Part shown: piece after piece, positions 1-64,000 of the stretch
How positions within the stretch are numbered: the stretch's first letter is position 1
Layout of the letters: every line of letters begins with the position of its first letter
Assembly: GCA_001788955.1 (NCBI GenBank)
Contig: MFXT01000026.1
Span: forward strand, 53,877 to 117,876
Direction of reading: 5' to 3'
Source of the DNA: Candidatus Peribacteria bacterium RIFCSPHIGHO2_02_FULL_49_16
Lineage (GTDB): Bacteria > Patescibacteriota > Gracilibacteria > Peribacterales > Peribacteraceae
DNA length: 64,000 nucleotides
Notes under the pieces: generated by a model
Told to the model about the DNA's origin: nothing
Seen by the model: the letters and a program-made list of their open reading frames with translations, nothing else
Database searches by the model: none
Translations under genes and position numbers: made by a program

Positions 1-191
1 CTGCAAATAATTTTCCCGATGAATATATGATAAAAGTTGGTCTTCTGTCACCCACGCATACTGATTCACTTCGTGTTCGTCTACACAAATAGCCGCGTTT
101 TTGTCTGCAAGCGCGAAAAAGAAATGGATCTTTTGACCACACACATTATCTGCACGAAAACGCCGGTACGACTCCGGAAAGTCGTAGGAGT

Positions 192-446
192 ATGCATGCG
201 TACTTTCTCCAAGAACACGCACTGGGGCAATTCCTGCTTCTTCCTGAAGTTCACGCAGTCCTGCTTCTTGTATTGTTTCTCCTTTTTCCACCCCTCCTTG
301 CGGCAACTGCCATGCATCATTTTTCCGAGGTTTATGTAAAAGAAGAATACTGTACAGTTTCTCATCACATCCCGCAGACGAACACACCGATTGTTCCCGA
401 AGCAGAAACACCGAAGCCGCCTGTCTATACACTTCTTCAACCATGA
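192..446 (+). CDS. Hypothetical small membrane protein (uncertain)
   Basis: 84-aa ORF with one hydrophobic stretch (VHAVLLLVLFLLFPPLLAA) and a Pro/Thr-rich tail, convergent on rpmG. No recognisable family. Confidence 0.3.
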   Translation: MHAYFLQEHALGQFLLLPEVHAVLLLVLFLLFPPLLAATAMHHFSEVYVKEEYCTVSHHIPQTNTPIVPEAETPKPPVYTLLQP

Positions 447-455
447 AAAGATAGT

Positions 456-486
456 CTATCACCTATTACCTACAACCTATCACCTA
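456..486. repeat. Degenerate 7-nt tandem repeat (ctatcac-ctattac-ctacaac-ctatcac-cta)
   Basis: Read directly from the sequence; it ends on the rpmG stop codon. Confidence 0.7.
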
Positions 487-678
487 ATTTGAGTGCTTCT
501 CTTCTTTCAGTTTCATTTTTGTTTGCTTACGGCACTCTGAACAATATTTCTCTACGGAAAAATCCTTTGGGGATTTGCCCTTGTTATTCTGTTTATGCAG
601 ACGCACGGTTCCCACTCGCCGCCGACATTCGGCGGATGAGCAGATCATGGCGTAGACGGTGCGCTTTCCTCTGGGCAT
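484..678 (-). CDS. rpmG: 50S ribosomal protein L33 (zinc-binding type, divergent)
   Basis: 64 aa, basic, C-x4-C and KYC-x2-CRK motifs with L33-like spacing. TAAGCT -10 box 6 nt upstream. Confidence 0.75.
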   Translation of the reverse strand: MPRGKRTVYAMICSSAECRRRVGTVRLHKQNNKGKSPKDFSVEKYCSECRKQTKMKLKEEKHSN

Positions 679-697
679 AGGGCCAGCTTAACGCTGG

Positions 698-728
698 AAA
701 TTCCAAATTCCAAGCACCAAATTTCAAA
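698..728. repeat. Degenerate 7-nt tandem repeat (aaattcc-aaattcc-aagcacc-aaatttc-aaa)
   Basis: Read directly; intergenic between rpmG and trxB. Confidence 0.7.
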
Positions 729-766
729 AGTCGCACGTATTCTTGTTTTTTAGAGGAAATTGCAGC

Positions 767-1684
767 TTAATTCTCTTCAAGATAGTGAAAAAGACTGTTT
801 GCGGCAACGGAGCCCTCTCCGGCAGCGGTTGTGAATTGGGCAAAATGATTGGAGCCGGAACTTAAGTCTCCAGCGGCAAATATTCCGGGGATACTCGTGC
901 GCATGCCCTCATCAACCTTCACATGCCCTCGCTCATCAATGTCACACCCAAGTTTCTTTGCCAGAACCGTATCTGCATCGGCGCCAATCTCCATGAAGAC
1001 GCCCTGTACATTGATCATGTCCGATCGCTCAAAATCTTTATCCAAACGAACGCCCGTGACCACCTGATCTCCCAAAACTTCCACGACGTTTCGCTCCAAA
1101 ACGAACACGACATTATCGCGTGCCTTTACGCGATCCACCCAGTACGGCTCTGCGCGAAATTCCTTGCGACGATGAATGAGATACACCTTATTTGCCACCT
1201 GCGCAGCGATTGCCGCACCTTCTACAGCCGCGTCCCCTCCTCCGACGACTGCCACATCTTTTCCTTTGTAGAAGTATGCATCGCATGTTGCGCAGTACGT
1301 TACACCTTTGCCCGAAAAATCCTCTTCCCCTGGAACACCGAGTTTTCTGTTCTTTGTTCCCGTCGCAAGAATCACTGTTTTTGCCTCCGCGGTCTCGCCG
1401 CTCTGCAATGTCACACGAAAGCCCTTATCCATCTTTTCTACAGTCTCCACACGTGCATTTTTATGTTCCACTCCATCAAAACTCAACGCATGCTCCTTAA
1501 ATTTCTCCATCAGATCAGGCCCTGCAATATGAATAATGCCAGGCCAGTCCCCCACCTCCGCAGCCGCCATCCCCGTTCCTCCCTCTTTATCACCAATAAT
1601 CAATGTGGAGAGCTTATATCGCGCCGTATAAATCGCCGCCGTATACCCGGCGCACCCCAAGCCGATAATAATGACATCGTACAT
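767..1684 (-). CDS. trxB: Thioredoxin-disulfide reductase
   Basis: N-terminal GxGxAG FAD motif, CATCD redox motif, VGGGD NADPH motif, IHRR, TSIPGIFAAGD. Confidence 0.92.
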   Translation of the reverse strand: MYDVIIIGLGCAGYTAAIYTARYKLSTLIIGDKEGGTGMAAAEVGDWPGIIHIAGPDLMEKFKEHALSFDGVEHKNARVETVEKMDKGFRVTLQSGETAEAKTVILATGTKNRKLGVPGEEDFSGKGVTYCATCDAYFYKGKDVAVVGGGDAAVEGAAIAAQVANKVYLIHRRKEFRAEPYWVDRVKARDNVVFVLERNVVEVLGDQVVTGVRLDKDFERSDMINVQGVFMEIGADADTVLAKKLGCDIDERGHVKVDEGMRTSIPGIFAAGDLSSGSNHFAQFTTAAGEGSVAANSLFHYLEEN

Positions 1685-1797
1685 GTCGCTCAGCTTACTG
1701 GAGTCTGCTTACAGAAAAAAGATACACCATAATACACGCACAAAAATGATCAAAAAGTCGCGAAGCGGAAGCTTGCTTCCGCTGGAGCGACACTAAG

Positions 1798-3102
1798 TTA
1801 TACCCATCCTCTTTTTCGCATCGTTTCCAACATACGCTGCACGCCAACGGAAAATGCTGCCTGACGATAGGAAATGCGATGACGTTGTGCCTCATGCCGA
1901 ACCGCGGTAAAAGCGGCGAGCATGATGCGTCTAAGATCCTCTTTAACCTGTTCTGTCGTCCATTGCCTGCCAGAACGGCCTTGCGCCCACTCAAAGTAAC
2001 TCACGACCACACCGCCCGCATTCGCCAGAACATCTGGAATGACCATGACGCCGCGCACATCTAAAAGAGCATCCGCTTCTGGAGTCGTGGGACCATTGGC
2101 AAGCTCCAGAACATACTTCGCCTCAATACGCGCCGCGTTTTCTTCCGTAATGACATTATCAAGCGCGGCCGGAATAAGAATATCGCACGGTAATTCCAAA
2201 AGTTCCTCGTTCGTCACGCGCTGTACATGATCCAATTTCATCTTTTCAATATCACATACCGACCCTTTGCAATACTCCCCTGTTACAGAACCCGTATGCT
2301 TCTTGTATTTCTGAATCCGGAATGGATCAATGCCATCGGGCGAATAGATTCCTCCTTGAGAATCCGACACCGCAACGACATTGTATCCCGCACGATGCAA
2401 AAAGAGCGCCATATGAGCGCCGGCATTTCCAAATCCCTGAATCACCACGCGCAATTCTGTGGGATTAAGCGCGCTGAAGTTCACAAGTTCTTCGAGAATG
2501 AAGAATCCCCCGCGCGCCGTAGCCGTATCACGACCTGGAATTCCGCCATACGACAGAGGTTTTCCTGTGATAAATCCGGGCGCATAGACATCTTGCTTCC
2601 GCTCATATTCATCGCGCATCCACGCCATGATATCGGGATTCGTATTCACATCAGGCGCAGCACAATCGCGATATGGACCGAGAATATTGATGAATGCGCG
2701 TACATACGCTCGCGAGAGTTCTTCTAATTCCCGACGAGTGAGCTTTTTCGGGTCGCACTGCACTCCGCCTTTTGCTCCTCCAAAGGGAATATCGGCAAGA
2801 GCCGTCTTGATGCCCATAAGAGCCGCAAGAGCCTTTACTTCTTCCTCATTCGCATCGGGATGGAAACGAATGCCCCCTTTATACGGCCCGCGCGCATTGT
2901 TGAACTGCACACGGAATGCGGGAAAAATAGCTTCCGATCCATCATCTTTTACAAGAGTCAATTCACATCTATGCACATGCTGCGGCTGCGACAGGAAGGC
3001 AATTTCCTCCGAGCATAAACCCAAACGTTCAATCGTCTGATCCAGCGTCGTACGAAACCGGGTGTAGGGGGTGACAGGTAATGTGATTGAAGAAGTATTC
3101 AT
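1798..3102 (-). CDS. gdhA: Glu/Leu/Phe/Val dehydrogenase (glutamate dehydrogenase)
   Basis: RGPYKGGIRFHP, GGAKGG, APDVNT, TGKP, QGFGNAG, ANGP, PDVLANAGGVVVSYFEW. Start set at ATG 3102 because the longer ORF runs into the tRNA. Confidence 0.92.
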   Translation of the reverse strand: MNTSSITLPVTPYTRFRTTLDQTIERLGLCSEEIAFLSQPQHVHRCELTLVKDDGSEAIFPAFRVQFNNARGPYKGGIRFHPDANEEEVKALAALMGIKTALADIPFGGAKGGVQCDPKKLTRRELEELSRAYVRAFINILGPYRDCAAPDVNTNPDIMAWMRDEYERKQDVYAPGFITGKPLSYGGIPGRDTATARGGFFILEELVNFSALNPTELRVVIQGFGNAGAHMALFLHRAGYNVVAVSDSQGGIYSPDGIDPFRIQKYKKHTGSVTGEYCKGSVCDIEKMKLDHVQRVTNEELLELPCDILIPAALDNVITEENAARIEAKYVLELANGPTTPEADALLDVRGVMVIPDVLANAGGVVVSYFEWAQGRSGRQWTTEQVKEDLRRIMLAAFTAVRHEAQRHRISYRQAAFSVGVQRMLETMRKRGWV

Positions 3103-3123
3103 AGGGCAAGTATAGAGGTTGAA

Positions 3124-3209
3124 TGGTGCCGGGGGAGAGACTCGAACTCTCATTCCTTGTGGGAACGCGATTTTGAGTCGCGCGCGTCTACCGGTTCCGC
3201 CACCCCGGC
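3124..3209 (-). tRNA. tRNA-Leu(CAA)
   Basis: Reverse complement GCCGGGGTGGCGGAACCGGTAGACGC...CT-CAA-AA...long variable arm...GTTCGAGTC...GGCACCA. Confidence 0.95.
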
Positions 3210-3265
3210 TAATTCTGATAAATACTAACGTTTTCCGCCTGTAGATAAAAGCAAAAAGCGGTAAA

Positions 3266-4618
3266 ATGGAATCCTCCCTTATGAATCAGTACTCCACTTT
3301 CGTCTTCGAATCCACCGCTTTTGACGAGCGTTCGGGAAAAGTGCATTTGCATTATAGTATAGATGGAAAAATACACTTCGATGAAGTTGTGCAACTTCCG
3401 CGAAAAGGCATGCGGAAAAAGAACATTGATCCAGAGCTCTTCGATCGAGCACTCTTCAACCTGCACCTGATTGGCGGCATCAGTTACTACAAAACCTTCT
3501 GCCCGAAGGAAATCATTATCAAATCAGGAACGCTTTCTAAAAGCCAGGCTCTGTTCTGGAATGAGCTCTATGAAAACGGCCTCGGGGAATTCTTCTACTG
3601 TAATAATATTGATTTTCAGGATCTTATTCATTTTCCATATACAGAAAAGGATGCACCGTCTTACATTCCTTTTGCGCCAGAAAACACAGAAATTATTGTT
3701 CCCATCGGGGGCGGAAAAGATTCTCTCGTGAGCATAGAACTCCTGAAAGCCTCTGGGCATGCGTGCCTCGGACTGCGTATGGGAAAGCATCCGCTGATTA
3801 CTGTGCTTGCGGAGAAAGCAGGAATTCCTCTCCTCGAAATTTCCCGCACACTCGCGCCGGAACTTTTTACGCTTCATGAAAAAGGCGCCTTAAACGGCCA
3901 CGTTCCGATCACCGCTTACGTTTCATTTCTCTCTATTCTCACGGCCCTGCTCTACGGCCACTCCACCGTTGTTATGAGCAACGAGCGCAGCGCAAACGTC
4001 GGTTCTCTCATATACAAAGGAAAAGAGATCAATCATCAATGGAGCAAAGGGTTCTCCTTCGAAAAAGCATTGCAGCAGTACTGCAAAGAATTCATCACGC
4101 CCGATATCCGCTATTTCAGCCTTCTTCGTCCTCTAAGCGAACTCTCGATCGTCAAACAATTCACACGCTACCCGCAGTATTTCCCCTATTTCACAAGCTG
4201 TAATACCAATTGGAAAATTTCAGGAAATTATCAAGAAAAACGGTGGTGCAATATGTGTTCCAAATGCGCATGTATGTTTGCACTCTTTTCCGCATCTATG
4301 AGCAAAGAACATGTTCTCGAAATATTCGGGAAAAATCTCTACGAGCATGAAGAAACTCTTCCCCTCTTTCGTAAACTCCTCGGCAGCGAAGGATGGAAAC
4401 CTTTTGAATGCGTTGCACTTCCACAAGAGATGCAGGCGGCATTTATTCTCGCCAGAGAGCGAAACGATTGGAACGATACATTGGTCATGCAACGGTTCTT
4501 TACAGAAGAACTTCCACATCTCTGTCAAACAAAAGAACTCGTCCAGGATGTTCTCAAGCCCGTCTGTGACCACAGCATACCGAATGAATTCTCCACTATC
4601 CTTTCCTCCATCATATGA
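3266..4618 (+). CDS. murL: UDP-MurNAc-L-Ala-L-Glu epimerase (MurL)
   Basis: SYYKT, PIGGGKDS (PP-loop-like), NGHVPIT, SNERSA, NHQWSK, YFSLLRP, FTSCN, WCxxCSKC and KPFECV motifs. ATGA-coupled to a MurD-type ligase. Confidence 0.83.
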   Translation: MESSLMNQYSTFVFESTAFDERSGKVHLHYSIDGKIHFDEVVQLPRKGMRKKNIDPELFDRALFNLHLIGGISYYKTFCPKEIIIKSGTLSKSQALFWNELYENGLGEFFYCNNIDFQDLIHFPYTEKDAPSYIPFAPENTEIIVPIGGGKDSLVSIELLKASGHACLGLRMGKHPLITVLAEKAGIPLLEISRTLAPELFTLHEKGALNGHVPITAYVSFLSILTALLYGHSTVVMSNERSANVGSLIYKGKEINHQWSKGFSFEKALQQYCKEFITPDIRYFSLLRPLSELSIVKQFTRYPQYFPYFTSCNTNWKISGNYQEKRWCNMCSKCACMFALFSASMSKEHVLEIFGKNLYEHEETLPLFRKLLGSEGWKPFECVALPQEMQAAFILARERNDWNDTLVMQRFFTEELPHLCQTKELVQDVLKPVCDHSIPNEFSTILSSII

Positions 4619-5928
4619 TCTTGAAAGATCTCTATGGAAAGAGGGTATGCATTGTGGGATTTGGTAGAGAAGGACGGAGTGCTCTGAATGCTTTAAAAGA
4701 GAAATGTGAAGTAACTATTGCGGATAAAAATGAAAAATGTGAAACAAATCTGAAATGCCAAACAGGAGAAAATTATCTGAAACACTTGGAGCAATTTGAT
4801 GTAATTGTAAAGTCGCCTGGAGTGCCACCCTGTACCGAATTGGATGCTGTCAAAGATAAGATCACATCGGGAACGGCATTATTTTTAGAAGAAGCACAAC
4901 ATACGAATCATATCGTGATCGCAGTAACAGGATCGAAAGGAAAGAGTACAACCGCCTCACTCATTCATCACATACTGAAAACAGCAGAGAAAAGATCCGT
5001 TCTTCTTGGCAATATCGGCACACCGGCACTGGAACATTTGGATGATTTGAAAAATTCTGAACCAATGTACTTCGTCATGGAGCTTTCCAGTTATCAACTC
5101 ATGAATATCACTTGCAGCCCACACATTGCCGTCATCACCAGCTTCTTCCCGGAGCATCTCGATTATCATGGATCACTGGAAGCCTATAAAGAAGCAAAGA
5201 AGAATATCGCTCGCTTTCAGAAAGACGGGGATGTAATTTTTTACGCAGACACTCCCAAAGAAACTCAAGACATTGCAAAGATGTCACGAGGAAAACACAT
5301 GCCGTATGACAAAAAAGATGTTGTTTCAGTGATAGAAGACTTCGGATGTCAGCTTCTTGGAGAACACAATATTCATAATATCGCCGGTGCATGGAAAGTT
5401 GCTCACCATCTTGAACTTCCAGAGGAAACGACGATACAGGCCATTCAATCTTTCGCGCCACTCCCTCATCGTCTGGAAGAAATTGAAACATATGATGGAA
5501 TTCGATGGATCAATGACAGCATGTCCACAACCCCAGAGTCCACCATCGTCGCAATCGAAGCATTCGATGGAAACATCGATACCCTCATTCTCGGCGGCCA
5601 AGATCGTGGACTGGATTTTACCCACCTCATCGAACACATTGCTTCATCTGCTATTCAAACAGTAATCTGCCTCCCGGGCTCTGGCCACCGTATTGCCAAT
5701 GATCTCAAAAAAGCCAATATCCATACGATCATTGTCGCTTCACTGAAAGAAGCTATCCGGCATGTGCTACAAAAACCCCTACAACCCATAACCCATAACC
5801 TACAACCTATTTGCCTCCTCTCTCCAGCATCACCAAGCTACAATCAATTCAAAAATTTCGAAGAGAAAGGAGCGGCGTTTAAGAAGTATATTACGAAATA
5901 CTCGCCTTCACTCGCATCGTCGAAATAA
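4615..5928 (+). CDS. murD: UDP-MurNAc-L-Ala:glutamate ligase (MurD2-type, predicted to add L-Glu)
   Basis: GFGREG, KSPGV, AVTGSKGKSTT, GNIG, ELSSYQL, EHLDYH, PHRLE, NDS, LSPASPSYNQFKNFE. Adjacent to murL. Confidence 0.9.
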   Translation: MILKDLYGKRVCIVGFGREGRSALNALKEKCEVTIADKNEKCETNLKCQTGENYLKHLEQFDVIVKSPGVPPCTELDAVKDKITSGTALFLEEAQHTNHIVIAVTGSKGKSTTASLIHHILKTAEKRSVLLGNIGTPALEHLDDLKNSEPMYFVMELSSYQLMNITCSPHIAVITSFFPEHLDYHGSLEAYKEAKKNIARFQKDGDVIFYADTPKETQDIAKMSRGKHMPYDKKDVVSVIEDFGCQLLGEHNIHNIAGAWKVAHHLELPEETTIQAIQSFAPLPHRLEEIETYDGIRWINDSMSTTPESTIVAIEAFDGNIDTLILGGQDRGLDFTHLIEHIASSAIQTVICLPGSGHRIANDLKKANIHTIIVASLKEAIRHVLQKPLQPITHNLQPICLLSPASPSYNQFKNFEEKGAAFKKYITKYSPSLASSK

Positions 5929-6508
5929 TCGCGGCACGTTCAGCCTCGTCGAGTTTCATCGTGATGTACTTCACGGTATCTTTGAAATTGGGAATGACAG
6001 TATATTCCAATGCATTCACGCGACGGCGTGTTGTCTCAAGCTCCACAGCCATGTTCTCCACCTGCTTCTCAATCTCCGCAAGTTGCAAAAGCAACTCAAA
6101 CACCTGCTCAAAGGTATCGATGGCATTATCCAAAAGTGCATTCGTTGTAGGCGCCCCATAGGTTCTGATTTTCCCCTCTCGTCGAAGAGTAAAGATGGGA
6201 ATTCGTACACTCATGACGCTTTTTGTCTCGACATGAAGCTCCATCGTTGCATTTGGACTGGAAAGTGCATTTGTCATCGCATTTTCCGGCATCCAGGAAG
6301 AGGCCAGAAGAAACTGACGAAATGCTCTGCCAAGATCTTCTTCCACTTTCTGTCGCAGCTCTTTTGCCCGGCGCACTGTGCTTAAAAAAGCCTGCATAAG
6401 TCCATCCTGTTTATCTTTCAGCAGCTTATGACCTCTCTGCGCCGATTTGGAACGGCGCTTGAGATCCATAAGAGCCATTCGTGTGGGATTAACTGCGAGA
6501 ATTGCCAT
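5891..6508 (-). CDS. atpD: V/A-type ATP synthase subunit D
   Basis: [23 protein letters not shown] motifs; last gene of the operon. Confidence 0.93.
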
Positions 6509-7934
6509 GCATGTACTTCTTAATATGTTCGGACTTCACACGCTTGAGCTCGCTCTCCGGAAGCTCTCTCAAAAGACTCCAACCCAAATTCAGTGCATCA
6601 AAGATGGATCGATTTTCCTGATCTCCCTGTCGAATGAATTCATCCTCAAATCGCTTCGCAAATTTCAGATACGCTTTATCCGTATCACCTAAAGACGATT
6701 CTCCCAAAATCACCGCCAGTTCGCGCACTTCGACTCCTCGCGCATATGCGGCCGTCAGCTGATTATCCAAGCCTTTGTGATCCTCACGAGTACTTTTTTC
6801 GTTCTGCACGCCGGGCTTTAAGCGTGATAATGATCCCATCGGAATCACTGGAGGATAAATCCCCTTCTGATTTAAGTCGCGATCAAGACGGATTTGCCCC
6901 TCGGTAATGTATCCGGTCAAGTCCGGAATAGGATGTGTCACATCATCTTCCGGCATCGTGAGAATCGGAATTTGCGTCACACTCCCTTTTCCTCCTTTTA
7001 TTCGACCGGCACGCTCGTAGAGCGTCGCAAGATTTGTGTAGAGATATCCCGGATATCCACGACGGCCTGGAACTTCCTTTCGTGCAGCAGATACTTCACG
7101 CAATGCCTCACAGTAATTCGTCATATCGGTGAGAATCACCGTTACGTGATACTCCTTCTGAAACGCAAGATATTCCGCAATGGTCAAAGCAATACGCGGA
7201 GTCGCAATACGTTCCACAACCGGATGATCCGCTGTATTAAGCAGAAGAACAGCACGCGACAGGGCGCCGCTGCGCTCAAATTCGTTACGGAAATATTCCG
7301 CTTCCTCAAACGTCACACCCATTGCACCAAAAACCACGGCAAATTTCTCCTCGTTTGCTCCCTCCCTCTCGCTTTCCATTTCCTGATCACACATCTTCCC
7401 CTGCTCCACTTCTTCATCCTTGAGCACACGCGCCTGTCGTGCAATCTGCGCTGCAAGCTGGTTATGCGGAAGCCCTGCACCGGAGAAAATAGGCAATTTC
7501 TGACCGCGAACCAATGTATTCATCACATCAATGGTGGCAATACCCGTTTGAATAAAATCGTCCGGGAATGCGCGCGAATAGGGATTGATCGGCGCACCAT
7601 TGATATCGAGTTTCATCTCCGGCACAATTTCCGGCCCATCATCCACAGGCTTTCCTGAACCGGAGAAGACGCGACCAAGAAGATCTTCGGATACTCCAAA
7701 CTGGAACGTGCGACCAAGAAAACGAACTTTTGTTCCTTCGATGGTTGTTCCTTGAGCAGATTCAAACAGCTGCACTACTGCCATCCCTTCTCGTGCCTCC
7801 AGAACATTTCCCAACCGCACACTTCCGTCAGGCAGTTCTATTTCACAGAGTTCATCGTATACAACATTTTCCACGCCTTCGACAATCAGGAGAGGACCTG
7901 CGATATCCGTAACGGTTTTATAAGCGGTAGACAT
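6489..7934 (-). CDS. atpB: V/A-type ATP synthase subunit B
   Basis: [42 protein letters not shown]. Start at MSTAYK. Confidence 0.95.
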
Positions 7935-7944
7935 AGATGAGGGA

Positions 7945-9708
7945 TTAGGAAGTTTTGAGGGCAGTGATTTGGCTAATAATCGTCTTCTCCAGAGCAGAAA
8001 ATGCGTCGTCGATCTCCTCTTCCGGAATGAAGCTGGCTTTTGCAATATCTTCCTTTACAGGTAATTTCTGTAATTTTGAGAAATCAAACTCTTCCTGTTC
8101 CATCAAAGGGAGCGCCGTATCTAAGAAGAGCAGAATGCATTTAAGAAGAAGATATTGTTTTCGCAAAGAGCTTCGCGCATCAATCGGATCAAATCCATTC
8201 TGGAAAAGGAAATCCTCGCGAATCATGCGTGCAACCTCCAATGTCAGCTGTTCCTTTAAAGACAGCGCATCCATTCCCACGAGACGAACAATTTCTTCAA
8301 GTTTGCTTTCTTCTTGCAAGAGTATCTGTGTACGGGTGCGATTACTCGTAAAATCTTCCGCAACTTTGCTTCTGTAATACTCTTCCAGATTATCCAGATA
8401 GAGCGAATAGCTTTGCAGCCAGTTGATCGCAGGGAAATGCCGCTTATAAGCAAGCTTTGCATCGAGCGCCCAGAAGACTTTTGTCACGCGCAATGTATTT
8501 TGCGTTACCGGCTCGGAGAAATCTCCTCCCGGCGGAGAAACCGCTCCAATGACAGAGAGCGATCCGCTGCGGTTATCGGAACCGAGACAATTCACAATGC
8601 CGGCGCGTTCATAGAATCCTGCCGTTCTTGAACCCAAGTAGGCCGGATATCCTTCTTCACCCGGCATTTCCTGCAATCGTCCAGACATTTCTCGCATCGC
8701 CTCTGCCCAACGGGAGGTACTGTCCGCCATGAGCGCAACATCGTATCCCATATCACGGTAATACTCTGCAATCGTAATACCGGTGTACACACTCGCTTCC
8801 CTGGCAGCAACCGGCATGTTACTGGTATTGGCGATCATTACCGTTCGTTTCATTAAAGGCTCACCGGTATTAGGGTCTGTAAGATGTGGAAACTCGACCA
8901 GAACGTCTGTCATCTCATTTCCCCGCTCCCCGCAACCGATATACACAATCACCTGCGCATCAGAATACTTGGCCAAACTTTGCTGTGTCACCGTCTTTCC
9001 GGAACCGAATGGACCCGGAATCGCTCCAGCTCCTCCTTTTGCAACAGGAAATAACGTGTCAAGAATACGCATACCGGTAACAAGAGGTGTATTAGGGAAT
9101 GTTTTCTTCTTCACAGGACGTGGAATACGAATCGGCCATTTCTGCATCAATAAAACTTTCTCTTCTCCATTCTCTGTTTTGATGACAGCAATTGTGTCTT
9201 CTACGGTAAAGGAGCCCGATTTGATAGACAGGATTTTTCCATGCACATGTGGCGGGACCATCACACGATGCTCAATAAGTGTCGTCTCCTGTACAACACC
9301 AAGAATATCCCCGCCTTGTATGATCTCTCCTTCCTTCTTTCGTACTTCAAAATCCCATTTTTTGGAACGATCCAAACCTTTCGTCTCAATGCCGCGCGTG
9401 ATAAACGGACTCTTCGCCTGTTCCTCGATCACCTGTAAAGGTCTTTGAATACCATCGTAAATCGATGTCAGAAGTCCCGGTCCAAGTTCTGCGGACATAG
9501 TGAGCCCCGTACGTTCCACAGGTTCACCAGGGCCAATGCCTCCCGTCTCTTCGTAAACTTGAATGGATGCTTCTTCGCCGTGCATTTCAATCACCTCACC
9601 CACGAGTCGTTCTTTTGAAACACGCACAACTTCGTACATTTTGGCATCGCGCATGCCCTTGGCAACAACAAGTGGACCGGAGACTTTAGTAATAATGGGA
9701 GTAGACAT
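7945..9708 (-). CDS. atpA: V/A-type ATP synthase subunit A (catalytic)
   Basis: Walker [50 protein letters not shown]. Confidence 0.96.
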
Positions 9709-9740
9709 AGGAGAGAATTGGACGGCTGAATAATGAAGAA

Positions 9741-10097
9741 TTAGGTAAGAATGTCGGAACCGACCGCCCGTTCCACAAGACGTTTGAGACGAGCCAAACC
9801 ATATCCGGATGACCCCTTGTGAGATGGGAGCGGAATAATAGCAGGAAGTGCACCTTTCACGAGATACTTTTCATCATCGGGAGTTATGGATGTCATCAGG
9901 TCTTCAGTCACAAATACCACCGCATACTGATTGCGTTCCACGCCGTCACCCCCTGTTATCATCTCTTTTTTCAAACGAAAAACCTCTTCACGTGCTCTTG
10001 CCGTATCGGATACCGCAACAACCTGCACGCCGAGTAGTGCAAATCCGGACACTGCTTCGGTAGAACCGACGATGGCGATGCCATATCTATGGGACAT
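9741..10097 (-). CDS. atpF: V/A-type ATP synthase subunit F
   Basis: IAIVG...GFALLGV and C-terminal VERAVGSDI motifs; operon position. Confidence 0.88.
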   Translation of the reverse strand: MSHRYGIAIVGSTEAVSGFALLGVQVVAVSDTARAREEVFRLKKEMITGGDGVERNQYAVVFVTEDLMTSITPDDEKYLVKGALPAIIPLPSHKGSSGYGLARLKRLVERAVGSDILT

Positions 10098-11116
10098 TAT
10101 GCAGAAACGTAATGAGATCCGGATAGAAATCTTGGCAACATCTCTCGCAGTTCTTCTGCAGGCAAATTATTGCGCTTGGCAATGAAGAGCGATCGCAGAA
10201 AATTGAGTTGAGAAAGTACCGTCACGGCAAAGGCAAAAAGCGGCTCGATCGAGAGCGCTTTATTCCACATTGGAGCAATATATCCGGCAATCACATGCGA
10301 TATATCCTGCTCGAAAAGTAATGGATTTTCTACAAGAAAATCCAGAGAATGCGGCATGTGATAACCGAATGCCGATCGATCCACGGCCCCCTGAAGAGAT
10401 GCGATAGCATTTGTCTCCAAAGCAGATTCCTCCAGCGTTCCTCCAAAAAGGAAAGAAAACGGCGGAGTAATCGTTCCCTGAAGCACACGCAGTGCTGTGC
10501 GCAGATTTGTCAAATCAATGCGAAGTCGTGTGTATGCGAGAATGTCCTTTGATCCGCTCTCTTCAGCAAGACGCACCTGAATACGTGCCACCGCATCGGC
10601 AACGGCCGCATCTATTTCTGCGGGCGTGCAGGAATCCTGTACACGAAGAGCAGCCATGCACGATGCCAATTCCTTCGGAAATGTGTCACGGCGTTCTCCA
10701 TGCATAACGGCACGCAGTTCTTCTTCAGAGAAGACCGATATGCCAGAAAGAAGTTTTCGACCGGTATCCTTCACCCATCCCCGTTCTTGTTTATACAAAA
10801 ACGACAGAAGTACCTTATCTCCTTCAAGCCATACAATGTCGAATATATGCTTTTTTTGTTGTAAGGCTGCGATCTGCACTTCATGTTGTACCCACTGTTC
10901 GAGCGCGGATAGGATGTCTTCAAAGTGTGAAAGCCCTTGATCAATCACACCAGTACACGAAAGTTCCATCAAAATATGTTCCGCCTCTTCGATAGTCCGA
11001 CTTCCGAGCAAGCGATCCTTATCCGTCTCATCGAGAAGATACCGCTGCAGCACACCTAATCTCCCGTAAGAGAAAGCGAAATGTTGTGCAATAAGAGGAT
11101 GAGAAATCGTTATCAT
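10097..11116 (-). CDS. atpC: V/A-type ATP synthase subunit C (d/AC39)
   Basis: 339 aa, IDLTNLRTALR motif, located between subunits E and F. Confidence 0.8.
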   Translation of the reverse strand: MITISHPLIAQHFAFSYGRLGVLQRYLLDETDKDRLLGSRTIEEAEHILMELSCTGVIDQGLSHFEDILSALEQWVQHEVQIAALQQKKHIFDIVWLEGDKVLLSFLYKQERGWVKDTGRKLLSGISVFSEEELRAVMHGERRDTFPKELASCMAALRVQDSCTPAEIDAAVADAVARIQVRLAEESGSKDILAYTRLRIDLTNLRTALRVLQGTITPPFSFLFGGTLEESALETNAIASLQGAVDRSAFGYHMPHSLDFLVENPLLFEQDISHVIAGYIAPMWNKALSIEPLFAFAVTVLSQLNFLRSLFIAKRNNLPAEELREMLPRFLSGSHYVSA

Positions 11117-11679
11117 ACTGTAGAAGAAAAGAGTCGCCCCCCTGTCTCCACTTCTGTTGCCGGACGAAGATAGGCAAAAACAAGGTGTTCAAATGTAAAA
11201 TCTCTTTCTTGATCTCCCGTAATAAAGAGAAAACCGCCACGCGCAGTAATAGATTCCCCTACTACGATGCCACTCTTTCCCACGAGAAGCGTCTGAAGAA
11301 TCCGCGCATGATCGGCGGCAGGACGTACCATGCCATTCTCCGGGCACTGCTGTATGCAATGAAAAAGAAATTGTTTCAGCGTGTCCGCAGTAAGAGCACA
11401 GAGGCGATCTATAACCTGATTATAGACAGAAGAGAGAATTTCCTGCTTCTTTTGAAGAAGTATATTGCGCTTCTGAAGCGAAAGTTGCATGGAGCGATGT
11501 ATACGCTCCTGTGTCACATCTTTTTTAAAACGCTCTCTGAACACCCGTTTTTTTTCTGCAATTTCTCGTTCATTTTCCTCCGAATGCCGCCGCAGCGTAT
11601 GCTGATATTCACGCTGCAACGTAGCAATCTCTTCGTCTGCCTGCGCTTTAATCGCCTCATGGATATCCTGTAAAGACAT
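11113..11679 (-). CDS. atpE: V/A-type ATP synthase subunit E
   Basis: N-terminal coiled coil and C-terminal GGF...DFTFE motif. Start at MSLQDI. Confidence 0.8.
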   Translation of the reverse strand: MSLQDIHEAIKAQADEEIATLQREYQHTLRRHSEENEREIAEKKRVFRERFKKDVTQERIHRSMQLSLQKRNILLQKKQEILSSVYNQVIDRLCALTADTLKQFLFHCIQQCPENGMVRPAADHARILQTLLVGKSGIVVGESITARGGFLFITGDQERDFTFEHLVFAYLRPATEVETGGRLFSSTV

Positions 11680-11701
11680 AAGAGAAGATAAAAATGAAAA
11701 A

Positions 11702-12280
11702 CTAACCCAGGAGGCCAGCTTTAAAAGAATTAAGCATGAAGAAAGAGATAAGGAACCCAAGAAGAGCATAGGTCTCCACAAGAGCCGCCATCGTAATCAC
11801 GCGACCCGCCAGCTTGTCATCCTTCGCAAGCATATGCATACCGGCCGCACAGACTTTTGCCTGATACGGAGCAGACGTCAAACACGTGAATGCCACAGGA
11901 AGACTTACAACAAAAAGTGTGATTCCCTGACTCAAGCTGATTACAACATCACCGTTAATCACTGCGCCATAATTAAAAATGAATAGCAGAGAGATCACCA
12001 TGCCGTAGAGTCCTTGTGAACCCGGAAGCACCATGAGTGTAATGACCTTTCCGGCAAGTTCCGGCTTTTCTGTAAGCAAACCCGCACCGGCCTGACCAGT
12101 CAGACTCACTCCTATGATCGAACCGATACAGGAAAGGAATGTCGCCGTGGCGACGCCGAGAAACGCAAAAGCAAGACCCCATTGGATGCTACCGGCCATA
12201 GTCGTGCCCGCATTTTGTGCAAAAGCGGTAAGCGGAGCGAGCAGACCGAGAGTAAGAGCAAGAGATGTAGACGTTCTCAT
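11702..12280 (-). CDS. atpK: V/A-type ATP synthase subunit K (proteolipid, 4-TM, Na+-type signature)
   Basis: LPGSQGLYG, SAPYQ and LVETYA motifs match Enterococcus NtpK ion-binding positions. N-terminal signal-like extension ending AFA-Q. Confidence 0.92.
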   Translation of the reverse strand: MRTSTSLALTLGLLAPLTAFAQNAGTTMAGSIQWGLAFAFLGVATATFLSCIGSIIGVSLTGQAGAGLLTEKPELAGKVITLMVLPGSQGLYGMVISLLFIFNYGAVINGDVVISLSQGITLFVVSLPVAFTCLTSAPYQAKVCAAGMHMLAKDDKLAGRVITMAALVETYALLGFLISFFMLNSFKAGLLG

Positions 12281-12319
12281 AGAAAAGAAAGGGAAAGAAG
12301 GTAGAAATGAAAAAATAAA

Positions 12320-14242
12320 CTAGTGTAACGTTCGACGAAATGGAGAAAAGGCGCGACCGCCCCCTTCAAAGAATTGTGAGAAAAATTCAATGAACTGCAA
12401 CCTGCCTGAATGAATAAAACTCCCCAAGGTATTGAGCGCAATACTCACCAGATGACCGCCGAGCAAAATGACAACAATAACCGGAATCGCGATAAACAGC
12501 GGAAAGAGTTTCCCGAGTTCGATGGCCAATTGATTCACCGCAAGTGCCAGTGCGCCCGTGACAAGCCCGAGTGCAAGGATGCGCAGGTAACTCAAGACAT
12601 TACTCAACATGCTCACGGCAAAATTTAGGACGCCAAGCAGCCCTATAAACGGACGCAGATACCACACGGCTCCATATCCCTTCCCCCACACAAGAAGCGC
12701 AATGGCGGCATACAACGTGTATTGTGCCACATCTGTGAGAGACTCGGGTGCAAATACGAAGAAAAGCACAGTCCCCAAAAGAACATGGCTCGTGAAATCC
12801 TGCCACAAAGCCGCGGCACGCTTGCCATGAATCCACTTATGGAGCCCTGCAAGAAAGATACCAAAAAAGAGGTGTGTGATCCCAAGAACGAGCGATAAAT
12901 TCTGCAGGAATGTAATGCCGGACTCCACACCCAGATTCCAGATTTGTCCCCGAAAGAGCACCGTTCCATCTATTGTCTGTTTGGTGAACACAGAAGGAAC
13001 CTGTTCGGGAAGAAGTCCGAACCATCCGCCAAAGAGAATGCCTATCAAAAACGTGACGATGCCACCAAGAAACAGCAACCACAAAAGAGGAATTTCTTCA
13101 GGTGATTTGCGTAGTTTCAAAAGAACGCCGCCAAAAAGAAGCGCGAGAACGAGGCCGTATCCCGCATCCGTCAGACAAAGTGCGAAGTATAGCGCAAAAA
13201 ACGGTGCAAGCATCGCTGTCGGATCAAATTCAGACGATAAAGGAAGTCCGTACAAATTCGTCACACTCTGAAATGGCGTGATCCATCGGGGATTTTTAAG
13301 AAGCACCGGCGGCTCTTCATCCTTTACGATGGGCAGCCGCAAAATTGCCGTCGCAGGAGCACTGGCTTGGATTGTGCGTTCGAGAAATGCAACTCGCGAA
13401 CGGGGAACCCAGCCCGTAAGGACGACCGATCCCCATCCTTCATCCAAAGAAGAACGCGCCCGATGACGCTCATCAATCCACCGCATATACATTTGAGCCA
13501 GAAGAAGGTTAGGAAGTTCCGAGGCCAATTGTCTGCGTTCTTCGTTATGTGTTTCTTTTTTACGCAAGAAAAGTTTTTCTTTCAGTATTGTCTCTTGTAC
13601 AAGAGCACGCGGATTTCCCGGCAATTGTGGCAATTCCACAGAAGTCCACCCCCATTTCTTTGTGTGCTCTTCAAAAAGCGCGTGATCTGCTTTCCAAATA
13701 ATAACATAAACATACGCAACACCGGCGTACTCGTGAACGATATGTATATCGCTCTGCGGACAGTGTGTATCGATGTCTTTTCTCCATGACAGAATGTGCT
13801 TCAGTGGAATCATTCCAAAGAGAAGAATTGTGGTTTCCGTCTCGCGAGGTTCATCGAGAGAATATGATAATGATTGCCAAAGCTGAAGAAGTGACCGCAA
13901 GTGATGCTGCTGCTGTATTTCCCTCTCCGCCTGCGCATCTTCTTCTCCAAGCACATGCAAACGATCAATGATACCACACACATCCGTGTGAAATGCCGCA
14001 TGCGTTACTTGTTCCACAGTGAAAGGTGGACGAAGAGCGTGAAGCGCATCCTGCGACGCGAATTTTTTGAGAAGAGTGATCGCAAAATCGAGTTCCGCCT
14101 TTCGAAAATTTACTTCAACAGACGGCTCCCCCACACCTTCGATAATCTCCATAACTCCCTCCTCATGCAGGATATCAATAAGTTGCTCTCTTTGAGAGAT
14201 ATGTGTGAGGATTGCCACTTTCTGCATCGCAAGGACAGCCAT
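12320..14242 (-). CDS. atpI: V/A-type ATP synthase subunit I (a)
   Basis: PPVLLKNP, YGLP...DPT, DAGYG, LSYLRILALGL (essential Arg), IHSGRLQFIEFFSQFFEGGG. Confidence 0.95.
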   Translation of the reverse strand: MAVLAMQKVAILTHISQREQLIDILHEEGVMEIIEGVGEPSVEVNFRKAELDFAITLLKKFASQDALHALRPPFTVEQVTHAAFHTDVCGIIDRLHVLGEEDAQAEREIQQQHHLRSLLQLWQSLSYSLDEPRETETTILLFGMIPLKHILSWRKDIDTHCPQSDIHIVHEYAGVAYVYVIIWKADHALFEEHTKKWGWTSVELPQLPGNPRALVQETILKEKLFLRKKETHNEERRQLASELPNLLLAQMYMRWIDERHRARSSLDEGWGSVVLTGWVPRSRVAFLERTIQASAPATAILRLPIVKDEEPPVLLKNPRWITPFQSVTNLYGLPLSSEFDPTAMLAPFFALYFALCLTDAGYGLVLALLFGGVLLKLRKSPEEIPLLWLLFLGGIVTFLIGILFGGWFGLLPEQVPSVFTKQTIDGTVLFRGQIWNLGVESGITFLQNLSLVLGITHLFFGIFLAGLHKWIHGKRAAALWQDFTSHVLLGTVLFFVFAPESLTDVAQYTLYAAIALLVWGKGYGAVWYLRPFIGLLGVLNFAVSMLSNVLSYLRILALGLVTGALALAVNQLAIELGKLFPLFIAIPVIVVILLGGHLVSIALNTLGSFIHSGRLQFIEFFSQFFEGGGRAFSPFRRTLH

Positions 14243-14245
14243 AGA

Positions 14246-14611
14246 TCACAATGATGAAAGAAAAGCAGGATCCTGTATGTGTGTCACAAGAGATGCCACC
14301 ACTCCTTCTATCTTTCCTGCACAAGACTTTTCGAAATTCGCTGTCGTAGCGAATGCCTCCCGTACTCGTGCATCCAACTCCTGCTGCAATAGGTGTTTTT
14401 CCTCTGAAATACGCACGGAAAGCGCCTCCTCCTCTTCGGTAATTGCCGTCTGTTTTTTCTTCAAAAGAAGGCGTGTGTGTTCCTCCTCTTTCCGAAGAAA
14501 CGCCTTTCTCTGCTCTTCGATACGTCCCTTCTGTTGCTCTTCGAGCATACGGACGGCAGAAATATCGGGATGCACAGTTCGGGAGATCTTTTTGGTTCCT
14601 GTACCGGACAT
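14246..14611 (-). CDS. Probable V/A-type ATP synthase subunit G/H (peripheral stalk)
   Basis: 121-aa charged coiled coil immediately upstream of subunit I; assigned by position. Confidence 0.6.
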   Translation of the reverse strand: MSGTGTKKISRTVHPDISAVRMLEEQQKGRIEEQRKAFLRKEEEHTRLLLKKKQTAITEEEEALSVRISEEKHLLQQELDARVREAFATTANFEKSCAGKIEGVVASLVTHIQDPAFLSSL

Positions 14612-14663
14612 ACTGTAGATATGGGGAAAAACGCGCGGACTCTACTGACTTTAGTCAAAAAAA

Positions 14664-15161
14664 TCAAGACTCCATACGCCCAACTTTCACTTTTGCCGGC
14701 CGAAGAACTCTTTCACCAAACAGATATCCTTCTTCGAGAATTTCGAGGACGATATTTTCCTCTCCCGGCCCCACAGCGAGAACCTCACAACATGTCGGAT
14801 CGAGCGGTTTTCCAAGAACATCAATCGTTTTTACATCAAGCGTGGACAGCCATTGCTCTTGTCCATGAATAGCACTACACACTCCCTTCACCCATTCGTT
14901 ATCTGCCAAATCTTGTGGAAGATGCGCTTTTGCCCGCTGAAAAGAGTTCAAGACAGGAAGCATCTTTATGAGAGCATCCTGAAGCGCGTAGCGCCGATGT
15001 TCTTCTGCCTCCCGTTCCAGTCGCGCACGAATATTCTGCACATCCGCTTGGGCACGCGCCGCCAGATTTTTAAAACGTTCGAGTTCCGCACGTAGATGCG
15101 TAGACTCATGATCTTTTTGCTTGCCAACCGCCGCTTTCTTCGGTTGCTGTTTCCCGGACAT
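14664..15161 (-). CDS. grpE: Nucleotide exchange factor GrpE
   Basis: RAQADVQNIRAR, LPVLNSFQRA and GY...RVLRPAKVKV motifs. Confidence 0.9.
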   Translation of the reverse strand: MSGKQQPKKAAVGKQKDHESTHLRAELERFKNLAARAQADVQNIRARLEREAEEHRRYALQDALIKMLPVLNSFQRAKAHLPQDLADNEWVKGVCSAIHGQEQWLSTLDVKTIDVLGKPLDPTCCEVLAVGPGEENIVLEILEEGYLFGERVLRPAKVKVGRMES

Positions 15162-15217
15162 AAAAAGAGTATAACAGGAAATGTGTTATCCGCGCACCCT
15201 GCGGTACACTGCTCTCT

Positions 15218-16204
15218 ATGCTTATCACAATCGGTGCCACTGTCGCCGGTCTTACCCTCATCATTAAAGGAGCCGACTGGCTTGTTCGTGGTGCGACAAA
15301 TTTCGCACGTCATCTTCGCGTTTCCGAATTGACGATCGGTCTTACGGTTGTTGCCTTCGGAACATCCCTTCCCGAACTCGTGGTTAATGTCTTTAGCAGC
15401 ATGAACGGTGCAAATGATCTTGCCATCGGAAATATTCTCGGAAGTAATATCAGCAATATTTTCCTTATCATCGCCATAGCCGCAATCATTGCCCCGTTGC
15501 ATGTGCACACATCGACTGTATGGAAAGAGCTTCCACTTTCCCTGCTTGCGGCATGTGTCCTTCTTGTCATGGTAAATGATCACATCATCGATGACTTTTC
15601 TGTGGCACAATTGAGTCGGACGGACGGCATCACATTCCTCGGTTTCTTCCTCATTTTTCTTTGGTATACCTTTGGCATGCAAAAAGTGGAAGACGAGCAT
15701 GAAAGTGAACAGCAAAATATCTTCATTTCTCTTGGCCTTATTCTTCTCGGCGTCATCATGCTTACCGGTGGTGGAAAGCTTACCGTCTATGGTGCAATGC
15801 TCTTTACGAAAACTCTTGGCATCTCACAGGCATTTGTGGGACTCACTGTCCTTGCCATCGGAACATCGCTCCCCGAACTTGCCACCTCCATTAATGCGGC
15901 AATGAAACAAAAAGCCGATATTGCTGTGGGAAACATCATCGGAAGCAACATCTTCAATATTTTCTGGATTCTCGGGATCTCTGCAACAATTAAACCACTG
16001 ATATTTGAACCGGCTCTGAACATTGATCTCCTCACTATGATTCTCGCAACAATCGTTCTCTTTCTCACCGTTCACACCGGTCATATTCACCGACGCCTCC
16101 TATTTTGGAAACAAAAAGAGGGACATGTCATCGATCGCAAAGAAGGTATCCTCATGCTCTTTTTGTACGCAGGATATCTGGCATACGTAGGGTGGAGAGG
16201 ATGA
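15218..16204 (+). CDS. Calcium/sodium antiporter (CaCA, YrbG-like)
   Basis: Duplicated alpha repeats GTSLPEL...GNI(L/I)GSNI.NI; about 10 TM segments. Confidence 0.9.
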   Translation: MLITIGATVAGLTLIIKGADWLVRGATNFARHLRVSELTIGLTVVAFGTSLPELVVNVFSSMNGANDLAIGNILGSNISNIFLIIAIAAIIAPLHVHTSTVWKELPLSLLAACVLLVMVNDHIIDDFSVAQLSRTDGITFLGFFLIFLWYTFGMQKVEDEHESEQQNIFISLGLILLGVIMLTGGGKLTVYGAMLFTKTLGISQAFVGLTVLAIGTSLPELATSINAAMKQKADIAVGNIIGSNIFNIFWILGISATIKPLIFEPALNIDLLTMILATIVLFLTVHTGHIHRRLLFWKQKEGHVIDRKEGILMLFLYAGYLAYVGWRG

Positions 16205-16212
16205 TCACCTTA

Positions 16213-16740
16213 TTATGGTGCCACGCATGGAACCGCGGGGTCTGCGATACAATTCTCCGCAGGCGGCTTTCCTTTCCACAGACAGGTTTGTGAATAGCGA
16301 CAGGCATCGTCGGTCATTTGTTCCAATTCATACAGTACCTGTGCACTCGCAGAGGACGTTGTAAGAAAAATTTGATCCATGTCTTCAAATACGTAATCCA
16401 GGTCAAATTCCATCTCTTCACCGTTCACGAACATGCGCCATTCCCGATCTCGCTGGAATGTGAAATCCAATGAATCAAAAAAATCTCGCAGAATCAGGCC
16501 GGGTTTATGCTGGTGAATGATACGATCGATGTGATCATGAAGATGCAAATACGGATGGAGATGATCATGATCATCCTCTAAGCCGGACATATGTTCTTTT
16601 CCTGAAAAATCCACCTTCTCCCCATCCACCCACACCGCAAAATCCGCATGCGTGTGATTTGGATCCGGATTCTCTGTATACTGCCTCTCGCAGGCAAAAA
16701 ATAGAATAGATAGACAAAAGAGGAGAGAAAAGCGTTTCAT
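16213..16740 (-). CDS. His/Cys-rich hypothetical lipoprotein
   Basis: MKRFSLLFCLSILFFAC lipobox; HTHADF, HDHLHPYLHLHDH, HQH and four C-terminal Cys. Confidence 0.7.
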   Translation of the reverse strand: MKRFSLLFCLSILFFACERQYTENPDPNHTHADFAVWVDGEKVDFSGKEHMSGLEDDHDHLHPYLHLHDHIDRIIHQHKPGLILRDFFDSLDFTFQRDREWRMFVNGEEMEFDLDYVFEDMDQIFLTTSSASAQVLYELEQMTDDACRYSQTCLWKGKPPAENCIADPAVPCVAP

Positions 16741-16805
16741 AAGAGAATTCATCATCTTAAAAAACTTTCCGTAAGTCAACATCATAGTCCATAATTTCTA
16801 TCACT

Positions 16806-16882
16806 GCCACGGTAGCTCAGTTGGTTAGAGCGCGGGACTCATAAGCCCGAGGTCGGAGGTTCGATCCCTCCCCGTGGCACCA
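16806..16882 (+). tRNA. tRNA with CAT anticodon (elongator Met most likely; Ile2 not excluded)
   Basis: GCCACGGTAGCTCAGTTGGTTAGAGC...CT-CAT-AA...GGTTCGATCC...GGCACCA. G1-C72 is paired, so not an initiator. Confidence 0.9.
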
Positions 16883-16915
16883 CGTAAAATATACTTGCCA
16901 ATCTTGGAACTACTT

Positions 16916-17242
16916 CTACCCGAACGTCAGCACCTTGTCCGATTCCTCAACGAGACGCAGGAGGTCGGTCATGGTTGAGACTGGGCAAGCCGCGCTTTCG
17001 GGCTGTGATCGGTTCTTGAGACAGCTTCCGCAGGCAAGGAGCTGACCTCCGAGAGCGGTGAACTCTTCGACCTTCTTGGAAACGCCAAAGCGTTCCGTGT
17101 CGGGGATGCGCTCGAGTTCCACTCCCTCGCTCAAAAGAAAGATACGCACGTCGTGCTTTGCTTTCCGCGCCGTGATCGCGAGCCGCAGCGCGTTCCAGAC
17201 GCGCTCGGGTTCGTTCGATTGCAGGATGATGCCCAGCTTCAT
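16916..17242 (-). CDS. DsrE/DsrF-family protein
   Basis: WNALRLA, VRIFLLSEGVE, ACGSCL, C-terminal DKVLTF; GC-rich codons. Confidence 0.85.
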   Translation of the reverse strand: MKLGIILQSNEPERVWNALRLAITARKAKHDVRIFLLSEGVELERIPDTERFGVSKKVEEFTALGGQLLACGSCLKNRSQPESAACPVSTMTDLLRLVEESDKVLTFG

Positions 17243-17248
17243 GAAGTG

Positions 17249-17950
17249 TCAGGAGAGATCCTTTTTGCGCTCATCAAACTCTTTCTTGTCGATTTCTCCT
17301 TTGGCGTATCGCTCCTTCAGGATGTCGAGCGCGGAGTTTCCTCCCGCCGTACCGGAGCTGCGCGAGAGCCATTTCACGAGCGCGACGATCCCGGCGATGA
17401 TGAGTACCCACCAGAGGATCATGAAGATCATGCCGAAGGGCGCGAAGCCACTGAACCCGTATCCCATCATGGACGACATCGTATCAGGAGTAGCGCCGTT
17501 TGACCAGCTTCCCATCATCGGAGAGTTGTTGTTCCAGCCTCCCCCCATCTTGCCGCCACCCATCATCCCCATCATGGGCATCATCATCCCCGCGTTCCCC
17601 ATAGGGAGCGTTCCGTCTCCTCCGCACCCGCTCATTCGCTTGCCCATGACAACGTGCATCTGTTCTTCGCCTTCCTCGCCCATCATCCGTGTCATCATGG
17701 CGTTCATCGCCTCGTGCGCGTCGCCCGTCATCTCCCCCATGAAGTATTCACCGAGAGCGGCGAACTGCTCATCGGTAAGATCCTTGCACTCCACTTCTTC
17801 CCGCCCCATCTTCTGCCAGACTTCTTTCCCCTCCGCTTCCTCCTGCGCGGTATGATCGCCGGAGGGTGCCATCATCGCTTCCTGTGCGGAGGCGATGGGC
17901 GAGAGGAGGAGTGTGCCGGTGATGAGAGCGACGGAGAGGCGGTGGAGCAT
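17249..17950 (-). CDS. Secreted/membrane Met-Gly-rich protein with C-terminal SHOCT domain
   Basis: Signal peptide, HEAMNAMM and Met/Gly-rich linker, TM helix, ALDILKERYAKGEIDKKEFDERKKDL. Confidence 0.85.
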   Translation of the reverse strand: MLHRLSVALITGTLLLSPIASAQEAMMAPSGDHTAQEEAEGKEVWQKMGREEVECKDLTDEQFAALGEYFMGEMTGDAHEAMNAMMTRMMGEEGEEQMHVVMGKRMSGCGGDGTLPMGNAGMMMPMMGMMGGGKMGGGWNNNSPMMGSWSNGATPDTMSSMMGYGFSGFAPFGMIFMILWWVLIIAGIVALVKWLSRSSGTAGGNSALDILKERYAKGEIDKKEFDERKKDLS

Positions 17951-17984
17951 GGTGTGAGGAAGGAATGTCCCGTAGTATACACGC

Positions 17985-18368
17985 ATGGACTTCGATTACA
18001 CAGTCATCACAGGCAAAGACTTCGCTTCCGCGTTCGTAAGCGTGCAGGAGGAGATCTCGAAGGCGGGGATGCGCGTCCTTCACGTTCATGACGTGCAGGC
18101 GACACTCGCGGAGAAAGGTATCAACCGTGATTCGTACAAGATCGTGGAGTTCTGTAACGCAAAGTACGCGAGCGAGTTTCTCCGAACCGATCCCAAGATC
18201 GGTCTTTGTATGCCGTGCAAGATCAACGTGTATGTCCATGAGGGGAAAGTCTGGATCGTTGGGATGCGCCCCATTGTCCTCCCGCAGTTCTTCCCGCATG
18301 TCGATCTGGGAAATATGCCGCAGGAAGTTGATGCCATCGTGCGGTCGATCATCGACAAGGCGAAGTGA
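17985..18368 (+). CDS. DUF302 domain protein
   Basis: HDVQATL.EKG, YKIVEFCN, IGLCMPCKINVY motifs. Confidence 0.85.
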   Translation: MDFDYTVITGKDFASAFVSVQEEISKAGMRVLHVHDVQATLAEKGINRDSYKIVEFCNAKYASEFLRTDPKIGLCMPCKINVYVHEGKVWIVGMRPIVLPQFFPHVDLGNMPQEVDAIVRSIIDKAK

Positions 18369-18532
18369 GTGCCGAATCCCTATGCGCCTTTGGTCATGTG
18401 CGGCTCTAACAGTGGTTTTACCAAAGAAGTGCGAATGTGTGGGTTGATCCTGATAGATCCTATGTCCAGTTCGACCACCAAAAGATATGATCTCTGATGA
18501 CCCATCCCACCATTCGACTCGACAAGCAATCC

Positions 18533-20233
18533 TTACTTCTCTTTAGAGAAAAACCCGTGCTCACCCGTCTTCATATCCATAACGAAATTCTCCTGTGGGA
18601 ACAGAAAATAGATAAAATCATTGGGAATATGATACTGATCTTCAATTTCCTGCGGCTGCCAGTCAAAAACTTGATAGATGCCAAGGACATCGATGCCACC
18701 CACGTAAATGGTATGAATCTTCGTTTCCTCTGGAAGCGTCTTTCGATACTCCGTCTCCCGATACGTATCGATAATATATTTTGGCTGAAAGTTATCCCAC
18801 AAAATGAGCAACAAACGCGATCTCTCTTCAGGAGTAAACATATGAAATGCCGCATATCCGGGGCTGCTGATGGGATAATAAGGAATAAGATCCGTATCAT
18901 CATGCTCTAAAATGTATTCGAGAGCTTCTCTGTACGCGAGTCCCCAATAATCCAGTTCGAATTTTCCTTCCACAAAGCGGTTTGGAATCGAGAAATAGAT
19001 ATATTCCAGTGGATGATTACGGATCATGAAGATGCCAGTCATGAAAAAACTTATGATGAAAAGACTGGAAACCGTAAGCGGCAAGCCGTAAGCGGCAAGC
19101 CCATTGCTTCCTGCTTTCAGTTTTTGCATAAGCCAGCGCACGCCAATAACACCAATGAGTAAAAAGGCGGGATAAATAAAGAAGAGATGGCGCCACGTAT
19201 CAAAGATGCCGGCGCGAAGAATAATGACGGCGGCAATAGGACCAAAAAACCAGACAAGAAAAAGAAATTCTTCCTGTTTTTTGAGAATGAGCGTTGAAAG
19301 AGAACGTGCATAACGCATGAAAAAAGACGCACACCCAAGAAGAAAACACGCCGTATAAAGCAGTGGCGTCGAAATGAAGATCCAGACCGGAATCCAGTGC
19401 CACGGGTTGTAACCCAATTTCTCTCCCATATAGAAACCTCCCGGTCCTTTTGTGCTCATATAGCGGAACGCTTCGAGAAAATGTACAAAAGGATGCGTCC
19501 AGAGAAGAGGCCATAAACAAATCGTGAGAACAAACCACAGAACGCAATAAAAAAAGGACCATCGAAACGCATGGAGAAGACGCACACTTCTTCCTCCGGA
19601 TTTCCCAACCCATGCCTGCAGAAAAAGAAACAAGACTGTCAGAACAGGGAGAAGAACGCCGGTCATGCGCAAACTCACAAGGAGCGCGCATGCAAGCGCG
19701 TGCGCAAACACGGTCAAAAGACGCCTGCGTTCGGAAAAACACAAGAGCGTATACATCGATAGAATAAAAAGTGACATCGTCGGAATATCACGCGAGTTGA
19801 AGAACGCATGACCAAAGAGCCGCGGGCTCAAAACAAGCATCACTGCGGGAAGAAGGCCCCAGAACCAACTCTTGAAATGTTTTCTTCCCAAAAGATAGAG
19901 AAAAAACACACCGAGATAAAACACCAAAAAACTTACAAAATGCCGCATGAAAAATACCTGCTGTGCATTCTTCACCGAAAGAACCTTTTCGAGTGTGTAA
20001 AGAAACAATTCAAAAACCGTACCGTGATACCGTCGCCCGGGATCCGTCGTCCATTCCTTCCCATAAAATACCGTCTCGTATGCTTCCATTCCCATCACAT
20101 ACTGCGTCTTTTCATCCCAAGAAATTCCATAATTATCGTGCACCAAAACACCGATCACCAATACCACGAGAAAAAACACTCCCACAACCATGGTTCCGTA
20201 TTTTTCAGAGAACATACGCAGCGCTTGATACAT
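18533..20233 (-). CDS. Polytopic membrane glycosyltransferase (GT-C, ArnT/PMT-like)
   Basis: YGISWDE acidic loop after TM1, SPRLFGHAFFNSRDIP, RHLFFIYP, ELDYWG; many TM helices. Confidence 0.78.
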   Translation of the reverse strand: MYQALRMFSEKYGTMVVGVFFLVVLVIGVLVHDNYGISWDEKTQYVMGMEAYETVFYGKEWTTDPGRRYHGTVFELFLYTLEKVLSVKNAQQVFFMRHFVSFLVFYLGVFFLYLLGRKHFKSWFWGLLPAVMLVLSPRLFGHAFFNSRDIPTMSLFILSMYTLLCFSERRRLLTVFAHALACALLVSLRMTGVLLPVLTVLFLFLQAWVGKSGGRSVRLLHAFRWSFFYCVLWFVLTICLWPLLWTHPFVHFLEAFRYMSTKGPGGFYMGEKLGYNPWHWIPVWIFISTPLLYTACFLLGCASFFMRYARSLSTLILKKQEEFLFLVWFFGPIAAVIILRAGIFDTWRHLFFIYPAFLLIGVIGVRWLMQKLKAGSNGLAAYGLPLTVSSLFIISFFMTGIFMIRNHPLEYIYFSIPNRFVEGKFELDYWGLAYREALEYILEHDDTDLIPYYPISSPGYAAFHMFTPEERSRLLLILWDNFQPKYIIDTYRETEYRKTLPEETKIHTIYVGGIDVLGIYQVFDWQPQEIEDQYHIPNDFIYFLFPQENFVMDMKTGEHGFFSKEK

Positions 20234-20279
20234 CGCACTTCATTGTACGCGAGGAACTTTTCCATGCTACTCTTCTTGT

Positions 20280-21029
20280 ATGCAGCAACAGAAAGCCATT
20301 CTCTTGTGTTTACACGGATGGGGAGGATCGAAAGAATCATTTACAGAATTACGGGAAGCATTGAAGGATGCGGATATCACCATCCTCACACCCGATCTCC
20401 CCGGCTTTGGAGAAGAATCAGAACCCCCACGACCCTGGAACACAGATGATTATGCCCTTTGGGCTGAAGAGTGGCTGGCTCGTCACCTGCAACCTACAAC
20501 CTGCAACCTACAACCTCTTTACATACTTGGACATTCTCATGGCGGCCGCATCGCCCTAAAAATCGCGCACAATCAATCCCTACAACCTATCACGCATCTC
20601 TTCCTCTGTGCTGCGGCAGGCATTCGCCGTCCAAAACACACCAAGCGTATCATTGGCCTTACACTTGCAAAAACAGGGAAATTCGTGCTCTCTATCCCAG
20701 GATTCCATCTTCTTGCGCCTTTAGGAAAGAAATTTCTCTACAAGCTCTTCCGTGTCCACAATTATGAACGCGCAAGCCCGATCATGCGCCAAACGCTTAT
20801 CAACGTCACTAAAGAAGATATCCTACCATATTTGGCACAGATCAATTGTCCGACAGACATCTTCTGGGGAGAAGACGACCGAATGACGCCGCTTGCAGAC
20901 GGCATTCTGATGCACAAATCCATAAAAAACAGTGAATTCCACCATTTTTCCCACACCAGCCACCGTGTGCATCGGGATCGCGCAGAGGAGATTGCCAAGG
21001 TGATTCGCGCTAGAATAAGTCAGAAATGA
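20280..21029 (+). CDS. Alpha/beta hydrolase
   Basis: LHGWGG, DLPGFG, nucleophile elbow GHSHGG, WGEDD, late His. Confidence 0.88.
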   Translation: MQQQKAILLCLHGWGGSKESFTELREALKDADITILTPDLPGFGEESEPPRPWNTDDYALWAEEWLARHLQPTTCNLQPLYILGHSHGGRIALKIAHNQSLQPITHLFLCAAAGIRRPKHTKRIIGLTLAKTGKFVLSIPGFHLLAPLGKKFLYKLFRVHNYERASPIMRQTLINVTKEDILPYLAQINCPTDIFWGEDDRMTPLADGILMHKSIKNSEFHHFSHTSHRVHRDRAEEIAKVIRARISQK

Positions 21030-22441
21030 CCTCTGCTCTCCTCACCCTTCTCGTTCTCACCGCCTCTCTCTCTCCTCTCCTCACGTTTGCCGCACTCTGG
21101 CAAATGAAGGAATGGCGATGGGATCGATTGCGCGAGCATGTACGAGAAACAGGATGGGGACAACTGGTGGGAAAAGTACGACCGGCTCTGTTGCTACTTT
21201 TAGTCCTCCACATATTCGTTTCCAATGATGGATCTATCATTCTACTCATCCTCTTCGCATTCACAGGATTGAACATCCTGCAGATTTTTCTCAAAAAACA
21301 ACGCTATCCCGTATGGACGAAGAAAGCCATCATGCTCATGGGAACATCCGTCATTATTACTGCAATAATCGGATATATAGTAGTCGAAAGGTTACTCGTT
21401 ATTTTTGTTCCAATTTTTCAGCCTCTCATCCTCACTCTGGCCCTAACCCTTTTCCTTCCTCTAGATCGATTTCTCAAAAATCGAATACTGCAAAAAGCAA
21501 AAACTCTTCGCTCGCGGTTTCCTAAACTCGTTGTCATCGGCATCACGGGAAGTGTTGGAAAGACAACCACAAAAGAACTTCTCGCACATCTTCTGCAGGA
21601 CAAAAAACCTCTCGTTACCCCGGAGCACGTCAATACCGAACTTGGTGTCGCAAACTGGATAATAGAAAAATTATGCGATGTACAACAATTGTCCGAACAA
21701 GTCGTGATTATCGAGATGGGTGCCTACTGCAAAGGGGAAATCGCCACTCTTTGCTCCATGACTCAACCAACAATCGGTATCATCACCATGATCGGTTCTC
21801 AACACCTCGGCCTCTTCGGATCACAGAAACATATCGTTGATGCAAAAGGAGAGCTCTTCGATGCTCTCCCCCATTCCGGCCGTGCATTCATCAATGCAGA
21901 GTCGCCTTTTCTCGATGTTCTCCGAAAAAAATGCCAATGTCCATGCAATGTCATCGAAAAAAAAACAATTCTAAAAAATCCCCGCTTTAATGCAGATATT
22001 GCAATAGTGGTGGCAAAATTCTTGGGTGTAAACGAGCAACAAGTGAACGAGAAACTCGCGACGTTCTCTCTGCCGAAACATACATTCTCTATTCGTAAGC
22101 AATCGAATATCACGATCCTCGACGATACGCATAACAGCAGTCCCGAGAGTTTTCGCGTCGCCATCGAATGGGCACGAATCCAGCCCCAGAAAGAAAAAAT
22201 CCTCCTCGCCTCCGGCATCATCGAACTGGGAAAAGAATCTGATCGCATCCATGAAGAACTTGGCACTCTTGCCACCTCCGTCTTCTCCAAAGCTCTTATT
22301 GTCAACTCCTCTGCTGCCAAAGCCTTTGCAAAAGGATTTCAAAAACCCTTGTCGCCTATCCCCTGTCACCTATCCTCTCATTCTCTTCTCTGCTGCATCG
22401 GGCGCATTCCTCCATCTTTAATAAAAAAATTCCTTTCATAA
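21026..22441 (+). CDS. murF: UDP-MurNAc-tripeptide:D-Ala-D-Ala ligase (MurF-like) with N-terminal TM segments
   Basis: GITGSVGKTTTKE, NTELG, IEMGA, QHLGLFGS, KGEL, DDTHNSSP, IELG. Confidence 0.82.
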   Translation: MTSALLTLLVLTASLSPLLTFAALWQMKEWRWDRLREHVRETGWGQLVGKVRPALLLLLVLHIFVSNDGSIILLILFAFTGLNILQIFLKKQRYPVWTKKAIMLMGTSVIITAIIGYIVVERLLVIFVPIFQPLILTLALTLFLPLDRFLKNRILQKAKTLRSRFPKLVVIGITGSVGKTTTKELLAHLLQDKKPLVTPEHVNTELGVANWIIEKLCDVQQLSEQVVIIEMGAYCKGEIATLCSMTQPTIGIITMIGSQHLGLFGSQKHIVDAKGELFDALPHSGRAFINAESPFLDVLRKKCQCPCNVIEKKTILKNPRFNADIAIVVAKFLGVNEQQVNEKLATFSLPKHTFSIRKQSNITILDDTHNSSPESFRVAIEWARIQPQKEKILLASGIIELGKESDRIHEELGTLATSVFSKALIVNSSAAKAFAKGFQKPLSPIPCHLSSHSLLCCIGRIPPSLIKKFLS

Positions 22442-22454
22442 GTTTCAATTTTCA

Positions 22455-23654
22455 ATGCTCAATTTATCTTCTCCTATCAATCACACTTTCGCTCCTCACG
22501 TCGATACGTGTTATGTATTCCATGCTCTTTGGTTGGCAATGCAGCCATGGAAGTGGAGAAAGGGAAAAGAACAGGAGAAGCTTCGTGAAGCGCTTGAGCA
22601 GTACTTCGATGCAGACGTGACGCTCTTCGCCTCCGGACGCGAAGCACTTCTCGCACTTTTACAATCCCTCAAGGTCAAAGAAGGCGATGAAGTTATCGTA
22701 CAAGGTTATACCTGTACCGTCATCCCGAATGCCATTCATGCCACAGGGGCACAACCTGTGTATGCTGACATTGATCCGGAAACGTTGAATCTCACAAAAG
22801 AAACTGTGGAGCCCCTCATCTCCAATCGCACACGTGCAATCATTTGTCAGCACACTTTCGGTATTCCCGCAGATACAGAAAAACTCCGGACACTCTGTGA
22901 TGAGTACGCGATTCCCCTTATCGAAGACTGCGCTCACATCATTCCCGATGTCAAAGGACCCAAAGAAATCGGAAAATATGGAGACTATCTCTTCTTAAGT
23001 TTTGGAAGAGATAAGGCGATTTCTGGGATTGCCGGTGGAGCACTTGTGAGAAAGGGGCCACGGATGGCAGGCAAATTCCACATGCCAAATACATTCCAAA
23101 TGCCACATTCCAAAACGATCCGTCTCCTGCTTTATCCTCTTATATATTCCTTTGCGCGGCCGCTGTATGGGATTGGAATTGGAAAAATGTTTCTATGGCT
23201 TTGCGGAAAACTCGGTCTTCTTGTCCCCATTATGACAAACAACGAAAAAAAGGGGCACATGGTCATGACTTTTCACGAAATCCCCAATGCCATTGCCGGA
23301 ATCGCCGTTGCACAATTCCAAAAACTTCAGCTAATCAATGACCATCGTCGAATATTGACACAGTTATATTTGCAAGCATGCAAAGACAACAACTGGAAAA
23401 CGCTTGATGGCATCACCGAAGATCTTCCCCTGCAAAAATTCCCCCTGTTCATTCAAAACGCAGATTCCATTCGCAATCAATTCAAAAAATATAATATCCA
23501 TCTCCATGACGGTTGGACCGGCTGTACGATCATCACAGAAAGTGTTCATGCCAAGACCATCGAAAAACACATTTTGAATCTCCCGACTCATCCCACAATG
23601 ACCAACAAACAAGCACAGAAGCTTATACGTTCTCTTAAAAACATTCATCAATGA
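22455..23654 (+). CDS. DegT/DnrJ/EryC1/StrS-family PLP aminotransferase
   Basis: SGREAL, QHTFG, IEDCAH, SFGRDK (PLP lysine), LNLPTHP. Confidence 0.85.
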   Translation: MLNLSSPINHTFAPHVDTCYVFHALWLAMQPWKWRKGKEQEKLREALEQYFDADVTLFASGREALLALLQSLKVKEGDEVIVQGYTCTVIPNAIHATGAQPVYADIDPETLNLTKETVEPLISNRTRAIICQHTFGIPADTEKLRTLCDEYAIPLIEDCAHIIPDVKGPKEIGKYGDYLFLSFGRDKAISGIAGGALVRKGPRMAGKFHMPNTFQMPHSKTIRLLLYPLIYSFARPLYGIGIGKMFLWLCGKLGLLVPIMTNNEKKGHMVMTFHEIPNAIAGIAVAQFQKLQLINDHRRILTQLYLQACKDNNWKTLDGITEDLPLQKFPLFIQNADSIRNQFKKYNIHLHDGWTGCTIITESVHAKTIEKHILNLPTHPTMTNKQAQKLIRSLKNIHQ

Positions 23655-24682
23655 TCGCCATTCAACCAGCAACGGATTTGCAGACGTGGAATTCCTTTCT
23701 CGCATCTCAACCCTTTTCTCCTTTCTTGCAAAGTTTTGAAATGGGAGAAGTCTATCGGGATCTTGGTCAAGAGCCTATTCGACTGGAAATATGGGAAGAT
23801 GGCAAAATCGTGGGAACGTGTTTTGGACATGTGGTACCGGCGAGGAGAGGAAGGCATTTGGCTATACCGTATGGACCAGTAATAGCAGCAAGCTGCAGAC
23901 AGGAAACTGTACGCTTGCTCATGGAAGCATTAAAAGACAGTGCATCAACTCACCATTGTTCATTTATTCGTATAAGTCCCTTCTGGAAAAACAATTCTCC
24001 ATACCAAATTCCCTATGCAAAATCTGCCCCTCTGCACCTCTTGGCAGAACACATTTGGCTCCTCGATCTGAAAGAAAAAACAGGGGAGGATATCTTGAAA
24101 GACATGCGAAAAACGACGCGGAACCTTATTCGTCGCGCCGAGAAAGAAGGGGTCCAAGTTCGCGCATCCGATGACCCGCTTCGCGATCTTCCCATCTTCC
24201 TCAAACTCCACGAAGAAACACGCAAACGCCACTCCTTCACTCCCTACACCAATGCATTCTTCGAAGCTCAAGTCAGAAATTTTCATAAAAAATCACGCAC
24301 AGATGTAACCTGCACATTATATATAGCAACCTACAATTTAGAACCCATCGCCTCCTCCATCCACATGCACTTCGGAGGCGAAACGAGCTACCATCACGGT
24401 GCAAGCACGCACAAATATCCCAAAATTCCCGCCAGTTACCTGCTCCAATGGACTGCCATTCAAGATGCCCTCACGCATGGCGATCATCTCTACAACTTTT
24501 GGGGTGTTGCTCCAAGAGGTCTACAACCTAAAAAACATCCTTTCGCCGGAGTAACCACATTCAAAATCGGCTTCGGCGGCTATCCTCTTGAGCTCATGCA
24601 TTGTATCGACATCCCACTGAAGAGCAGTTATTACCTCACACGAGGATTTGAAACACTTCGAAAGTGGAAACGTGGTTTCTAA
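23651..24682 (+). CDS. femX: FemABX-family aminoacyl-tRNA-dependent peptidyltransferase
   Basis: FLQSFEMG, YGPV, MRKTTRNLIRRAEK, YHHGAS, YLLQW, YNFWG, GVTTFKIGFGG. Confidence 0.88.
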   Translation: MIAIQPATDLQTWNSFLASQPFSPFLQSFEMGEVYRDLGQEPIRLEIWEDGKIVGTCFGHVVPARRGRHLAIPYGPVIAASCRQETVRLLMEALKDSASTHHCSFIRISPFWKNNSPYQIPYAKSAPLHLLAEHIWLLDLKEKTGEDILKDMRKTTRNLIRRAEKEGVQVRASDDPLRDLPIFLKLHEETRKRHSFTPYTNAFFEAQVRNFHKKSRTDVTCTLYIATYNLEPIASSIHMHFGGETSYHHGASTHKYPKIPASYLLQWTAIQDALTHGDHLYNFWGVAPRGLQPKKHPFAGVTTFKIGFGGYPLELMHCIDIPLKSSYYLTRGFETLRKWKRGF

Positions 24683-24700
24683 AAACGTATACTTCATTCC

Positions 24701-25003
24701 ATGAGCAAGGAGCAGAAAAAAACCATCACAGAGATGACCATTGATGAAAAACTCACCGTCATCGCCGATTGTATAGAACATATGAACAGGCGTGATCGGT
24801 GGCGCGCCATCGGCAACATCATCCGCACAATAATTATTCTTCTTCCCATCCTCATCGCTTTGGGAAGCATTTGGTATCTTTACGAGAATATTGGAATACT
24901 CCTGCAGCAATCACTGGAAACAGTCACGAATCGTTTTGGAGGCGGTACAGAGCAGCTTCTCCTGCAAATTCGCTCAATAATGGAACAGAATACTCATCAG
25001 TAA
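24701..25003 (+). CDS. Hypothetical single-pass membrane protein
   Basis: 100 aa, one TM helix; TATACT box 7 nt upstream of ATG. Confidence 0.7.
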   Translation: MSKEQKKTITEMTIDEKLTVIADCIEHMNRRDRWRAIGNIIRTIIILLPILIALGSIWYLYENIGILLQQSLETVTNRFGGGTEQLLLQIRSIMEQNTHQ

Positions 25004-26409
25004 TTGGAGAGACGCTCCATGAGCGAATCTGCACTCATGGTCTTCTGTACAAGGATACTCGGCAGACGCAGTAATTGTTCTCGCGTAAAACTCATATCGG
25101 AAGCAACGCCGATACCAAAGAGATACCCTGCATCTTCCGCCTGATTGGCCACGCGGTTATTCACTCCCCCGCTTGGGTACGCAATAGCGACTGGCATGCG
25201 ATTCGTAAATTTCTCAAGAATATGACGACTTTGCAACATCTCGGTGGAAAGCTGCGCATTCGTGAGTGAACGGAAATCCTCACCACTCCATCCTCCGGAT
25301 TGCACATCAAATCCATTCGCAAGGAGCATGCGCACATCCTGCTCGGTTATATACGACTTGCCCATGTCCTTTAAGAGAGGAAAGAACGTTGCAAGCACAC
25401 CCTGCTTCTGTAAGAGATTCGCTGCGGCATGCACCGTTTCTGTCGTGCCATTTGTCAATGCAAGTATAACGCTCTTGGGCGGAAGACGCACATCCTGTTT
25501 TTCTTGTTGCAAAAGCAAATCATACAATTGTCGCATTGTCATAAATCGCATTCCTTCGGACTGCAAACGTTTTATATGTGTTGACAGATAATCGGTAATC
25601 TCTGTATCGGATAAATCGAATCGCAAAATCGGGAGACGATAGTGATCCTGGCGAACGACGATAGCTGGTAGAAAAGGTGAAAGATATTGCACGGCAACAT
25701 ATCCTTCTTTCCCTTCAAACGGCACACGTGCCCATGTGTCATCCATACTGATGGGACGTACCAAAGCTTGTCCGGCAAGCTCACCGAGCTTTCCACTATT
25801 TGCATCAGGTTCCTTGCGTACATTCAAAAATGCAAAATCTACAAAATATACACCGGAGAATTTTTCTTTTTCTTCTTGTAGATTCTGATCACTCGCGATA
25901 CGTGCAATATAACGCTGTGCTACATATCCTTCACGATCGAGGGATGATACAAGAACACGCGCCCATGCTGCATCGACAAATTCTATTACCTGAAGGGTGT
26001 CTCCCCGAACAAGACGCGCCACAGATTCTGATGTTATCGAAGGATTCGCACGAACATTGAGAAATGCATTGTTCACTTTATAGAGATCATTTTGAGTCTC
26101 CGTACCCGATCGCAATACCCCATACGCATCAAGAAGAGACAAGTCTACAACGCCATCTTCCGGTTCCATCTGCGGACCAAGGGGTTTCAAAAACGGTACT
26201 CCTTCCTCTTGTTCTTTTTCCTCTTCATAAAAAGGGGCAGTAGATCCATCATCATTTTCTACCGTACTCGTCCACTCCCGAAAACGCGCGATATCTTCCG
26301 CGGTAAATGCAAATTCATCATTTTCACGTCCTGCATTCGAGGCACTACACCCGATAAGGAGTACACTGATACAAAGAGTAATATGCCGATACGAATGAAT
26401 ATGTATCAT
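24997..26409 (-). CDS. Lipoprotein with two SH3_3-like domains and a degenerate polysaccharide deacetylase (CE4) domain
   Basis: LLIGC lipobox; two FLNVR...W.RV...EGYVA..Y repeats; LPPKSVIL, ATFF and IAYPSG, but the TFDDG and HxxxH motifs are lost. Confidence 0.78.
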   Translation of the reverse strand: MIHIHSYRHITLCISVLLIGCSASNAGRENDEFAFTAEDIARFREWTSTVENDDGSTAPFYEEEKEQEEGVPFLKPLGPQMEPEDGVVDLSLLDAYGVLRSGTETQNDLYKVNNAFLNVRANPSITSESVARLVRGDTLQVIEFVDAAWARVLVSSLDREGYVAQRYIARIASDQNLQEEKEKFSGVYFVDFAFLNVRKEPDANSGKLGELAGQALVRPISMDDTWARVPFEGKEGYVAVQYLSPFLPAIVVRQDHYRLPILRFDLSDTEITDYLSTHIKRLQSEGMRFMTMRQLYDLLLQQEKQDVRLPPKSVILALTNGTTETVHAAANLLQKQGVLATFFPLLKDMGKSYITEQDVRMLLANGFDVQSGGWSGEDFRSLTNAQLSTEMLQSRHILEKFTNRMPVAIAYPSGGVNNRVANQAEDAGYLFGIGVASDMSFTREQLLRLPSILVQKTMSADSLMERLSNY

Positions 26410-26421
26410 ACAAACAAAGCG

Positions 26422-28125
26422 TTACATGGATTCCGGAAAACGAAGACAGAGGAGCTCTCCTCCTGTTTTAAGAAGAGATGCAGTGGAAGACGTAAGGAAC
26501 AGACGACGCTCACGTTCTATAGGAGATGAGCGCAGAATAGCATCACTATTGTAAAACGCATTGAACCGCTGACACAACAGAAAGAGATATTGTGCAAGAA
26601 TATGGGGCATATATTCCATTCTCGCTTCCTCAAGCACACGGGGAAACTGAATCAGAGTATTGACAAGATCGCGCTCATGACCGGTAAAATTTTCCGTTTC
26701 AAGAGCATCTGTCGGCGATCCATTCCATTCTCCTTTACGCACAACGGATCGCGCACGGGCGTATGTATATTGCAAATAGGGAGCACTGTTGCCATCAAAA
26801 TGCAAAAATTTTTCCCAATCGAAGGTGATATCCGCATTGCGATTTTGGCTGACAATTCCATAGACCACTGACCCTACTCCCATCATCTCTGCAAGCGCTT
26901 TCGGATCATCTGTCTGGATTAAATCCCCGCGATCTTTAATGATGGACATGGCACGCCCTACTGCTTCATCCAATATTCTTTCCAGTCGAATGATAGTGCC
27001 CTTGCGCGTGCTCATCGTTGCATCCGCGAAACGCATGCGCCCAACGAGAACATTGCAGAAATGAGGCAATACCCATTGTAATTTTTGACATGTCGCAATG
27101 AGCTGACGAAAGTGCAATTCTTGTGCACGGTCTGTACAAATCAGAATAGATTCCGGATGATAGATATCGATGCGATAGCGCATCTGCGCCAGATCACGTG
27201 TCGCATAGAGCGTTGCTCCGTCACTTTTACGAACCATGTACGGCGGAAGATGCGTGTCCTCGGGAAATTCTACAATGAGAGCACCCTCTTCTCCTTCCGT
27301 AAATACACCTTTCTTCACTCCTTCCTCAAGAATTGGTTGCATCTTTCCTTCATAGAAGCTTTCACTGATGTCCGTATCAAAATGAACATGCAAGCGATCG
27401 TATAGCGCGGAAAGAGAAGATTTTGTGATCGATACCACATCTCGCCAGAACGCCCGCAGCTCTGCATCACCTTCTTCCAGTTTTCGAAATGCCGCACGTC
27501 CTTCGCCCTCGAGAGAAATGTCTTTTTCCGTCTCCTTATGAAATCGCACATAGAGATTCAAAAGTTCATCAATGGAATATTCTTTCACAGGACGATCATC
27601 TCCCCACCGCCTATAGGAAACAGCCAACTTTCCAAATTGTGTTCCCCAATCACCCGTATAGTTCCATGTAAGAACATGATAGCCGGCGTGGCGGTGCATG
27701 TTAGCGATTGCCTGACCGATGATCGTGGAGAGAAGGTGGTGTGCACCAAGGGGCTTGGCAATATTTGGCTGCGAGTATTCCACGATAACCGGTGCTTCCT
27801 TTGTACGTACAGTCATCGGTTCACTATACGAAACGCTGATCTGCGCTTGTCGAAGAAGCTCCTTTACGGTAAACCACACATTCACAAATCCCGGCCCGGC
27901 AAGCTCTGATCGTTCTACGAAAGGAAGCATACCAATCGCAGTACAGATAACCTGTGCAATATCGCGTGGCGATTTCCCTATCTTTGTAGCCAGACGAAGC
28001 GCAATCGATGTGGAGACATCTCCATGCTCAACACTACCGGAAACATCCCATTCCACAGAAATATCCGTCATCGAATACGTGTCTGCGAGCACACGCGTGG
28101 TACACTGTGATAATTCATCAAACAT
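26422..28125 (-). CDS. argS: Arginine--tRNA ligase
   Basis: HGD, AGPGFVN, VEYSQPNIAKPL, GDWGTQFG, KSDG..LY.TRDLA, MSTRKG, GNSAPYLQY.YAR, C-terminal PESM. Confidence 0.95.
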   Translation of the reverse strand: MFDELSQCTTRVLADTYSMTDISVEWDVSGSVEHGDVSTSIALRLATKIGKSPRDIAQVICTAIGMLPFVERSELAGPGFVNVWFTVKELLRQAQISVSYSEPMTVRTKEAPVIVEYSQPNIAKPLGAHHLLSTIIGQAIANMHRHAGYHVLTWNYTGDWGTQFGKLAVSYRRWGDDRPVKEYSIDELLNLYVRFHKETEKDISLEGEGRAAFRKLEEGDAELRAFWRDVVSITKSSLSALYDRLHVHFDTDISESFYEGKMQPILEEGVKKGVFTEGEEGALIVEFPEDTHLPPYMVRKSDGATLYATRDLAQMRYRIDIYHPESILICTDRAQELHFRQLIATCQKLQWVLPHFCNVLVGRMRFADATMSTRKGTIIRLERILDEAVGRAMSIIKDRGDLIQTDDPKALAEMMGVGSVVYGIVSQNRNADITFDWEKFLHFDGNSAPYLQYTYARARSVVRKGEWNGSPTDALETENFTGHERDLVNTLIQFPRVLEEARMEYMPHILAQYLFLLCQRFNAFYNSDAILRSSPIERERRLFLTSSTASLLKTGGELLCLRFPESM

Positions 28126-28175
28126 ACGTGGCCAAAGAATACCATTCAAACCATATTCACGGTATACTCTCTTTC

Positions 28176-29015
28176 GTGCACATACGTCATCTCCTTGCCA
28201 TCATTCTGTGCGCTGTACTCTTTAGTGGATGCTCTTTTACAGAAGAGCCACCCATGCAGACCGTCAAAAATGCAAAAAATGCCACGATTTTTGCGGAATA
28301 CATTTTGCAAATTTTCCGCAGATCTTCGATGCCGCAACGACCTGCGGCCAGCTTAGGCGTCCACGTGGGTCGTTCTATAGGTCACTATCCAAATCCCACC
28401 ATACATGGAGCTCTCTATGCCATTGATATTCTCACTCTCTTCTTCACCGAAGAGAGCACGACTGATAAAGATATTGCCATCCTGCAGCAGCTGGGAAACC
28501 AATTACAGATCAATGTAATCGATATGCTTAATCGAAGTACTGATCGTGCGCAAGCTCTCAATCAATACACGGAACATCTACGATCTCTTGCAGAAGAAGT
28601 ACAAAATACCCTTACACGCGTACGATCGCAGGAAAAGGATCTTTCTTCAGAGATACGTATGCAAAAAACGCGTGTAAACCAACTTCAGAGGGACATAAAC
28701 AAACAGTTGATTGAACAGCAGTTTTCGGTTGTAGGAATCCTACAGGAAGAGCTTGTCCGTATGCGAATCGAGTTGGCAGAAGCAGAGGCGCATGCGCAGC
28801 GAATGGAAAGTATTGCCGATACTCTCGAAGATCTCCTCTCTGTCGCTGCAAAGCGTTTGGAAGCCATTGCAAAGAATCGAGAAGCGCTTATCACGGGGAT
28901 CAAAATCACCGAACTCCCCGGTACGGCGGAACTTGGAATCATTGAAAAAAGCAATGGGAAAATAAATAGCTTTAGAAAGCCAAAAAGTGGTCTTCTGGAC
29001 TTCTCGGATCTTTAA
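28176..29015 (+). CDS. Hypothetical coiled-coil lipoprotein
   Basis: GTG start with TATACT upstream, LFSGC lipobox, long coiled coil. Directly upstream of the VirB4-like ATPase. Confidence 0.7.
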   Translation: MHIRHLLAIILCAVLFSGCSFTEEPPMQTVKNAKNATIFAEYILQIFRRSSMPQRPAASLGVHVGRSIGHYPNPTIHGALYAIDILTLFFTEESTTDKDIAILQQLGNQLQINVIDMLNRSTDRAQALNQYTEHLRSLAEEVQNTLTRVRSQEKDLSSEIRMQKTRVNQLQRDINKQLIEQQFSVVGILQEELVRMRIELAEAEAHAQRMESIADTLEDLLSVAAKRLEAIAKNREALITGIKITELPGTAELGIIEKSNGKINSFRKPKSGLLDFSDL

Positions 29016-29058
29016 GGAGCTTGCGAAATAGCGCTTTTTCTGGCAAAATAGTGAGATT

Positions 29059-31047
29059 ATGCTATCAGAAAATATACACAAAAAAGAGAAGGCACTACGT
29101 GCTCTACTAGATGATGTACTTGGATTGGAAGCCAAAACGAGTGCTGTACAGACAGAAAAAGGAGAGGTCAAACTCACCAATGAGGAACGAGAGGCATTGA
29201 AATACTACGAAGAAGGCATTCAGAAAATGCTTGATCTTATTGCGCCTGCCGCCATGCAGATCAAACACAACGATCTCGTGCTGAATGACAAATATGCGCG
29301 CACACTCTATGTATATAACTGGCCGAATTTCATCTATCCCAACTGGCTCTCGCAACTGGTGAATTTTGATGCTGAACTTGAAATAGCGCACTTTATTCAT
29401 CCCAGCAACAATAAAGCGATCATGAGAATGTTGCGTAAAAAAGTGACGGAACTGCACTCATCCATTCGCATGCTGGAACAGCGTGGTATCGTGCGCGATC
29501 CCACATTGGAAGCCGCTCTTCAAGATGCGGAAGAACTTCGCGATCTCCTCGCACGCGGTCAGGAAAAACTTTTTCAATTCGGCATGTACATAACGATATA
29601 TGGAGAAGATGAATTGCATCTAAAAAAACTGCAGACGGAAGTTGAAGCAGTCCTCGGTGGAAAACTCGTTCTCACAAAACCGGCGTTCTTCCAGATGGAA
29701 CACGGCTGGACGAGTACACTCCCCTTATGTCTTGATGAGCTTGAAATTAATCGCAACATGAACACCCAGTCCGTGGCAACGAGTTTTCCATTCAGCAGCA
29801 GCGACTTTACGCAGGATCGCGGCATTCTCTACGGCGTGAATCGTCACAATAACAGTCTTGTCATCTTCGATCGTTTCACACTTCCCAATGCAAACTCCAA
29901 TATTTTTGCCATTTCCGGTGCAGGAAAATCCTTCATGGCAAAAATGGAAATGCTTCGATATTTGATGTTGGGAATCGATATTCTTGTCATCGATCCGGAG
30001 AATGAATATACCAATCTCTGTGAAGCTGTCGGCGGATCGTTTATTCCTCTTTCGATCCAGAGCCAATTCCGCATCAATCCTTTTGATCTCCCCAAAGCGG
30101 TACGCGGGGAACAGGCTGCAGTTGGTGAAACATTGCGTGCATCAGTGATCAATTTGCATGGACTCTTTAAATTGATGTTGGGCACACTTTCTCCCACCGA
30201 AGACGGTGTTCTCGACAAAGCCATTCTTGATACATACGCATTAAAGAATATCGCCTTTACCACAGAGAACCCCGGAGAAATGGAACCACCGACTATGCAC
30301 GACCTTGTCGATGTACTCATGACAACGGATGGTGGTGAAAACATGGCAAGAACGCTGCAGAAATATACAGAAGGGAGCTTCGCGGGAATCTTTGATCAAC
30401 CTACAAACGTCGAACTCGACAACACAATGATTGTGTTCCAGATCCGCGATCTGGAAGAACAACTGCGTCCCATTGCAATTTACATCGCACTGAATTTTTT
30501 GTGGAATCGCATTCGTTCAGAATTTAAGCAACGACTTCTGATTATTGATGAAGCATGGAATCTCATGCAATATGAAGACTCCGCACGGTTCCTCTACGGA
30601 ATCGTGAAACGCGCACGAAAATACTATCTCGGCATTACCACAATTACACAGGATGTGGATGATTTCGTGGAATCACCGTATGGACGACCTATTATCACAA
30701 ACTCCTCATTGCAAATTCTTATGAAACAATCTCCGGCAACGGTCGATAATTTGCAAAAACTTTTCTATCTTACCGAGGGAGAAAAATACCTTCTTATGAA
30801 CTCTGACGTAGGACAGGGAATTCTTTTTGCAGACTACAAGCATGTTGCGACTCAATTTATCGCCGGTCCGGAAGAAACGGCACTGATTACAACAAAACCT
30901 GGGGAAGTTGCTGCACAAAAACAGCGAAAGAGAGAAGAGACGGCGAATCAGGAAAAAGAAGTTTCTGAACCGAAACCTCTGCCACCGGAAGAATCTACTT
31001 CGTCTTTAGAAGAACGTGGTAAAGAATCTTCTTCGGCAGAAACCTGA
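29059..31047 (+). CDS. VirB4/TraC-like secretion ATPase (CPR type)
   Basis: GILYGVN.HNNSLVIFDRF, Walker A AISGAGKS, VIDPENEY, INPFDL, Walker B LIIDEAW, RARKY, ITQDVDDF. Confidence 0.88.
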   Translation: MLSENIHKKEKALRALLDDVLGLEAKTSAVQTEKGEVKLTNEEREALKYYEEGIQKMLDLIAPAAMQIKHNDLVLNDKYARTLYVYNWPNFIYPNWLSQLVNFDAELEIAHFIHPSNNKAIMRMLRKKVTELHSSIRMLEQRGIVRDPTLEAALQDAEELRDLLARGQEKLFQFGMYITIYGEDELHLKKLQTEVEAVLGGKLVLTKPAFFQMEHGWTSTLPLCLDELEINRNMNTQSVATSFPFSSSDFTQDRGILYGVNRHNNSLVIFDRFTLPNANSNIFAISGAGKSFMAKMEMLRYLMLGIDILVIDPENEYTNLCEAVGGSFIPLSIQSQFRINPFDLPKAVRGEQAAVGETLRASVINLHGLFKLMLGTLSPTEDGVLDKAILDTYALKNIAFTTENPGEMEPPTMHDLVDVLMTTDGGENMARTLQKYTEGSFAGIFDQPTNVELDNTMIVFQIRDLEEQLRPIAIYIALNFLWNRIRSEFKQRLLIIDEAWNLMQYEDSARFLYGIVKRARKYYLGITTITQDVDDFVESPYGRPIITNSSLQILMKQSPATVDNLQKLFYLTEGEKYLLMNSDVGQGILFADYKHVATQFIAGPEETALITTKPGEVAAQKQRKREETANQEKEVSEPKPLPPEESTSSLEERGKESSSAET

Positions 31048-32015
31048 TCGGTCGACATCACTTTCCAGCGCATTTCGCTCTGCAGCCGGCCGGAAACGGC
31101 GAAGCCTGCCGCTTTCTTGTGTCCCCCGCCATGAAAACGACCAGCCATCGTGTTGACATCAACATCATCATGAAGAGTACGCAGTGATCCTTTCACTTTT
31201 CCATCCCGCTCCGACAATACAAGAGAAAAGCGCATGCCCGGAACGGCATTCACATAATCGATCACGCCGGCAAGATCGGAATACTTCGCGCCCGTCGCCC
31301 GAAAATCCCCTTCCGTCACCGCAGAAATAGCTGCCCCTTCATCACTGACCGTCACTTTTTCCAACACTCTCCCCCACAGTTTTAGCATGGACATATTCGC
31401 CATCCGAAAAAGTGAATTCACGATCAGCTGATGTCGCGCACCCGAGCGCAAAAGCGCCGATACCGTCCGATAGACATTTGCTGTAGTATTGCTGTGCAGT
31501 AATCCGCCGGTATCCGTATACACACCCGTAAGCAAATCGGTTGCAATTTCACAGGTCAAAGGCCAGTTATACACTGCTGCCAATGCCAACACAATTTCAC
31601 ATGTTGATGCAGATTCTTCGATGACGATATTTACTTTTCCGAAACGTGTGTTTGATACGTGATGATCAATATTGATCACATTCCACGACTGATCGAAGCA
31701 ATGCGGATACTGATGATGAATGCCCGTAAGGCTCGGTTCGGCGCAATCGAGAAAAAGAATCACATCTTCAGACGTCAGATGTACCGATTGTTCGATGGAC
31801 ATGGACGATAACAAAAAACAGAGTGATTCGGGAACCGGATCAATACACAAGAGTCGTACATCGCGATTGGAAAACTCTTGCCGAAGAAGCAAACCACATC
31901 CCAAAAGCGAACCAATCGCATCACCATCGGGATTGCGATGACAAACACAAACAATACGTTTTCCATTATCTAGAAGTGTACGAGTCTGCCGTGCAATACG
32001 CTCTGAAAGAATCAT
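30948..32015 (-). CDS. nrnA: DHH/DHHA1 phosphoesterase (NrnA-like oligoribonuclease/PAP phosphatase)
   Basis: HRNPDGDAIGS, IDHH, TDTG, SLR, GGGHKKAAG. Confidence 0.88.
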   Translation of the reverse strand: MILSERIARQTRTLLDNGKRIVCVCHRNPDGDAIGSLLGCGLLLRQEFSNRDVRLLCIDPVPESLCFLLSSMSIEQSVHLTSEDVILFLDCAEPSLTGIHHQYPHCFDQSWNVINIDHHVSNTRFGKVNIVIEESASTCEIVLALAAVYNWPLTCEIATDLLTGVYTDTGGLLHSNTTANVYRTVSALLRSGARHQLIVNSLFRMANMSMLKLWGRVLEKVTVSDEGAAISAVTEGDFRATGAKYSDLAGVIDYVNAVPGMRFSLVLSERDGKVKGSLRTLHDDVDVNTMAGRFHGGGHKKAAGFAVSGRLQSEMRWKVMSTDQVSAEEDSLPRSSKDEVDSSGGRGFGSETSFS

Positions 32016-32143
32016 GAAAAGAGATCATGATACGTGCACACAACCGCATGCACACATATCTCATGTTGCTGTTCAAAAGAATATATGTGGATTACTCGAT
32101 GAGTATTTTAGAGGTACACTGTTCATGAATATTGCTACAACAT

Positions 32144-33022
32144 ATGCATCCATTTTCTCTCGTCTTCTGTGGCACACCGGCATTTGCTCTCCCATCACTG
32201 CACATTCTGTGCAGTGATCCCGCATTTGATGTAAAACTTGTCATCACACAACCCGACAAACCCATCGGACGTGATAAAAATCTTCACTCACCACCGGTGA
32301 AGCACGTTGCAGAAAAATATGGCATCAAAGTCTTGCAACCAAAAAATATGAATAAGGAGCTATCATCTATCAATGATCAGTTGTCATCTCGTCCAGACTT
32401 TCTTGTTGTTGTCGCCTATGGACAAATCCTCTCGCAGGAGATTCTCGATATTCCTGCTATTGCTCCTGTAAATATCCACGCCTCTCTTCTTCCACGATGG
32501 AGAGGAGCATCTCCTCTTCAACACACCATTCTGCACGGAGACACGGTCGGCGGCGTCACTATCCAGCGCATGGAATATGCACTCGATGCCGGTCCGATCC
32601 TCGCACAGAAATCTCTTTTTCTCGATCCGCGGGAAACCACAGTCACTCTGCGCGACAAACTTTCCACGCTTGGGGCAGAACTTCTTCAGAAAACTCTGAA
32701 AGAGCCTTTACATCCTGAATCACAAGACCCGACTAAGGTGACCATGTGTCATAAATTGACACGTGCAGACGGTCACGTACAGACGGAAACCATGACGGCA
32801 GAAGAAATTGATCGCAGCGTGCGCGCGCTTGTCCCCTGGCCGGGCGTCACACTCTTCAATCAGACAGTAAAAATTCTCGAAACTGCGCTTGAACCAATGG
32901 AACATGCATATCCGATTCCCTGTGCAGAAAATACAATCCTCTATCTCGTCACTGTGCAACCGCCCGGGAAAAAACCGATGACCGGTGCAGCATGGGCACG
33001 GGGACGACCTACTCCATCCTGA
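32144..33022 (+). CDS. fmt: Methionyl-tRNA formyltransferase
   Basis: FCGTPAFA, TQPDKP.GR, VVAYGQIL, NIHASLLPRWRGASP, LDAGPI, RALVPWPG. Confidence 0.95.
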   Translation: MHPFSLVFCGTPAFALPSLHILCSDPAFDVKLVITQPDKPIGRDKNLHSPPVKHVAEKYGIKVLQPKNMNKELSSINDQLSSRPDFLVVVAYGQILSQEILDIPAIAPVNIHASLLPRWRGASPLQHTILHGDTVGGVTIQRMEYALDAGPILAQKSLFLDPRETTVTLRDKLSTLGAELLQKTLKEPLHPESQDPTKVTMCHKLTRADGHVQTETMTAEEIDRSVRALVPWPGVTLFNQTVKILETALEPMEHAYPIPCAENTILYLVTVQPPGKKPMTGAAWARGRPTPS

Positions 33023-33023
33023 T

Positions 33024-34424
33024 ATGCAACGTGTCATCTTTCTTCTCTGTTTGTTTGCAATCACATCAATAACATACGCGGCACCTTTGCTGTCTGGCGA
33101 TACAGATGGAGACGGTCTTCTTGATACGGAAGAAGACATCAATGGAAATGGCATACTCGATGCGGGAGAAACCAATCCGTTCGATGCCGATACTGATGGT
33201 GGAGGCGAAGCGGATGGAGCAGAGGTCCGTTCGGGTCGTGATCCGCTCGATCCCAAAGACGATCAAACCGCAGACCCTGATGAAGACGGCCTCATCAATG
33301 CTCGTGAACTTTTGCTTGGCACCAATCCTCTAAAGAAGGATACGGACGGCGATGGCATTCCCGATGGACAGGAGATTGCCATGGGCCTTCATCCTCTCAA
33401 TCCAGACACTGATGGCGATGGACTTTCTGATGGGCAAGAAATTGCTCTTGGAACGGATCCTAAAAATCCCGACTCCGACGGAGACGGTCTCTCCGATGGA
33501 GACGACCCTTTTCCTCTCGAAAAAGCCTTTACAAAAGACACCAACAACAATGGCACTCCCGACGAGTGGGAACAGCATTATCACTTCTCATCGAATGAAC
33601 AAAACGACGGAAACCTCGATACGGACAATGATGGACTCCGTAACACCGAAGAATTCATCTATGGAACTGATCCGAGACAAATAGATACCGATCATGATGG
33701 TATTTCTGATGGTCAGGAAGTACTCGATGGTACAGATCCCAATTTATATGAATGTCTCATATATGAAGAAGATGCGCCGACGTTCGATGATCTTACAGGA
33801 CATTGGTCTCTCCCCTACGTGAGGCACTTACAACACACATACGTATTTTCTCATAAAACTCCCATTATCGAGGGATATAAGCATGGGACATCCGATTCAC
33901 GCATCTTTCTTCCGGATCGCAACATTTCCCGTTTCGAACTCTTGAAAATCGCCCTCTTTTCCACATGCACGCAACCCAAAACGGATGATGCGACTGCACC
34001 ACTCCCCTTCTCCGATGTGCCGAAAAATCCCCAAACCGATGATGGGAAATTTCGACAGAGTATCCTTGCTGCAGCATACCGACTAGATATTGTCCATGGA
34101 TATCCCGATAACACATTCCGTATGGATGATCCTATAAATCGTGCAGAGGCGCTAAAGATCTTTCTTCGTGCAGCACGATTTATCGTGTGGATGAATGAAG
34201 AACGCGCTGCAACACCCTTTTCCGATATTTCATCGGACGCATGGTTTACGCCATACGTAGAACAAGCATATGGACTCCATTTTATTGAAGGCTACCCCGA
34301 TAACACATTCCGCCCTGATCAATCGATCACTCGCGCCGAAGCGGCAAAACTCGTTTATTTGCTTCTCATCAGCAATCCGGCAGTGAATAGCGACGTCATA
34401 CCAACAGAAAACATGGGACAATAA
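33024..34424 (+). CDS. Secreted protein with DxDxDG calcium-binding repeats and C-terminal SLH domains
   Basis: Signal peptide; about 10 DTDGDG-type repeats with G(T)DP linkers; three SLH-like repeats (FSDV...GYPDNTFR.D..I.RAE). Confidence 0.88.
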   Translation: MQRVIFLLCLFAITSITYAAPLLSGDTDGDGLLDTEEDINGNGILDAGETNPFDADTDGGGEADGAEVRSGRDPLDPKDDQTADPDEDGLINARELLLGTNPLKKDTDGDGIPDGQEIAMGLHPLNPDTDGDGLSDGQEIALGTDPKNPDSDGDGLSDGDDPFPLEKAFTKDTNNNGTPDEWEQHYHFSSNEQNDGNLDTDNDGLRNTEEFIYGTDPRQIDTDHDGISDGQEVLDGTDPNLYECLIYEEDAPTFDDLTGHWSLPYVRHLQHTYVFSHKTPIIEGYKHGTSDSRIFLPDRNISRFELLKIALFSTCTQPKTDDATAPLPFSDVPKNPQTDDGKFRQSILAAAYRLDIVHGYPDNTFRMDDPINRAEALKIFLRAARFIVWMNEERAATPFSDISSDAWFTPYVEQAYGLHFIEGYPDNTFRPDQSITRAEAAKLVYLLLISNPAVNSDVIPTENMGQ

Positions 34425-34430
34425 TTGTCC

Positions 34431-34462
34431 AAAAACCGTTGGGTCCTTCATACCCAACGGTT
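34431..34462. terminator. Hairpin between convergent genes (terminator for the minus-strand PUR gene)
   Basis: Perfect 11-bp stem aaccgttgggt/acccaacggtt with an A-run on the left. Confidence 0.7.
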
Positions 34463-34478
34463 GTGCAGAATTTTTTCT

Positions 34479-34778
34479 TTATGCATGTTGTTTCATTTCT
34501 TGCAAAGCCTCGATGAACTTGTCAAGGTCCTCCGCATCAAACATGATCGTCGTTTTCTGGCCGCCACGGGACTTTTCTGAAATTTTGAAGAACTTGCCAT
34601 TCGACGACTGTTTAAGATCGATGTAAAATGTGCGCTGGCGTGCGTGGATCGTGACTGAATGTATATCCTGTGCAAAACCTCGTCCGCCACCGTGAGAATA
34701 TGATGATGATGGAGACGCACCTTCTTCCATAGAAGAATTTCTAACATCGTTCTGTAAATCTGCCATGGGATCGAACAT
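34479..34778 (-). CDS. PUR-domain (PurA/DUF3276-like) ssDNA/RNA-binding protein
   Basis: RTFYIDLKQ..NGKFFKISE...TIMFDAEDLDKFIEAL pattern. Confidence 0.8.
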   Translation of the reverse strand: MFDPMADLQNDVRNSSMEEGASPSSSYSHGGGRGFAQDIHSVTIHARQRTFYIDLKQSSNGKFFKISEKSRGGQKTTIMFDAEDLDKFIEALQEMKQHA

Positions 34779-34915
34779 AGAAAATATGGTGAAAAAAATA
34801 GAAACGCCCCCGATCTCCTTGTACCTTCAAAGCAGTTACTCCTTGGCTTCGATGATGAGAGCAGAGGTATAATAAAAACATTGGAGCGAAAAAACAAGCC
34901 GGTATTTTCATCATA

Positions 34916-36436
34916 CTATTCGACCTGCGGAAACAGAATCTCCGGCTTTCCGACGGTTTTCCAATCTATGCACACTCCCCATGCTTTCAGATCACCAATG
35001 ACGAAATCCCTCTGAAGCATTCGCTCTGCATAGGGAACATTCAACTGTCTGGATATCTTCTGTGCGGTTTCGGGAATGAATGGCAAAAGCGTAAGAGAAA
35101 GGTATCGTAGAGCCTCTGCAAGTTGCGACAGAACATTCGCTTTCTCTTTTCCCTTTAATTCCCACGGCTTCTTTTCGTCGATGTATCGATTACTGTCCAC
35201 GGCAATCTGTACCGCCTCATGAAGTGCCACACTGCAATCAAATGCATCCATTGCTTTCTTATACATATCATACTTCATCGTAATGAAATCCGGCTTTCCA
35301 AAATCCACCAGTACACCATTTTCTTTCTGAAAAAGCACGAGAACACGATTGAGGAGATTCCCAATATCATTGCGCAACTTCGCATCGTAAAGCTTCCCAA
35401 AACGATCCCATGAGAAATCCCCGTCCCGTCCAACGGGGACCTCGTGGAGAAGATAGAACCGCAAGGGGTCAACGCCATAGTGTTTTATTACATCTTCCGG
35501 CTTCACCACATTGCCTAAGCTCTTGCTCATTTTTTGACCTTCATTCGTGAGAAAGCCATGAATCAACAATTTTTGCGGCGGTGGCACGGGGAGACCGGCA
35601 TTTTTGAGCATAGCCGGCCAGCAGAGCGCATGAAAACGGGCAATATCTTTGCCTATCACATGCATCACTTTCGCATTTTCCCAAAAATTTTTGTCTTCAT
35701 GATCTGTGAAATATCCCAGAGTCGAAATGTAATTCGTCAATGCATCACACCACACATACATCGTCTGCTCTTCATCACCCGGAACGGGAATTCCCCATGA
35801 CAAACTCTTCTTTGGACGAGAGAAAGACACATCTTCAAGCCCCTGTTCTATCAGAGAAAGTGTTTCGGCTGCACGAAATTCCGGTTCAAGAACGTACCCG
35901 TTTTTTCGGTCTTTCAGAAGCGCTTTCAACCACGAAGTATCTCTACTCAAGAGAAAAAACCAGTTCTCTTCCATCACCTCTTCCGGTGCAATTTTATGGT
36001 TCTCGCACATGCCATCAACCAAATCACGCCGTGTCATAAATCGCTCACATCCGCTGCAATAGAGTCCTGTGTAGCTGCGTTTCTGAAGAACACCGGCCTC
36101 TTGCAAGCGTTTCCAGAGTGCGATCACCGTCGGCCAGTGGTGCTCTTTATCGGTCGTGCACACAAAATCGTCGTATGAAATCTGCAACCGATCAAAGAGA
36201 TCACGAAACAACGGCGTGTTGCGATCAACAAGTTCCTTTGGAGTAATCCCTTCTTTCTCCGCTGTTCGCTGTATCTTCACGCCGTGTTCATCAGTCCCCA
36301 CCTGAAACCGCACTTCATCTCCTTGAAGACGCATCCATCGCGCGCACACATCCGCAAGAACCTTTTCCAGCACATGCCCCATATGAGGAGCTGCATTTGG
36401 ATAATCAATGGCAGTGGTGATGTACTGTCGAGCCAC
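34916..36436 (-). CDS. metG: Methionine--tRNA ligase
   Basis: YITTAIDYPNAAPHMGH, GTDEHG, YVWCDAL.NY, IGKDI.RFH, KMSKSLGN. Confidence 0.96.
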   Translation of the reverse strand: MARQYITTAIDYPNAAPHMGHVLEKVLADVCARWMRLQGDEVRFQVGTDEHGVKIQRTAEKEGITPKELVDRNTPLFRDLFDRLQISYDDFVCTTDKEHHWPTVIALWKRLQEAGVLQKRSYTGLYCSGCERFMTRRDLVDGMCENHKIAPEEVMEENWFFLLSRDTSWLKALLKDRKNGYVLEPEFRAAETLSLIEQGLEDVSFSRPKKSLSWGIPVPGDEEQTMYVWCDALTNYISTLGYFTDHEDKNFWENAKVMHVIGKDIARFHALCWPAMLKNAGLPVPPPQKLLIHGFLTNEGQKMSKSLGNVVKPEDVIKHYGVDPLRFYLLHEVPVGRDGDFSWDRFGKLYDAKLRNDIGNLLNRVLVLFQKENGVLVDFGKPDFITMKYDMYKKAMDAFDCSVALHEAVQIAVDSNRYIDEKKPWELKGKEKANVLSQLAEALRYLSLTLLPFIPETAQKISRQLNVPYAERMLQRDFVIGDLKAWGVCIDWKTVGKPEILFPQVE

Positions 36437-36480
36437 GTGGGCAGTCTACAGCACATATCTCATTCACTCTATGATCTGTA

Positions 36481-36885
36481 TCACGGTCGAAATAGTGGTT
36501 CGAGCAGTTTATTCATACCCCTCACAATTGGTTCGGCAGCAAGAACCAGCATAACACCAACAAGTGTGATAATGAAAAACGTTCGTGCTTTGCTTAACTT
36601 CTCCTCGCTCCCCTGCGCCGTAATCATCTGAATGGATGCGTAAATGAGCATACAAATCGCAATTCCAGTCGCGATGGATACAATAAGTCCCGTAAAACTC
36701 GTTGTCAGTTTCGCTAGTAATCCTTCTCCCGCATCACAAAATATCTGTACAGGACCAGGACACGCCGCCGATTTAATGGCGCCTATTCCAGGTATTGTTG
36801 CATTATCTAATCTCGCTGCAAGCACAGAAGCAGGAAGTATAATAACTCCACAGAGGAGACCAAGAAGGACAACAACAATACGCAT
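36481..36885 (-). CDS. VirB2/TrbC-like pilin (CPR type)
   Basis: Signal-like N-terminus, Cys pair, two TM helices joined by ITAQGSEEKLSKAR. Confidence 0.75.
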   Translation of the reverse strand: MRIVVVLLGLLCGVIILPASVLAARLDNATIPGIGAIKSAACPGPVQIFCDAGEGLLAKLTTSFTGLIVSIATGIAICMLIYASIQMITAQGSEEKLSKARTFFIITLVGVMLVLAAEPIVRGMNKLLEPLFRP

Positions 36886-36891
36886 AGAATT

Positions 36892-37515
36892 CTAGAAAAT
36901 ACCGACAACGGCTCGTACGAGAACACGAGCGACATTCAGAATAATGGCACCGCCGATCACCCATGCTATCATATGCCGCGCTTTATTAAATTCGTCGGGC
37001 TTCCCGCGAGCGAGAAGCATGCGAATACCTCCAACAATAATAAAGAAAATAAAGAAGACGTTGAAAATCGTAAGGAGAATATCCGCAGCGCGTGCCATCA
37101 GTGACACGTCAATCTTGATCTTGTCTCCTTCCAGCGGAGGCAAAGTCGCGATACCGGCAACAAATGTTTGGGAGGCAAATGCCAGAAGCAAGCCCGCCAA
37201 CACATAAACAATGGAGAGCCGCGCCTGTGAAAGCCTTGATTCATCTCCCATACTCAAGACCATGAGGTATCCTGCCCAGATGATGAAGATCACGGCCAAA
37301 CCTGCAGCAACACGAAGCATAATGGTTCCCACTCCTTGTATCACTTGTCTATATGGCGGCGCATGGATATCGATTTTGCATCCACCAGGCACACCCGTAC
37401 AAAATGCAGAAAAATCAGCTGCAGATGCGATTTCTGTTACCATTCCGATCGAAAAACAGATGCCAAGAAGCACAAAAAACAAATGGAGAGGCCGCAAACA
37501 AGAACAAAAAGACAT
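36892..37515 (-). CDS. Tandem two-domain VirB2/TrbC-like pilin
   Basis: Two repeats of the TM-(G.E....KAR)-TM unit (SMGDESRLSQAR; ARGKPDEFNKAR). TATAAT box 6 nt upstream of ATG 37515. Confidence 0.75.
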   Translation of the reverse strand: MSFCSCLRPLHLFFVLLGICFSIGMVTEIASAADFSAFCTGVPGGCKIDIHAPPYRQVIQGVGTIMLRVAAGLAVIFIIWAGYLMVLSMGDESRLSQARLSIVYVLAGLLLAFASQTFVAGIATLPPLEGDKIKIDVSLMARAADILLTIFNVFFIFFIIVGGIRMLLARGKPDEFNKARHMIAWVIGGAIILNVARVLVRAVVGIF

Positions 37516-37602
37516 CTGATCATTATAGCAAATTTTGCTTGTTTTTACAATAAACACGCGACGTTGCCAGAGAACCGTCTTTCGTCGTAGGATGCAGGCT
37601 CG

Positions 37603-37795
37603 CTCTTCTCATCATCGTTATCATGCGGACAGAGCTTCCACCTTCGTCCGCCTGCGGCGGATCTACGGTGGACAAGCAGTTGGGTCGAGTCCGCCTCTTC
37701 TCATCATCGTCATCATGCGGATGTAGCTCAGTTGGGTCGAGTCCGTCTCGGACGAGCCATGTAAGAATGGCGTCTGATGCGCTCTAGCCAACTGA
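37603..37795 (+). repeat. Two truncated copies of the tRNA-Gly(GCC) leader plus 5' end, with palindromic inserts and an inverted D-arm copy
   Basis: ctcttctcatcatcgt(c/t)atcatgcgga occurs at 37603, 37695 and 37807. 37780-37795 is the reverse complement of 37840-37855. Confidence 0.85.
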
Positions 37796-37828
37796 TTGAT
37801 ATACTGCTCTTCTCATCATCGTCATCAT

Positions 37829-37905
37829 GCGGATGTAGCTCAGTTGGCTAGAGCGTCGCCTTGCCAAGGCGAAGGTCGCGGGTTCGAATCCCGTCATCCG
37901 CTCCA
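37829..37905 (+). tRNA. tRNA-Gly(GCC)
   Basis: GCGGATGTAGCTCAGTTGG...TT-GCC-AA...GGTTCGAATCCC...CGCTCCA. Confidence 0.96.
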
Positions 37906-37982
37906 CCTTCTGAGGGAAACCTACAGTTTCCCCCAGTATCCCTTTCCCTTACAATAAGTCTTGCGGTTCGGACGTTTTTTTA

Positions 37983-38056
37983 GCGGGATTAGTACAGTGG
38001 CAGTATGCGAGCTTCCCAAGCTCGAGATGCGGGTTCGATTCCCGTATCCCGCTCCA
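37983..38056 (+). tRNA. tRNA-Gly(CCC)
   Basis: GCGGGATTAGTACAGTGG...TT-CCC-AA...GGTTCGATTCCC...CGCTCCA. Confidence 0.95.
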
Positions 38057-38146
38057 CGTAAAATTGCGCGCAGCGAAAGCGAGCAGCAAATTTTACGTGC
38101 CACGTGACGGCGAAGCCGTTTTACGTGGCTGCGCGCAATCACGTGG
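38055..38146. repeat. Compound palindromic element with repeated CACGT/ACGTG motifs
   Basis: cacgtaaaatt...aattttacgtg, then ccacgt..acggcgaagccgt..acgtgg; ttgcgcgcagc and gctgcgcgcaa are inverted. Confidence 0.65.
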
Positions 38147-38313
38147 TGCGGCCACCCACAGTTCTAACCAAACATCTGAGTTCTAACTTCCTTTAGTTCA
38201 GAGCTCCAAATAGGAATGACTTTTTCAAGGACCCTCTTTTTGACAGAGACGAGGTGCACAGCGAGACGGAACCGTAATCCCGGCTACAAGAGCGATGCAC
38301 AGATGCAGTGTAT

Positions 38314-38350
38314 CAAAAAGAACCCCCGCGAAAAAATATCGCGGAGGTTC
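38314..38350 (-). terminator. Rho-independent terminator after the DGR-target-like gene
   Basis: Minus strand: gaacctccgcga-loop-tcgcgggggttc followed by ttttt. Confidence 0.75.
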
Positions 38351-38374
38351 AAGGCATCAAGAAGGCGCAAGCCC

Positions 38375-39067
38375 TCAAGACTTCAAGGTGTCGGACTTCC
38401 GGGCGGCCCCGAGGAAGACGTAGCCGTCCGGGCCGTCATCCCAGTAGCGGTCGACGAGCACGCGACCCTCGTAGACGTTGAGTGCGGCGTGGTTGCCATC
38501 CGGGAGCGCTTCAGCGCAACGGCAGAAGTTCCCCTTGAGGAGGTCTTCGCCGGTGACGCCGAGATGCGCTGCCAGCGCGGTCGCGCCGACGGGCGTGGGC
38601 AGGGCCTGAAATGCGGCGTACAGCCGGGCGAGGAGACTCTGCTTTTCATCTCCCGCCTGCTCGTCCCACGTCAGCCGGTTGGATGCCGGCACGGGGATGC
38701 GGGTGTGGTAGTAGCCCGCCGGAGCCTTCCAGGCTTCCCGTTCCTTGGAGAGATAGTTGACGACCTTGCCGGTCGCCACCAACTCTCCGAGTGTCCAGCA
38801 GCCGTACCATACGACGACCTCGCCGTCGGCAGCCTTGGGTGTCTCCTCCTTGCAGTTGTTGGGGAGGCCCAAGATACCGCAGACGGTCTTGGCGTCGTGG
38901 ACGAACGACGAGAGGCGGACGGGCCACACGGACACGAGACGTTGCATCGTGGTGGGGTCGGCATCGCACATGGCGAGCCACCGCTCCACGTCGATTCCGG
39001 CATCCGACAACTTGTTGATGCCGAGATCGAGCTTCTTCTTCTCCAGTCGCTTGAGACTGATACCCAT
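38375..39067 (-). CDS. GC-rich hypothetical protein with a C-terminus resembling a DGR variable region (CLec-like)
   Basis: 230 aa from ATG 39067, strongly GC3-biased, ends ...LNVYEGRVLVDRYWDDGPDGYVFLGAARKS. Has its own promoter and terminator. Confidence 0.75.
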   Translation of the reverse strand: MGISLKRLEKKKLDLGINKLSDAGIDVERWLAMCDADPTTMQRLVSVWPVRLSSFVHDAKTVCGILGLPNNCKEETPKAADGEVVVWYGCWTLGELVATGKVVNYLSKEREAWKAPAGYYHTRIPVPASNRLTWDEQAGDEKQSLLARLYAAFQALPTPVGATALAAHLGVTGEDLLKGNFCRCAEALPDGNHAALNVYEGRVLVDRYWDDGPDGYVFLGAARKSDTLKS

Positions 39068-39222
39068 GAGACAACTCCTTTCGGGAGCTTGAGGAAACCA
39101 GTATTGCCGCTGGCTCGGACCTGCTCGGAATGAGACAAGCAGCCTATGCCCTCTAAAAGGGCGCAGAATGCTTGTCTCTGATCCAAAAACCTTGACGATG
39201 CTCTGAAAGAACACCTTGGTGT

Positions 39223-39251
39223 AATTTATAACTAAAGGAGGTTTCTGTCAA
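39223..39251 (-). promoter_or_regulatory. Sigma70-type promoter TTGACA-17nt-TAAATT
   Basis: Perfect -35 and a TAnnnT -10 at 17-nt spacing, about 150 nt upstream of ATG 39067. Confidence 0.65.
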
Positions 39252-39348
39252 TGGAGCAAAGACAGCGAACATGGCTCAACGACACGGGTAAAATGCAACA
39301 ATGCAGGTACACCGACACCTCTTCGAGCGCATTTGGCTTGCCAACAAA

Positions 39349-39480
39349 CCTTCGCACTCCCCACTTCGTTCTCCGAGCTACGAGGGGCAGGTCGTGACTT
39401 CGGTCTGCAAGCCGTCAGCCAGGAGGGCTTGATTGAAAAGTCCACCTCCGCTCGCTCTGGCGAGGCTATGGTGGACAACC
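39349..39480. repeat. Cluster of short palindromic REP/MITE-like elements (cttcg...gcta(c/t)g type)
   Basis: tccacctccg-ctcgc/gcgag-gctatggtggacaa at 39441-39478 resembles the insert at 37637-37676. A related nested unit lies at 39349-39413. Confidence 0.65.
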
Positions 39481-39488
39481 TGAGAGGT

Positions 39489-39564
39489 TGGTGGGTCGGG
39501 AGGGGCTCGAACCCTCGACCAATGCCTTAAAAGGGCACTGCTCTACCAACTGAGCTACCGACCC
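39489..39564 (-). tRNA. tRNA-Lys(TTT)
   Basis: Reverse complement GGGTCGGTAGCTCAGTTGGTAGAGC...CT-TTT-AA...GGTTCGAGCCC...ACCCACCA. Confidence 0.96.
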
Positions 39565-39645
39565 ATGTACAAACGTTCTGTGAAGCAATGAAAGAACAAC
39601 CGAGCATCATCCTTTTGTATAACGGCTTTGCAGGCAAAGCCTGGG

Positions 39646-39665
39646 CAACTGAGCTACCGACCCAT
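39646..39665 (-). repeat. 20-bp duplicate of the tRNA-Lys 5' end
   Basis: caactgagctaccgacccat is identical at 39547-39566 and 39646-39665. Confidence 0.9.
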
Positions 39666-39727
39666 ATAACCTGTACTATAAGCACTTCGGCTAGTAGGGA
39701 ACAGAGCTTTTGCTAATCTATCGATGA

Positions 39728-40552
39728 ATGATCGATTCCCACTGCCATCTTGCAGACAAACAGTTTTTACATGATCTCGAGGAGATCATTATACACGCGC
39801 GTGATGCGGGCGTTGATCACATAATCACGATTGCCGATACGCTGGAGGAAGGAGAGAGGTGCATCGAGATTGCCATGAAGTATTCTTCGAGACTTCATGA
39901 TGCCACCAAAAAATATCCGAATATTTTTGCAACCGTTGGTGTTCATCCGCATAACGCCACGCAATGGCGAATGACCAATGGTCAAGCTCCAACCATCAAG
40001 CTTCGATCACTTCTTGAATCTTCCACAAAAGTAGTTGCTGTCGGAGAAATCGGGTTGGACTACCATTATATGAATTCACCAAAGGTGATTCAGCAAAATG
40101 CGTTCAAAGAACAATTACAACTCGCAAAAGAACTTGGCCTTCCTGCAGTCATTCACTCCCGTGAAGCGCTTGAAGACACGTGGAATATCATTCGGGAAAC
40201 ATGTCCAGAAAAATGCGTTCTTCATTGCTGTACGGAACAGTGGAAAAACGTGAAAAGATTTATTGATGCAGGATATTTCCTCTCATTCACCGGCATCGCC
40301 ACCTATCCAAAGTCCGACGAGATCCGCCACACTATCCGCGAATGTCCACTCAATCAGATAATGATCGAGACGGATGCTCCGTATCTGCCCCCCGAAGCTC
40401 TCCGAGTACAGAAAGGTACACGGGTGCGCAATGAACCCGCAAACGTCCTCGAAATCGCGAAATGTATCGCGGAAACGAAAGGAATTTCTCTGGAGGAAGT
40501 GGATCGAATAACGACACGCAATGCGATAAAGTTCTTTACACTGCCCTCGTAG
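39728..40552 (+). CDS. tatD: TatD-family DNase
   Basis: IDSHCHL, GVHPH, AVGEIGLDYHY, IHSREA, LHCC, ETDAPYL, RNEPA. Confidence 0.93.
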   Translation: MIDSHCHLADKQFLHDLEEIIIHARDAGVDHIITIADTLEEGERCIEIAMKYSSRLHDATKKYPNIFATVGVHPHNATQWRMTNGQAPTIKLRSLLESSTKVVAVGEIGLDYHYMNSPKVIQQNAFKEQLQLAKELGLPAVIHSREALEDTWNIIRETCPEKCVLHCCTEQWKNVKRFIDAGYFLSFTGIATYPKSDEIRHTIRECPLNQIMIETDAPYLPPEALRVQKGTRVRNEPANVLEIAKCIAETKGISLEEVDRITTRNAIKFFTLPS

Positions 40553-40617
40553 GTTAACGGATAGACCGCCAGCCTCCGAAGCTGGAGATATAGGTTCGAT
40601 TCCTGTCGAGGGCACCA
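40543..40617 (+). tRNA. tRNA-Arg(CCG)
   Basis: GCCCTCGTAGGTTAACGGATAGACC...CT-CCG-AA...GGTTCGATTCC...GGGCACCA. Overlaps the tatD stop codon. Confidence 0.93.
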
Positions 40618-40806
40618 CTACGACTCTACAATCCCCGATTCGCCGGGGAATATGCGATAGACGTACCCATCTCGTATGTCCCTGCGACATCTTTCGAGAG
40701 CACGATTAATGGGAAGGTTGCGCGTGAACTCATCTTGCGAAGATACAAGCGCTTCTCCAAATGCTTGCATATGTTGAGGTATATAGACCTCCTGTGATTC
40801 AGGCAT
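40618..40806 (-). CDS. Possible small hypothetical protein (62 aa)
   Basis: ATG preceded by a pyrimidine tract, as in native genes here; no recognisable family. Confidence 0.35.
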   Translation of the reverse strand: MPESQEVYIPQHMQAFGEALVSSQDEFTRNLPINRALERCRRDIRDGYVYRIFPGESGIVES

Positions 40807-41070
40807 AGAAAGAAAGAAAGAAAAACACGAAAAGGTACAGTCAGTATTCCACAAGGATCTCTTGACGCGACCTTCAGAGAAAGTGAAGAAGTATGATAGA
40901 TATTTTATATCTACCACAAGCCAAAAAATCGAATTGCATGATGTGAGAAGAACAGAAGTGAACGTATAATGAACGTGTATCGAAAAACATAAAAATCTCT
41001 TCTCGCAATATTTAATGAACAAAAATTGTTTACAATGAAACACATATTTATTTCTTCCCTTACTATCAGT

Positions 41071-41292
41071 ATGTGCGGTAATTCGCCAATCGGCAAAGTC
41101 GCCGGCGTCCTTATGCTCGTAGGAGGCCTAAACTGGGGCCTCGTGGGCCTCGGAGGCTATATGGGCCAGAACTGGAATGTCGTGAATATGATTCTCGGCA
41201 ACTGGCCACAGGTGGAATGGCTCGTCTACCTCCTTGTGGGGTTGAGTGCCGTCTACATGCTCATCAATTGTTCAAAGTGCTGCAAAAGATAG
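41071..41292 (+). CDS. DUF378 domain membrane protein
   Basis: VGGLNWGLVG...WNVV..I.G...LVYLLVGLSA motif. Confidence 0.88.
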   Translation: MCGNSPIGKVAGVLMLVGGLNWGLVGLGGYMGQNWNVVNMILGNWPQVEWLVYLLVGLSAVYMLINCSKCCKR

Positions 41293-41316
41293 CAATCTGA
41301 CGTTCAGATCGCTCTA

Positions 41317-41346
41317 CAAAAGGCCGATCATTCCATCGGCCTTTTG
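41317..41346 (+). terminator. Rho-independent terminator
   Basis: caaaaggccgat/atcggccttttg perfect inverted repeat downstream of the DUF378 gene. Confidence 0.75.
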
Positions 41347-41361
41347 CGTATACTCCCTGGC

Positions 41362-42462
41362 ATGCGTATCGCTCTTGTTCATGAGCTCCTCACGATGAAA
41401 GGCGGTGCCGAGCGAGTTCTGCGCGTTCTTGCCGCCATGTTCCCCGATGCCCCGATCTATACGCTTCTTTATGATGAAAAGAAGCTTGGAAATTGGTTTC
41501 CCAAGGAGCGTATGGCTCAACTTCCTACAACGTATCGCAATAATCACCACCTCCATCTTTCCCGTTTCCCCACTGCAGTTGAAACGTGGAATTTCTCCGA
41601 ATTCGATTTCGTCATTTCCTCCTCCTCCGCATTCGTCCATGGAATCATCACCAATAGCCAACCAAAGCATTTGTGTTATGTACATTCGCCCGCACGATAC
41701 TTATGGGATCGAACGCATGATATTCTGGAACGCAGTCATACGGGACTCTTCGGTTCGCTCAAACATGCCTATGCTTCACGCCTCTTTCATAGACTTCGCA
41801 CATGGGACAGCGAAGTTGCAGACCGACCGGACAAACTTCTTGCCGCCTCCAAAGAAGTTCAGAAGCGTATAGAGAAATATTGGAGACGAGAAAGCTCCGT
41901 CGTCTATCCGCCCATCGACGATTTTTGGTTTAACAGACCCACAACGTATCTGCCTACAATCTCTTCATACTTCCTCATCGTCTCATCACTTGTTCCCTAC
42001 AAACGTATTGAGCTTGCCATCGAAGCCTGTAATCAATTGCAGTTCCCATTGAAAATTGCCGGCAGCGGCTCACATCGCACATACCTCGAAAAAATTGCGG
42101 GGCAGACAGTAGAGTTTCTTGGGTTTCAAACCGATGAAAAACTTCGTGAACTGTATACGCATGCAACTGCAACACTCTTTCCCGGCGAAGAAGACTTCGG
42201 CCTCGTTCCGCTCGAATCCATGGCCTGTGGAACACCGGTCATTGCATACAAAAGCGGTGGCGCATTAGAAACAATCATCAACGGACAAACCGGAATATTC
42301 TTCGAAGAGCCCACATCAGAATCTCTTGCCGAAACACTGCAAACATTCACTCCTCTTTCCTTTGATCCGAAAACCTGTTGTGAACAGGCCGAACAATTCT
42401 CACGCAAACGATTTGAAGAAAAAATCACACAGACTATCGATGCATTTTTCGTAACAGGCTAA
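41362..42462 (+). CDS. Glycosyltransferase family 4
   Basis: ALVHELL...GGAERVL, CYVHSPARYLWD, VVYPP, YKRIELAI, EEDFGLVPLESMACGTPVIA. Confidence 0.92.
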   Translation: MRIALVHELLTMKGGAERVLRVLAAMFPDAPIYTLLYDEKKLGNWFPKERMAQLPTTYRNNHHLHLSRFPTAVETWNFSEFDFVISSSSAFVHGIITNSQPKHLCYVHSPARYLWDRTHDILERSHTGLFGSLKHAYASRLFHRLRTWDSEVADRPDKLLAASKEVQKRIEKYWRRESSVVYPPIDDFWFNRPTTYLPTISSYFLIVSSLVPYKRIELAIEACNQLQFPLKIAGSGSHRTYLEKIAGQTVEFLGFQTDEKLRELYTHATATLFPGEEDFGLVPLESMACGTPVIAYKSGGALETIINGQTGIFFEEPTSESLAETLQTFTPLSFDPKTCCEQAEQFSRKRFEEKITQTIDAFFVTG

Positions 42463-43514
42463 GAGCCTACCATTCCAATTTTCTCATACGCTTTTCTCGT
42501 TGCAATGCGTCCCTTTGGTGTACGTTGGATGAAGCCTTGTTGAATCAGATACGGCTCATATACATCCTCAATTGTTCCCTGCTCTTCGGCCAGTATCGCT
42601 GCAAGCGTTGAGAGTCCAACAGGATTCCCGTTAAAATCGGTCACAAGCACGCGCAGCAGGGCACGATCGGTAGCATCTAATCCTTCATCATCAATCTCCA
42701 GTGACTGGAGTGCATCTTTCACACACGATATCGTTACGACATCTTGTTTTTGTACTAACGCAAAATCACGGACGGCACGCACAAGACGATTGGCAATGCG
42801 CGGCGTGGCTCGACTCGCCTGTGCAAGAAGATGCGTGGCTTGATTCTCAATCCGCACCTCCAGAATGCGTGCAGAGCGATTGATGATCTGCCGCACTTCG
42901 GGGAGTTCATAAAATCCCAATTTAAAATGATGGAGGAATCGATCACGAAGCGGTGCGGACATCGCCCCGGCCTTCGTCGTCGCACCAACGAGAGTGAATG
43001 GCTGTAATTGCAAACGGACCGGACGCGCACTCGGCCCTTTGCCAATCATAATATCGAGAACGCTGTCCTCCATCGCTCCATAGAGCACCTCCTCCAGATG
43101 TGGTCGCAGACGATGTATTTCATCTACAAAAAGAACATCTCCTTTCTGCAAACTCGTGAGGAGCGATGCGAGATCTCCCGGTTTCTCGATGACGGGTCCG
43201 CTCGTGATGCGAATCTGCGCGCGCATTTCCTGTGCAATAATATAAGCAAGCGTTGTCTTCCCAAGACCAGGAGGACCATGAAGCAAAGTATGACCCAAAG
43301 GTTCTTTGCGTGTACATGCAGCTTGAATATGCACCATAAGATGTCGCTTGAGGCGCGTCTGTCCGATGTATTCATGCAAGGATGTCGGTCGCAAGCTATT
43401 TTCCGCATTTTCATAATCCAGAGGTGCTTGCTTCGCATCCGTAAGTTCGGCTTGCCGCTTTGCGCGTTGAACTGCCACGGAGCTATGGTACTGTCTTTCC
43501 TTAAAAAGACGCAA
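42459..43514 (-). CDS. ruvB: Holliday junction branch migration helicase RuvB
   Basis: SLRP...YIGQ, GPPGLGKTTLA, FVDEIHRL, FTLVGATT, PLRDRF, TPRIANRL, EPYL...RTPKGR. Exact start uncertain. Confidence 0.95.
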   Translation of the reverse strand: MRLFKERQYHSSVAVQRAKRQAELTDAKQAPLDYENAENSLRPTSLHEYIGQTRLKRHLMVHIQAACTRKEPLGHTLLHGPPGLGKTTLAYIIAQEMRAQIRITSGPVIEKPGDLASLLTSLQKGDVLFVDEIHRLRPHLEEVLYGAMEDSVLDIMIGKGPSARPVRLQLQPFTLVGATTKAGAMSAPLRDRFLHHFKLGFYELPEVRQIINRSARILEVRIENQATHLLAQASRATPRIANRLVRAVRDFALVQKQDVVTISCVKDALQSLEIDDEGLDATDRALLRVLVTDFNGNPVGLSTLAAILAEEQGTIEDVYEPYLIQQGFIQRTPKGRIATRKAYEKIGMVGS

Positions 43515-43553
43515 AGTATCCGTAGACAGTATGCGCTACACTGCACTCGAAAG

Positions 43554-44108
43554 ATGTCACGCTATAGTCGTACCCTTCTCACCGGCATCATTCTCACAAG
43601 CCTCATCGGTGCGGCAGCAGCCGATCATCTATTTCAGGGTTCTCTTCTTCTTCAATCGGATTCTTCTTTCGAAAATCTGGAAGAGGCGTCTGTACACATA
43701 CAAAAACTGCTCACACAAAACAATATCGCCTTTCACAGTACGGAGGAGGCACACATGCTTGATCAACTCCTTCCACAAGAAGAAATTCACAAATTCACTC
43801 TTCTTCAAGAGCACGATCGCATCGGTTCAATTTCATTCGTCCGGACAGAAGATGCATTTGATCTCTTTCTTGCACTGAAGCAGACGCTCTCTCTCTCCTT
43901 CTCACCGGATGTACGGAATCTGAAAGATGAACAGAAAACCAGCAACAAAGGCCAATCTCTTCTTCTTCAATTCTATGATCCGGCTTTGAATTCTGAAAGC
44001 ATGATTTTGGGAGCATCGGTAGATTTTCTCTACGAATTTCATAGTGTAGAAGAACATACAGAAACTATGCAGGACCTCATAAAGAACCTTTTAGGGATCC
44101 AAGATTGA
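43554..44108 (+). CDS. Hypothetical exported protein
   Basis: Starts MSRYSRTLLTGIILTSLIGAAAA (signal/TM). The upstream part of the listed ORF is the antisense shadow of ruvB. Confidence 0.65.
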   Translation: MSRYSRTLLTGIILTSLIGAAAADHLFQGSLLLQSDSSFENLEEASVHIQKLLTQNNIAFHSTEEAHMLDQLLPQEEIHKFTLLQEHDRIGSISFVRTEDAFDLFLALKQTLSLSFSPDVRNLKDEQKTSNKGQSLLLQFYDPALNSESMILGASVDFLYEFHSVEEHTETMQDLIKNLLGIQD

Positions 44109-44147
44109 CATTCGGAAGAAAATTCTTAAAAATATCGTCACTCTCTT

Positions 44148-44570
44148 ATGGCAAAACAGATTCAAAAACTTATCAAAGTACAAGTACGCGGAGGGCAGGC
44201 AAACCCAGCTCCTCCACTCGGGCCTGCACTCGGACAGGCCGGTGTTGATATTGGCGGTTTTTGTAATCAATTTAATAATAAGACAAAAGACCGCATGGGT
44301 CAGCTTATTCCCGTCGTTATCACGGTCTACGATGATCGCAGCTTTTCTTTCATTCTCAAGCAACCACCTGCATCCGCTCTCATCAAGGAAAAAGCAAAAC
44401 TCTCCAAAGGAAGTGGCGAACCGAATAAAATCAAAGTAGGCAAACTCACCAAAGCACAAGTGAAGGAAATCGCAGAAATCAAAATGCCTGATCTCAACGC
44501 GGGAAATCTCGCTGCAGCAATAAAAATTATCGAAGGTTCTGCATGCAGTATGGGTGTCACCATCGAATAA
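44148..44570 (+). CDS. rplK: 50S ribosomal protein L11
   Basis: [40 protein letters not shown]. Confidence 0.97.
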
Positions 44571-44652
44571 AGTTCTACGAAACGCAACGTGATTCTCATG
44601 CAAAATGCATGCAATCTGATTAATCTAGAGAACATTCTTTCCTTTTCTACGT

Positions 44653-45309
44653 ATGTTCCAAGAGTTTATCACCGTAATCTGGGGACCCGCCGGTATTGTT
44701 GCTCTTATCTCCAGTCTTCTTCTCCTCTTCGCGCTCTTTGCATTGATATTGATTCCGAGTCTCGCGCGCGACGCTGCAAAGCCACAAGATATCGGTGAAG
44801 CGATGTACTGCTATTTTGCACAGAGCACGGGTATTATTCTTATGAGCGTTGGGGGATTGCCGATCCTGTATTCCGTTCTCACACGTGTTCCTTTAGCCAG
44901 CCTCACATATTCCGCCCTGCTCTTCATTTTTGCGATCGGTGGTCTTGTCTTTCTGTGGCATGATCACATCTCACACCACCTCCCGGAATCTGCGGTATTG
45001 GTCATACGTACTGTCTATCTCTTCGCATGGAAATTTATTGGCTTCATTATTTTTCTCTTCACACTGATCTCATTTGTCCTGCACATTCTCCTCAATGGTA
45101 CGGTAACAACGGACATACTGCTTATCCATCTCATTGTTGCACTCTACGGACTCGTACTCTGGTGGACCACTCGTGAATTTTCTCTTTCCATACCTCCCTT
45201 CTTTCATCATAAAAAGATACGTTTAGCAATGCTGACGCCCTCAAAACCCGAAAAAGCAAAAGCACCCAAGAAGAAGAAAATAAGGAGAAAAAGGAAAAAA
45301 GAAGCCTAG
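44653..45309 (+). CDS. Hypothetical membrane protein (about 5 TM) with a basic tail
   Basis: 218-aa hydrophobic ORF between rplK and rplA; K/R-rich C-terminus. Confidence 0.75.
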   Translation: MFQEFITVIWGPAGIVALISSLLLLFALFALILIPSLARDAAKPQDIGEAMYCYFAQSTGIILMSVGGLPILYSVLTRVPLASLTYSALLFIFAIGGLVFLWHDHISHHLPESAVLVIRTVYLFAWKFIGFIIFLFTLISFVLHILLNGTVTTDILLIHLIVALYGLVLWWTTREFSLSIPPFFHHKKIRLAMLTPSKPEKAKAPKKKKIRRKRKKEA

Positions 45310-45371
45310 TCCTTGCTTTTTTTGGACAAAACCGGAAAAATCGACGCTCGCAACACATTCTCTTTTCTTTT

Positions 45372-46046
45372 ATGACACGAGGAAAAACATACCGTGAAAA
45401 ACGCACGCTGATTGAGAAAGAATCGTATCCTATTTCACAGGCAATGGATCTTTTAACAAAGGTCAGTAGGGTAAAATTTGATGCCACAGCCGAAGCGCAT
45501 ATTCGCATCAAGGCAGATACGACAGAGGCAAATCAACTTGTACGCACAACTGTCAATCTTCCGCACGGCACCGGAAAGACTGTACGTATTGCCGCCTTTG
45601 TTCCGGACGAACTCGCAAAAGACGCAAAAGCAGCGGGAGCAGATATTGTCGGCAATGAAGATCTGATTGCGCAGATAGAAAAAGGGAAAATCGAATTCGA
45701 TGCTGCTGTCGCCGTACCGGCAGTGATGAAAAAGCTTGGAAAAGTCGCCAAAATACTCGGTCAGAAAGGCCTTATGCCCAATCCTAAGGCTGGAACAGTG
45801 ACAGACAACATCACCAAAACCATCGGGGAGCTTAAAAAAGGACGCATAGAATGTAAGATGGATACATTCGGAATCATTCACGTTCCTTTTGGCAAAATCT
45901 CTTTTGGAAAAGAGAAGCTCGAAGAAAACTTCACTACCCTCATGCAAGCTATAACAGATGCCCGTCCTGCCGGCATCAAAGGAATCTATATTTCCTCCGT
46001 CACCGTATGCCCGACAATGGGACCGGGAATCAAGATTCAGATATAA
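45372..46046 (+). CDS. rplA: 50S ribosomal protein L1
   Basis: KFDAT, LPHGTGK, LGQKGLMPNPKAGTVT, HVPFGKISF, TMGPGI. Confidence 0.97.
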   Translation: MTRGKTYREKRTLIEKESYPISQAMDLLTKVSRVKFDATAEAHIRIKADTTEANQLVRTTVNLPHGTGKTVRIAAFVPDELAKDAKAAGADIVGNEDLIAQIEKGKIEFDAAVAVPAVMKKLGKVAKILGQKGLMPNPKAGTVTDNITKTIGELKKGRIECKMDTFGIIHVPFGKISFGKEKLEENFTTLMQAITDARPAGIKGIYISSVTVCPTMGPGIKIQI

Positions 46047-46051
46047 GCTGA

Positions 46052-47026
46052 TCACACACGCAAGAGTTGCCGTACTTCTTCCAACTTCTCCACTTTTACA
46101 AGTTTAGCCCGAAGCTCTGCCGCACCGGGGAATCCTTTTATATAACTACTTAAGTGTTTTCGCATTTCCCGCATCCCACGCCCCTCCCCCTTCAATCGTA
46201 CCGCTAATTCACAGTGCTGGAGGATAAAAGGAACCTTTTCTGTAAATGAAATAGCAGTATATTCGTGACTACTCGTTCGCTCGTTATATGTTGCTCGTTG
46301 TAAAGCGTCACAAATCTCTCGCATAACCCACGGGTTCCCAAACGTTCCCCGTCCCACCATAACCCCATCAAGGTTGCCGATCTTTTTGACGGCATCTTCC
46401 GCCGTGTGAATATCACCATTCCCGATTACCGGTACAGATATTTGTCGTTTGAGTTCATAGATCGGTTCCCAGTCTGCGGCCCCTGAAAATTTTTGATGAT
46501 ATGTCCGACCGTGAATCGCAAACGCATCGGCACCGGCCTCGACGAGTTTTTTACAAAAGGGAATAAGTGTTTCAGATGTATTCCATCCAAGGCGCGTCTT
46601 GACGCTGACAGGAATGGATACGGCTTTCTTGGTGGCATAGACCAGTTCTTGCGCAAGTTCCGGTTTCTGAATCAATGCGGAACCGTGGCAGGACGATACG
46701 ACTTTTGCCGCAGGGCATCCCATGTTGATATCGATACCATCCGCTCCAAGTTCTTCAATAATTTTGGCTGCAGAGAGAAAGTGATCTGCATCTTTTCCAA
46801 ATATCTGCACAATGAACGGACGTTCTCTGTCAACATCGAAGTGCAGCATCTGCATCGTCCGTTTCGCGCCGTAATGGATCGCATCCGTACTCAAAAACTC
46901 CGTATAGACAATCGTCTCTGGTGCGATACCTTTAATAAATTGCCGGTACGACGCGTCCGTCACTCCTGCCATTGGAGCAAGGGCAACAAGCGGCCGGGGA
47001 GCATCTTTCCAAGAAAATGGACCCAT
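46052..47026 (-). CDS. dusB: tRNA-dihydrouridine synthase
   Basis: LAPMAGVTD, IDINMGCP, PVSVKTRLG, IHGRT, IGNGDI, GVMVGRG. Confidence 0.92.
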   Translation of the reverse strand: MGPFSWKDAPRPLVALAPMAGVTDASYRQFIKGIAPETIVYTEFLSTDAIHYGAKRTMQMLHFDVDRERPFIVQIFGKDADHFLSAAKIIEELGADGIDINMGCPAAKVVSSCHGSALIQKPELAQELVYATKKAVSIPVSVKTRLGWNTSETLIPFCKKLVEAGADAFAIHGRTYHQKFSGAADWEPIYELKRQISVPVIGNGDIHTAEDAVKKIGNLDGVMVGRGTFGNPWVMREICDALQRATYNERTSSHEYTAISFTEKVPFILQHCELAVRLKGEGRGMREMRKHLSSYIKGFPGAAELRAKLVKVEKLEEVRQLLRV

Positions 47027-47108
47027 TGTGTGTATATTCTGCAATTTTTTGTAAAAAAGCAACGAGAACACACTCGAAAAAAACCATGAAATGCCCCAAT
47101 ATGCAGAT

Positions 47109-47477
47109 ATGCGTCGCTTGCTCATTGTCGGAGGACTGTTTCTCTGTTTTTTTGTATGGAATGCAAACGTCCTTGAAGCAGCGTCAATCGTTCCCCAAAA
47201 TATTCCAGGTTGTAATTTTTTTGAAGGATTAAAAGATCAGGATGGTTTTACCTGCGTGCTCGTTTTTCTAGGAAATATCGCACGTTTTCTCCTTGGTTTC
47301 ACAGGCGTTATCTGCCTCATCATGATCATGATCGGTGGATATCAAATTGCCATCGGATCAGTAATCGGCGACAAGGAGCAAGGGAAAAGTCGTATTATCT
47401 GGTCGCTTGTTGGTCTTCTTGTGTGTATTCTTGCATACGCGATCGTCAATACTGTTGTTGTCATTCTCACCGGTTAA
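47109..47477 (+). CDS. VirB2/TrbC-like pilin (CPR type)
   Basis: Signal peptide, Cys pair, IMIMIGGYQ...KEQGKSRIIWSLVGL..AYAIV. Confidence 0.75.
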   Translation: MRRLLIVGGLFLCFFVWNANVLEAASIVPQNIPGCNFFEGLKDQDGFTCVLVFLGNIARFLLGFTGVICLIMIMIGGYQIAIGSVIGDKEQGKSRIIWSLVGLLVCILAYAIVNTVVVILTG

Positions 47478-47481
47478 TCCT

Positions 47482-48729
47482 ATGTCACACAAGAAAAAAA
47501 ACACGTTTACATCACTGCGCATTATCGGAAAAAAAGCACAAGACTTGCTGAAAAAAGCAAAAGCAGATGTGGAGCAACAGAAGCATGTCCCACTCCCAGA
47601 CGATGGAGAAGAACTTCCGGAACTCGTCATGCATCTCTCTACATGGAGTGTGATGCGTGCGGCATTCATTATCCTCGCCATTACCTTCGGTGTGTGGTTT
47701 GTTTTTCAGGTACACGACAAAATCCTTCTGCTTTTTCTCGCTTTCTTCGTTGCTGCAATCATCGATCCCGGCGTTCGCTATCTGGAGTACAAAGGAGTGC
47801 CTCGTGGTCTCGCCGTCCTACTTCAGTATTTTCTCGCACTTATTCTCTTTGTTTTTCTCCTTCTGTCACTCATCCCGATCATCGCTTCGCAGTTGCAACA
47901 ACTTGCGCTCTTCATCACCGTTGAAGTGGATCAGTTTATTGTAAATCCTCAAATTTCCCTCCCCTTTCTTTCGGAAGCAGTCAATATTCGGATGACAAAT
48001 CTTTTTCAAGGGATGCTGCAAAATATTTCCGTTTACCAGATTGCCGACGCTCTGCAGACTCTCGGTCAGAATCTCTCCATCACTGCGCAAGGCTCTGTTC
48101 TTTTTGCTACACGACTTGCCGGTTCCGTTCTGAATTTCCTTATTAAGACCATTATTGTTCTGGTGCTCGCGTTTTTCATCCAAAACGAAAAAGAGCGAAT
48201 TCATGCCTGGCTGCGCAGCTTCTTTCCACATCACTATCGACAGTACATCGATGGAAAAACCGAGGCGGTGCATATCAAAATCGGACAGTGGGCACGCGGG
48301 CAACTCCTGCTGGGACTCTCTATCGGTCTACTTGTCTTTATTGCTCTCATCATTCTACGCATGCCCTATGCGCTTACTCTTGCGGTTCTTGCGGGTTTTA
48401 CAGAATTTATTCCATACGTTGGACCATTTATTGCCGCTGTTCCCGCAGTACTGATCGGACTCACACAAGAAGGACCCCTTTGGGCGTTGATCATCGCGTG
48501 TGTGTATTATGTGATTCAGTGGTGTGAAAACAATCTCCTGGTTCCACTCATCATGAAACGCGCCGTCGGGCTCTCACCTATCGCCATCATCTTCGCCATG
48601 CTTATCGGTGTCAGTTTCGCTCAATTTATCCATCCCGTTCTCGGTCTCCTTCTTGCAATTCCCACAACGACAATCATTGCTATTTTTCTTGAAGATTGGC
48701 GCATCTTTCGAGAAAGAATGTCAAAATAA
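47482..48729 (+). CDS. AI-2E family transporter
   Basis: VPRGLAV, WARGQL, EFIPYVGP, ENNLLVPLIM..AVGLSP, LAIP motifs. Confidence 0.9.
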   Translation: MSHKKKNTFTSLRIIGKKAQDLLKKAKADVEQQKHVPLPDDGEELPELVMHLSTWSVMRAAFIILAITFGVWFVFQVHDKILLLFLAFFVAAIIDPGVRYLEYKGVPRGLAVLLQYFLALILFVFLLLSLIPIIASQLQQLALFITVEVDQFIVNPQISLPFLSEAVNIRMTNLFQGMLQNISVYQIADALQTLGQNLSITAQGSVLFATRLAGSVLNFLIKTIIVLVLAFFIQNEKERIHAWLRSFFPHHYRQYIDGKTEAVHIKIGQWARGQLLLGLSIGLLVFIALIILRMPYALTLAVLAGFTEFIPYVGPFIAAVPAVLIGLTQEGPLWALIIACVYYVIQWCENNLLVPLIMKRAVGLSPIAIIFAMLIGVSFAQFIHPVLGLLLAIPTTTIIAIFLEDWRIFRERMSK

Positions 48730-48829
48730 GTAGACATCATAAGACACCTTGCAAACTTCATCAAAATCCATTCAGAGAACTCCTCATGAATGCCAAGTTG
48801 TGGTAGAATGATTTGAAGACTTTGACAGA

Positions 48830-48856
48830 TTGGCACTCGCTCTGTTAGAGTGCCAA
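48830..48856 (+). promoter_or_regulatory. CIRCE element (HrcA operator)
   Basis: TTGGCACTC-N9-GAGTGCCAA perfect inverted repeat (consensus TTAGCACTC-N9-GAGTGCTAA), 18 nt upstream of the clpC ATG. Confidence 0.88.
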
Positions 48857-48874
48857 TTCCTTCCTCCCTCTTCC

Positions 48875-51481
48875 ATGCATCCTTTCGATCGATTCACACC
48901 GAATGCAAAACTCGCACTCCAGATTGCAGAGCAAGAAGCAAAGACAATAAAAAGTCAGTATATCGGTACGGAACACTTGTTTCTTGGGCTTTTAAGTATC
49001 CCTAAATCTTTGGGCTTTTCCATATTCACAGGAGCGGGAGTCACACTGGAAAACGCACGAATTCTCCTGAAAGCAACGAAATCAAATGATATTGAAGGAC
49101 AAAATATCAAACATGGTCTCTCTGTTTTTTTGCATAATGTCATCGAACAAGCAGTAATCACCGCACATAAATATCGCCATACGAACGTGGGAACGGAACA
49201 CCTTGTTCATGCATTGGTTTCAACCGAAAAGAATGCCGCAACTGTGCTTTTGGAAAACATGCAGGTGGATGTAGAAGAATTGCGTACACGCGTCGAAGAA
49301 ATGTTTGGACAAATCAGCCAATTCCGTCAACAGAGTAAAAATATCGAGCAATCACTCGAAGCCTTCTTCCACGGATTGCAGGGTGCCATTGCCGGTATGC
49401 CGGGAGCTGGTGGATCACACGAATCGGAAGGACTAAAAAAGAAGAAGGGCAAAAGTAAAACTCCCGTTCTCGATTATTTTACGGATGATCTTATTGTCAA
49501 AGCAAAAGAGAATAAGATCGATCCGGTCATCGGACGAGATCGGGAGATCGAACGCGTCATTCATATTCTTAGCCGAAAAACGAAGAATAACCCCATCCTT
49601 ATTGGTGAACCCGGAGTCGGAAAAACCGCCATCGTAGAAGGTCTAGCACAACGCATTGCATCAGGTATCGTTCCTCCTTCCTTGAAAGGAAAACGCGTCT
49701 TACTTCTTAATATGGGAGCTCTTGTTGCCGGTACCAAGTACCGTGGAGAATTTGAACAACGATTCGAGGATATCATTAAAGAAGCCACACAGGACGACAG
49801 TAATATCATTCTTTTCATAGACGAAATGCATACGGTGATCGGCGCCGGCTCTGCAGAAGGATCACTCGATGCGGCAAATATTTTGAAACCCACATTGAGC
49901 AGAGGCATTCTGCAAGTCATCGGCGCTACCACAACCGATGAATTTCGCACGATTGAAAAGGACCGTGCACTTGCCAGGCGCCTGCAATCCATCTTTGTAG
50001 AGGAACCCAGCGTCGAAGACGCCCTCCAGATCCTCAAAGGTATAAGGGAGTCATTCGAAAAATTTCACATGATTACGATCACGGATGATGCTCTCGAGGC
50101 AGCAGTGAATTTAAGCAAACGATATATCAATGAACGATTTCTCCCGGATAAAGCGATTGATGTTCTTGATGAAGCTGCAGCCGGAAAGAAAATTATGCAC
50201 ATCACAGAGGAACCGGACATTCAACGTATTGATGAAAAAATGGAAGAACTTATACAGAAACAACAGAAGGCGGTGCGTGCGCAGAAGTATCATCTAGCAT
50301 TGAAACTCAAGCAAGAACAACAACTTTTGAAAGAAAAGAAAGAGCGTCTTCTTGATATTCGCGACGGAGACCGTCGAACTCCCATCAGTATTACCGGCGA
50401 CGACATTGCCGATGTTGTCAGTCGTACAACGAATATTCCCGTGACACGACTCCTGCGCTCCGAAGCAAAACGATTGACCAATCTGGAACAGCAGCTACGA
50501 AAATATGTCATTGGTCAGGATGACGCAATTAAAAAAGTGGCACGAGCCATCCGGCGCAGTCGCGTAGGTATCGGTGATATCAAACGCCCTATCGGATCCT
50601 TCCTTTTCCTTGGACCTACAGGAGTCGGAAAAACGGAACTTGTGCGTACTGTCGCTCGTGAAGTCTTTAATCGGGAAGATGCGCTCATCAAAATCGACAT
50701 GTCTGAATTCATGGAACGACATAATATTTCTCGTCTTATCGGAGCAACGGCAGGATATGTGGGATACGAAGAAGGAGGACAGCTGACCGAAGCCGTTCGC
50801 CGCAAACCCTATTCCGTTGTGCTCTTTGATGAAATTGAGAAAGCACATCCCGAATTCTTCAATCTCCTCTTACAGATACTCGAAGATGGTATCCTGACTG
50901 ACGGTCAGGGAACGACAGTGGATTTCACAAATACAATCATTGTGATGACGAGCAATATCGGTGCCGAGAAACTGACCAAGCAGGCAGGAAAAATCGGCTT
51001 CAAGCTAGAGGATGAAGCAAGAGCAGAAGAACAGCAGTATGAACAGAAATGCCAGGAGGTTCTCACAGAACTCAAAAATCAGCTTCGACCGGAATTCCTC
51101 AACCGTATTGATCATATTGTGATCTTCAATGCACTTAATCAGGAACATATTCGAAAAATTGTCAAGAATCAGCTTCATTGTCTCCAAGAACGCCTGCGGG
51201 GTCAGGGATTCGAAATGGAAGTGGATCAGAAAGTTATCAATTTTCTTGCAGAAGAAGGATTTGATCCGGAATACGGCGCACGACCGGTGCGACGAGTGAT
51301 TCAGCAGCGTATGGAAGATGAAATCGCAGAACATATCCTGAAAGGCGTTTTTCAGCCAGGAGATTGCATTTCTGTGGTGAAGAAACGTGATAATCAACTG
51401 GATTTCCTTCCAAAAGAGAAACAAGGAAACAAAACCACTAAAAAGAAAAGTACGGTACTCGCGGCAAAGAATGACGAGTAA
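48875..51481 (+). CDS. clpC: ATP-dependent Clp protease ATP-binding subunit ClpC
   Basis: Two Clp-N repeats (GTEHL), GEPGVGKT, short UVR-like middle domain, GPTGVGKTE, IGF ClpP-docking loop, RPEFLNRID, YGARP. Confidence 0.93.
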   Translation: MHPFDRFTPNAKLALQIAEQEAKTIKSQYIGTEHLFLGLLSIPKSLGFSIFTGAGVTLENARILLKATKSNDIEGQNIKHGLSVFLHNVIEQAVITAHKYRHTNVGTEHLVHALVSTEKNAATVLLENMQVDVEELRTRVEEMFGQISQFRQQSKNIEQSLEAFFHGLQGAIAGMPGAGGSHESEGLKKKKGKSKTPVLDYFTDDLIVKAKENKIDPVIGRDREIERVIHILSRKTKNNPILIGEPGVGKTAIVEGLAQRIASGIVPPSLKGKRVLLLNMGALVAGTKYRGEFEQRFEDIIKEATQDDSNIILFIDEMHTVIGAGSAEGSLDAANILKPTLSRGILQVIGATTTDEFRTIEKDRALARRLQSIFVEEPSVEDALQILKGIRESFEKFHMITITDDALEAAVNLSKRYINERFLPDKAIDVLDEAAAGKKIMHITEEPDIQRIDEKMEELIQKQQKAVRAQKYHLALKLKQEQQLLKEKKERLLDIRDGDRRTPISITGDDIADVVSRTTNIPVTRLLRSEAKRLTNLEQQLRKYVIGQDDAIKKVARAIRRSRVGIGDIKRPIGSFLFLGPTGVGKTELVRTVAREVFNREDALIKIDMSEFMERHNISRLIGATAGYVGYEEGGQLTEAVRRKPYSVVLFDEIEKAHPEFFNLLLQILEDGILTDGQGTTVDFTNTIIVMTSNIGAEKLTKQAGKIGFKLEDEARAEEQQYEQKCQEVLTELKNQLRPEFLNRIDHIVIFNALNQEHIRKIVKNQLHCLQERLRGQGFEMEVDQKVINFLAEEGFDPEYGARPVRRVIQQRMEDEIAEHILKGVFQPGDCISVVKKRDNQLDFLPKEKQGNKTTKKKSTVLAAKNDE

Positions 51482-51505
51482 CGCATGGAAAACAGACTGA
51501 TTTTC

Positions 51506-51514
51506 TGGTATAAT
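51506..51514 (+). promoter_or_regulatory. Extended -10 promoter TGGTATAAT
   Basis: Consensus TGnTATAAT 9 nt upstream of ATG 51524. Confidence 0.6.
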
Positions 51515-51523
51515 AAAGAGATT

Positions 51524-51982
51524 ATGCCCATCGAAGCAGTCAAAATTCCACAGAACGTGTACATTGAAGACCGCATCATCGGTCCCATTACACTCAAACA
51601 ACTTGTTCTCTGCGTCATCGGAGGAGGAATCAGCTACGCTCTGTGGACAGGCTTAAGCAAAGCATATGGTGACCAAGGATTAAGTATCTTCCTTATCGTC
51701 ATCAGCCTGATTCCTGCCGTCATTTTCATTGCCTTCGCATTCATCAAAATATACGGACTCTCTCTTATGCGCATCTGTCTTCTTTCTCTAGAGAAAATGA
51801 TCAAACCGACAATACGCGTGTGGACTCCGCGCACGGGAGTGAAGATTTCTTATGACATGTATACGAAAGCCAAAAAGAAGACAGAGGACGACGGTCTGGA
51901 GAAAAAGAAAAAACCAACAGCAGAAGAATTGAGTTCACTGCTCGATGTTCCCACTTCTCCCTCTTCACCTGTTCAATCATGA
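51524..51982 (+). CDS. PrgI-family (VirB3-like) membrane protein
   Basis: KIPQNVYIEDRIIGPITLKQL, two TM helices, AFIKI, P..RVW motif. Confidence 0.85.
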   Translation: MPIEAVKIPQNVYIEDRIIGPITLKQLVLCVIGGGISYALWTGLSKAYGDQGLSIFLIVISLIPAVIFIAFAFIKIYGLSLMRICLLSLEKMIKPTIRVWTPRTGVKISYDMYTKAKKKTEDDGLEKKKKPTAEELSSLLDVPTSPSSPVQS

Positions 51983-52722
51983 ACAATACCAAGAAAGACA
52001 CTAAACAGGCAGAAAAAAAGGTATCGAGTACTGTCCGCAAGCGCAAATCACAACAGGCAAACGCAACACAGAGGTACCTTCCCATTGCCGAAATCCGCAA
52101 TGATACCGTCCTTTTAAAAAACGGCGGTCTGCGAGCAATACTGAATGTTGAGGCAACAAATTTCAATCTAAAAAGTGAGACGGAACAGGAAGCTATTATC
52201 GCCGGATACGGTGCATTCATGAATACATTGACCTTCCCTTTACAAATCACCATTCGTTCCTCGCACATCAATGTCGATCCTTATCTAAATTTTTTGGGAG
52301 AAAAGGCGCAAGGACAGACAAATACACTCTTAAAAGAGCAAACTATTGCGTATATTTCATTCATCAAACGGCTTCTGGAAGTATCCGATATTATGAAAAA
52401 ACAGTTTCTCGTGATCGTGCCCTATGACAAAAGCACGCGAAAAAAGACATTACTCGAAAAATTCTTCGATTGGCTGCACCCGTATGATACCGCAGGACAT
52501 GCTGCAGCACGTTTTCAGGAATTCAATACCATCAAGAAAAAACTCAATGAACGCATGGAACTCGTCGAAGTGGGTTTGAATAATATGGGCCTTCATACCA
52601 ATCGCCTTTCCACAAGACAACTCATCGAGTTATATTATCAGATTTATAATCCTAAAACCAGCCAATACGAGAAAATTCCCGAGAATCTCGAAGATCTTGC
52701 AATCGACAATACAGTTTTGTAG
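51979..52722 (+). CDS. Conserved CPR protein resembling the N-terminal part of VirB4/TraC
   Basis: TQRYLPIAEIRNDTVLLK.GGLRAIL, NF.LKSE.EQ.AII, FPLQI, F.VIVPY, L.T.QLIELYY..YNP. ATGA-coupled to prgI. Confidence 0.75.
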   Translation: MNNTKKDTKQAEKKVSSTVRKRKSQQANATQRYLPIAEIRNDTVLLKNGGLRAILNVEATNFNLKSETEQEAIIAGYGAFMNTLTFPLQITIRSSHINVDPYLNFLGEKAQGQTNTLLKEQTIAYISFIKRLLEVSDIMKKQFLVIVPYDKSTRKKTLLEKFFDWLHPYDTAGHAAARFQEFNTIKKKLNERMELVEVGLNNMGLHTNRLSTRQLIELYYQIYNPKTSQYEKIPENLEDLAIDNTVL

Positions 52723-52843
52723 AATATTTTGACAAGAAGTGGCGGAGGTGCCAAAATAACAACTACATATGCTGCTTGTGCAAGGGTGTATGTCAATTAT
52801 TTCTTTGTATTTTCTTCCGCTTGCACCGTCTATTTTCATATTT

Positions 52844-54220
52844 ATGCAAATATTGCAGAAAAATACAGTCATGGAACAGCTTCTTCAAGAGTCTCCTCCC
52901 ATCCTTCGTCCGCATCCCGGAGAACTTCTTGAGGGAACTATCGTGTTTAAGGGTAAGAATAAAATTCTTCTCGATCTCCAAGGAGTCGCAACGGGCATTA
53001 TATCCGGACGGGAGCTGCGTGACTCTTTTAATATATTTCGTACTATCACTCCCGGTGATACCATCAATGCACTCGTACTCGAAGAAGAAAATGATGAAGG
53101 ATTGGTGGTGATGAGCTTGCGAATGGCCAGCCAAAAAAAAGCGTGGGATCGTTTTTATACCCTTATTGGAAGCGATCACACGATGCCTTTTACTGCCCAA
53201 GAGGCAAATAAAGGAGGGCTCCTCGCCAATGTCGATGGCATTCGTACATTTCTTCCTGTCAGTCAATTAGCCCCCGTTCACTATCCACGTGTCAGTAATG
53301 CGGATTCTGTGGAGATTCTCCAAAGGTTACAGAGATATGTCGGACATACATTCACGGTGAAAATCATCACTATGGATGAAGAAGCGGGAAAAATTGTCGT
53401 TTCTGAACGGGAAGCCATGGCCGAGGAGCGGGCAAAATCCCTTGAAAGTCTACGTCCGGGTGATATCAAGGAAGGTATTGTCAGTGGAATAGCAAAATTC
53501 GGACTCTTCGTGACATTCGAAGGACTGGAAGGACTGGTACATATTTCCGAAATTGCCTGGGGGCATGTGAAAAATCCTACCGAGCATGCGAAATCCGGAG
53601 ACAAGGTGCAAGTGAAAGTCATTGGCATCGATGGAGATAAATTGAGCTTAAGTATGAAGCAACTTACCAAAGATCCATGGGAGGAAGTGGCGGAGCGCTA
53701 TCCCGTTGGCAAACGCATGCAGGGAACGATTGTTCGTTTTGCCGATTATGGCGCATTCGTGCGACTGGAAAAAGATATCAATGGACTTATCCATCTTTCC
53801 GAACTCGCTCATCATAAAGTTACCGATCCATCCGATGTCCTCACGATCGGTCAAAAAATCGAGGCACAAGTGATTAATATCGATATCGATGAACGCCGCA
53901 TCGGCCTCTCAATTAAGGCACTTCAGCCGATTGATAAGGAGACTTTACAGAAGCTGAAAGAGGAAATGGCAGCAGCGAATTCGAAAGACTTGAAAGATTC
54001 GTCCTCCTTCCCTAAAGCTTCGAACGACAAAAAGGAAGCAAAAAAAGAAATACCAGTCATTCAGGAGGCTTTTGCTCTGGAAGAGGCGGAATTTGTGGCG
54101 TCGAAAACGGGGAAGAAGTATTACGTAATAGATTCCACACAAGGAAAGAAAATAAAACAAGAGAATCGCGTGTACTTTAAAACCGCAAAAGAAGCGGAGA
54201 AGAGTGGATACGGAAAATAG
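52844..54220 (+). CDS. rpsA: 30S ribosomal protein S1 (4 S1 domains) with an extra C-terminal domain
   Basis: ANKGGL, FLPVSQL, FGLFV...EGLVHISEIAW, YGAFV...GLIHLSEL, RRIGLSIK. Start could alternatively be 52871. Confidence 0.92.
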   Translation: MQILQKNTVMEQLLQESPPILRPHPGELLEGTIVFKGKNKILLDLQGVATGIISGRELRDSFNIFRTITPGDTINALVLEEENDEGLVVMSLRMASQKKAWDRFYTLIGSDHTMPFTAQEANKGGLLANVDGIRTFLPVSQLAPVHYPRVSNADSVEILQRLQRYVGHTFTVKIITMDEEAGKIVVSEREAMAEERAKSLESLRPGDIKEGIVSGIAKFGLFVTFEGLEGLVHISEIAWGHVKNPTEHAKSGDKVQVKVIGIDGDKLSLSMKQLTKDPWEEVAERYPVGKRMQGTIVRFADYGAFVRLEKDINGLIHLSELAHHKVTDPSDVLTIGQKIEAQVINIDIDERRIGLSIKALQPIDKETLQKLKEEMAAANSKDLKDSSSFPKASNDKKEAKKEIPVIQEAFALEEAEFVASKTGKKYYVIDSTQGKKIKQENRVYFKTAKEAEKSGYGK

Positions 54221-54236
54221 TGTATGATTCATTTCT

Positions 54237-54914
54237 ATGAAGGCTGTGATCTTCGATTTCGACGGCGTCATCGTGGATAGCGAGAAATATTGGGATGAAG
54301 CAATGAATGCATTTGGACAGGCACATATAAACGGATGGCAACAAGGAGATAATAGTCGCCTCTTTTCAGGTATGACATTGGAAGGATGTTTTGCAAAACT
54401 CTGTGAGCATTTTGGAGTGCATATGACACTGGACGAATTCAAAAATCACATGTGTCACATTTCAGAAAATATTTATCACTCGCAAGCATCATTGCTGCCA
54501 AACGTGCATGCATTGATCACAGATCTCCATGAAAAAAATATTCCGCTTGCCATTGCCTCTTCCTCGAAACGAGTCTGGATCGATATTGCAACCCAACGGT
54601 TGAACATTCACCATTTCTTCTATACATCGACAACAGGAGACGAGATTCCTCATGGTGAGGGCAAACCAAAACCAACCATCTATCTTCGGACTGCAGAACG
54701 TCTCAATATGGATCCACGAGATTGCATCGCTATTGAAGATGCACGGCATGGCATTTATGCCGCAAAAAATGCAGGTATGACCTGTGTCGGTCTCCGCAAT
54801 GGATTTAATGTTACACAAGACCTTTCTTTTGCAGATCATATTCTTGAGGGATTTTTGGACGTTACAACAGAAACTTTGCGCGCTATCCACCGCACATGCT
54901 GCGCCGCCATTTAA
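54237..54914 (+). CDS. HAD-superfamily phosphatase (beta-PGM-like)
   Basis: IFDFDGVIVDSE, IASSS, GKPKP.IY, IED...G..AAK.AGM. Confidence 0.9.
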   Translation: MKAVIFDFDGVIVDSEKYWDEAMNAFGQAHINGWQQGDNSRLFSGMTLEGCFAKLCEHFGVHMTLDEFKNHMCHISENIYHSQASLLPNVHALITDLHEKNIPLAIASSSKRVWIDIATQRLNIHHFFYTSTTGDEIPHGEGKPKPTIYLRTAERLNMDPRDCIAIEDARHGIYAAKNAGMTCVGLRNGFNVTQDLSFADHILEGFLDVTTETLRAIHRTCCAAI

Positions 54915-55252
54915 TCTTTTAGACTCTGATTCGATAAAAAATGCAGGTGGAGATAGAACACTTCCTGTCCCCCGCCCTTCCCGACATGAAAGGTAAGCCT
55001 GTATCCATCAATCCCCTTTTCTTTGGCAAAATTCCGGGCTTTATCGATCAGCATTCCAGGTACATGTTCCGTCGATTTTGTGATATCGGCAATGGATGCG
55101 ACAACATCCCCTTCTTTCTTCGGGATCAATAAGAGATGCAAAGCGGCTTGTGGACGAATATCTTTGAATACCAACACCAGATCATCTTCGTAAACAATAT
55201 CTGCAGGAAGTTCTTTATCCCGAATTTTGTGGAAAATAGTCCGTTCAGTCAT
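54911..55252 (-). CDS. HIT-family nucleotide hydrolase (HinT-like)
   Basis: TIFHKI...PADIVYEDD, FKDIRPQA..HLLLIPK, GGQEVFYLHLH. Confidence 0.88.
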   Translation of the reverse strand: MTERTIFHKIRDKELPADIVYEDDLVLVFKDIRPQAALHLLLIPKKEGDVVASIADITKSTEHVPGMLIDKARNFAKEKGIDGYRLTFHVGKGGGQEVFYLHLHFLSNQSLKD

Positions 55253-55366
55253 GCAGAGATTATTCAGGAAAAAGGGGAAAAAGGGAAAGTCCGTAGAAAG
55301 CTGTATTTTAGCCTATTGAGCATAAAATATTGCAATTTATATGAAAAAAAGGGAAAATAGTAAAGA

Positions 55367-55873
55367 ATGAGTCCAGAGAACCTCCCCAAAAAAGGACTGG
55401 CCAAATCGCTTCCTTCAAAGGAGCCAGAGGAAGTTCGTGTATCGCAACCGGGTCAACAGGCAAAGCTGGAACAGCTTCTTACAGCGATCAACTCCATTAC
55501 CCTGCCATCAGAAACTGTCAGTGAAGATATCTCGAGTGATCTTGGCAGTGGCAACAGTAGTCAGGTAAGCCAAAGCAAAACAGATGACGCGCAAAAATTC
55601 ATCAATCGGGAGGAGGCCATTGCTCATATCCCTTCACAGGAACTGATGCAAATGCAGCTCAAAAAACATATCGAGAAAGAGGTAAAAGAGCTGCGCAGAG
55701 AGGCACACCATCTTGTCATCAGCCGAAAGCCCGGTGCTGCAGACAAACTGAACAAACTCTATGCACGCATTCGTAATCTCAACGGACTCCTCGCCCAGCT
55801 CCTCATATCATCCTACGAAATGGTCAAACGCTTTTTCATCAAAGTCTTCATAGACAAACAACCCATCCTTTAA
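55367..55873 (+). CDS. Hypothetical protein
   Basis: 168-aa ORF filling the gap; disordered N-terminus, helical C-terminus. Confidence 0.7.
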   Translation: MSPENLPKKGLAKSLPSKEPEEVRVSQPGQQAKLEQLLTAINSITLPSETVSEDISSDLGSGNSSQVSQSKTDDAQKFINREEAIAHIPSQELMQMQLKKHIEKEVKELRREAHHLVISRKPGAADKLNKLYARIRNLNGLLAQLLISSYEMVKRFFIKVFIDKQPIL

Positions 55874-55900
55874 GATCCTTCTCCCTACGGGGTGAGAGTA

Positions 55901-56152
55901 CTATTTCTTTCCCTTTTTCCCTCTTTCCAAAACACTCGTTTTTTCGATTTGCCCCATAACCCACTCCAAGATGACATCCACCATGCTTAAAGGCTTTAGA
56001 ATCACTGCCTCTACTTCTGCCGTAAGACCCTCAATGCGTCGCATCACCTTACGTAAGTTCACCACAACAAATAAGACATGATACAAGATCACGATAATAA
56101 GAATCCCCACAACGACATACACACTCATTAATAAATCAGAAACTTCCATCAT
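55901..56152 (-). CDS. Small membrane-anchored protein (DUF948-like)
   Basis: N-terminal TM helix followed by an amphipathic helix and a basic tail. Confidence 0.6.
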   Translation of the reverse strand: MMEVSDLLMSVYVVVGILIIVILYHVLFVVVNLRKVMRRIEGLTAEVEAVILKPLSMVDVILEWVMGQIEKTSVLERGKKGKK

Positions 56153-56182
56153 GATGGAATGAGCGTATCTTTTATCTTCTCC

Positions 56183-56464
56183 ATGCGCAATCTCCTACGC
56201 CATATCTCAACCCTTTCTCGCAACCTCATTGTATGCGGGATTTTACTGTACCAAAAAACACTGTCACCCGACCATGGGCCGCTTCGCATACTCTATCCTT
56301 ACGGATATTGCCGCCATCATCCCACATGCTCGCAGTATGGTAAATACATGCTGCAAGAACACGGTTGTATAACCGGCACTTTCTTCATCTTGTGCCGCAT
56401 CCTTTCTTGTCATCCATGGCAGAAAATATCGAAAGAAAAAATGCTCCATGCATCCAATAGATGA
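56183..56464 (+). CDS. yidD: Membrane protein insertion efficiency factor YidD
   Basis: YQKTLSP, CRHHPTCSQYG, G...G......RILSCHPW. Confidence 0.85.
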   Translation: MRNLLRHISTLSRNLIVCGILLYQKTLSPDHGPLRILYPYGYCRHHPTCSQYGKYMLQEHGCITGTFFILCRILSCHPWQKISKEKMLHASNR

Positions 56465-56529
56465 AATGGTACACGGAGATCTCTGTTGAGTTGCACTTCA
56501 AGCAACGATAAACTGGTGAGACCATGTAA

Positions 56530-56604
56530 GCGGGTATAGTACAATGGCTAGTACGCCAGCCTTCCAAGCTGGATATACGGGTTCGATCCCCGTTACCCGC
56601 TCCA
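56530..56604 (+). tRNA. tRNA-Gly(TCC)
   Basis: GCGGGTATAGTACAATGG...CT-TCC-AA...GGTTCGATCCCC...CGCTCCA. Confidence 0.95.
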
Positions 56605-56626
56605 CGAAGTACATGTCCATCATCTA

Positions 56627-57813
56627 GTAAGCGTTCGGTTTTGGGCGCCTTTTTTCTTATGTCTGAAAAAGGTTTGGCAATTTCACTTTTCCTCTGCGGG
56701 TATGTTCAAGAGAATATGTTCCATTTAATTTCTGAAAAGGTTTTCTGCAATCGGTAAACGGTGTGAATCTCTTACGGAGAATCCACGCAGAAAGCCAGCG
56801 TTCTGCTGTGTGGAACGACTCAAAACCTTGAATGGTTTTGAGTCTGCCTTCCAGTTGGCTATTGAAACTTTCGATGATGTTCGTGGTTTTGGGACAGGGA
56901 ACTTTGTACCAGTTTCTGGCATCAACATATGCAGTAAGTTCTGCTGCGTGGGCAAAAATATGGTTCAATGTCGCAATCTTGATTGGATCATCGTAGTGCC
57001 GTGGTGCTCTCCAGCGAATATGACGTTCGAGATTAGCTTTCCCAAGAACAGGAACATGAAAGATGTGTTTCTCGAGATCAGAGACGAAACTCTTAAACGT
57101 TTCGTCGCTGCGCACCTGAAGTTGTTTCCTGATGTTTTCTAAAAAATGTACATGGCAAAGCTGTGTAACGATATTGGGAAACACATAGCGTGCAGCCATG
57201 CGAATGGCTTCGTTGTCATCGCAGGTCACAGCAACAAGCGGATAATCCATGTTCTTGAGTTTCGTGAAGAACTGTATCCATACCTCAAAGCTTTCTGAGT
57301 TGGTAAGAAGGCAGCAGGGAAGATCATGTGTGGTGTAATCCATGCCATACAAAAATGGAATCTTTCTCTCGTACCCTTTGACCTTCACGTACTTTCCATC
57401 CACAACCAAAGCGCCACAGAAGCGTTTTCTGTTGCAGTAGTCATGCGTCACATCGTTGTTATGCGGAAGAAGCTGCAACTCTTCTACGATCCTTGTGTAT
57501 GTTCGATCAAGACTTTTGCCAATACGATGAGCAATGGATCGAATACTCAATCCTTTCAGATGAAGACTGAGAAGAGATTCCGTATCTTTTCTACGAAAAT
57601 CTACATTGAAACGTGTATGGCAATCCTGACAATGAAATCGGTTTATTCCTCTGCGTGTACCCTTTTTCCAGACATGATTGGAGGAACAGGCAGGACAATG
57701 TGGACGACGGCTTTGCGAAGCCCTTTTTTGAACTTTGACATGTTAAATGGGGAGAATGTAGCTAAGACAAGCTACAAAGTACCATTTTTAAGCGCCAAAA
57801 ACCGAACGCTCTC
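56627..57813 (-). mobile_element. Insertion sequence, IS256/Mutator-like, 1187 bp
   Basis: Terminal IRs gtaagcgttcggttttgggcgc and (reverse complement) gagagcgttcggtttttggcgc. 9-bp direct repeat catcatcta at 56618-56626 and 57814-57822. Confidence 0.9.
56657..57741 (-). CDS. DDE transposase with N-terminal zinc ribbon and HTH; needs a -1 shift near the start
   Basis: VDGKY, TCDD, QLCHVH and TTNIIESFN motifs. The same frame extends upstream through CPAC...CQDC with no start codon; ATG 57741 is in another frame, before AAAAAAG. Confidence 0.82.
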
Positions 57814-57819
57814 CATCAT

Positions 57820-58977
57820 CTATATGTGAATGGGTTTTCCATTTTTATACACGCGCATGCCGCGCTTATAAAGCTCCCGGAAGAAGATTTCAGAAGGAAC
57901 ACACTCTTCGGGAGCGGTAACGCCGGTCATCGTAATCTCTCCTCTATGCAACATCGCTGCCATAACGGCAGCCGTACGTCCGGTATCGACGTTCGATCCT
58001 GCACTCCCCCATCCCGGAGTGGTTTTGACCAAACAATCCATCTCCACCCGTTTCGGCTTTCCTTGGGATGTTCCGTAGATCTTCGCCCATATATCCTCCG
58101 TTTCCTTGTACTGTTTTGAACGTGGGATGCGGCGTAAGACATCACTCGTCCAATCGAGCGGAATAATCTTACTTCCCGAAAGGCAAAGCGGTTCCTTGGA
58201 AGCAAATCCCAAATCCAGAAGTGTCTTGATCACCGTATACGAATGTAAAGGAAAGCCGGCTTTGTAATGAACACTCTTCAGACCTTTGCTCACAAAATAT
58301 CGGTGGAACGTGAAAACTTCCGAATGTACGATGCAATAAAGCGATTGACGGCCTACCCCGAGAAAAGACGTCATTCCTTCCAAAGAACAAGCCTGAACTT
58401 CTTCGAAACGACCGTTTTCCAAAACAATCGCCGGCACCGTAAGTTCGTGAATGATGCTCTCGAATGAATACGGGAGTACGAACGTTTTCATATTCGAATC
58501 CCACGCAAAACCAAGATCAATATGATCCACGAGATCGAAGTCCATCACGGCATACGCCACCATCACATTGGCAATTCCGGGCGTGGATCCGCAACCAAGA
58601 AGTGCCGTCAACTTCTTCCTGCGAAACCGGGCGTCGAATGCAAATTGTTTCTTCGTCATTTCATGGAGCCCTCCCAAGTCCAGATAATGCGCATTCGCTC
58701 TCAAGCAGGATTCCATCGCATGGCAATTCCATGTCAGTTCTGCGCAATTGAGGACTATCGCGCTCCCAGACGCACGAATGATTTTTGCTGTCGCCGCAAT
58801 ATTCCGTAAATCGACGGTCGCAAAACGCGCACATTTGTTTTTCAGAAATTTTTTGATCGTGCGGGGTCGGCGGCCACAGAGAAGCACACGATATCCCGCT
58901 TCCAAAAGGTCGCGGGATGCAATGGATCCCTGTTCTCCCGTGGCGCCGATGACAACAAAATCGAATGTCATATTCAA
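57820..58977 (-). CDS. Saccharopine dehydrogenase-family oxidoreductase (lysine 6-dehydrogenase-like), copy 2
   Basis: IGATGEQG, HYLDLGGL, LGCGSTPGIANV, YS, HSE, GVTAPEECVP. Confidence 0.85.
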   Translation of the reverse strand: MNMTFDFVVIGATGEQGSIASRDLLEAGYRVLLCGRRPRTIKKFLKNKCARFATVDLRNIAATAKIIRASGSAIVLNCAELTWNCHAMESCLRANAHYLDLGGLHEMTKKQFAFDARFRRKKLTALLGCGSTPGIANVMVAYAVMDFDLVDHIDLGFAWDSNMKTFVLPYSFESIIHELTVPAIVLENGRFEEVQACSLEGMTSFLGVGRQSLYCIVHSEVFTFHRYFVSKGLKSVHYKAGFPLHSYTVIKTLLDLGFASKEPLCLSGSKIIPLDWTSDVLRRIPRSKQYKETEDIWAKIYGTSQGKPKRVEMDCLVKTTPGWGSAGSNVDTGRTAAVMAAMLHRGEITMTGVTAPEECVPSEIFFRELYKRGMRVYKNGKPIHI

Positions 58978-58980
58978 TGA

Positions 58981-60102
58981 TTAGAATATTTTCCGCCCAT
59001 TTTTCCGTACGGACATTCCCCGATGGGCAAGTTCCTGAAAAAACAGTTCAATCGGCACAATTAATTCCGGAGGAAAGACTCCGGATGTTATCCATTCTCC
59101 TCGTACGACCATCTGCGCCACAATTGACGCAGGCGCCGCCGTATCCTTCTCAATCATCTCTCCCAACGTCGGCACATGGACTTCGAGACGAACAGACGAC
59201 TTCTTTCGATGACGCATTCCTCGCACGATCACTTGAATGATTTCATATTGTTCAAAGGTCTCCGGTATTGATGGAGGCAGTTTTTTGAGGATTGCCATTG
59301 TCGTCTTGAGATTCTTCTCATCGAGCAAACCCACGGAACGAAGAATCTGTATGTTCTCCACCAGAATATCGGGGAATGCGATTTTGAAGAACACGTTCTT
59401 TGCATGCAGAGTCTTTGGAAGCGTCGCCAGCTCCGAGTGGATCGTGTACTGCGGTTTTTGCCAACCGACAGGTGCGGGAAACTTATAAGACTCACGACCG
59501 GACATCGGATCCACAAATGTCATTGTATTATTTTTCCATACCGCAGACGGCCATGAACATTCTTCAAGAAGAGTCTGCAGAGAATAGGAAACAGCGAGAG
59601 GCGATATCTTCCGATACACCGACTGATCAAAAACACCGATGCGGATTTCCACATGATCCACTCTATCGAATTCGCAGGCTCCATACGATGCCAGAATATT
59701 CGTGATTCCCGGAGCAGCACCCATACCCAACACGGCAACAAGATTGGCGCGACGAAATCGCGCATGAAATGCAAATTGTTTGAGCGTGTAATGATAGAGA
59801 CCTCCCAAATCGAGATAGTGTGTTTTGGTCTTAAGGCATGCTCTCATGACTGCTTCATTATATTCGTGATGCACGGCATGGATAACAAGGTCAATGCCGC
59901 GCAATGCTTTGGCGAGCGTTTCTGTTTTTTGCACATCCGCGCGGCGGAAATGCAAATTCTTCGATGCCGGAAATTTCTTCTTCATTGTAGAAAGATGGCG
60001 TCCCATCACCACGATGGAACCATCGAAGGTTTGCAGAAGGTCCGTGACAATCAATTGTCCGATCGCACCGGCCCCAAGAACTCCGATACAGGGCTTCTTC
60101 AT
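58981..60102 (-). CDS. Saccharopine dehydrogenase-family oxidoreductase, copy 1
   Basis: LGAGAIG, HYLDLGGL, LGMGAAPGITNI, YS..TLLEE, HSELATLP, GVFPPE. Confidence 0.85.
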   Translation of the reverse strand: MKKPCIGVLGAGAIGQLIVTDLLQTFDGSIVVMGRHLSTMKKKFPASKNLHFRRADVQKTETLAKALRGIDLVIHAVHHEYNEAVMRACLKTKTHYLDLGGLYHYTLKQFAFHARFRRANLVAVLGMGAAPGITNILASYGACEFDRVDHVEIRIGVFDQSVYRKISPLAVSYSLQTLLEECSWPSAVWKNNTMTFVDPMSGRESYKFPAPVGWQKPQYTIHSELATLPKTLHAKNVFFKIAFPDILVENIQILRSVGLLDEKNLKTTMAILKKLPPSIPETFEQYEIIQVIVRGMRHRKKSSVRLEVHVPTLGEMIEKDTAAPASIVAQMVVRGEWITSGVFPPELIVPIELFFQELAHRGMSVRKNGRKIF

Positions 60103-61613
60103 CAGGCTTTATGGTAAATCGTGGCATGCCATGGTTTTTTGGCAAGACCCGTTTGGTCTACGTAGATGTGTTTGATCTGTGTGCACTCTTCCAATGCATA
60201 CAGCGACAAATCTTTTCCAAAACCACTCTGTTTAAATCCACCATGAGGCATTTCTGATACCAACGCTCCATGTTCGTTTATCCAGACGGTGCCAAATTGG
60301 AGCATATTTGCGCTGCGTATAAGAGTCGTCATGTCTTTTCCCCATACGGATGCAGCAAGTCCATATATGGTGTCATTGGCTTTTTGAAGCGCGTCATCCA
60401 CCTTTTTGTAACGGAAGATGCTCAATACGGGCCCGAATATTTCTTTTTGGCAAAGATCGGATGTGTGCGGAACATCGGTGAAGATTGTCGGCTCCACAAA
60501 AAATCCTTTTGCGCCAAGCCGATTCCCTCCGCACACCAATCGAGCCTTCTTTTTTCCTTCACGAATGAAACGTTCCACACGGTCACGATGAGCAGCCGAA
60601 ACGAGCGGCCCCAGATCCGTTGTATCTTTGGACGGATCACCCATAACCATTTTCTTCACTTCACGAAGAAGAAGTTTGAGGAATGCATCATGCATATCCT
60701 CATGCACATACACGCGCGTGATCGCCGTACAATCCTGTCCAGTATTCCAAAATGCTCCCGCGGTAGCGGCGCGAGCGGCGGCCTCAATATCCGCATCCGG
60801 CAAAATCACCTGCGGCGCTTTCCCCCCAAGTTCCAGATGCACACGTTTCATATTTTTTGTCGCCCGATTCATGAGGATTTTCCCCGTTTCGATGTTTCCG
60901 GTCAGATAAATCATGTTCACATCCCCATGAGAAGCAAGCGCTTCTCCCACTTCCTTGCCGGGTCCCGTCACCACGTTCAGAACTCCTTTTGGAAATCCCG
61001 CCTTCTCTGCAAGTTTTGCGAGTTCCAGCAAAGTTATTGGTGTCAGGGAAGCGGGCTTGATCACTAACGTATTGCCTGCAGCGAGCACGGGGCCGATTTT
61101 CCAGACGGCAATAAGAAGAGGATAATTCCACGGTACGATCGCCCCAATGACTCCGAGCGGTTCGCGGCGAATCCAGCTGGACCCAAGAGGCATGCGACGG
61201 TTCTTCTCCATATAATTCGCATATTCTCCGAATGGCTTTCCTTCGAGGCATCGGGTGGCGCCAGCAAAAAAACGAAGATTATCGATTGCCATCGGAAGAT
61301 CGGACTCCGTCGCATACCGAATAGTTTTTCCGGTGTTGCGCGACTCCAACTCTGCAAAATGCTTCGCATTCTCTTCCAGAAGATCAGCGAGTTTCCAGAG
61401 GAGTGCGCCGCGCTCTCCTCCCGTTGTGAAGCGCCAATCATTCTCAAAAGCCTTACGCGCCGCCTTTACGGCATGATCCACATCTTTTTTTGTGCCGCGC
61501 GGCACTCGTGCAATAACCGATTCATCCGCAGGATTGATGATCGGATCGGTTTTCTTGCTCATGGAAGAAACCCACCGTCCGTCAATGAACATTTGAAGAG
61601 AAAGAGGTTTCAT
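60102..61613 (-). CDS. NAD-dependent aldehyde dehydrogenase (aminobutyraldehyde dehydrogenase-like)
   Basis: PWNYP, KPASLTP, LELGGK (catalytic Glu), NTGQDCTA (catalytic Cys), EIFGPV, EMPHGGFKQSGFGKDLS.Y. Confidence 0.9.
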   Translation of the reverse strand: MKPLSLQMFIDGRWVSSMSKKTDPIINPADESVIARVPRGTKKDVDHAVKAARKAFENDWRFTTGGERGALLWKLADLLEENAKHFAELESRNTGKTIRYATESDLPMAIDNLRFFAGATRCLEGKPFGEYANYMEKNRRMPLGSSWIRREPLGVIGAIVPWNYPLLIAVWKIGPVLAAGNTLVIKPASLTPITLLELAKLAEKAGFPKGVLNVVTGPGKEVGEALASHGDVNMIYLTGNIETGKILMNRATKNMKRVHLELGGKAPQVILPDADIEAAARAATAGAFWNTGQDCTAITRVYVHEDMHDAFLKLLLREVKKMVMGDPSKDTTDLGPLVSAAHRDRVERFIREGKKKARLVCGGNRLGAKGFFVEPTIFTDVPHTSDLCQKEIFGPVLSIFRYKKVDDALQKANDTIYGLAASVWGKDMTTLIRSANMLQFGTVWINEHGALVSEMPHGGFKQSGFGKDLSLYALEECTQIKHIYVDQTGLAKKPWHATIYHKA

Positions 61614-61666
61614 ACCATGTACGTTAGCAACGACACGGAAAACATGCCACTATCGGCAGATCTCTT

Positions 61667-62938
61667 CTACTCCTCAATTACGATCTGTCCTTTCATATCC
61701 TTGTGTCCTGAACCGCAGGGGATGGAACAGAAAAGGTTATGTGCGCCAACGTCATCCGTCGGAACATCGATCATCACCGTCTGACCCGGTGCGACAGGAA
61801 CATTGATCCCGAGACCAGGGACTGTGAAGCCGTGGGTGCCGCTGACACCCGTCACCTGCAACTGCACTTTCTCGCCTTTTTTCACCATGATCACATTCGG
61901 ACTGAACTTCCAGTTTTCAGAGGTGACTTGGATGATACGCGCGTTTTTTTCGACTGTCTGTGGTTGTTGCTCTGGCGGTATTGTGCTCTGCTGACTCGTA
62001 GGACTGCAGGCGGCAAGAGCGACTGCGACAGTGAACGGGAGAAGGAATGTAAGATACTTCACCACCACATTCTGTGCCCGACGACTGAACAGATCAAGTT
62101 CTTCTGGTGAACATTCCACCTGATCTCCATAGAACCGTTCGACGACCGTGGCACAAACGGCAGTTGCGCGGATGCCTGCACGATGACAAAACGCAGCCAT
62201 TGCAGACGTTTCCATCTCGATATTGCGCACGCCGCTCTGATACAACATTCGCACATATTCCTCCTGCTCCACATGACCGAATGATGGAATAAGTGCGCCA
62301 TCAAGGCGTCCCTGTTGCTCGTAAAAATCATCCACACTCATTGTTTTTCCGGTGACGACGGGGATATCACCCGCGCTTTTCAATAGCGCATCAACCAAAC
62401 GTTGATCGAACTGCGTTGGTGTGCGCTGCATCTGTCCAAGAACGACTTCTTCGTACCACGGTTCCAGATTCGCATTCAGCGCTTCTTCAGAAATCACAAC
62501 CGTTCCCAATTTCACTCCTACTCCTCCCGATGTCCCAATACGGATATACTCGGTGTTTTCACATCCTGCATAGTGCAGAAGTTTCGTGATTTCATGGAGC
62601 ATGATAAGAATGGATGGCATACCCATGCCATGAGAAACCGAAATGATCGGCCCTGTTTTGTAGAGAGAAAATCGTTCCGTCTTCCCTATCGCCTCCACGG
62701 AAGAATCAAGAAATAGGCTCTTCGCTGTGATCCGCGCAAAGTTTTCTGCGCGAACAGGACTACCCATCATACAAACAACCTGAACATCACCGAACATCTT
62801 CTGCAAATCCATCGTCGTATCCAACCCAAAATGGTATAGCACATCTTTTTGAAGATTCTTCAGGTGCGGATTGACCTTCCACTGCATCATAGGCTTTCGA
62901 TAATAAGCTCTCTTGCGATTCTTTCGCAATCTCTTCAT
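61667..62938 (-). CDS. Eukaryote-type uridine phosphorylase fused in frame to a cupredoxin lipoprotein domain
   Basis: DVLYHFGL, FGDV, SVSHGMG.PSI.IMLHE..KLL.YA, IRIGTSGG, DFYEQQGRLDGA, GVRNIEME; then KYLTFLLPFTVAVALAAC lipobox and H...FCSIPCGSGHKDM. Confidence 0.85.
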   Translation of the reverse strand: MKRLRKNRKRAYYRKPMMQWKVNPHLKNLQKDVLYHFGLDTTMDLQKMFGDVQVVCMMGSPVRAENFARITAKSLFLDSSVEAIGKTERFSLYKTGPIISVSHGMGMPSILIMLHEITKLLHYAGCENTEYIRIGTSGGVGVKLGTVVISEEALNANLEPWYEEVVLGQMQRTPTQFDQRLVDALLKSAGDIPVVTGKTMSVDDFYEQQGRLDGALIPSFGHVEQEEYVRMLYQSGVRNIEMETSAMAAFCHRAGIRATAVCATVVERFYGDQVECSPEELDLFSRRAQNVVVKYLTFLLPFTVAVALAACSPTSQQSTIPPEQQPQTVEKNARIIQVTSENWKFSPNVIMVKKGEKVQLQVTGVSGTHGFTVPGLGINVPVAPGQTVMIDVPTDDVGAHNLFCSIPCGSGHKDMKGQIVIEE

Positions 62939-62941
62939 AGA

Positions 62942-64000
62942 TTATTTTCTTCCCAATTTCTTCAGAGCCAGTGCGTATCCCGGATGGACAGTGAGCGCAT
63001 TTTCGTAGGAAGCACGGGCATCGGATGCACGGCCAAGTCGTTCATAGGCAACACCGAGGTTATAGTGGAGTTCCGGAATGCCGAAATCCAGCTCGAGCCC
63101 ACGTTCAAGGAGCTCTGTCGCTCGCCGCATATCACCCTGTATGAGCACAAGGGCTCCCAATTGCGAATACCCATGCCCATCACGGGGTTGAAGCTCAATA
63201 TAACGCTCAAAAAACGGAATGGCATCGCCGAATTTCTCCCGTACGACAAGCACGCGGCCAAGGTTAAAGAGCGCCCGCGGATTCTCTTTCACGGCAAGAG
63301 ATTTTCGATAGAGATCCTCTGCTTCAGAAAGTCTTTTCTCCTTCGCTCGAAATCCCGCAAGATTATTGTATGCAAGATGTGAATTACCATAATTGTCAAT
63401 CACATTCTGAAAAAGTTTCTCGCTCGTCTGCCAAACGAGAGATTGCTGATATGTGAGCCACATAAAAAATGGAAGAATCGGCAACATCACAAAGAAAAGA
63501 TATCGCCATCGCTCTATGGCAACTCCTACAAGAATCAAAAGCGCAATGATCGCAAGATATGCATACCGATCAGATGCAAAATAGATATCAAACGACCCGC
63601 TGTCGCTCCCTTTAAGCACATTGGCAAATGAAGGAAGAAGGAGAAGCAAAAAGAGCAACCATACGAACATCCACAATCGATTTTTTTTTCTCTGCATCCA
63701 TGCCCATACCGTGATACCTCCCATCAGCAATACGCCGAGGAGCACGCGCACATTCAAAAGCTCTACGCCATCCGTAAACGGATAGAGAATGGCAAGTTTT
63801 ATGGGAATCAGAAATTTCTGCAGATAAAACGGAACAGAGACAAACGGCAAAAGGGCGATGATCCCGATATCTGTCACCTGTGCCCGTTTTCCAAAAAGTG
63901 CGATGAGAATGAAGATCGTGGAAAGCGCAAAGTAAGGCCATTTCTCTTTTATCATTTTCCGATCAATATAACCGGAAAAGAGCCAATCGGTCAGAAGAAG
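62942..64000 (-). CDS. TMTC-like membrane protein with C-terminal TPR repeats (5' end outside the window)
   Basis: FYLQKFLIP.KL...YP, ASDRYAYL, VWQTSE.LF, then TPR repeats (AYNNLA, ALFNLG, LHYNLG). Confidence 0.82.
   Translation of the reverse strand, partial: LLLTDWLFSGYIDRKMIKEKWPYFALSTIFILIALFGKRAQVTDIGIIALLPFVSVPFYLQKFLIPIKLAILYPFTDGVELLNVRVLLGVLLMGGITVWAWMQRKKNRLWMFVWLLFLLLLLPSFANVLKGSDSGSFDIYFASDRYAYLAIIALLILVGVAIERWRYLFFVMLPILPFFMWLTYQQSLVWQTSEKLFQNVIDNYGNSHLAYNNLAGFRAKEKRLSEAEDLYRKSLAVKENPRALFNLGRVLVVREKFGDAIPFFERYIELQPRDGHGYSQLGALVLIQGDMRRATELLERGLELDFGIPELHYNLGVAYERLGRASDARASYENALTVHPGYALALKKLGRK

Follow-up and report, generated by a model that had tools for sequence, protein, structure and literature searches.

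Short runs of imperfect seven-nucleotide repeats recur through the 64,000-nt stretch of DNA analysed here (hereafter the window), which belongs to the metagenome-assembled genome (MAG) of a groundwater Peribacteraceae bacterium (Peregrinibacteria, CPR)—what are these arrays, and what makes them? The arrays are real, and far commoner than chance or other periods would give; heptamer mini-arrays are, moreover, a lineage trait of many Peribacteraceae. The explanation we favour, and hold to be somewhat probable, is that they are heptanucleotide repeats of the microsatellite type, mini-arrays of about three to five units with a length mode near 32 nt, on which reading frame and stop codons act as a filter.

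A site was counted as an array when its lag-p self-match score (mismatch -1) was at least 10 at lag 7 or lag 14, and eight of the ten sites listed in an earlier, sequence-only reading score this high (Table 1). The fmt site is marginal, since at its score of 8 the genome holds 189 segments against 49.6 in shuffles, about a quarter being attributable to chance. The dusB site was rejected; its low scores and its lag-7 matches, near the 8/29 of a non-periodic hydrolase segment in a congeneric genome (G001), mark it as not periodic. One further array, in a membrane-protein gene, was found by TRF and was absent from the original list. Each array was also said to have a different core, which is only partly so: the CCTAYMA family, which accounts for 21 of the 61 arrays in the genome, includes those at 456-486 and in murD, the hydrolase and murF. 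Near-identical peptides (LQP.T.NLQP) do occur in unrelated proteins, as had been noted.

Table 1. Heptamer arrays and candidate sites in the window
Position (strand)	Array	TRF and lag scores	Context	Peptide
456-486	CTATCAC CTATTAC CTACAAC CTATCAC CTA	TRF 4.4 copies; lag-7 score 14	5' edge of NUDIX ORF (-; Pfam); in-frame ATG at 444-442, downstream of array	
698-728	degenerate AAATTCC x4.4	TRF; lag-7 score 10	about 40 nt 3' of stop of thioredoxin-reductase-like gene (767-1684, -; Pfam)	
5778-5809 (+)	CCTACAA CCCATAA CCCATAA CCTACAA CCTA	TRF; lag-7 score 17	murD (4615-5928), in frame; just past end of Mur_ligase_C match (residue 386)	LQPITHNLQPI
19072-19101 (- gene)	perfect 14-nt double unit x2.1 (CCGTAAGCGGCAAG on +)	TRF 100% matches	566-aa membrane-protein gene (18533-20233, -), no Pfam family	
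20485-20516 (+)	ACCTGCA ACCTACA x2.3 (perfect 14-mer)	TRF; lag-7 score 19	alpha/beta hydrolase gene (20280-21029; Pfam), in frame	HLQPTTCNLQP
22346-22378 (+)	14-nt period: CCCTTGTCGCCTAT CCCCTGTCACCTAT CC	TRF 22346-22375; lag-14 score 13	murF (21026-22441), in frame, near C-terminus	PLSPIPCHLS
22440-22465 (+)	TTTCAAT TTTCAAT GCTCAAT TT	TRF 22443-22465; lag-7 score 11	occupies 13-nt murF-aminotransferase spacer; includes aminotransferase ATG (22455)	
23072-23114 (+)	degenerate 7/14-nt periodic stretch	TRF period 14, 78% matches, 18% indels; lag-14 score 10	DegT-type aminotransferase (22455-23654); Pfam DegT match ends at residue 209, at array edge	GKFHMPNTFQMPHSK
32360-32387 (+)	CTATCAT CTATCAA TGATCAG TTGTCAT	lag-7 score 8; 16/29 lag-7 matches	fmt; marginal candidate	
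39962-39985 (+)	CAATGGC GAATGAC CAATGGT CAAG (weak)	TRF score <30; lag-7 score 9, lag-14 score 12; 12/23 lag-7 matches	tatD	
46262-46300 (-)		lag-7 score 4, lag-14 score 8; 12/38 lag-7 matches	dusB; rejected	

With mismatches set at -2 and a score of at least 10, the whole genome contains 46 lag-7 segments, whereas eight codon shuffles average 1.1 (range 0-2), and the same scan at lags 5, 8, 10, 11 and 13 returns 2, 12, 8, 5 and 7. At mismatch -1 and the same threshold there are 87 (lag 7) and 66 (lag 14) segments, compared with 5.2 and 5.6 per codon-shuffled genome, and TRF gives 89 period-7 rows versus 21-32 in five order-5 Markov genomes; seven TRF rows have perfect 14-nt periodicity. The congener holds 24 lag-7 segments versus 1.2 in codon shuffles, and other genera hold 54 arrays in 176.5 kb versus 8, 1 and 2 at lags 8, 10 and 11. 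That the arrays are artefacts of chance, codon periodicity or assembly is thus very improbable, and for the strong arrays it is refuted by these controls. A period of seven is no multiple of three, reading frames remain open across the arrays, a second, independent MAG from the genus and about 40 further genomes show the excess too, and identical proteins are on record from up to 15 contigs. Chance may have a share at the weak end—two of the ten originally listed sites, fmt and dusB, lie at or near its level, and five of 44 'genic' matches, in conserved sequence, look like chance periodicity (C6 8360, C21 9225, C23 30657, C23 65360, C26 86636).

Array units are highly diverse, within the genome and among genomes, and are shared among loci more than random heptamers would be (157 of 1830 pairs with at most one mismatch; mean 39, maximum 63 in 200 draws). 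Lengths cluster at 30-33 nt, or about 4.6 units (40 of 123 family arrays, with just 12 longer), in a distribution that is not geometric, unlike those of periods 6, 8, 9 and 12. Coding sequence holds 43 arrays in 802.5 kb and non-coding sequence 18 (11 intergenic and 7 edge) in 114.7 kb, a density just two to three times higher outside genes. Genic CCTAYMA arrays show their C-rich, TAG-free form on the sense strand in 15 of 16 cases; the lone exception sits at relative ORF position 0.97, where the in-frame peptide runs into the stop (VVGCRL*). Orientation of this family had no link to GC skew in non-genic arrays (3/5 and 0/4).

Within genes, arrays occupy segments that are non-conserved in orthologue alignments, as in the aminotransferase and tatD relative to the congener, and the hydrolase array forms surface loop 70-79 of the AlphaFold model, which joins helix 55-69 to strand 80-85 and shows a local dip in pLDDT. 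The suggestion that arrays persist in tolerant loops therefore stands; they were not, however, cleanly inserted in steps of 21 nt: several take the place of a non-conserved stretch of much the same length. A same-genus murD orthologue has 11 residues fewer at the array site. Position is maintained across genera, and in MurD, MurF and the hydrolase the loops concerned hold, in sister genera, arrays whose units are unrelated: AATTCTC and GCAAGAA arrays lie in the murD loop of G009 and G015, G424 has a 7-residue periodic peptide at the murF site, and the hydrolase loop contains heptamer arrays built of different units in nine of 21 family genomes. At the murF site the congener has CCTACAA/CCTATAA units broken by a 21-nt palindrome, which lies inside two of its arrays, at CC^TA of the unit, and has 0 copies in the window genome. 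Three sister genera are nearly array-free, with 0, 1 and 0 arrays in 160, 120 and 120 kb.

Unit number does vary in nature. A public protein, P0133 (400 aa), corresponds to the 18533-20233 gene with exactly 14 nt of its array deleted and the frame shifted, which implies that unit slippage happens; the sequence is not recovered by deleting 7 or 21 nt or by inserting 7 or 14 nt, so these alternatives were rejected. Among the 16 protein clusters found (27 asked) this is the one with a unit variant; the 15 others showed no on/off polymorphism, and contigs of four metagenome runs contained no indels at arrays. The sequence-only reading had envisaged scars of an inserting and excising element, or a templating enzyme; neither came to light, and the one variant allele is a plain whole-unit deletion.

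We suggest that slipped-strand mispairing would both make and homogenise the arrays, two-unit blocks included, and slippage of such blocks would explain the perfect 14-nt periodicity. Selection may then act as a filter, leaving in genes those arrays whose sense strand is stop-free, that preserve the reading frame and that lie in tolerant surface loops; genic arrays would be read through all three frames of the unit and so yield 7-residue periodic peptides. Few permissive loops combined with a high birth rate would place unrelated units in the same loops of different genera. The lag-7 excess, the whole-unit change in P0133, the stop-codon filter, the tolerant loops and the diversity of units argue for slippage, as does the makeup of the window genome, which has no detected reverse transcriptase or PF05635/TIGR02436 gene and almost no inverted partners of its arrays. 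The non-geometric lengths, the sharing of units between loci, the equal-length replacements, the single variant in 16 clusters and the lack of metagenome indels argue against it. A 7-nt step is also a frameshift, so stepwise growth in essential genes is hard to picture, and since three sister genera are almost array-free, arrays cannot be a general property of the family's replication.

The sequence-only reading had further proposed checking whether relatives carry a small four-helix-bundle gene flanked by heptamers. Many do: PF05635 genes (23S-rRNA-IVS/Avd-like, S23p) occur in 35 of 41 family genomes searched, in up to 24 copies. At 8 of 10 loci a heptamer array lies no more than 150 nt from the ORF, and six of six loci examined have 27-37-nt inverted arms of heptamer arrays, 76-88% complementary and 327-385 nt apart. 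These cassettes are dispersed and multicopy, and the arm unit differs from copy to copy. The window genome (G000, one of the 41) and its congener do not: two family models found no PF05635/TIGR02436 gene in either, no reverse transcriptase was found, and inverted partners of the window genome's arrays number 0 of 64 in one count and 1 of 46 in another.

The arrays could conceivably be orphan arms or products of a cassette system around this gene, the genus having lost the gene and kept solo arms, an account that we consider unlikely but worth weighing. Arm length fits the mode of the solo arrays, units common to several loci exceed random expectation, and in G003 the in-frame murD array (AACTACC) resembles a cassette arm (ACTACCT/ACTAACC). 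Three genomes rich in the gene have array densities of 124, 79 and 158 per Mb, compared with 0, 8 and 0 in three PF05635-less genera, and in a phylum sample the gene is present in 14 of 14 other genomes with (CCTAYMA)x3 versus 210 of the remaining 386 (54%), a finding that also weighs against slippage. Variable-number heptameric repeats beside an S23p ORF are described for one IVS in part of a published account (PMC4990558). However, arrays occur without the gene in G000 (50 per Mb), G001 (29 per Mb) and G016, and those of G000 are no more decayed than in gene-rich genomes (mean lag-7 identity 0.91, 10 of 46 perfect, versus 0.87, 2 of 46). Arm units vary among copies, unlike transposon ends; a cassette landing in murD or murF would disrupt it; the related genomes are non-independent samples; the sole variant seen is ordinary unit loss; and causation may run in reverse, with cassettes settling where arrays already exist. 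If slippage is the source, the cassettes of relatives would be the same array material put to use, and not the cause of the arrays.

It is less probable still that the arrays are protein or RNA binding sites that read phased heptamers and regulate translation, transcription or mRNA processing. Unrelated units at orthologous sites (at least eight in the hydrolase loop) leave no conserved sequence-specific reader possible, most arrays lie within coding loops of unrelated enzymes, and three sister genera manage without them. What speaks for such a role is placement—one array includes the aminotransferase ATG, another lies immediately upstream of the NUDIX ATG, and others lie upstream of S19-like and TsaD-like genes (true starts judged from G001 and a 341-aa database member)—together with the maintained position, the uniform length and the regulatory roles proposed, in the sections drawn on, for TAACTGA repeats of Beggiatoaceae (PMC4679880) and for Geobacter elements (PMC2700814). 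Slippage remains our preferred reading.

Phase-variable contingency loci are frameshift switches built from simple sequence repeats (SSRs). The arrays resemble them in a unit length that is no multiple of three and in the membrane-protein allele frameshifted by unit loss; however, most arrays here belong to essential enzymes whose loss of function would kill the cell, and on/off polymorphism was absent from the 15 other clusters. In Nostoc, Elhai et al. (2008) reportedly found small dispersed repeats that had inserted into arrays of heptamers; the palindrome inside two of the congener's arrays is similar, but the window genome has 0 copies of it.

The remaining comparisons draw on portions of the published accounts. 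Published work already describes heptanucleotide repeats both within genes and between them (PMC2700814, PMC4692102, PMC4679880), so the arrays are of a described kind, contrary to what had been supposed. Warrier et al. 2016 (PMC4990558) describe a 23S rRNA IVS with an S23p (PF05635) ORF, an inverted-repeat stem and heptameric repeats of strain-variable number; relatives of the window genome have the same ORF family between heptamer-built inverted arms, whereas the window genome itself has solo arrays without PF05635, and the relatives' cassettes are dispersed and multicopy. The TAACTGA repeats of marine Beggiatoaceae, cyanobacteria and Bacteroidetes (MacGregor 2015, PMC4679880) are alike in their 2-6 copies, in-ORF orientation dictated by stop codons, translated 7-residue repeats and presence of the same unit in distant lineages, but consist of a single unit, chiefly just upstream of start codons, whereas here there are many units, mostly in genes.

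The arrays are best read as belonging to an already known kind of repeat, that of the long SSRs of Mrazek 2007, the cyanobacterial STRR and the four-heptanucleotide elements of Geobacter. In Geobacter metallireducens, the Gmet_H4## elements (Aklujkar et al. 2009, PMC2700814) also have about four heptamers each and dozens of copies, but one GC-rich unit (GGGACCG) at all 49 sites, in contrast to the diverse units here. Cyanobacterial STRR, Nostoc GGGGA(C/T)T and Xanthomonas GGGAATC arrays (Rehm et al. 2015, PMC4692102) share the genome-wide enrichment, and most Xanthomonas arrays occupy the same intergenic positions in two species while differing in length and sequence, as in the loops here; unlike ours, they are mostly intergenic, G-rich (quadruplex-forming) and often far longer. 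In many prokaryotes no class of long SSR is commoner than heptanucleotides, for which polymerase slippage has been suggested (Mrazek 2007, via PMC4679880 and PMC4692102). The 5-11-nt class of Mrazek, Guo & Shah 2007 is similar in its over-represented 7-nt units, patchy phylogeny and proposed slippage; our arrays differ in being short (mode 4.6 units), in being translated in frame in many cases inside housekeeping enzymes, and in their host, a CPR lineage outside that coverage.

Short tandem arrays of imperfect 7-nt units are a real feature of this Peribacteraceae genome (917 kb in 26 contigs, the window being C26:53877-117876), and the sequence-only reading that had described ten of them in the window was mostly accurate. 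The array sequences read as it gave them, and Pfam confirmed its gene names (murD, alpha/beta hydrolase, murF, DegT-type aminotransferase, fmt, tatD, dus); in site-by-site lag scores eight of the ten sites were significant, but the fmt site was marginal and the dusB site had no periodicity. Period 7 is in excess genome-wide: a self-match (lag-p) detector picked out 46 lag-7 segments, where eight controls made of codon-shuffled genes and shuffled spacers averaged 1.1, with genes called by a crude in-house caller (744 genes, 87.5% coding). At lags 5, 8, 10, 11, and 13 the genome gave 2, 12, 8, 5, and 7 segments. TRF reported 89 period-7 and 24 period-14 rows in the whole genome, against 21-32 and 2-8 in five order-5 Markov genomes; the corresponding figures were 39 against 17-35 at period 8 and 35 against 31-45 at period 10. 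An Rfam search of the window found just seven tRNAs, with no match at the arrays.

Coordinates of the arrays in the window and of other features discussed in the text
Feature	Location	Remark
Period-7/period-14 array	window 456-486	TRF
Period-7/period-14 array	window 698-728	TRF
Period-7/period-14 array	window 5778-5809	TRF
Period-7/period-14 array	window 19072-19101	TRF
Period-7/period-14 array	window 20485-20516	TRF
Period-7/period-14 array	window 22346-22375	TRF
Period-7/period-14 array	window 22443-22465	TRF
Period-7/period-14 array	window 23072-23114	TRF
tRNA	window 16806-16879	
murF	window 21026-22441	compared with L174-L200
Mini-hairpin/hairpin example	C7:37619-37810	outside window
Mini-hairpin/hairpin example	C21:128-206	outside window
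Mini-hairpin/hairpin example	C26:20882-20899	outside window
21-nt tandem repeat	C17:25013-25196	
Long (CT)n/(GA)n run	C9:9735-9778	
Long (CT)n/(GA)n run	C18:6160-6185	contig end
Long (CT)n/(GA)n run	C7:40732-40759	
Palindrome within array	L140:12105-12122	congener
Palindrome within array	L138:5650-5667	congener
murD with DUF559 insert	L015:1477-3318	G017
Array with inverted copy	L226:312-389	G005

With dinucleotide runs excluded, the genome (G000) holds 61 arrays: 43 in called genes, 7 at gene edges, and 11 intergenic, at a density of about 54 per Mb in coding and 96-157 per Mb in non-coding DNA. The largest unit family, CCTAYMA (at most one mismatch), accounts for 21 of the 61, and a second group is AT-rich (AATTGAT, GAAATCA, and similar). 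Units resemble one another more than random heptamers do, with 157 of 1830 pairs differing by at most one mismatch against a mean of 39, and seven TRF rows show perfect 14-nt periodicity built from two different heptamers. Array length is also distinctive: among 123 arrays from G000, its congener, and 46 loci of other genera, 40 measure 30-33 nt and just 12 are longer, and periods 6, 8, 9, and 12 have no comparable length peak. Of 16 genic CCTAYMA arrays, 15 have their C-rich form as the sense strand; since TAG occurs in the reverse form and an array of at least three units traverses all three frames, this bias is a stop-codon filter. Replication-strand bias was considered and rejected, as non-genic arrays are oriented without relation to local GC skew. 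Inverted partners were found for none of 64 G000 arrays within 2 kb and for one of 46 within 1 kb.

Other repeats share the genome. A dispersed mini-hairpin, CCCTCCC-(3-6 nt)-GGGAGGG, has 37 copies, of which 6 lie in called genes, and a 24-nt hairpin of CAGCGCACGAAGGATCGTACGCTG type has 8, with neither present in the window; there is also a near-perfect 21-nt tandem repeat (8.8 copies, 99% matches) whose units are not heptamers, and several long (CT)n/(GA)n runs.

The sequence-only reading had placed the arrays in tolerant loops, which can be judged against homologues. We aligned each array-bearing protein with the whole genome of the congener (G001) and read placement by eye. Most arrays do fall in non-conserved segments between conserved flanks, but 5 of 44 'genic' arrays lie within conserved sequence, probably by chance. 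A further 8 or so of the 44 are in ORF extensions past the ends of the congener's proteins and hence are probably untranslated, preceding the true start or following the true end; three have no homologue. Some of the non-conserved segments differ in length between the two genomes, and others are equal. At least eight sites show heptamer periodicity in both, often with unlike units—ATCACCT/ATAACCT against CCCGCTA in a ligase-like gene, for example, and CAGAAAT against CGCTCAC at C22 54489.

Three window enzymes traced across the family (MurD, MurF, and the hydrolase) behave alike. The nearest named relative of the MurD protein is a MAG of Candidatus Peregrinibacteria. The MurD loop has AATTCTC units in G009 and GCAAGAA in G015; the MurF site has CCTACAA/CCTATAA in the congener and a 7-residue periodic peptide in G424. 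Homologues of the hydrolase bear the names Peribacteria and Peribacteraceae, the best non-self match being 72% identical. Across 120 orthologues, identity within its loop is 17.2% at lag 7 and 5.4-6.9% at other lags; at least three lag-7 identities occur in 25 orthologues, where other lags give 2-5. At the DNA level, arrays occupy this loop in 9 of 21 family genomes and use at least eight unrelated units. All these counts are overstated, because related genomes are non-independent samples. The AlphaFold model (mean pLDDT 92.7) shows the array as loop 70-79, which links helix 55-69 to the strand preceding the nucleophile elbow; its pLDDT of 78 is the lowest of any ten-residue block among the first 120 residues.

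In the congener a 21-nt palindrome (core CTGCCTGCCGGCAGGCAG; 12 copies, none in G000) is inserted at CC^TA within two heptamer arrays, one in murF and the other in a 502-aa gene, where it encodes the in-frame peptide PACRQA(G/R). The MurD of G017 contains a complete in-frame DUF559 (restriction-endonuclease-like) domain, residues 419-526, inside its C-terminal ligase domain, with proline/glycine-rich low-complexity peptides on either side. MurF proteins of G000's genus and of G429 lack some 40-45 residues (GGPADLEAF...PLHGTHNVTN), a block present after residue 310 in most of 27 other aligned family members; searches with the G000 protein therefore match block-bearing members just to residue ~310.

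Evidence of unit change comes from alleles. A protein collection contained 16 of 27 queried array-bearing proteins, and one of these 16 clusters shows a whole-unit copy change between strains: P0133, a public 400-aa protein from one ENA contig, is the product of window gene 18533-20233 minus exactly 14 nt of its array at 19072-19101. Other unit changes in this array fail to reproduce P0133. What is left of the gene is listed as an ORF of its own (164 aa), and the longest contig listed for both is 3,162 nt. The allele is unlikely to stem from assembly collapse, since the longest word repeated in a 30-nt tract of period 14 is 16 nt. Variation in the other 15 clusters is limited to point differences or truncations, all away from arrays. 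As to on/off frameshifting, one frameshifted allele was seen in one membrane-protein gene and none in the 15. In four metagenome runs, contigs—which drop rare variants—were identical to the window and had no array indel, and a pattern search that allowed a gap of variable length in the 456-486 array gave no matches in a metagenome collection that may omit records of the window's own genome. One contig of run X7 (depth 13) reaches 5810 and then, after an intervening CA, resumes at 5778, which if real would make the murD array 35 nt (five units) longer; at 88% likeness it may stem from another array-bearing locus or organism. Summed contig depth reaches 15-735 in bins of 16506-18506 (264-735 in 16506-17172) against ~2-13 elsewhere, with many variants; the tRNA and a conserved gene at 16500-18500 draw contigs of many other organisms.

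The arrays extend well beyond one genome. The congener has 24 lag-7 arrays against 1.2 when shuffled, and 54 lie near murD and murF in other family genera (176.5 kb in all). In three sister genera the counts are 0, 1, and 0 in 160, 120, and 120 kb. Among 401 Patescibacteria genomes sampled (the unpublished G182 is counted just in these tallies), (CCTAYMA)x3 occurs in 15, of which five are among 11 same-family genomes and nine are scattered elsewhere. Outgroup loci (L022-L100), mostly rumen Bacteroidales among the first 60 matches listed, hold 84 lag-7 arrays in 1.29 Mb, some exceeding 100 nt and reaching 110 nt; units there around murD include AACCTTA/AACCCTA and AGTTAGC. This spread fits the published view of heptamers as the favoured long-repeat unit in many prokaryotes, as found in passages of PMC4679880 and PMC4692102. 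A limited literature look-up gave no report of such arrays in Peregrinibacteria; the Peribacteria genome paper has no occurrence of 'heptam' or 'tandem', and describes twelve proteins that differ between strains by indels tens of bp long.

The sequence-only reading had also proposed looking for small four-helix-bundle genes in relatives, and in the family this check was positive. PF05635, the S23p/Avd-like family, is present in 35 of 41 family genomes searched (G000 included), but neither G000 nor its congener has it. In those 35 it is multicopy, with a maximum of 24 matches in G010 and 10 each in G005 and G440; profile searches for PF05635/TIGR02436 found none in G000, G001, G002, G008, and G014. 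Of the diversity-generating retroelement genes sought, neither the reverse transcriptase (PF00078) nor PF05635 matched in G000 or G001. Heptamers flank the relatives' genes: arrays lie within 150 nt of the ORF at 8 of 10 loci, and at all six loci examined inverted arms of heptamers, 27-37 nt long and 76-88% complementary, stand 327-385 nt apart, with an unlike unit in each cassette. In G005 an array is also followed 12 nt later by an inverted copy with no gene between, an 'empty' array hairpin. A similar architecture is described, in part of PMC4990558, for the 23S rRNA intervening sequence (IVS), which combines an S23p ORF, an inverted-repeat stem, and two to three heptameric repeats varying between strains. 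Three gene-rich genomes carry 124, 79, and 158 arrays per Mb, and three gene-less genera 0, 8, and 0; the values for the gene-less genus of G000 and G001 are 50 and 29. Across the phylum sample, PF05635 is found in 224 of 401 genomes: 14 of the 14 other (CCTAYMA)x3 genomes against 210 of the remaining 386. That the G000 arrays are relics was not supported; they are no more decayed than those of gene-rich relatives.

We consider slippage with selective filtering the most likely mechanism, at somewhat better than even confidence: whole-unit loss has been shown, and orientation and loop placement follow from selection. Slippage would change arrays by whole units, and selection would filter the products. 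However, simple slippage gives no account of units common to several loci or of the tight association with PF05635 cassettes, and a 32-nt length mode is outside its reach. These three observations keep alive a cassette-linked origin of the arrays, which we regard as rather unlikely; G000 itself has neither mark of an IVS-type cassette, a PF05635/TIGR02436 ORF or paired inverted arms. Less probable still is that ~32-nt arrays and S23p/Avd-like genes form one widespread, undescribed system, in which the protein or cassette would make, copy, or stabilise set-length arrays of any unit, and the solo in-frame arrays of G000 would be arms left in a gene-losing genus. If true, this single system would explain why 7-nt units prevail over other sizes in patchily distributed bacterial lineages.

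One attraction of this lineage is that its small genomes carry dense, translated repeats, so that the reading frame records every change. The same protein loops hold arrays of unrelated units in different genera, the PF05635 link is tight in the 401-genome sample, and arrays and PF05635 are each present in some sister genera and absent from others, which provides natural comparisons. Taken together, where heptamer repeats come from and what the four-helix-bundle proteins do can be tested directly. In the annotation of CPR proteins, the arrays account for many short insertions of low complexity and for many falsely extended N-termini.

The arrays belong to a known kind of repeat, the heptanucleotide long SSRs: both TRF and our lag-7 segments show head-to-tail 7-nt units in at least three copies. 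A preference for heptamers among long tandem repeats has been known in many bacteria since 2007, according to parts of the same two articles (PMC4679880, PMC4692102). Judging from the relevant portion of PMC2700814, the closest described case is that of the Geobacter elements, four tandem heptanucleotides found in and between genes. Like heptanucleotide long SSRs, the arrays of G000 occur within and between genes; unlike the Geobacter-type H4 element, they are built from many units rather than from one common to all copies.
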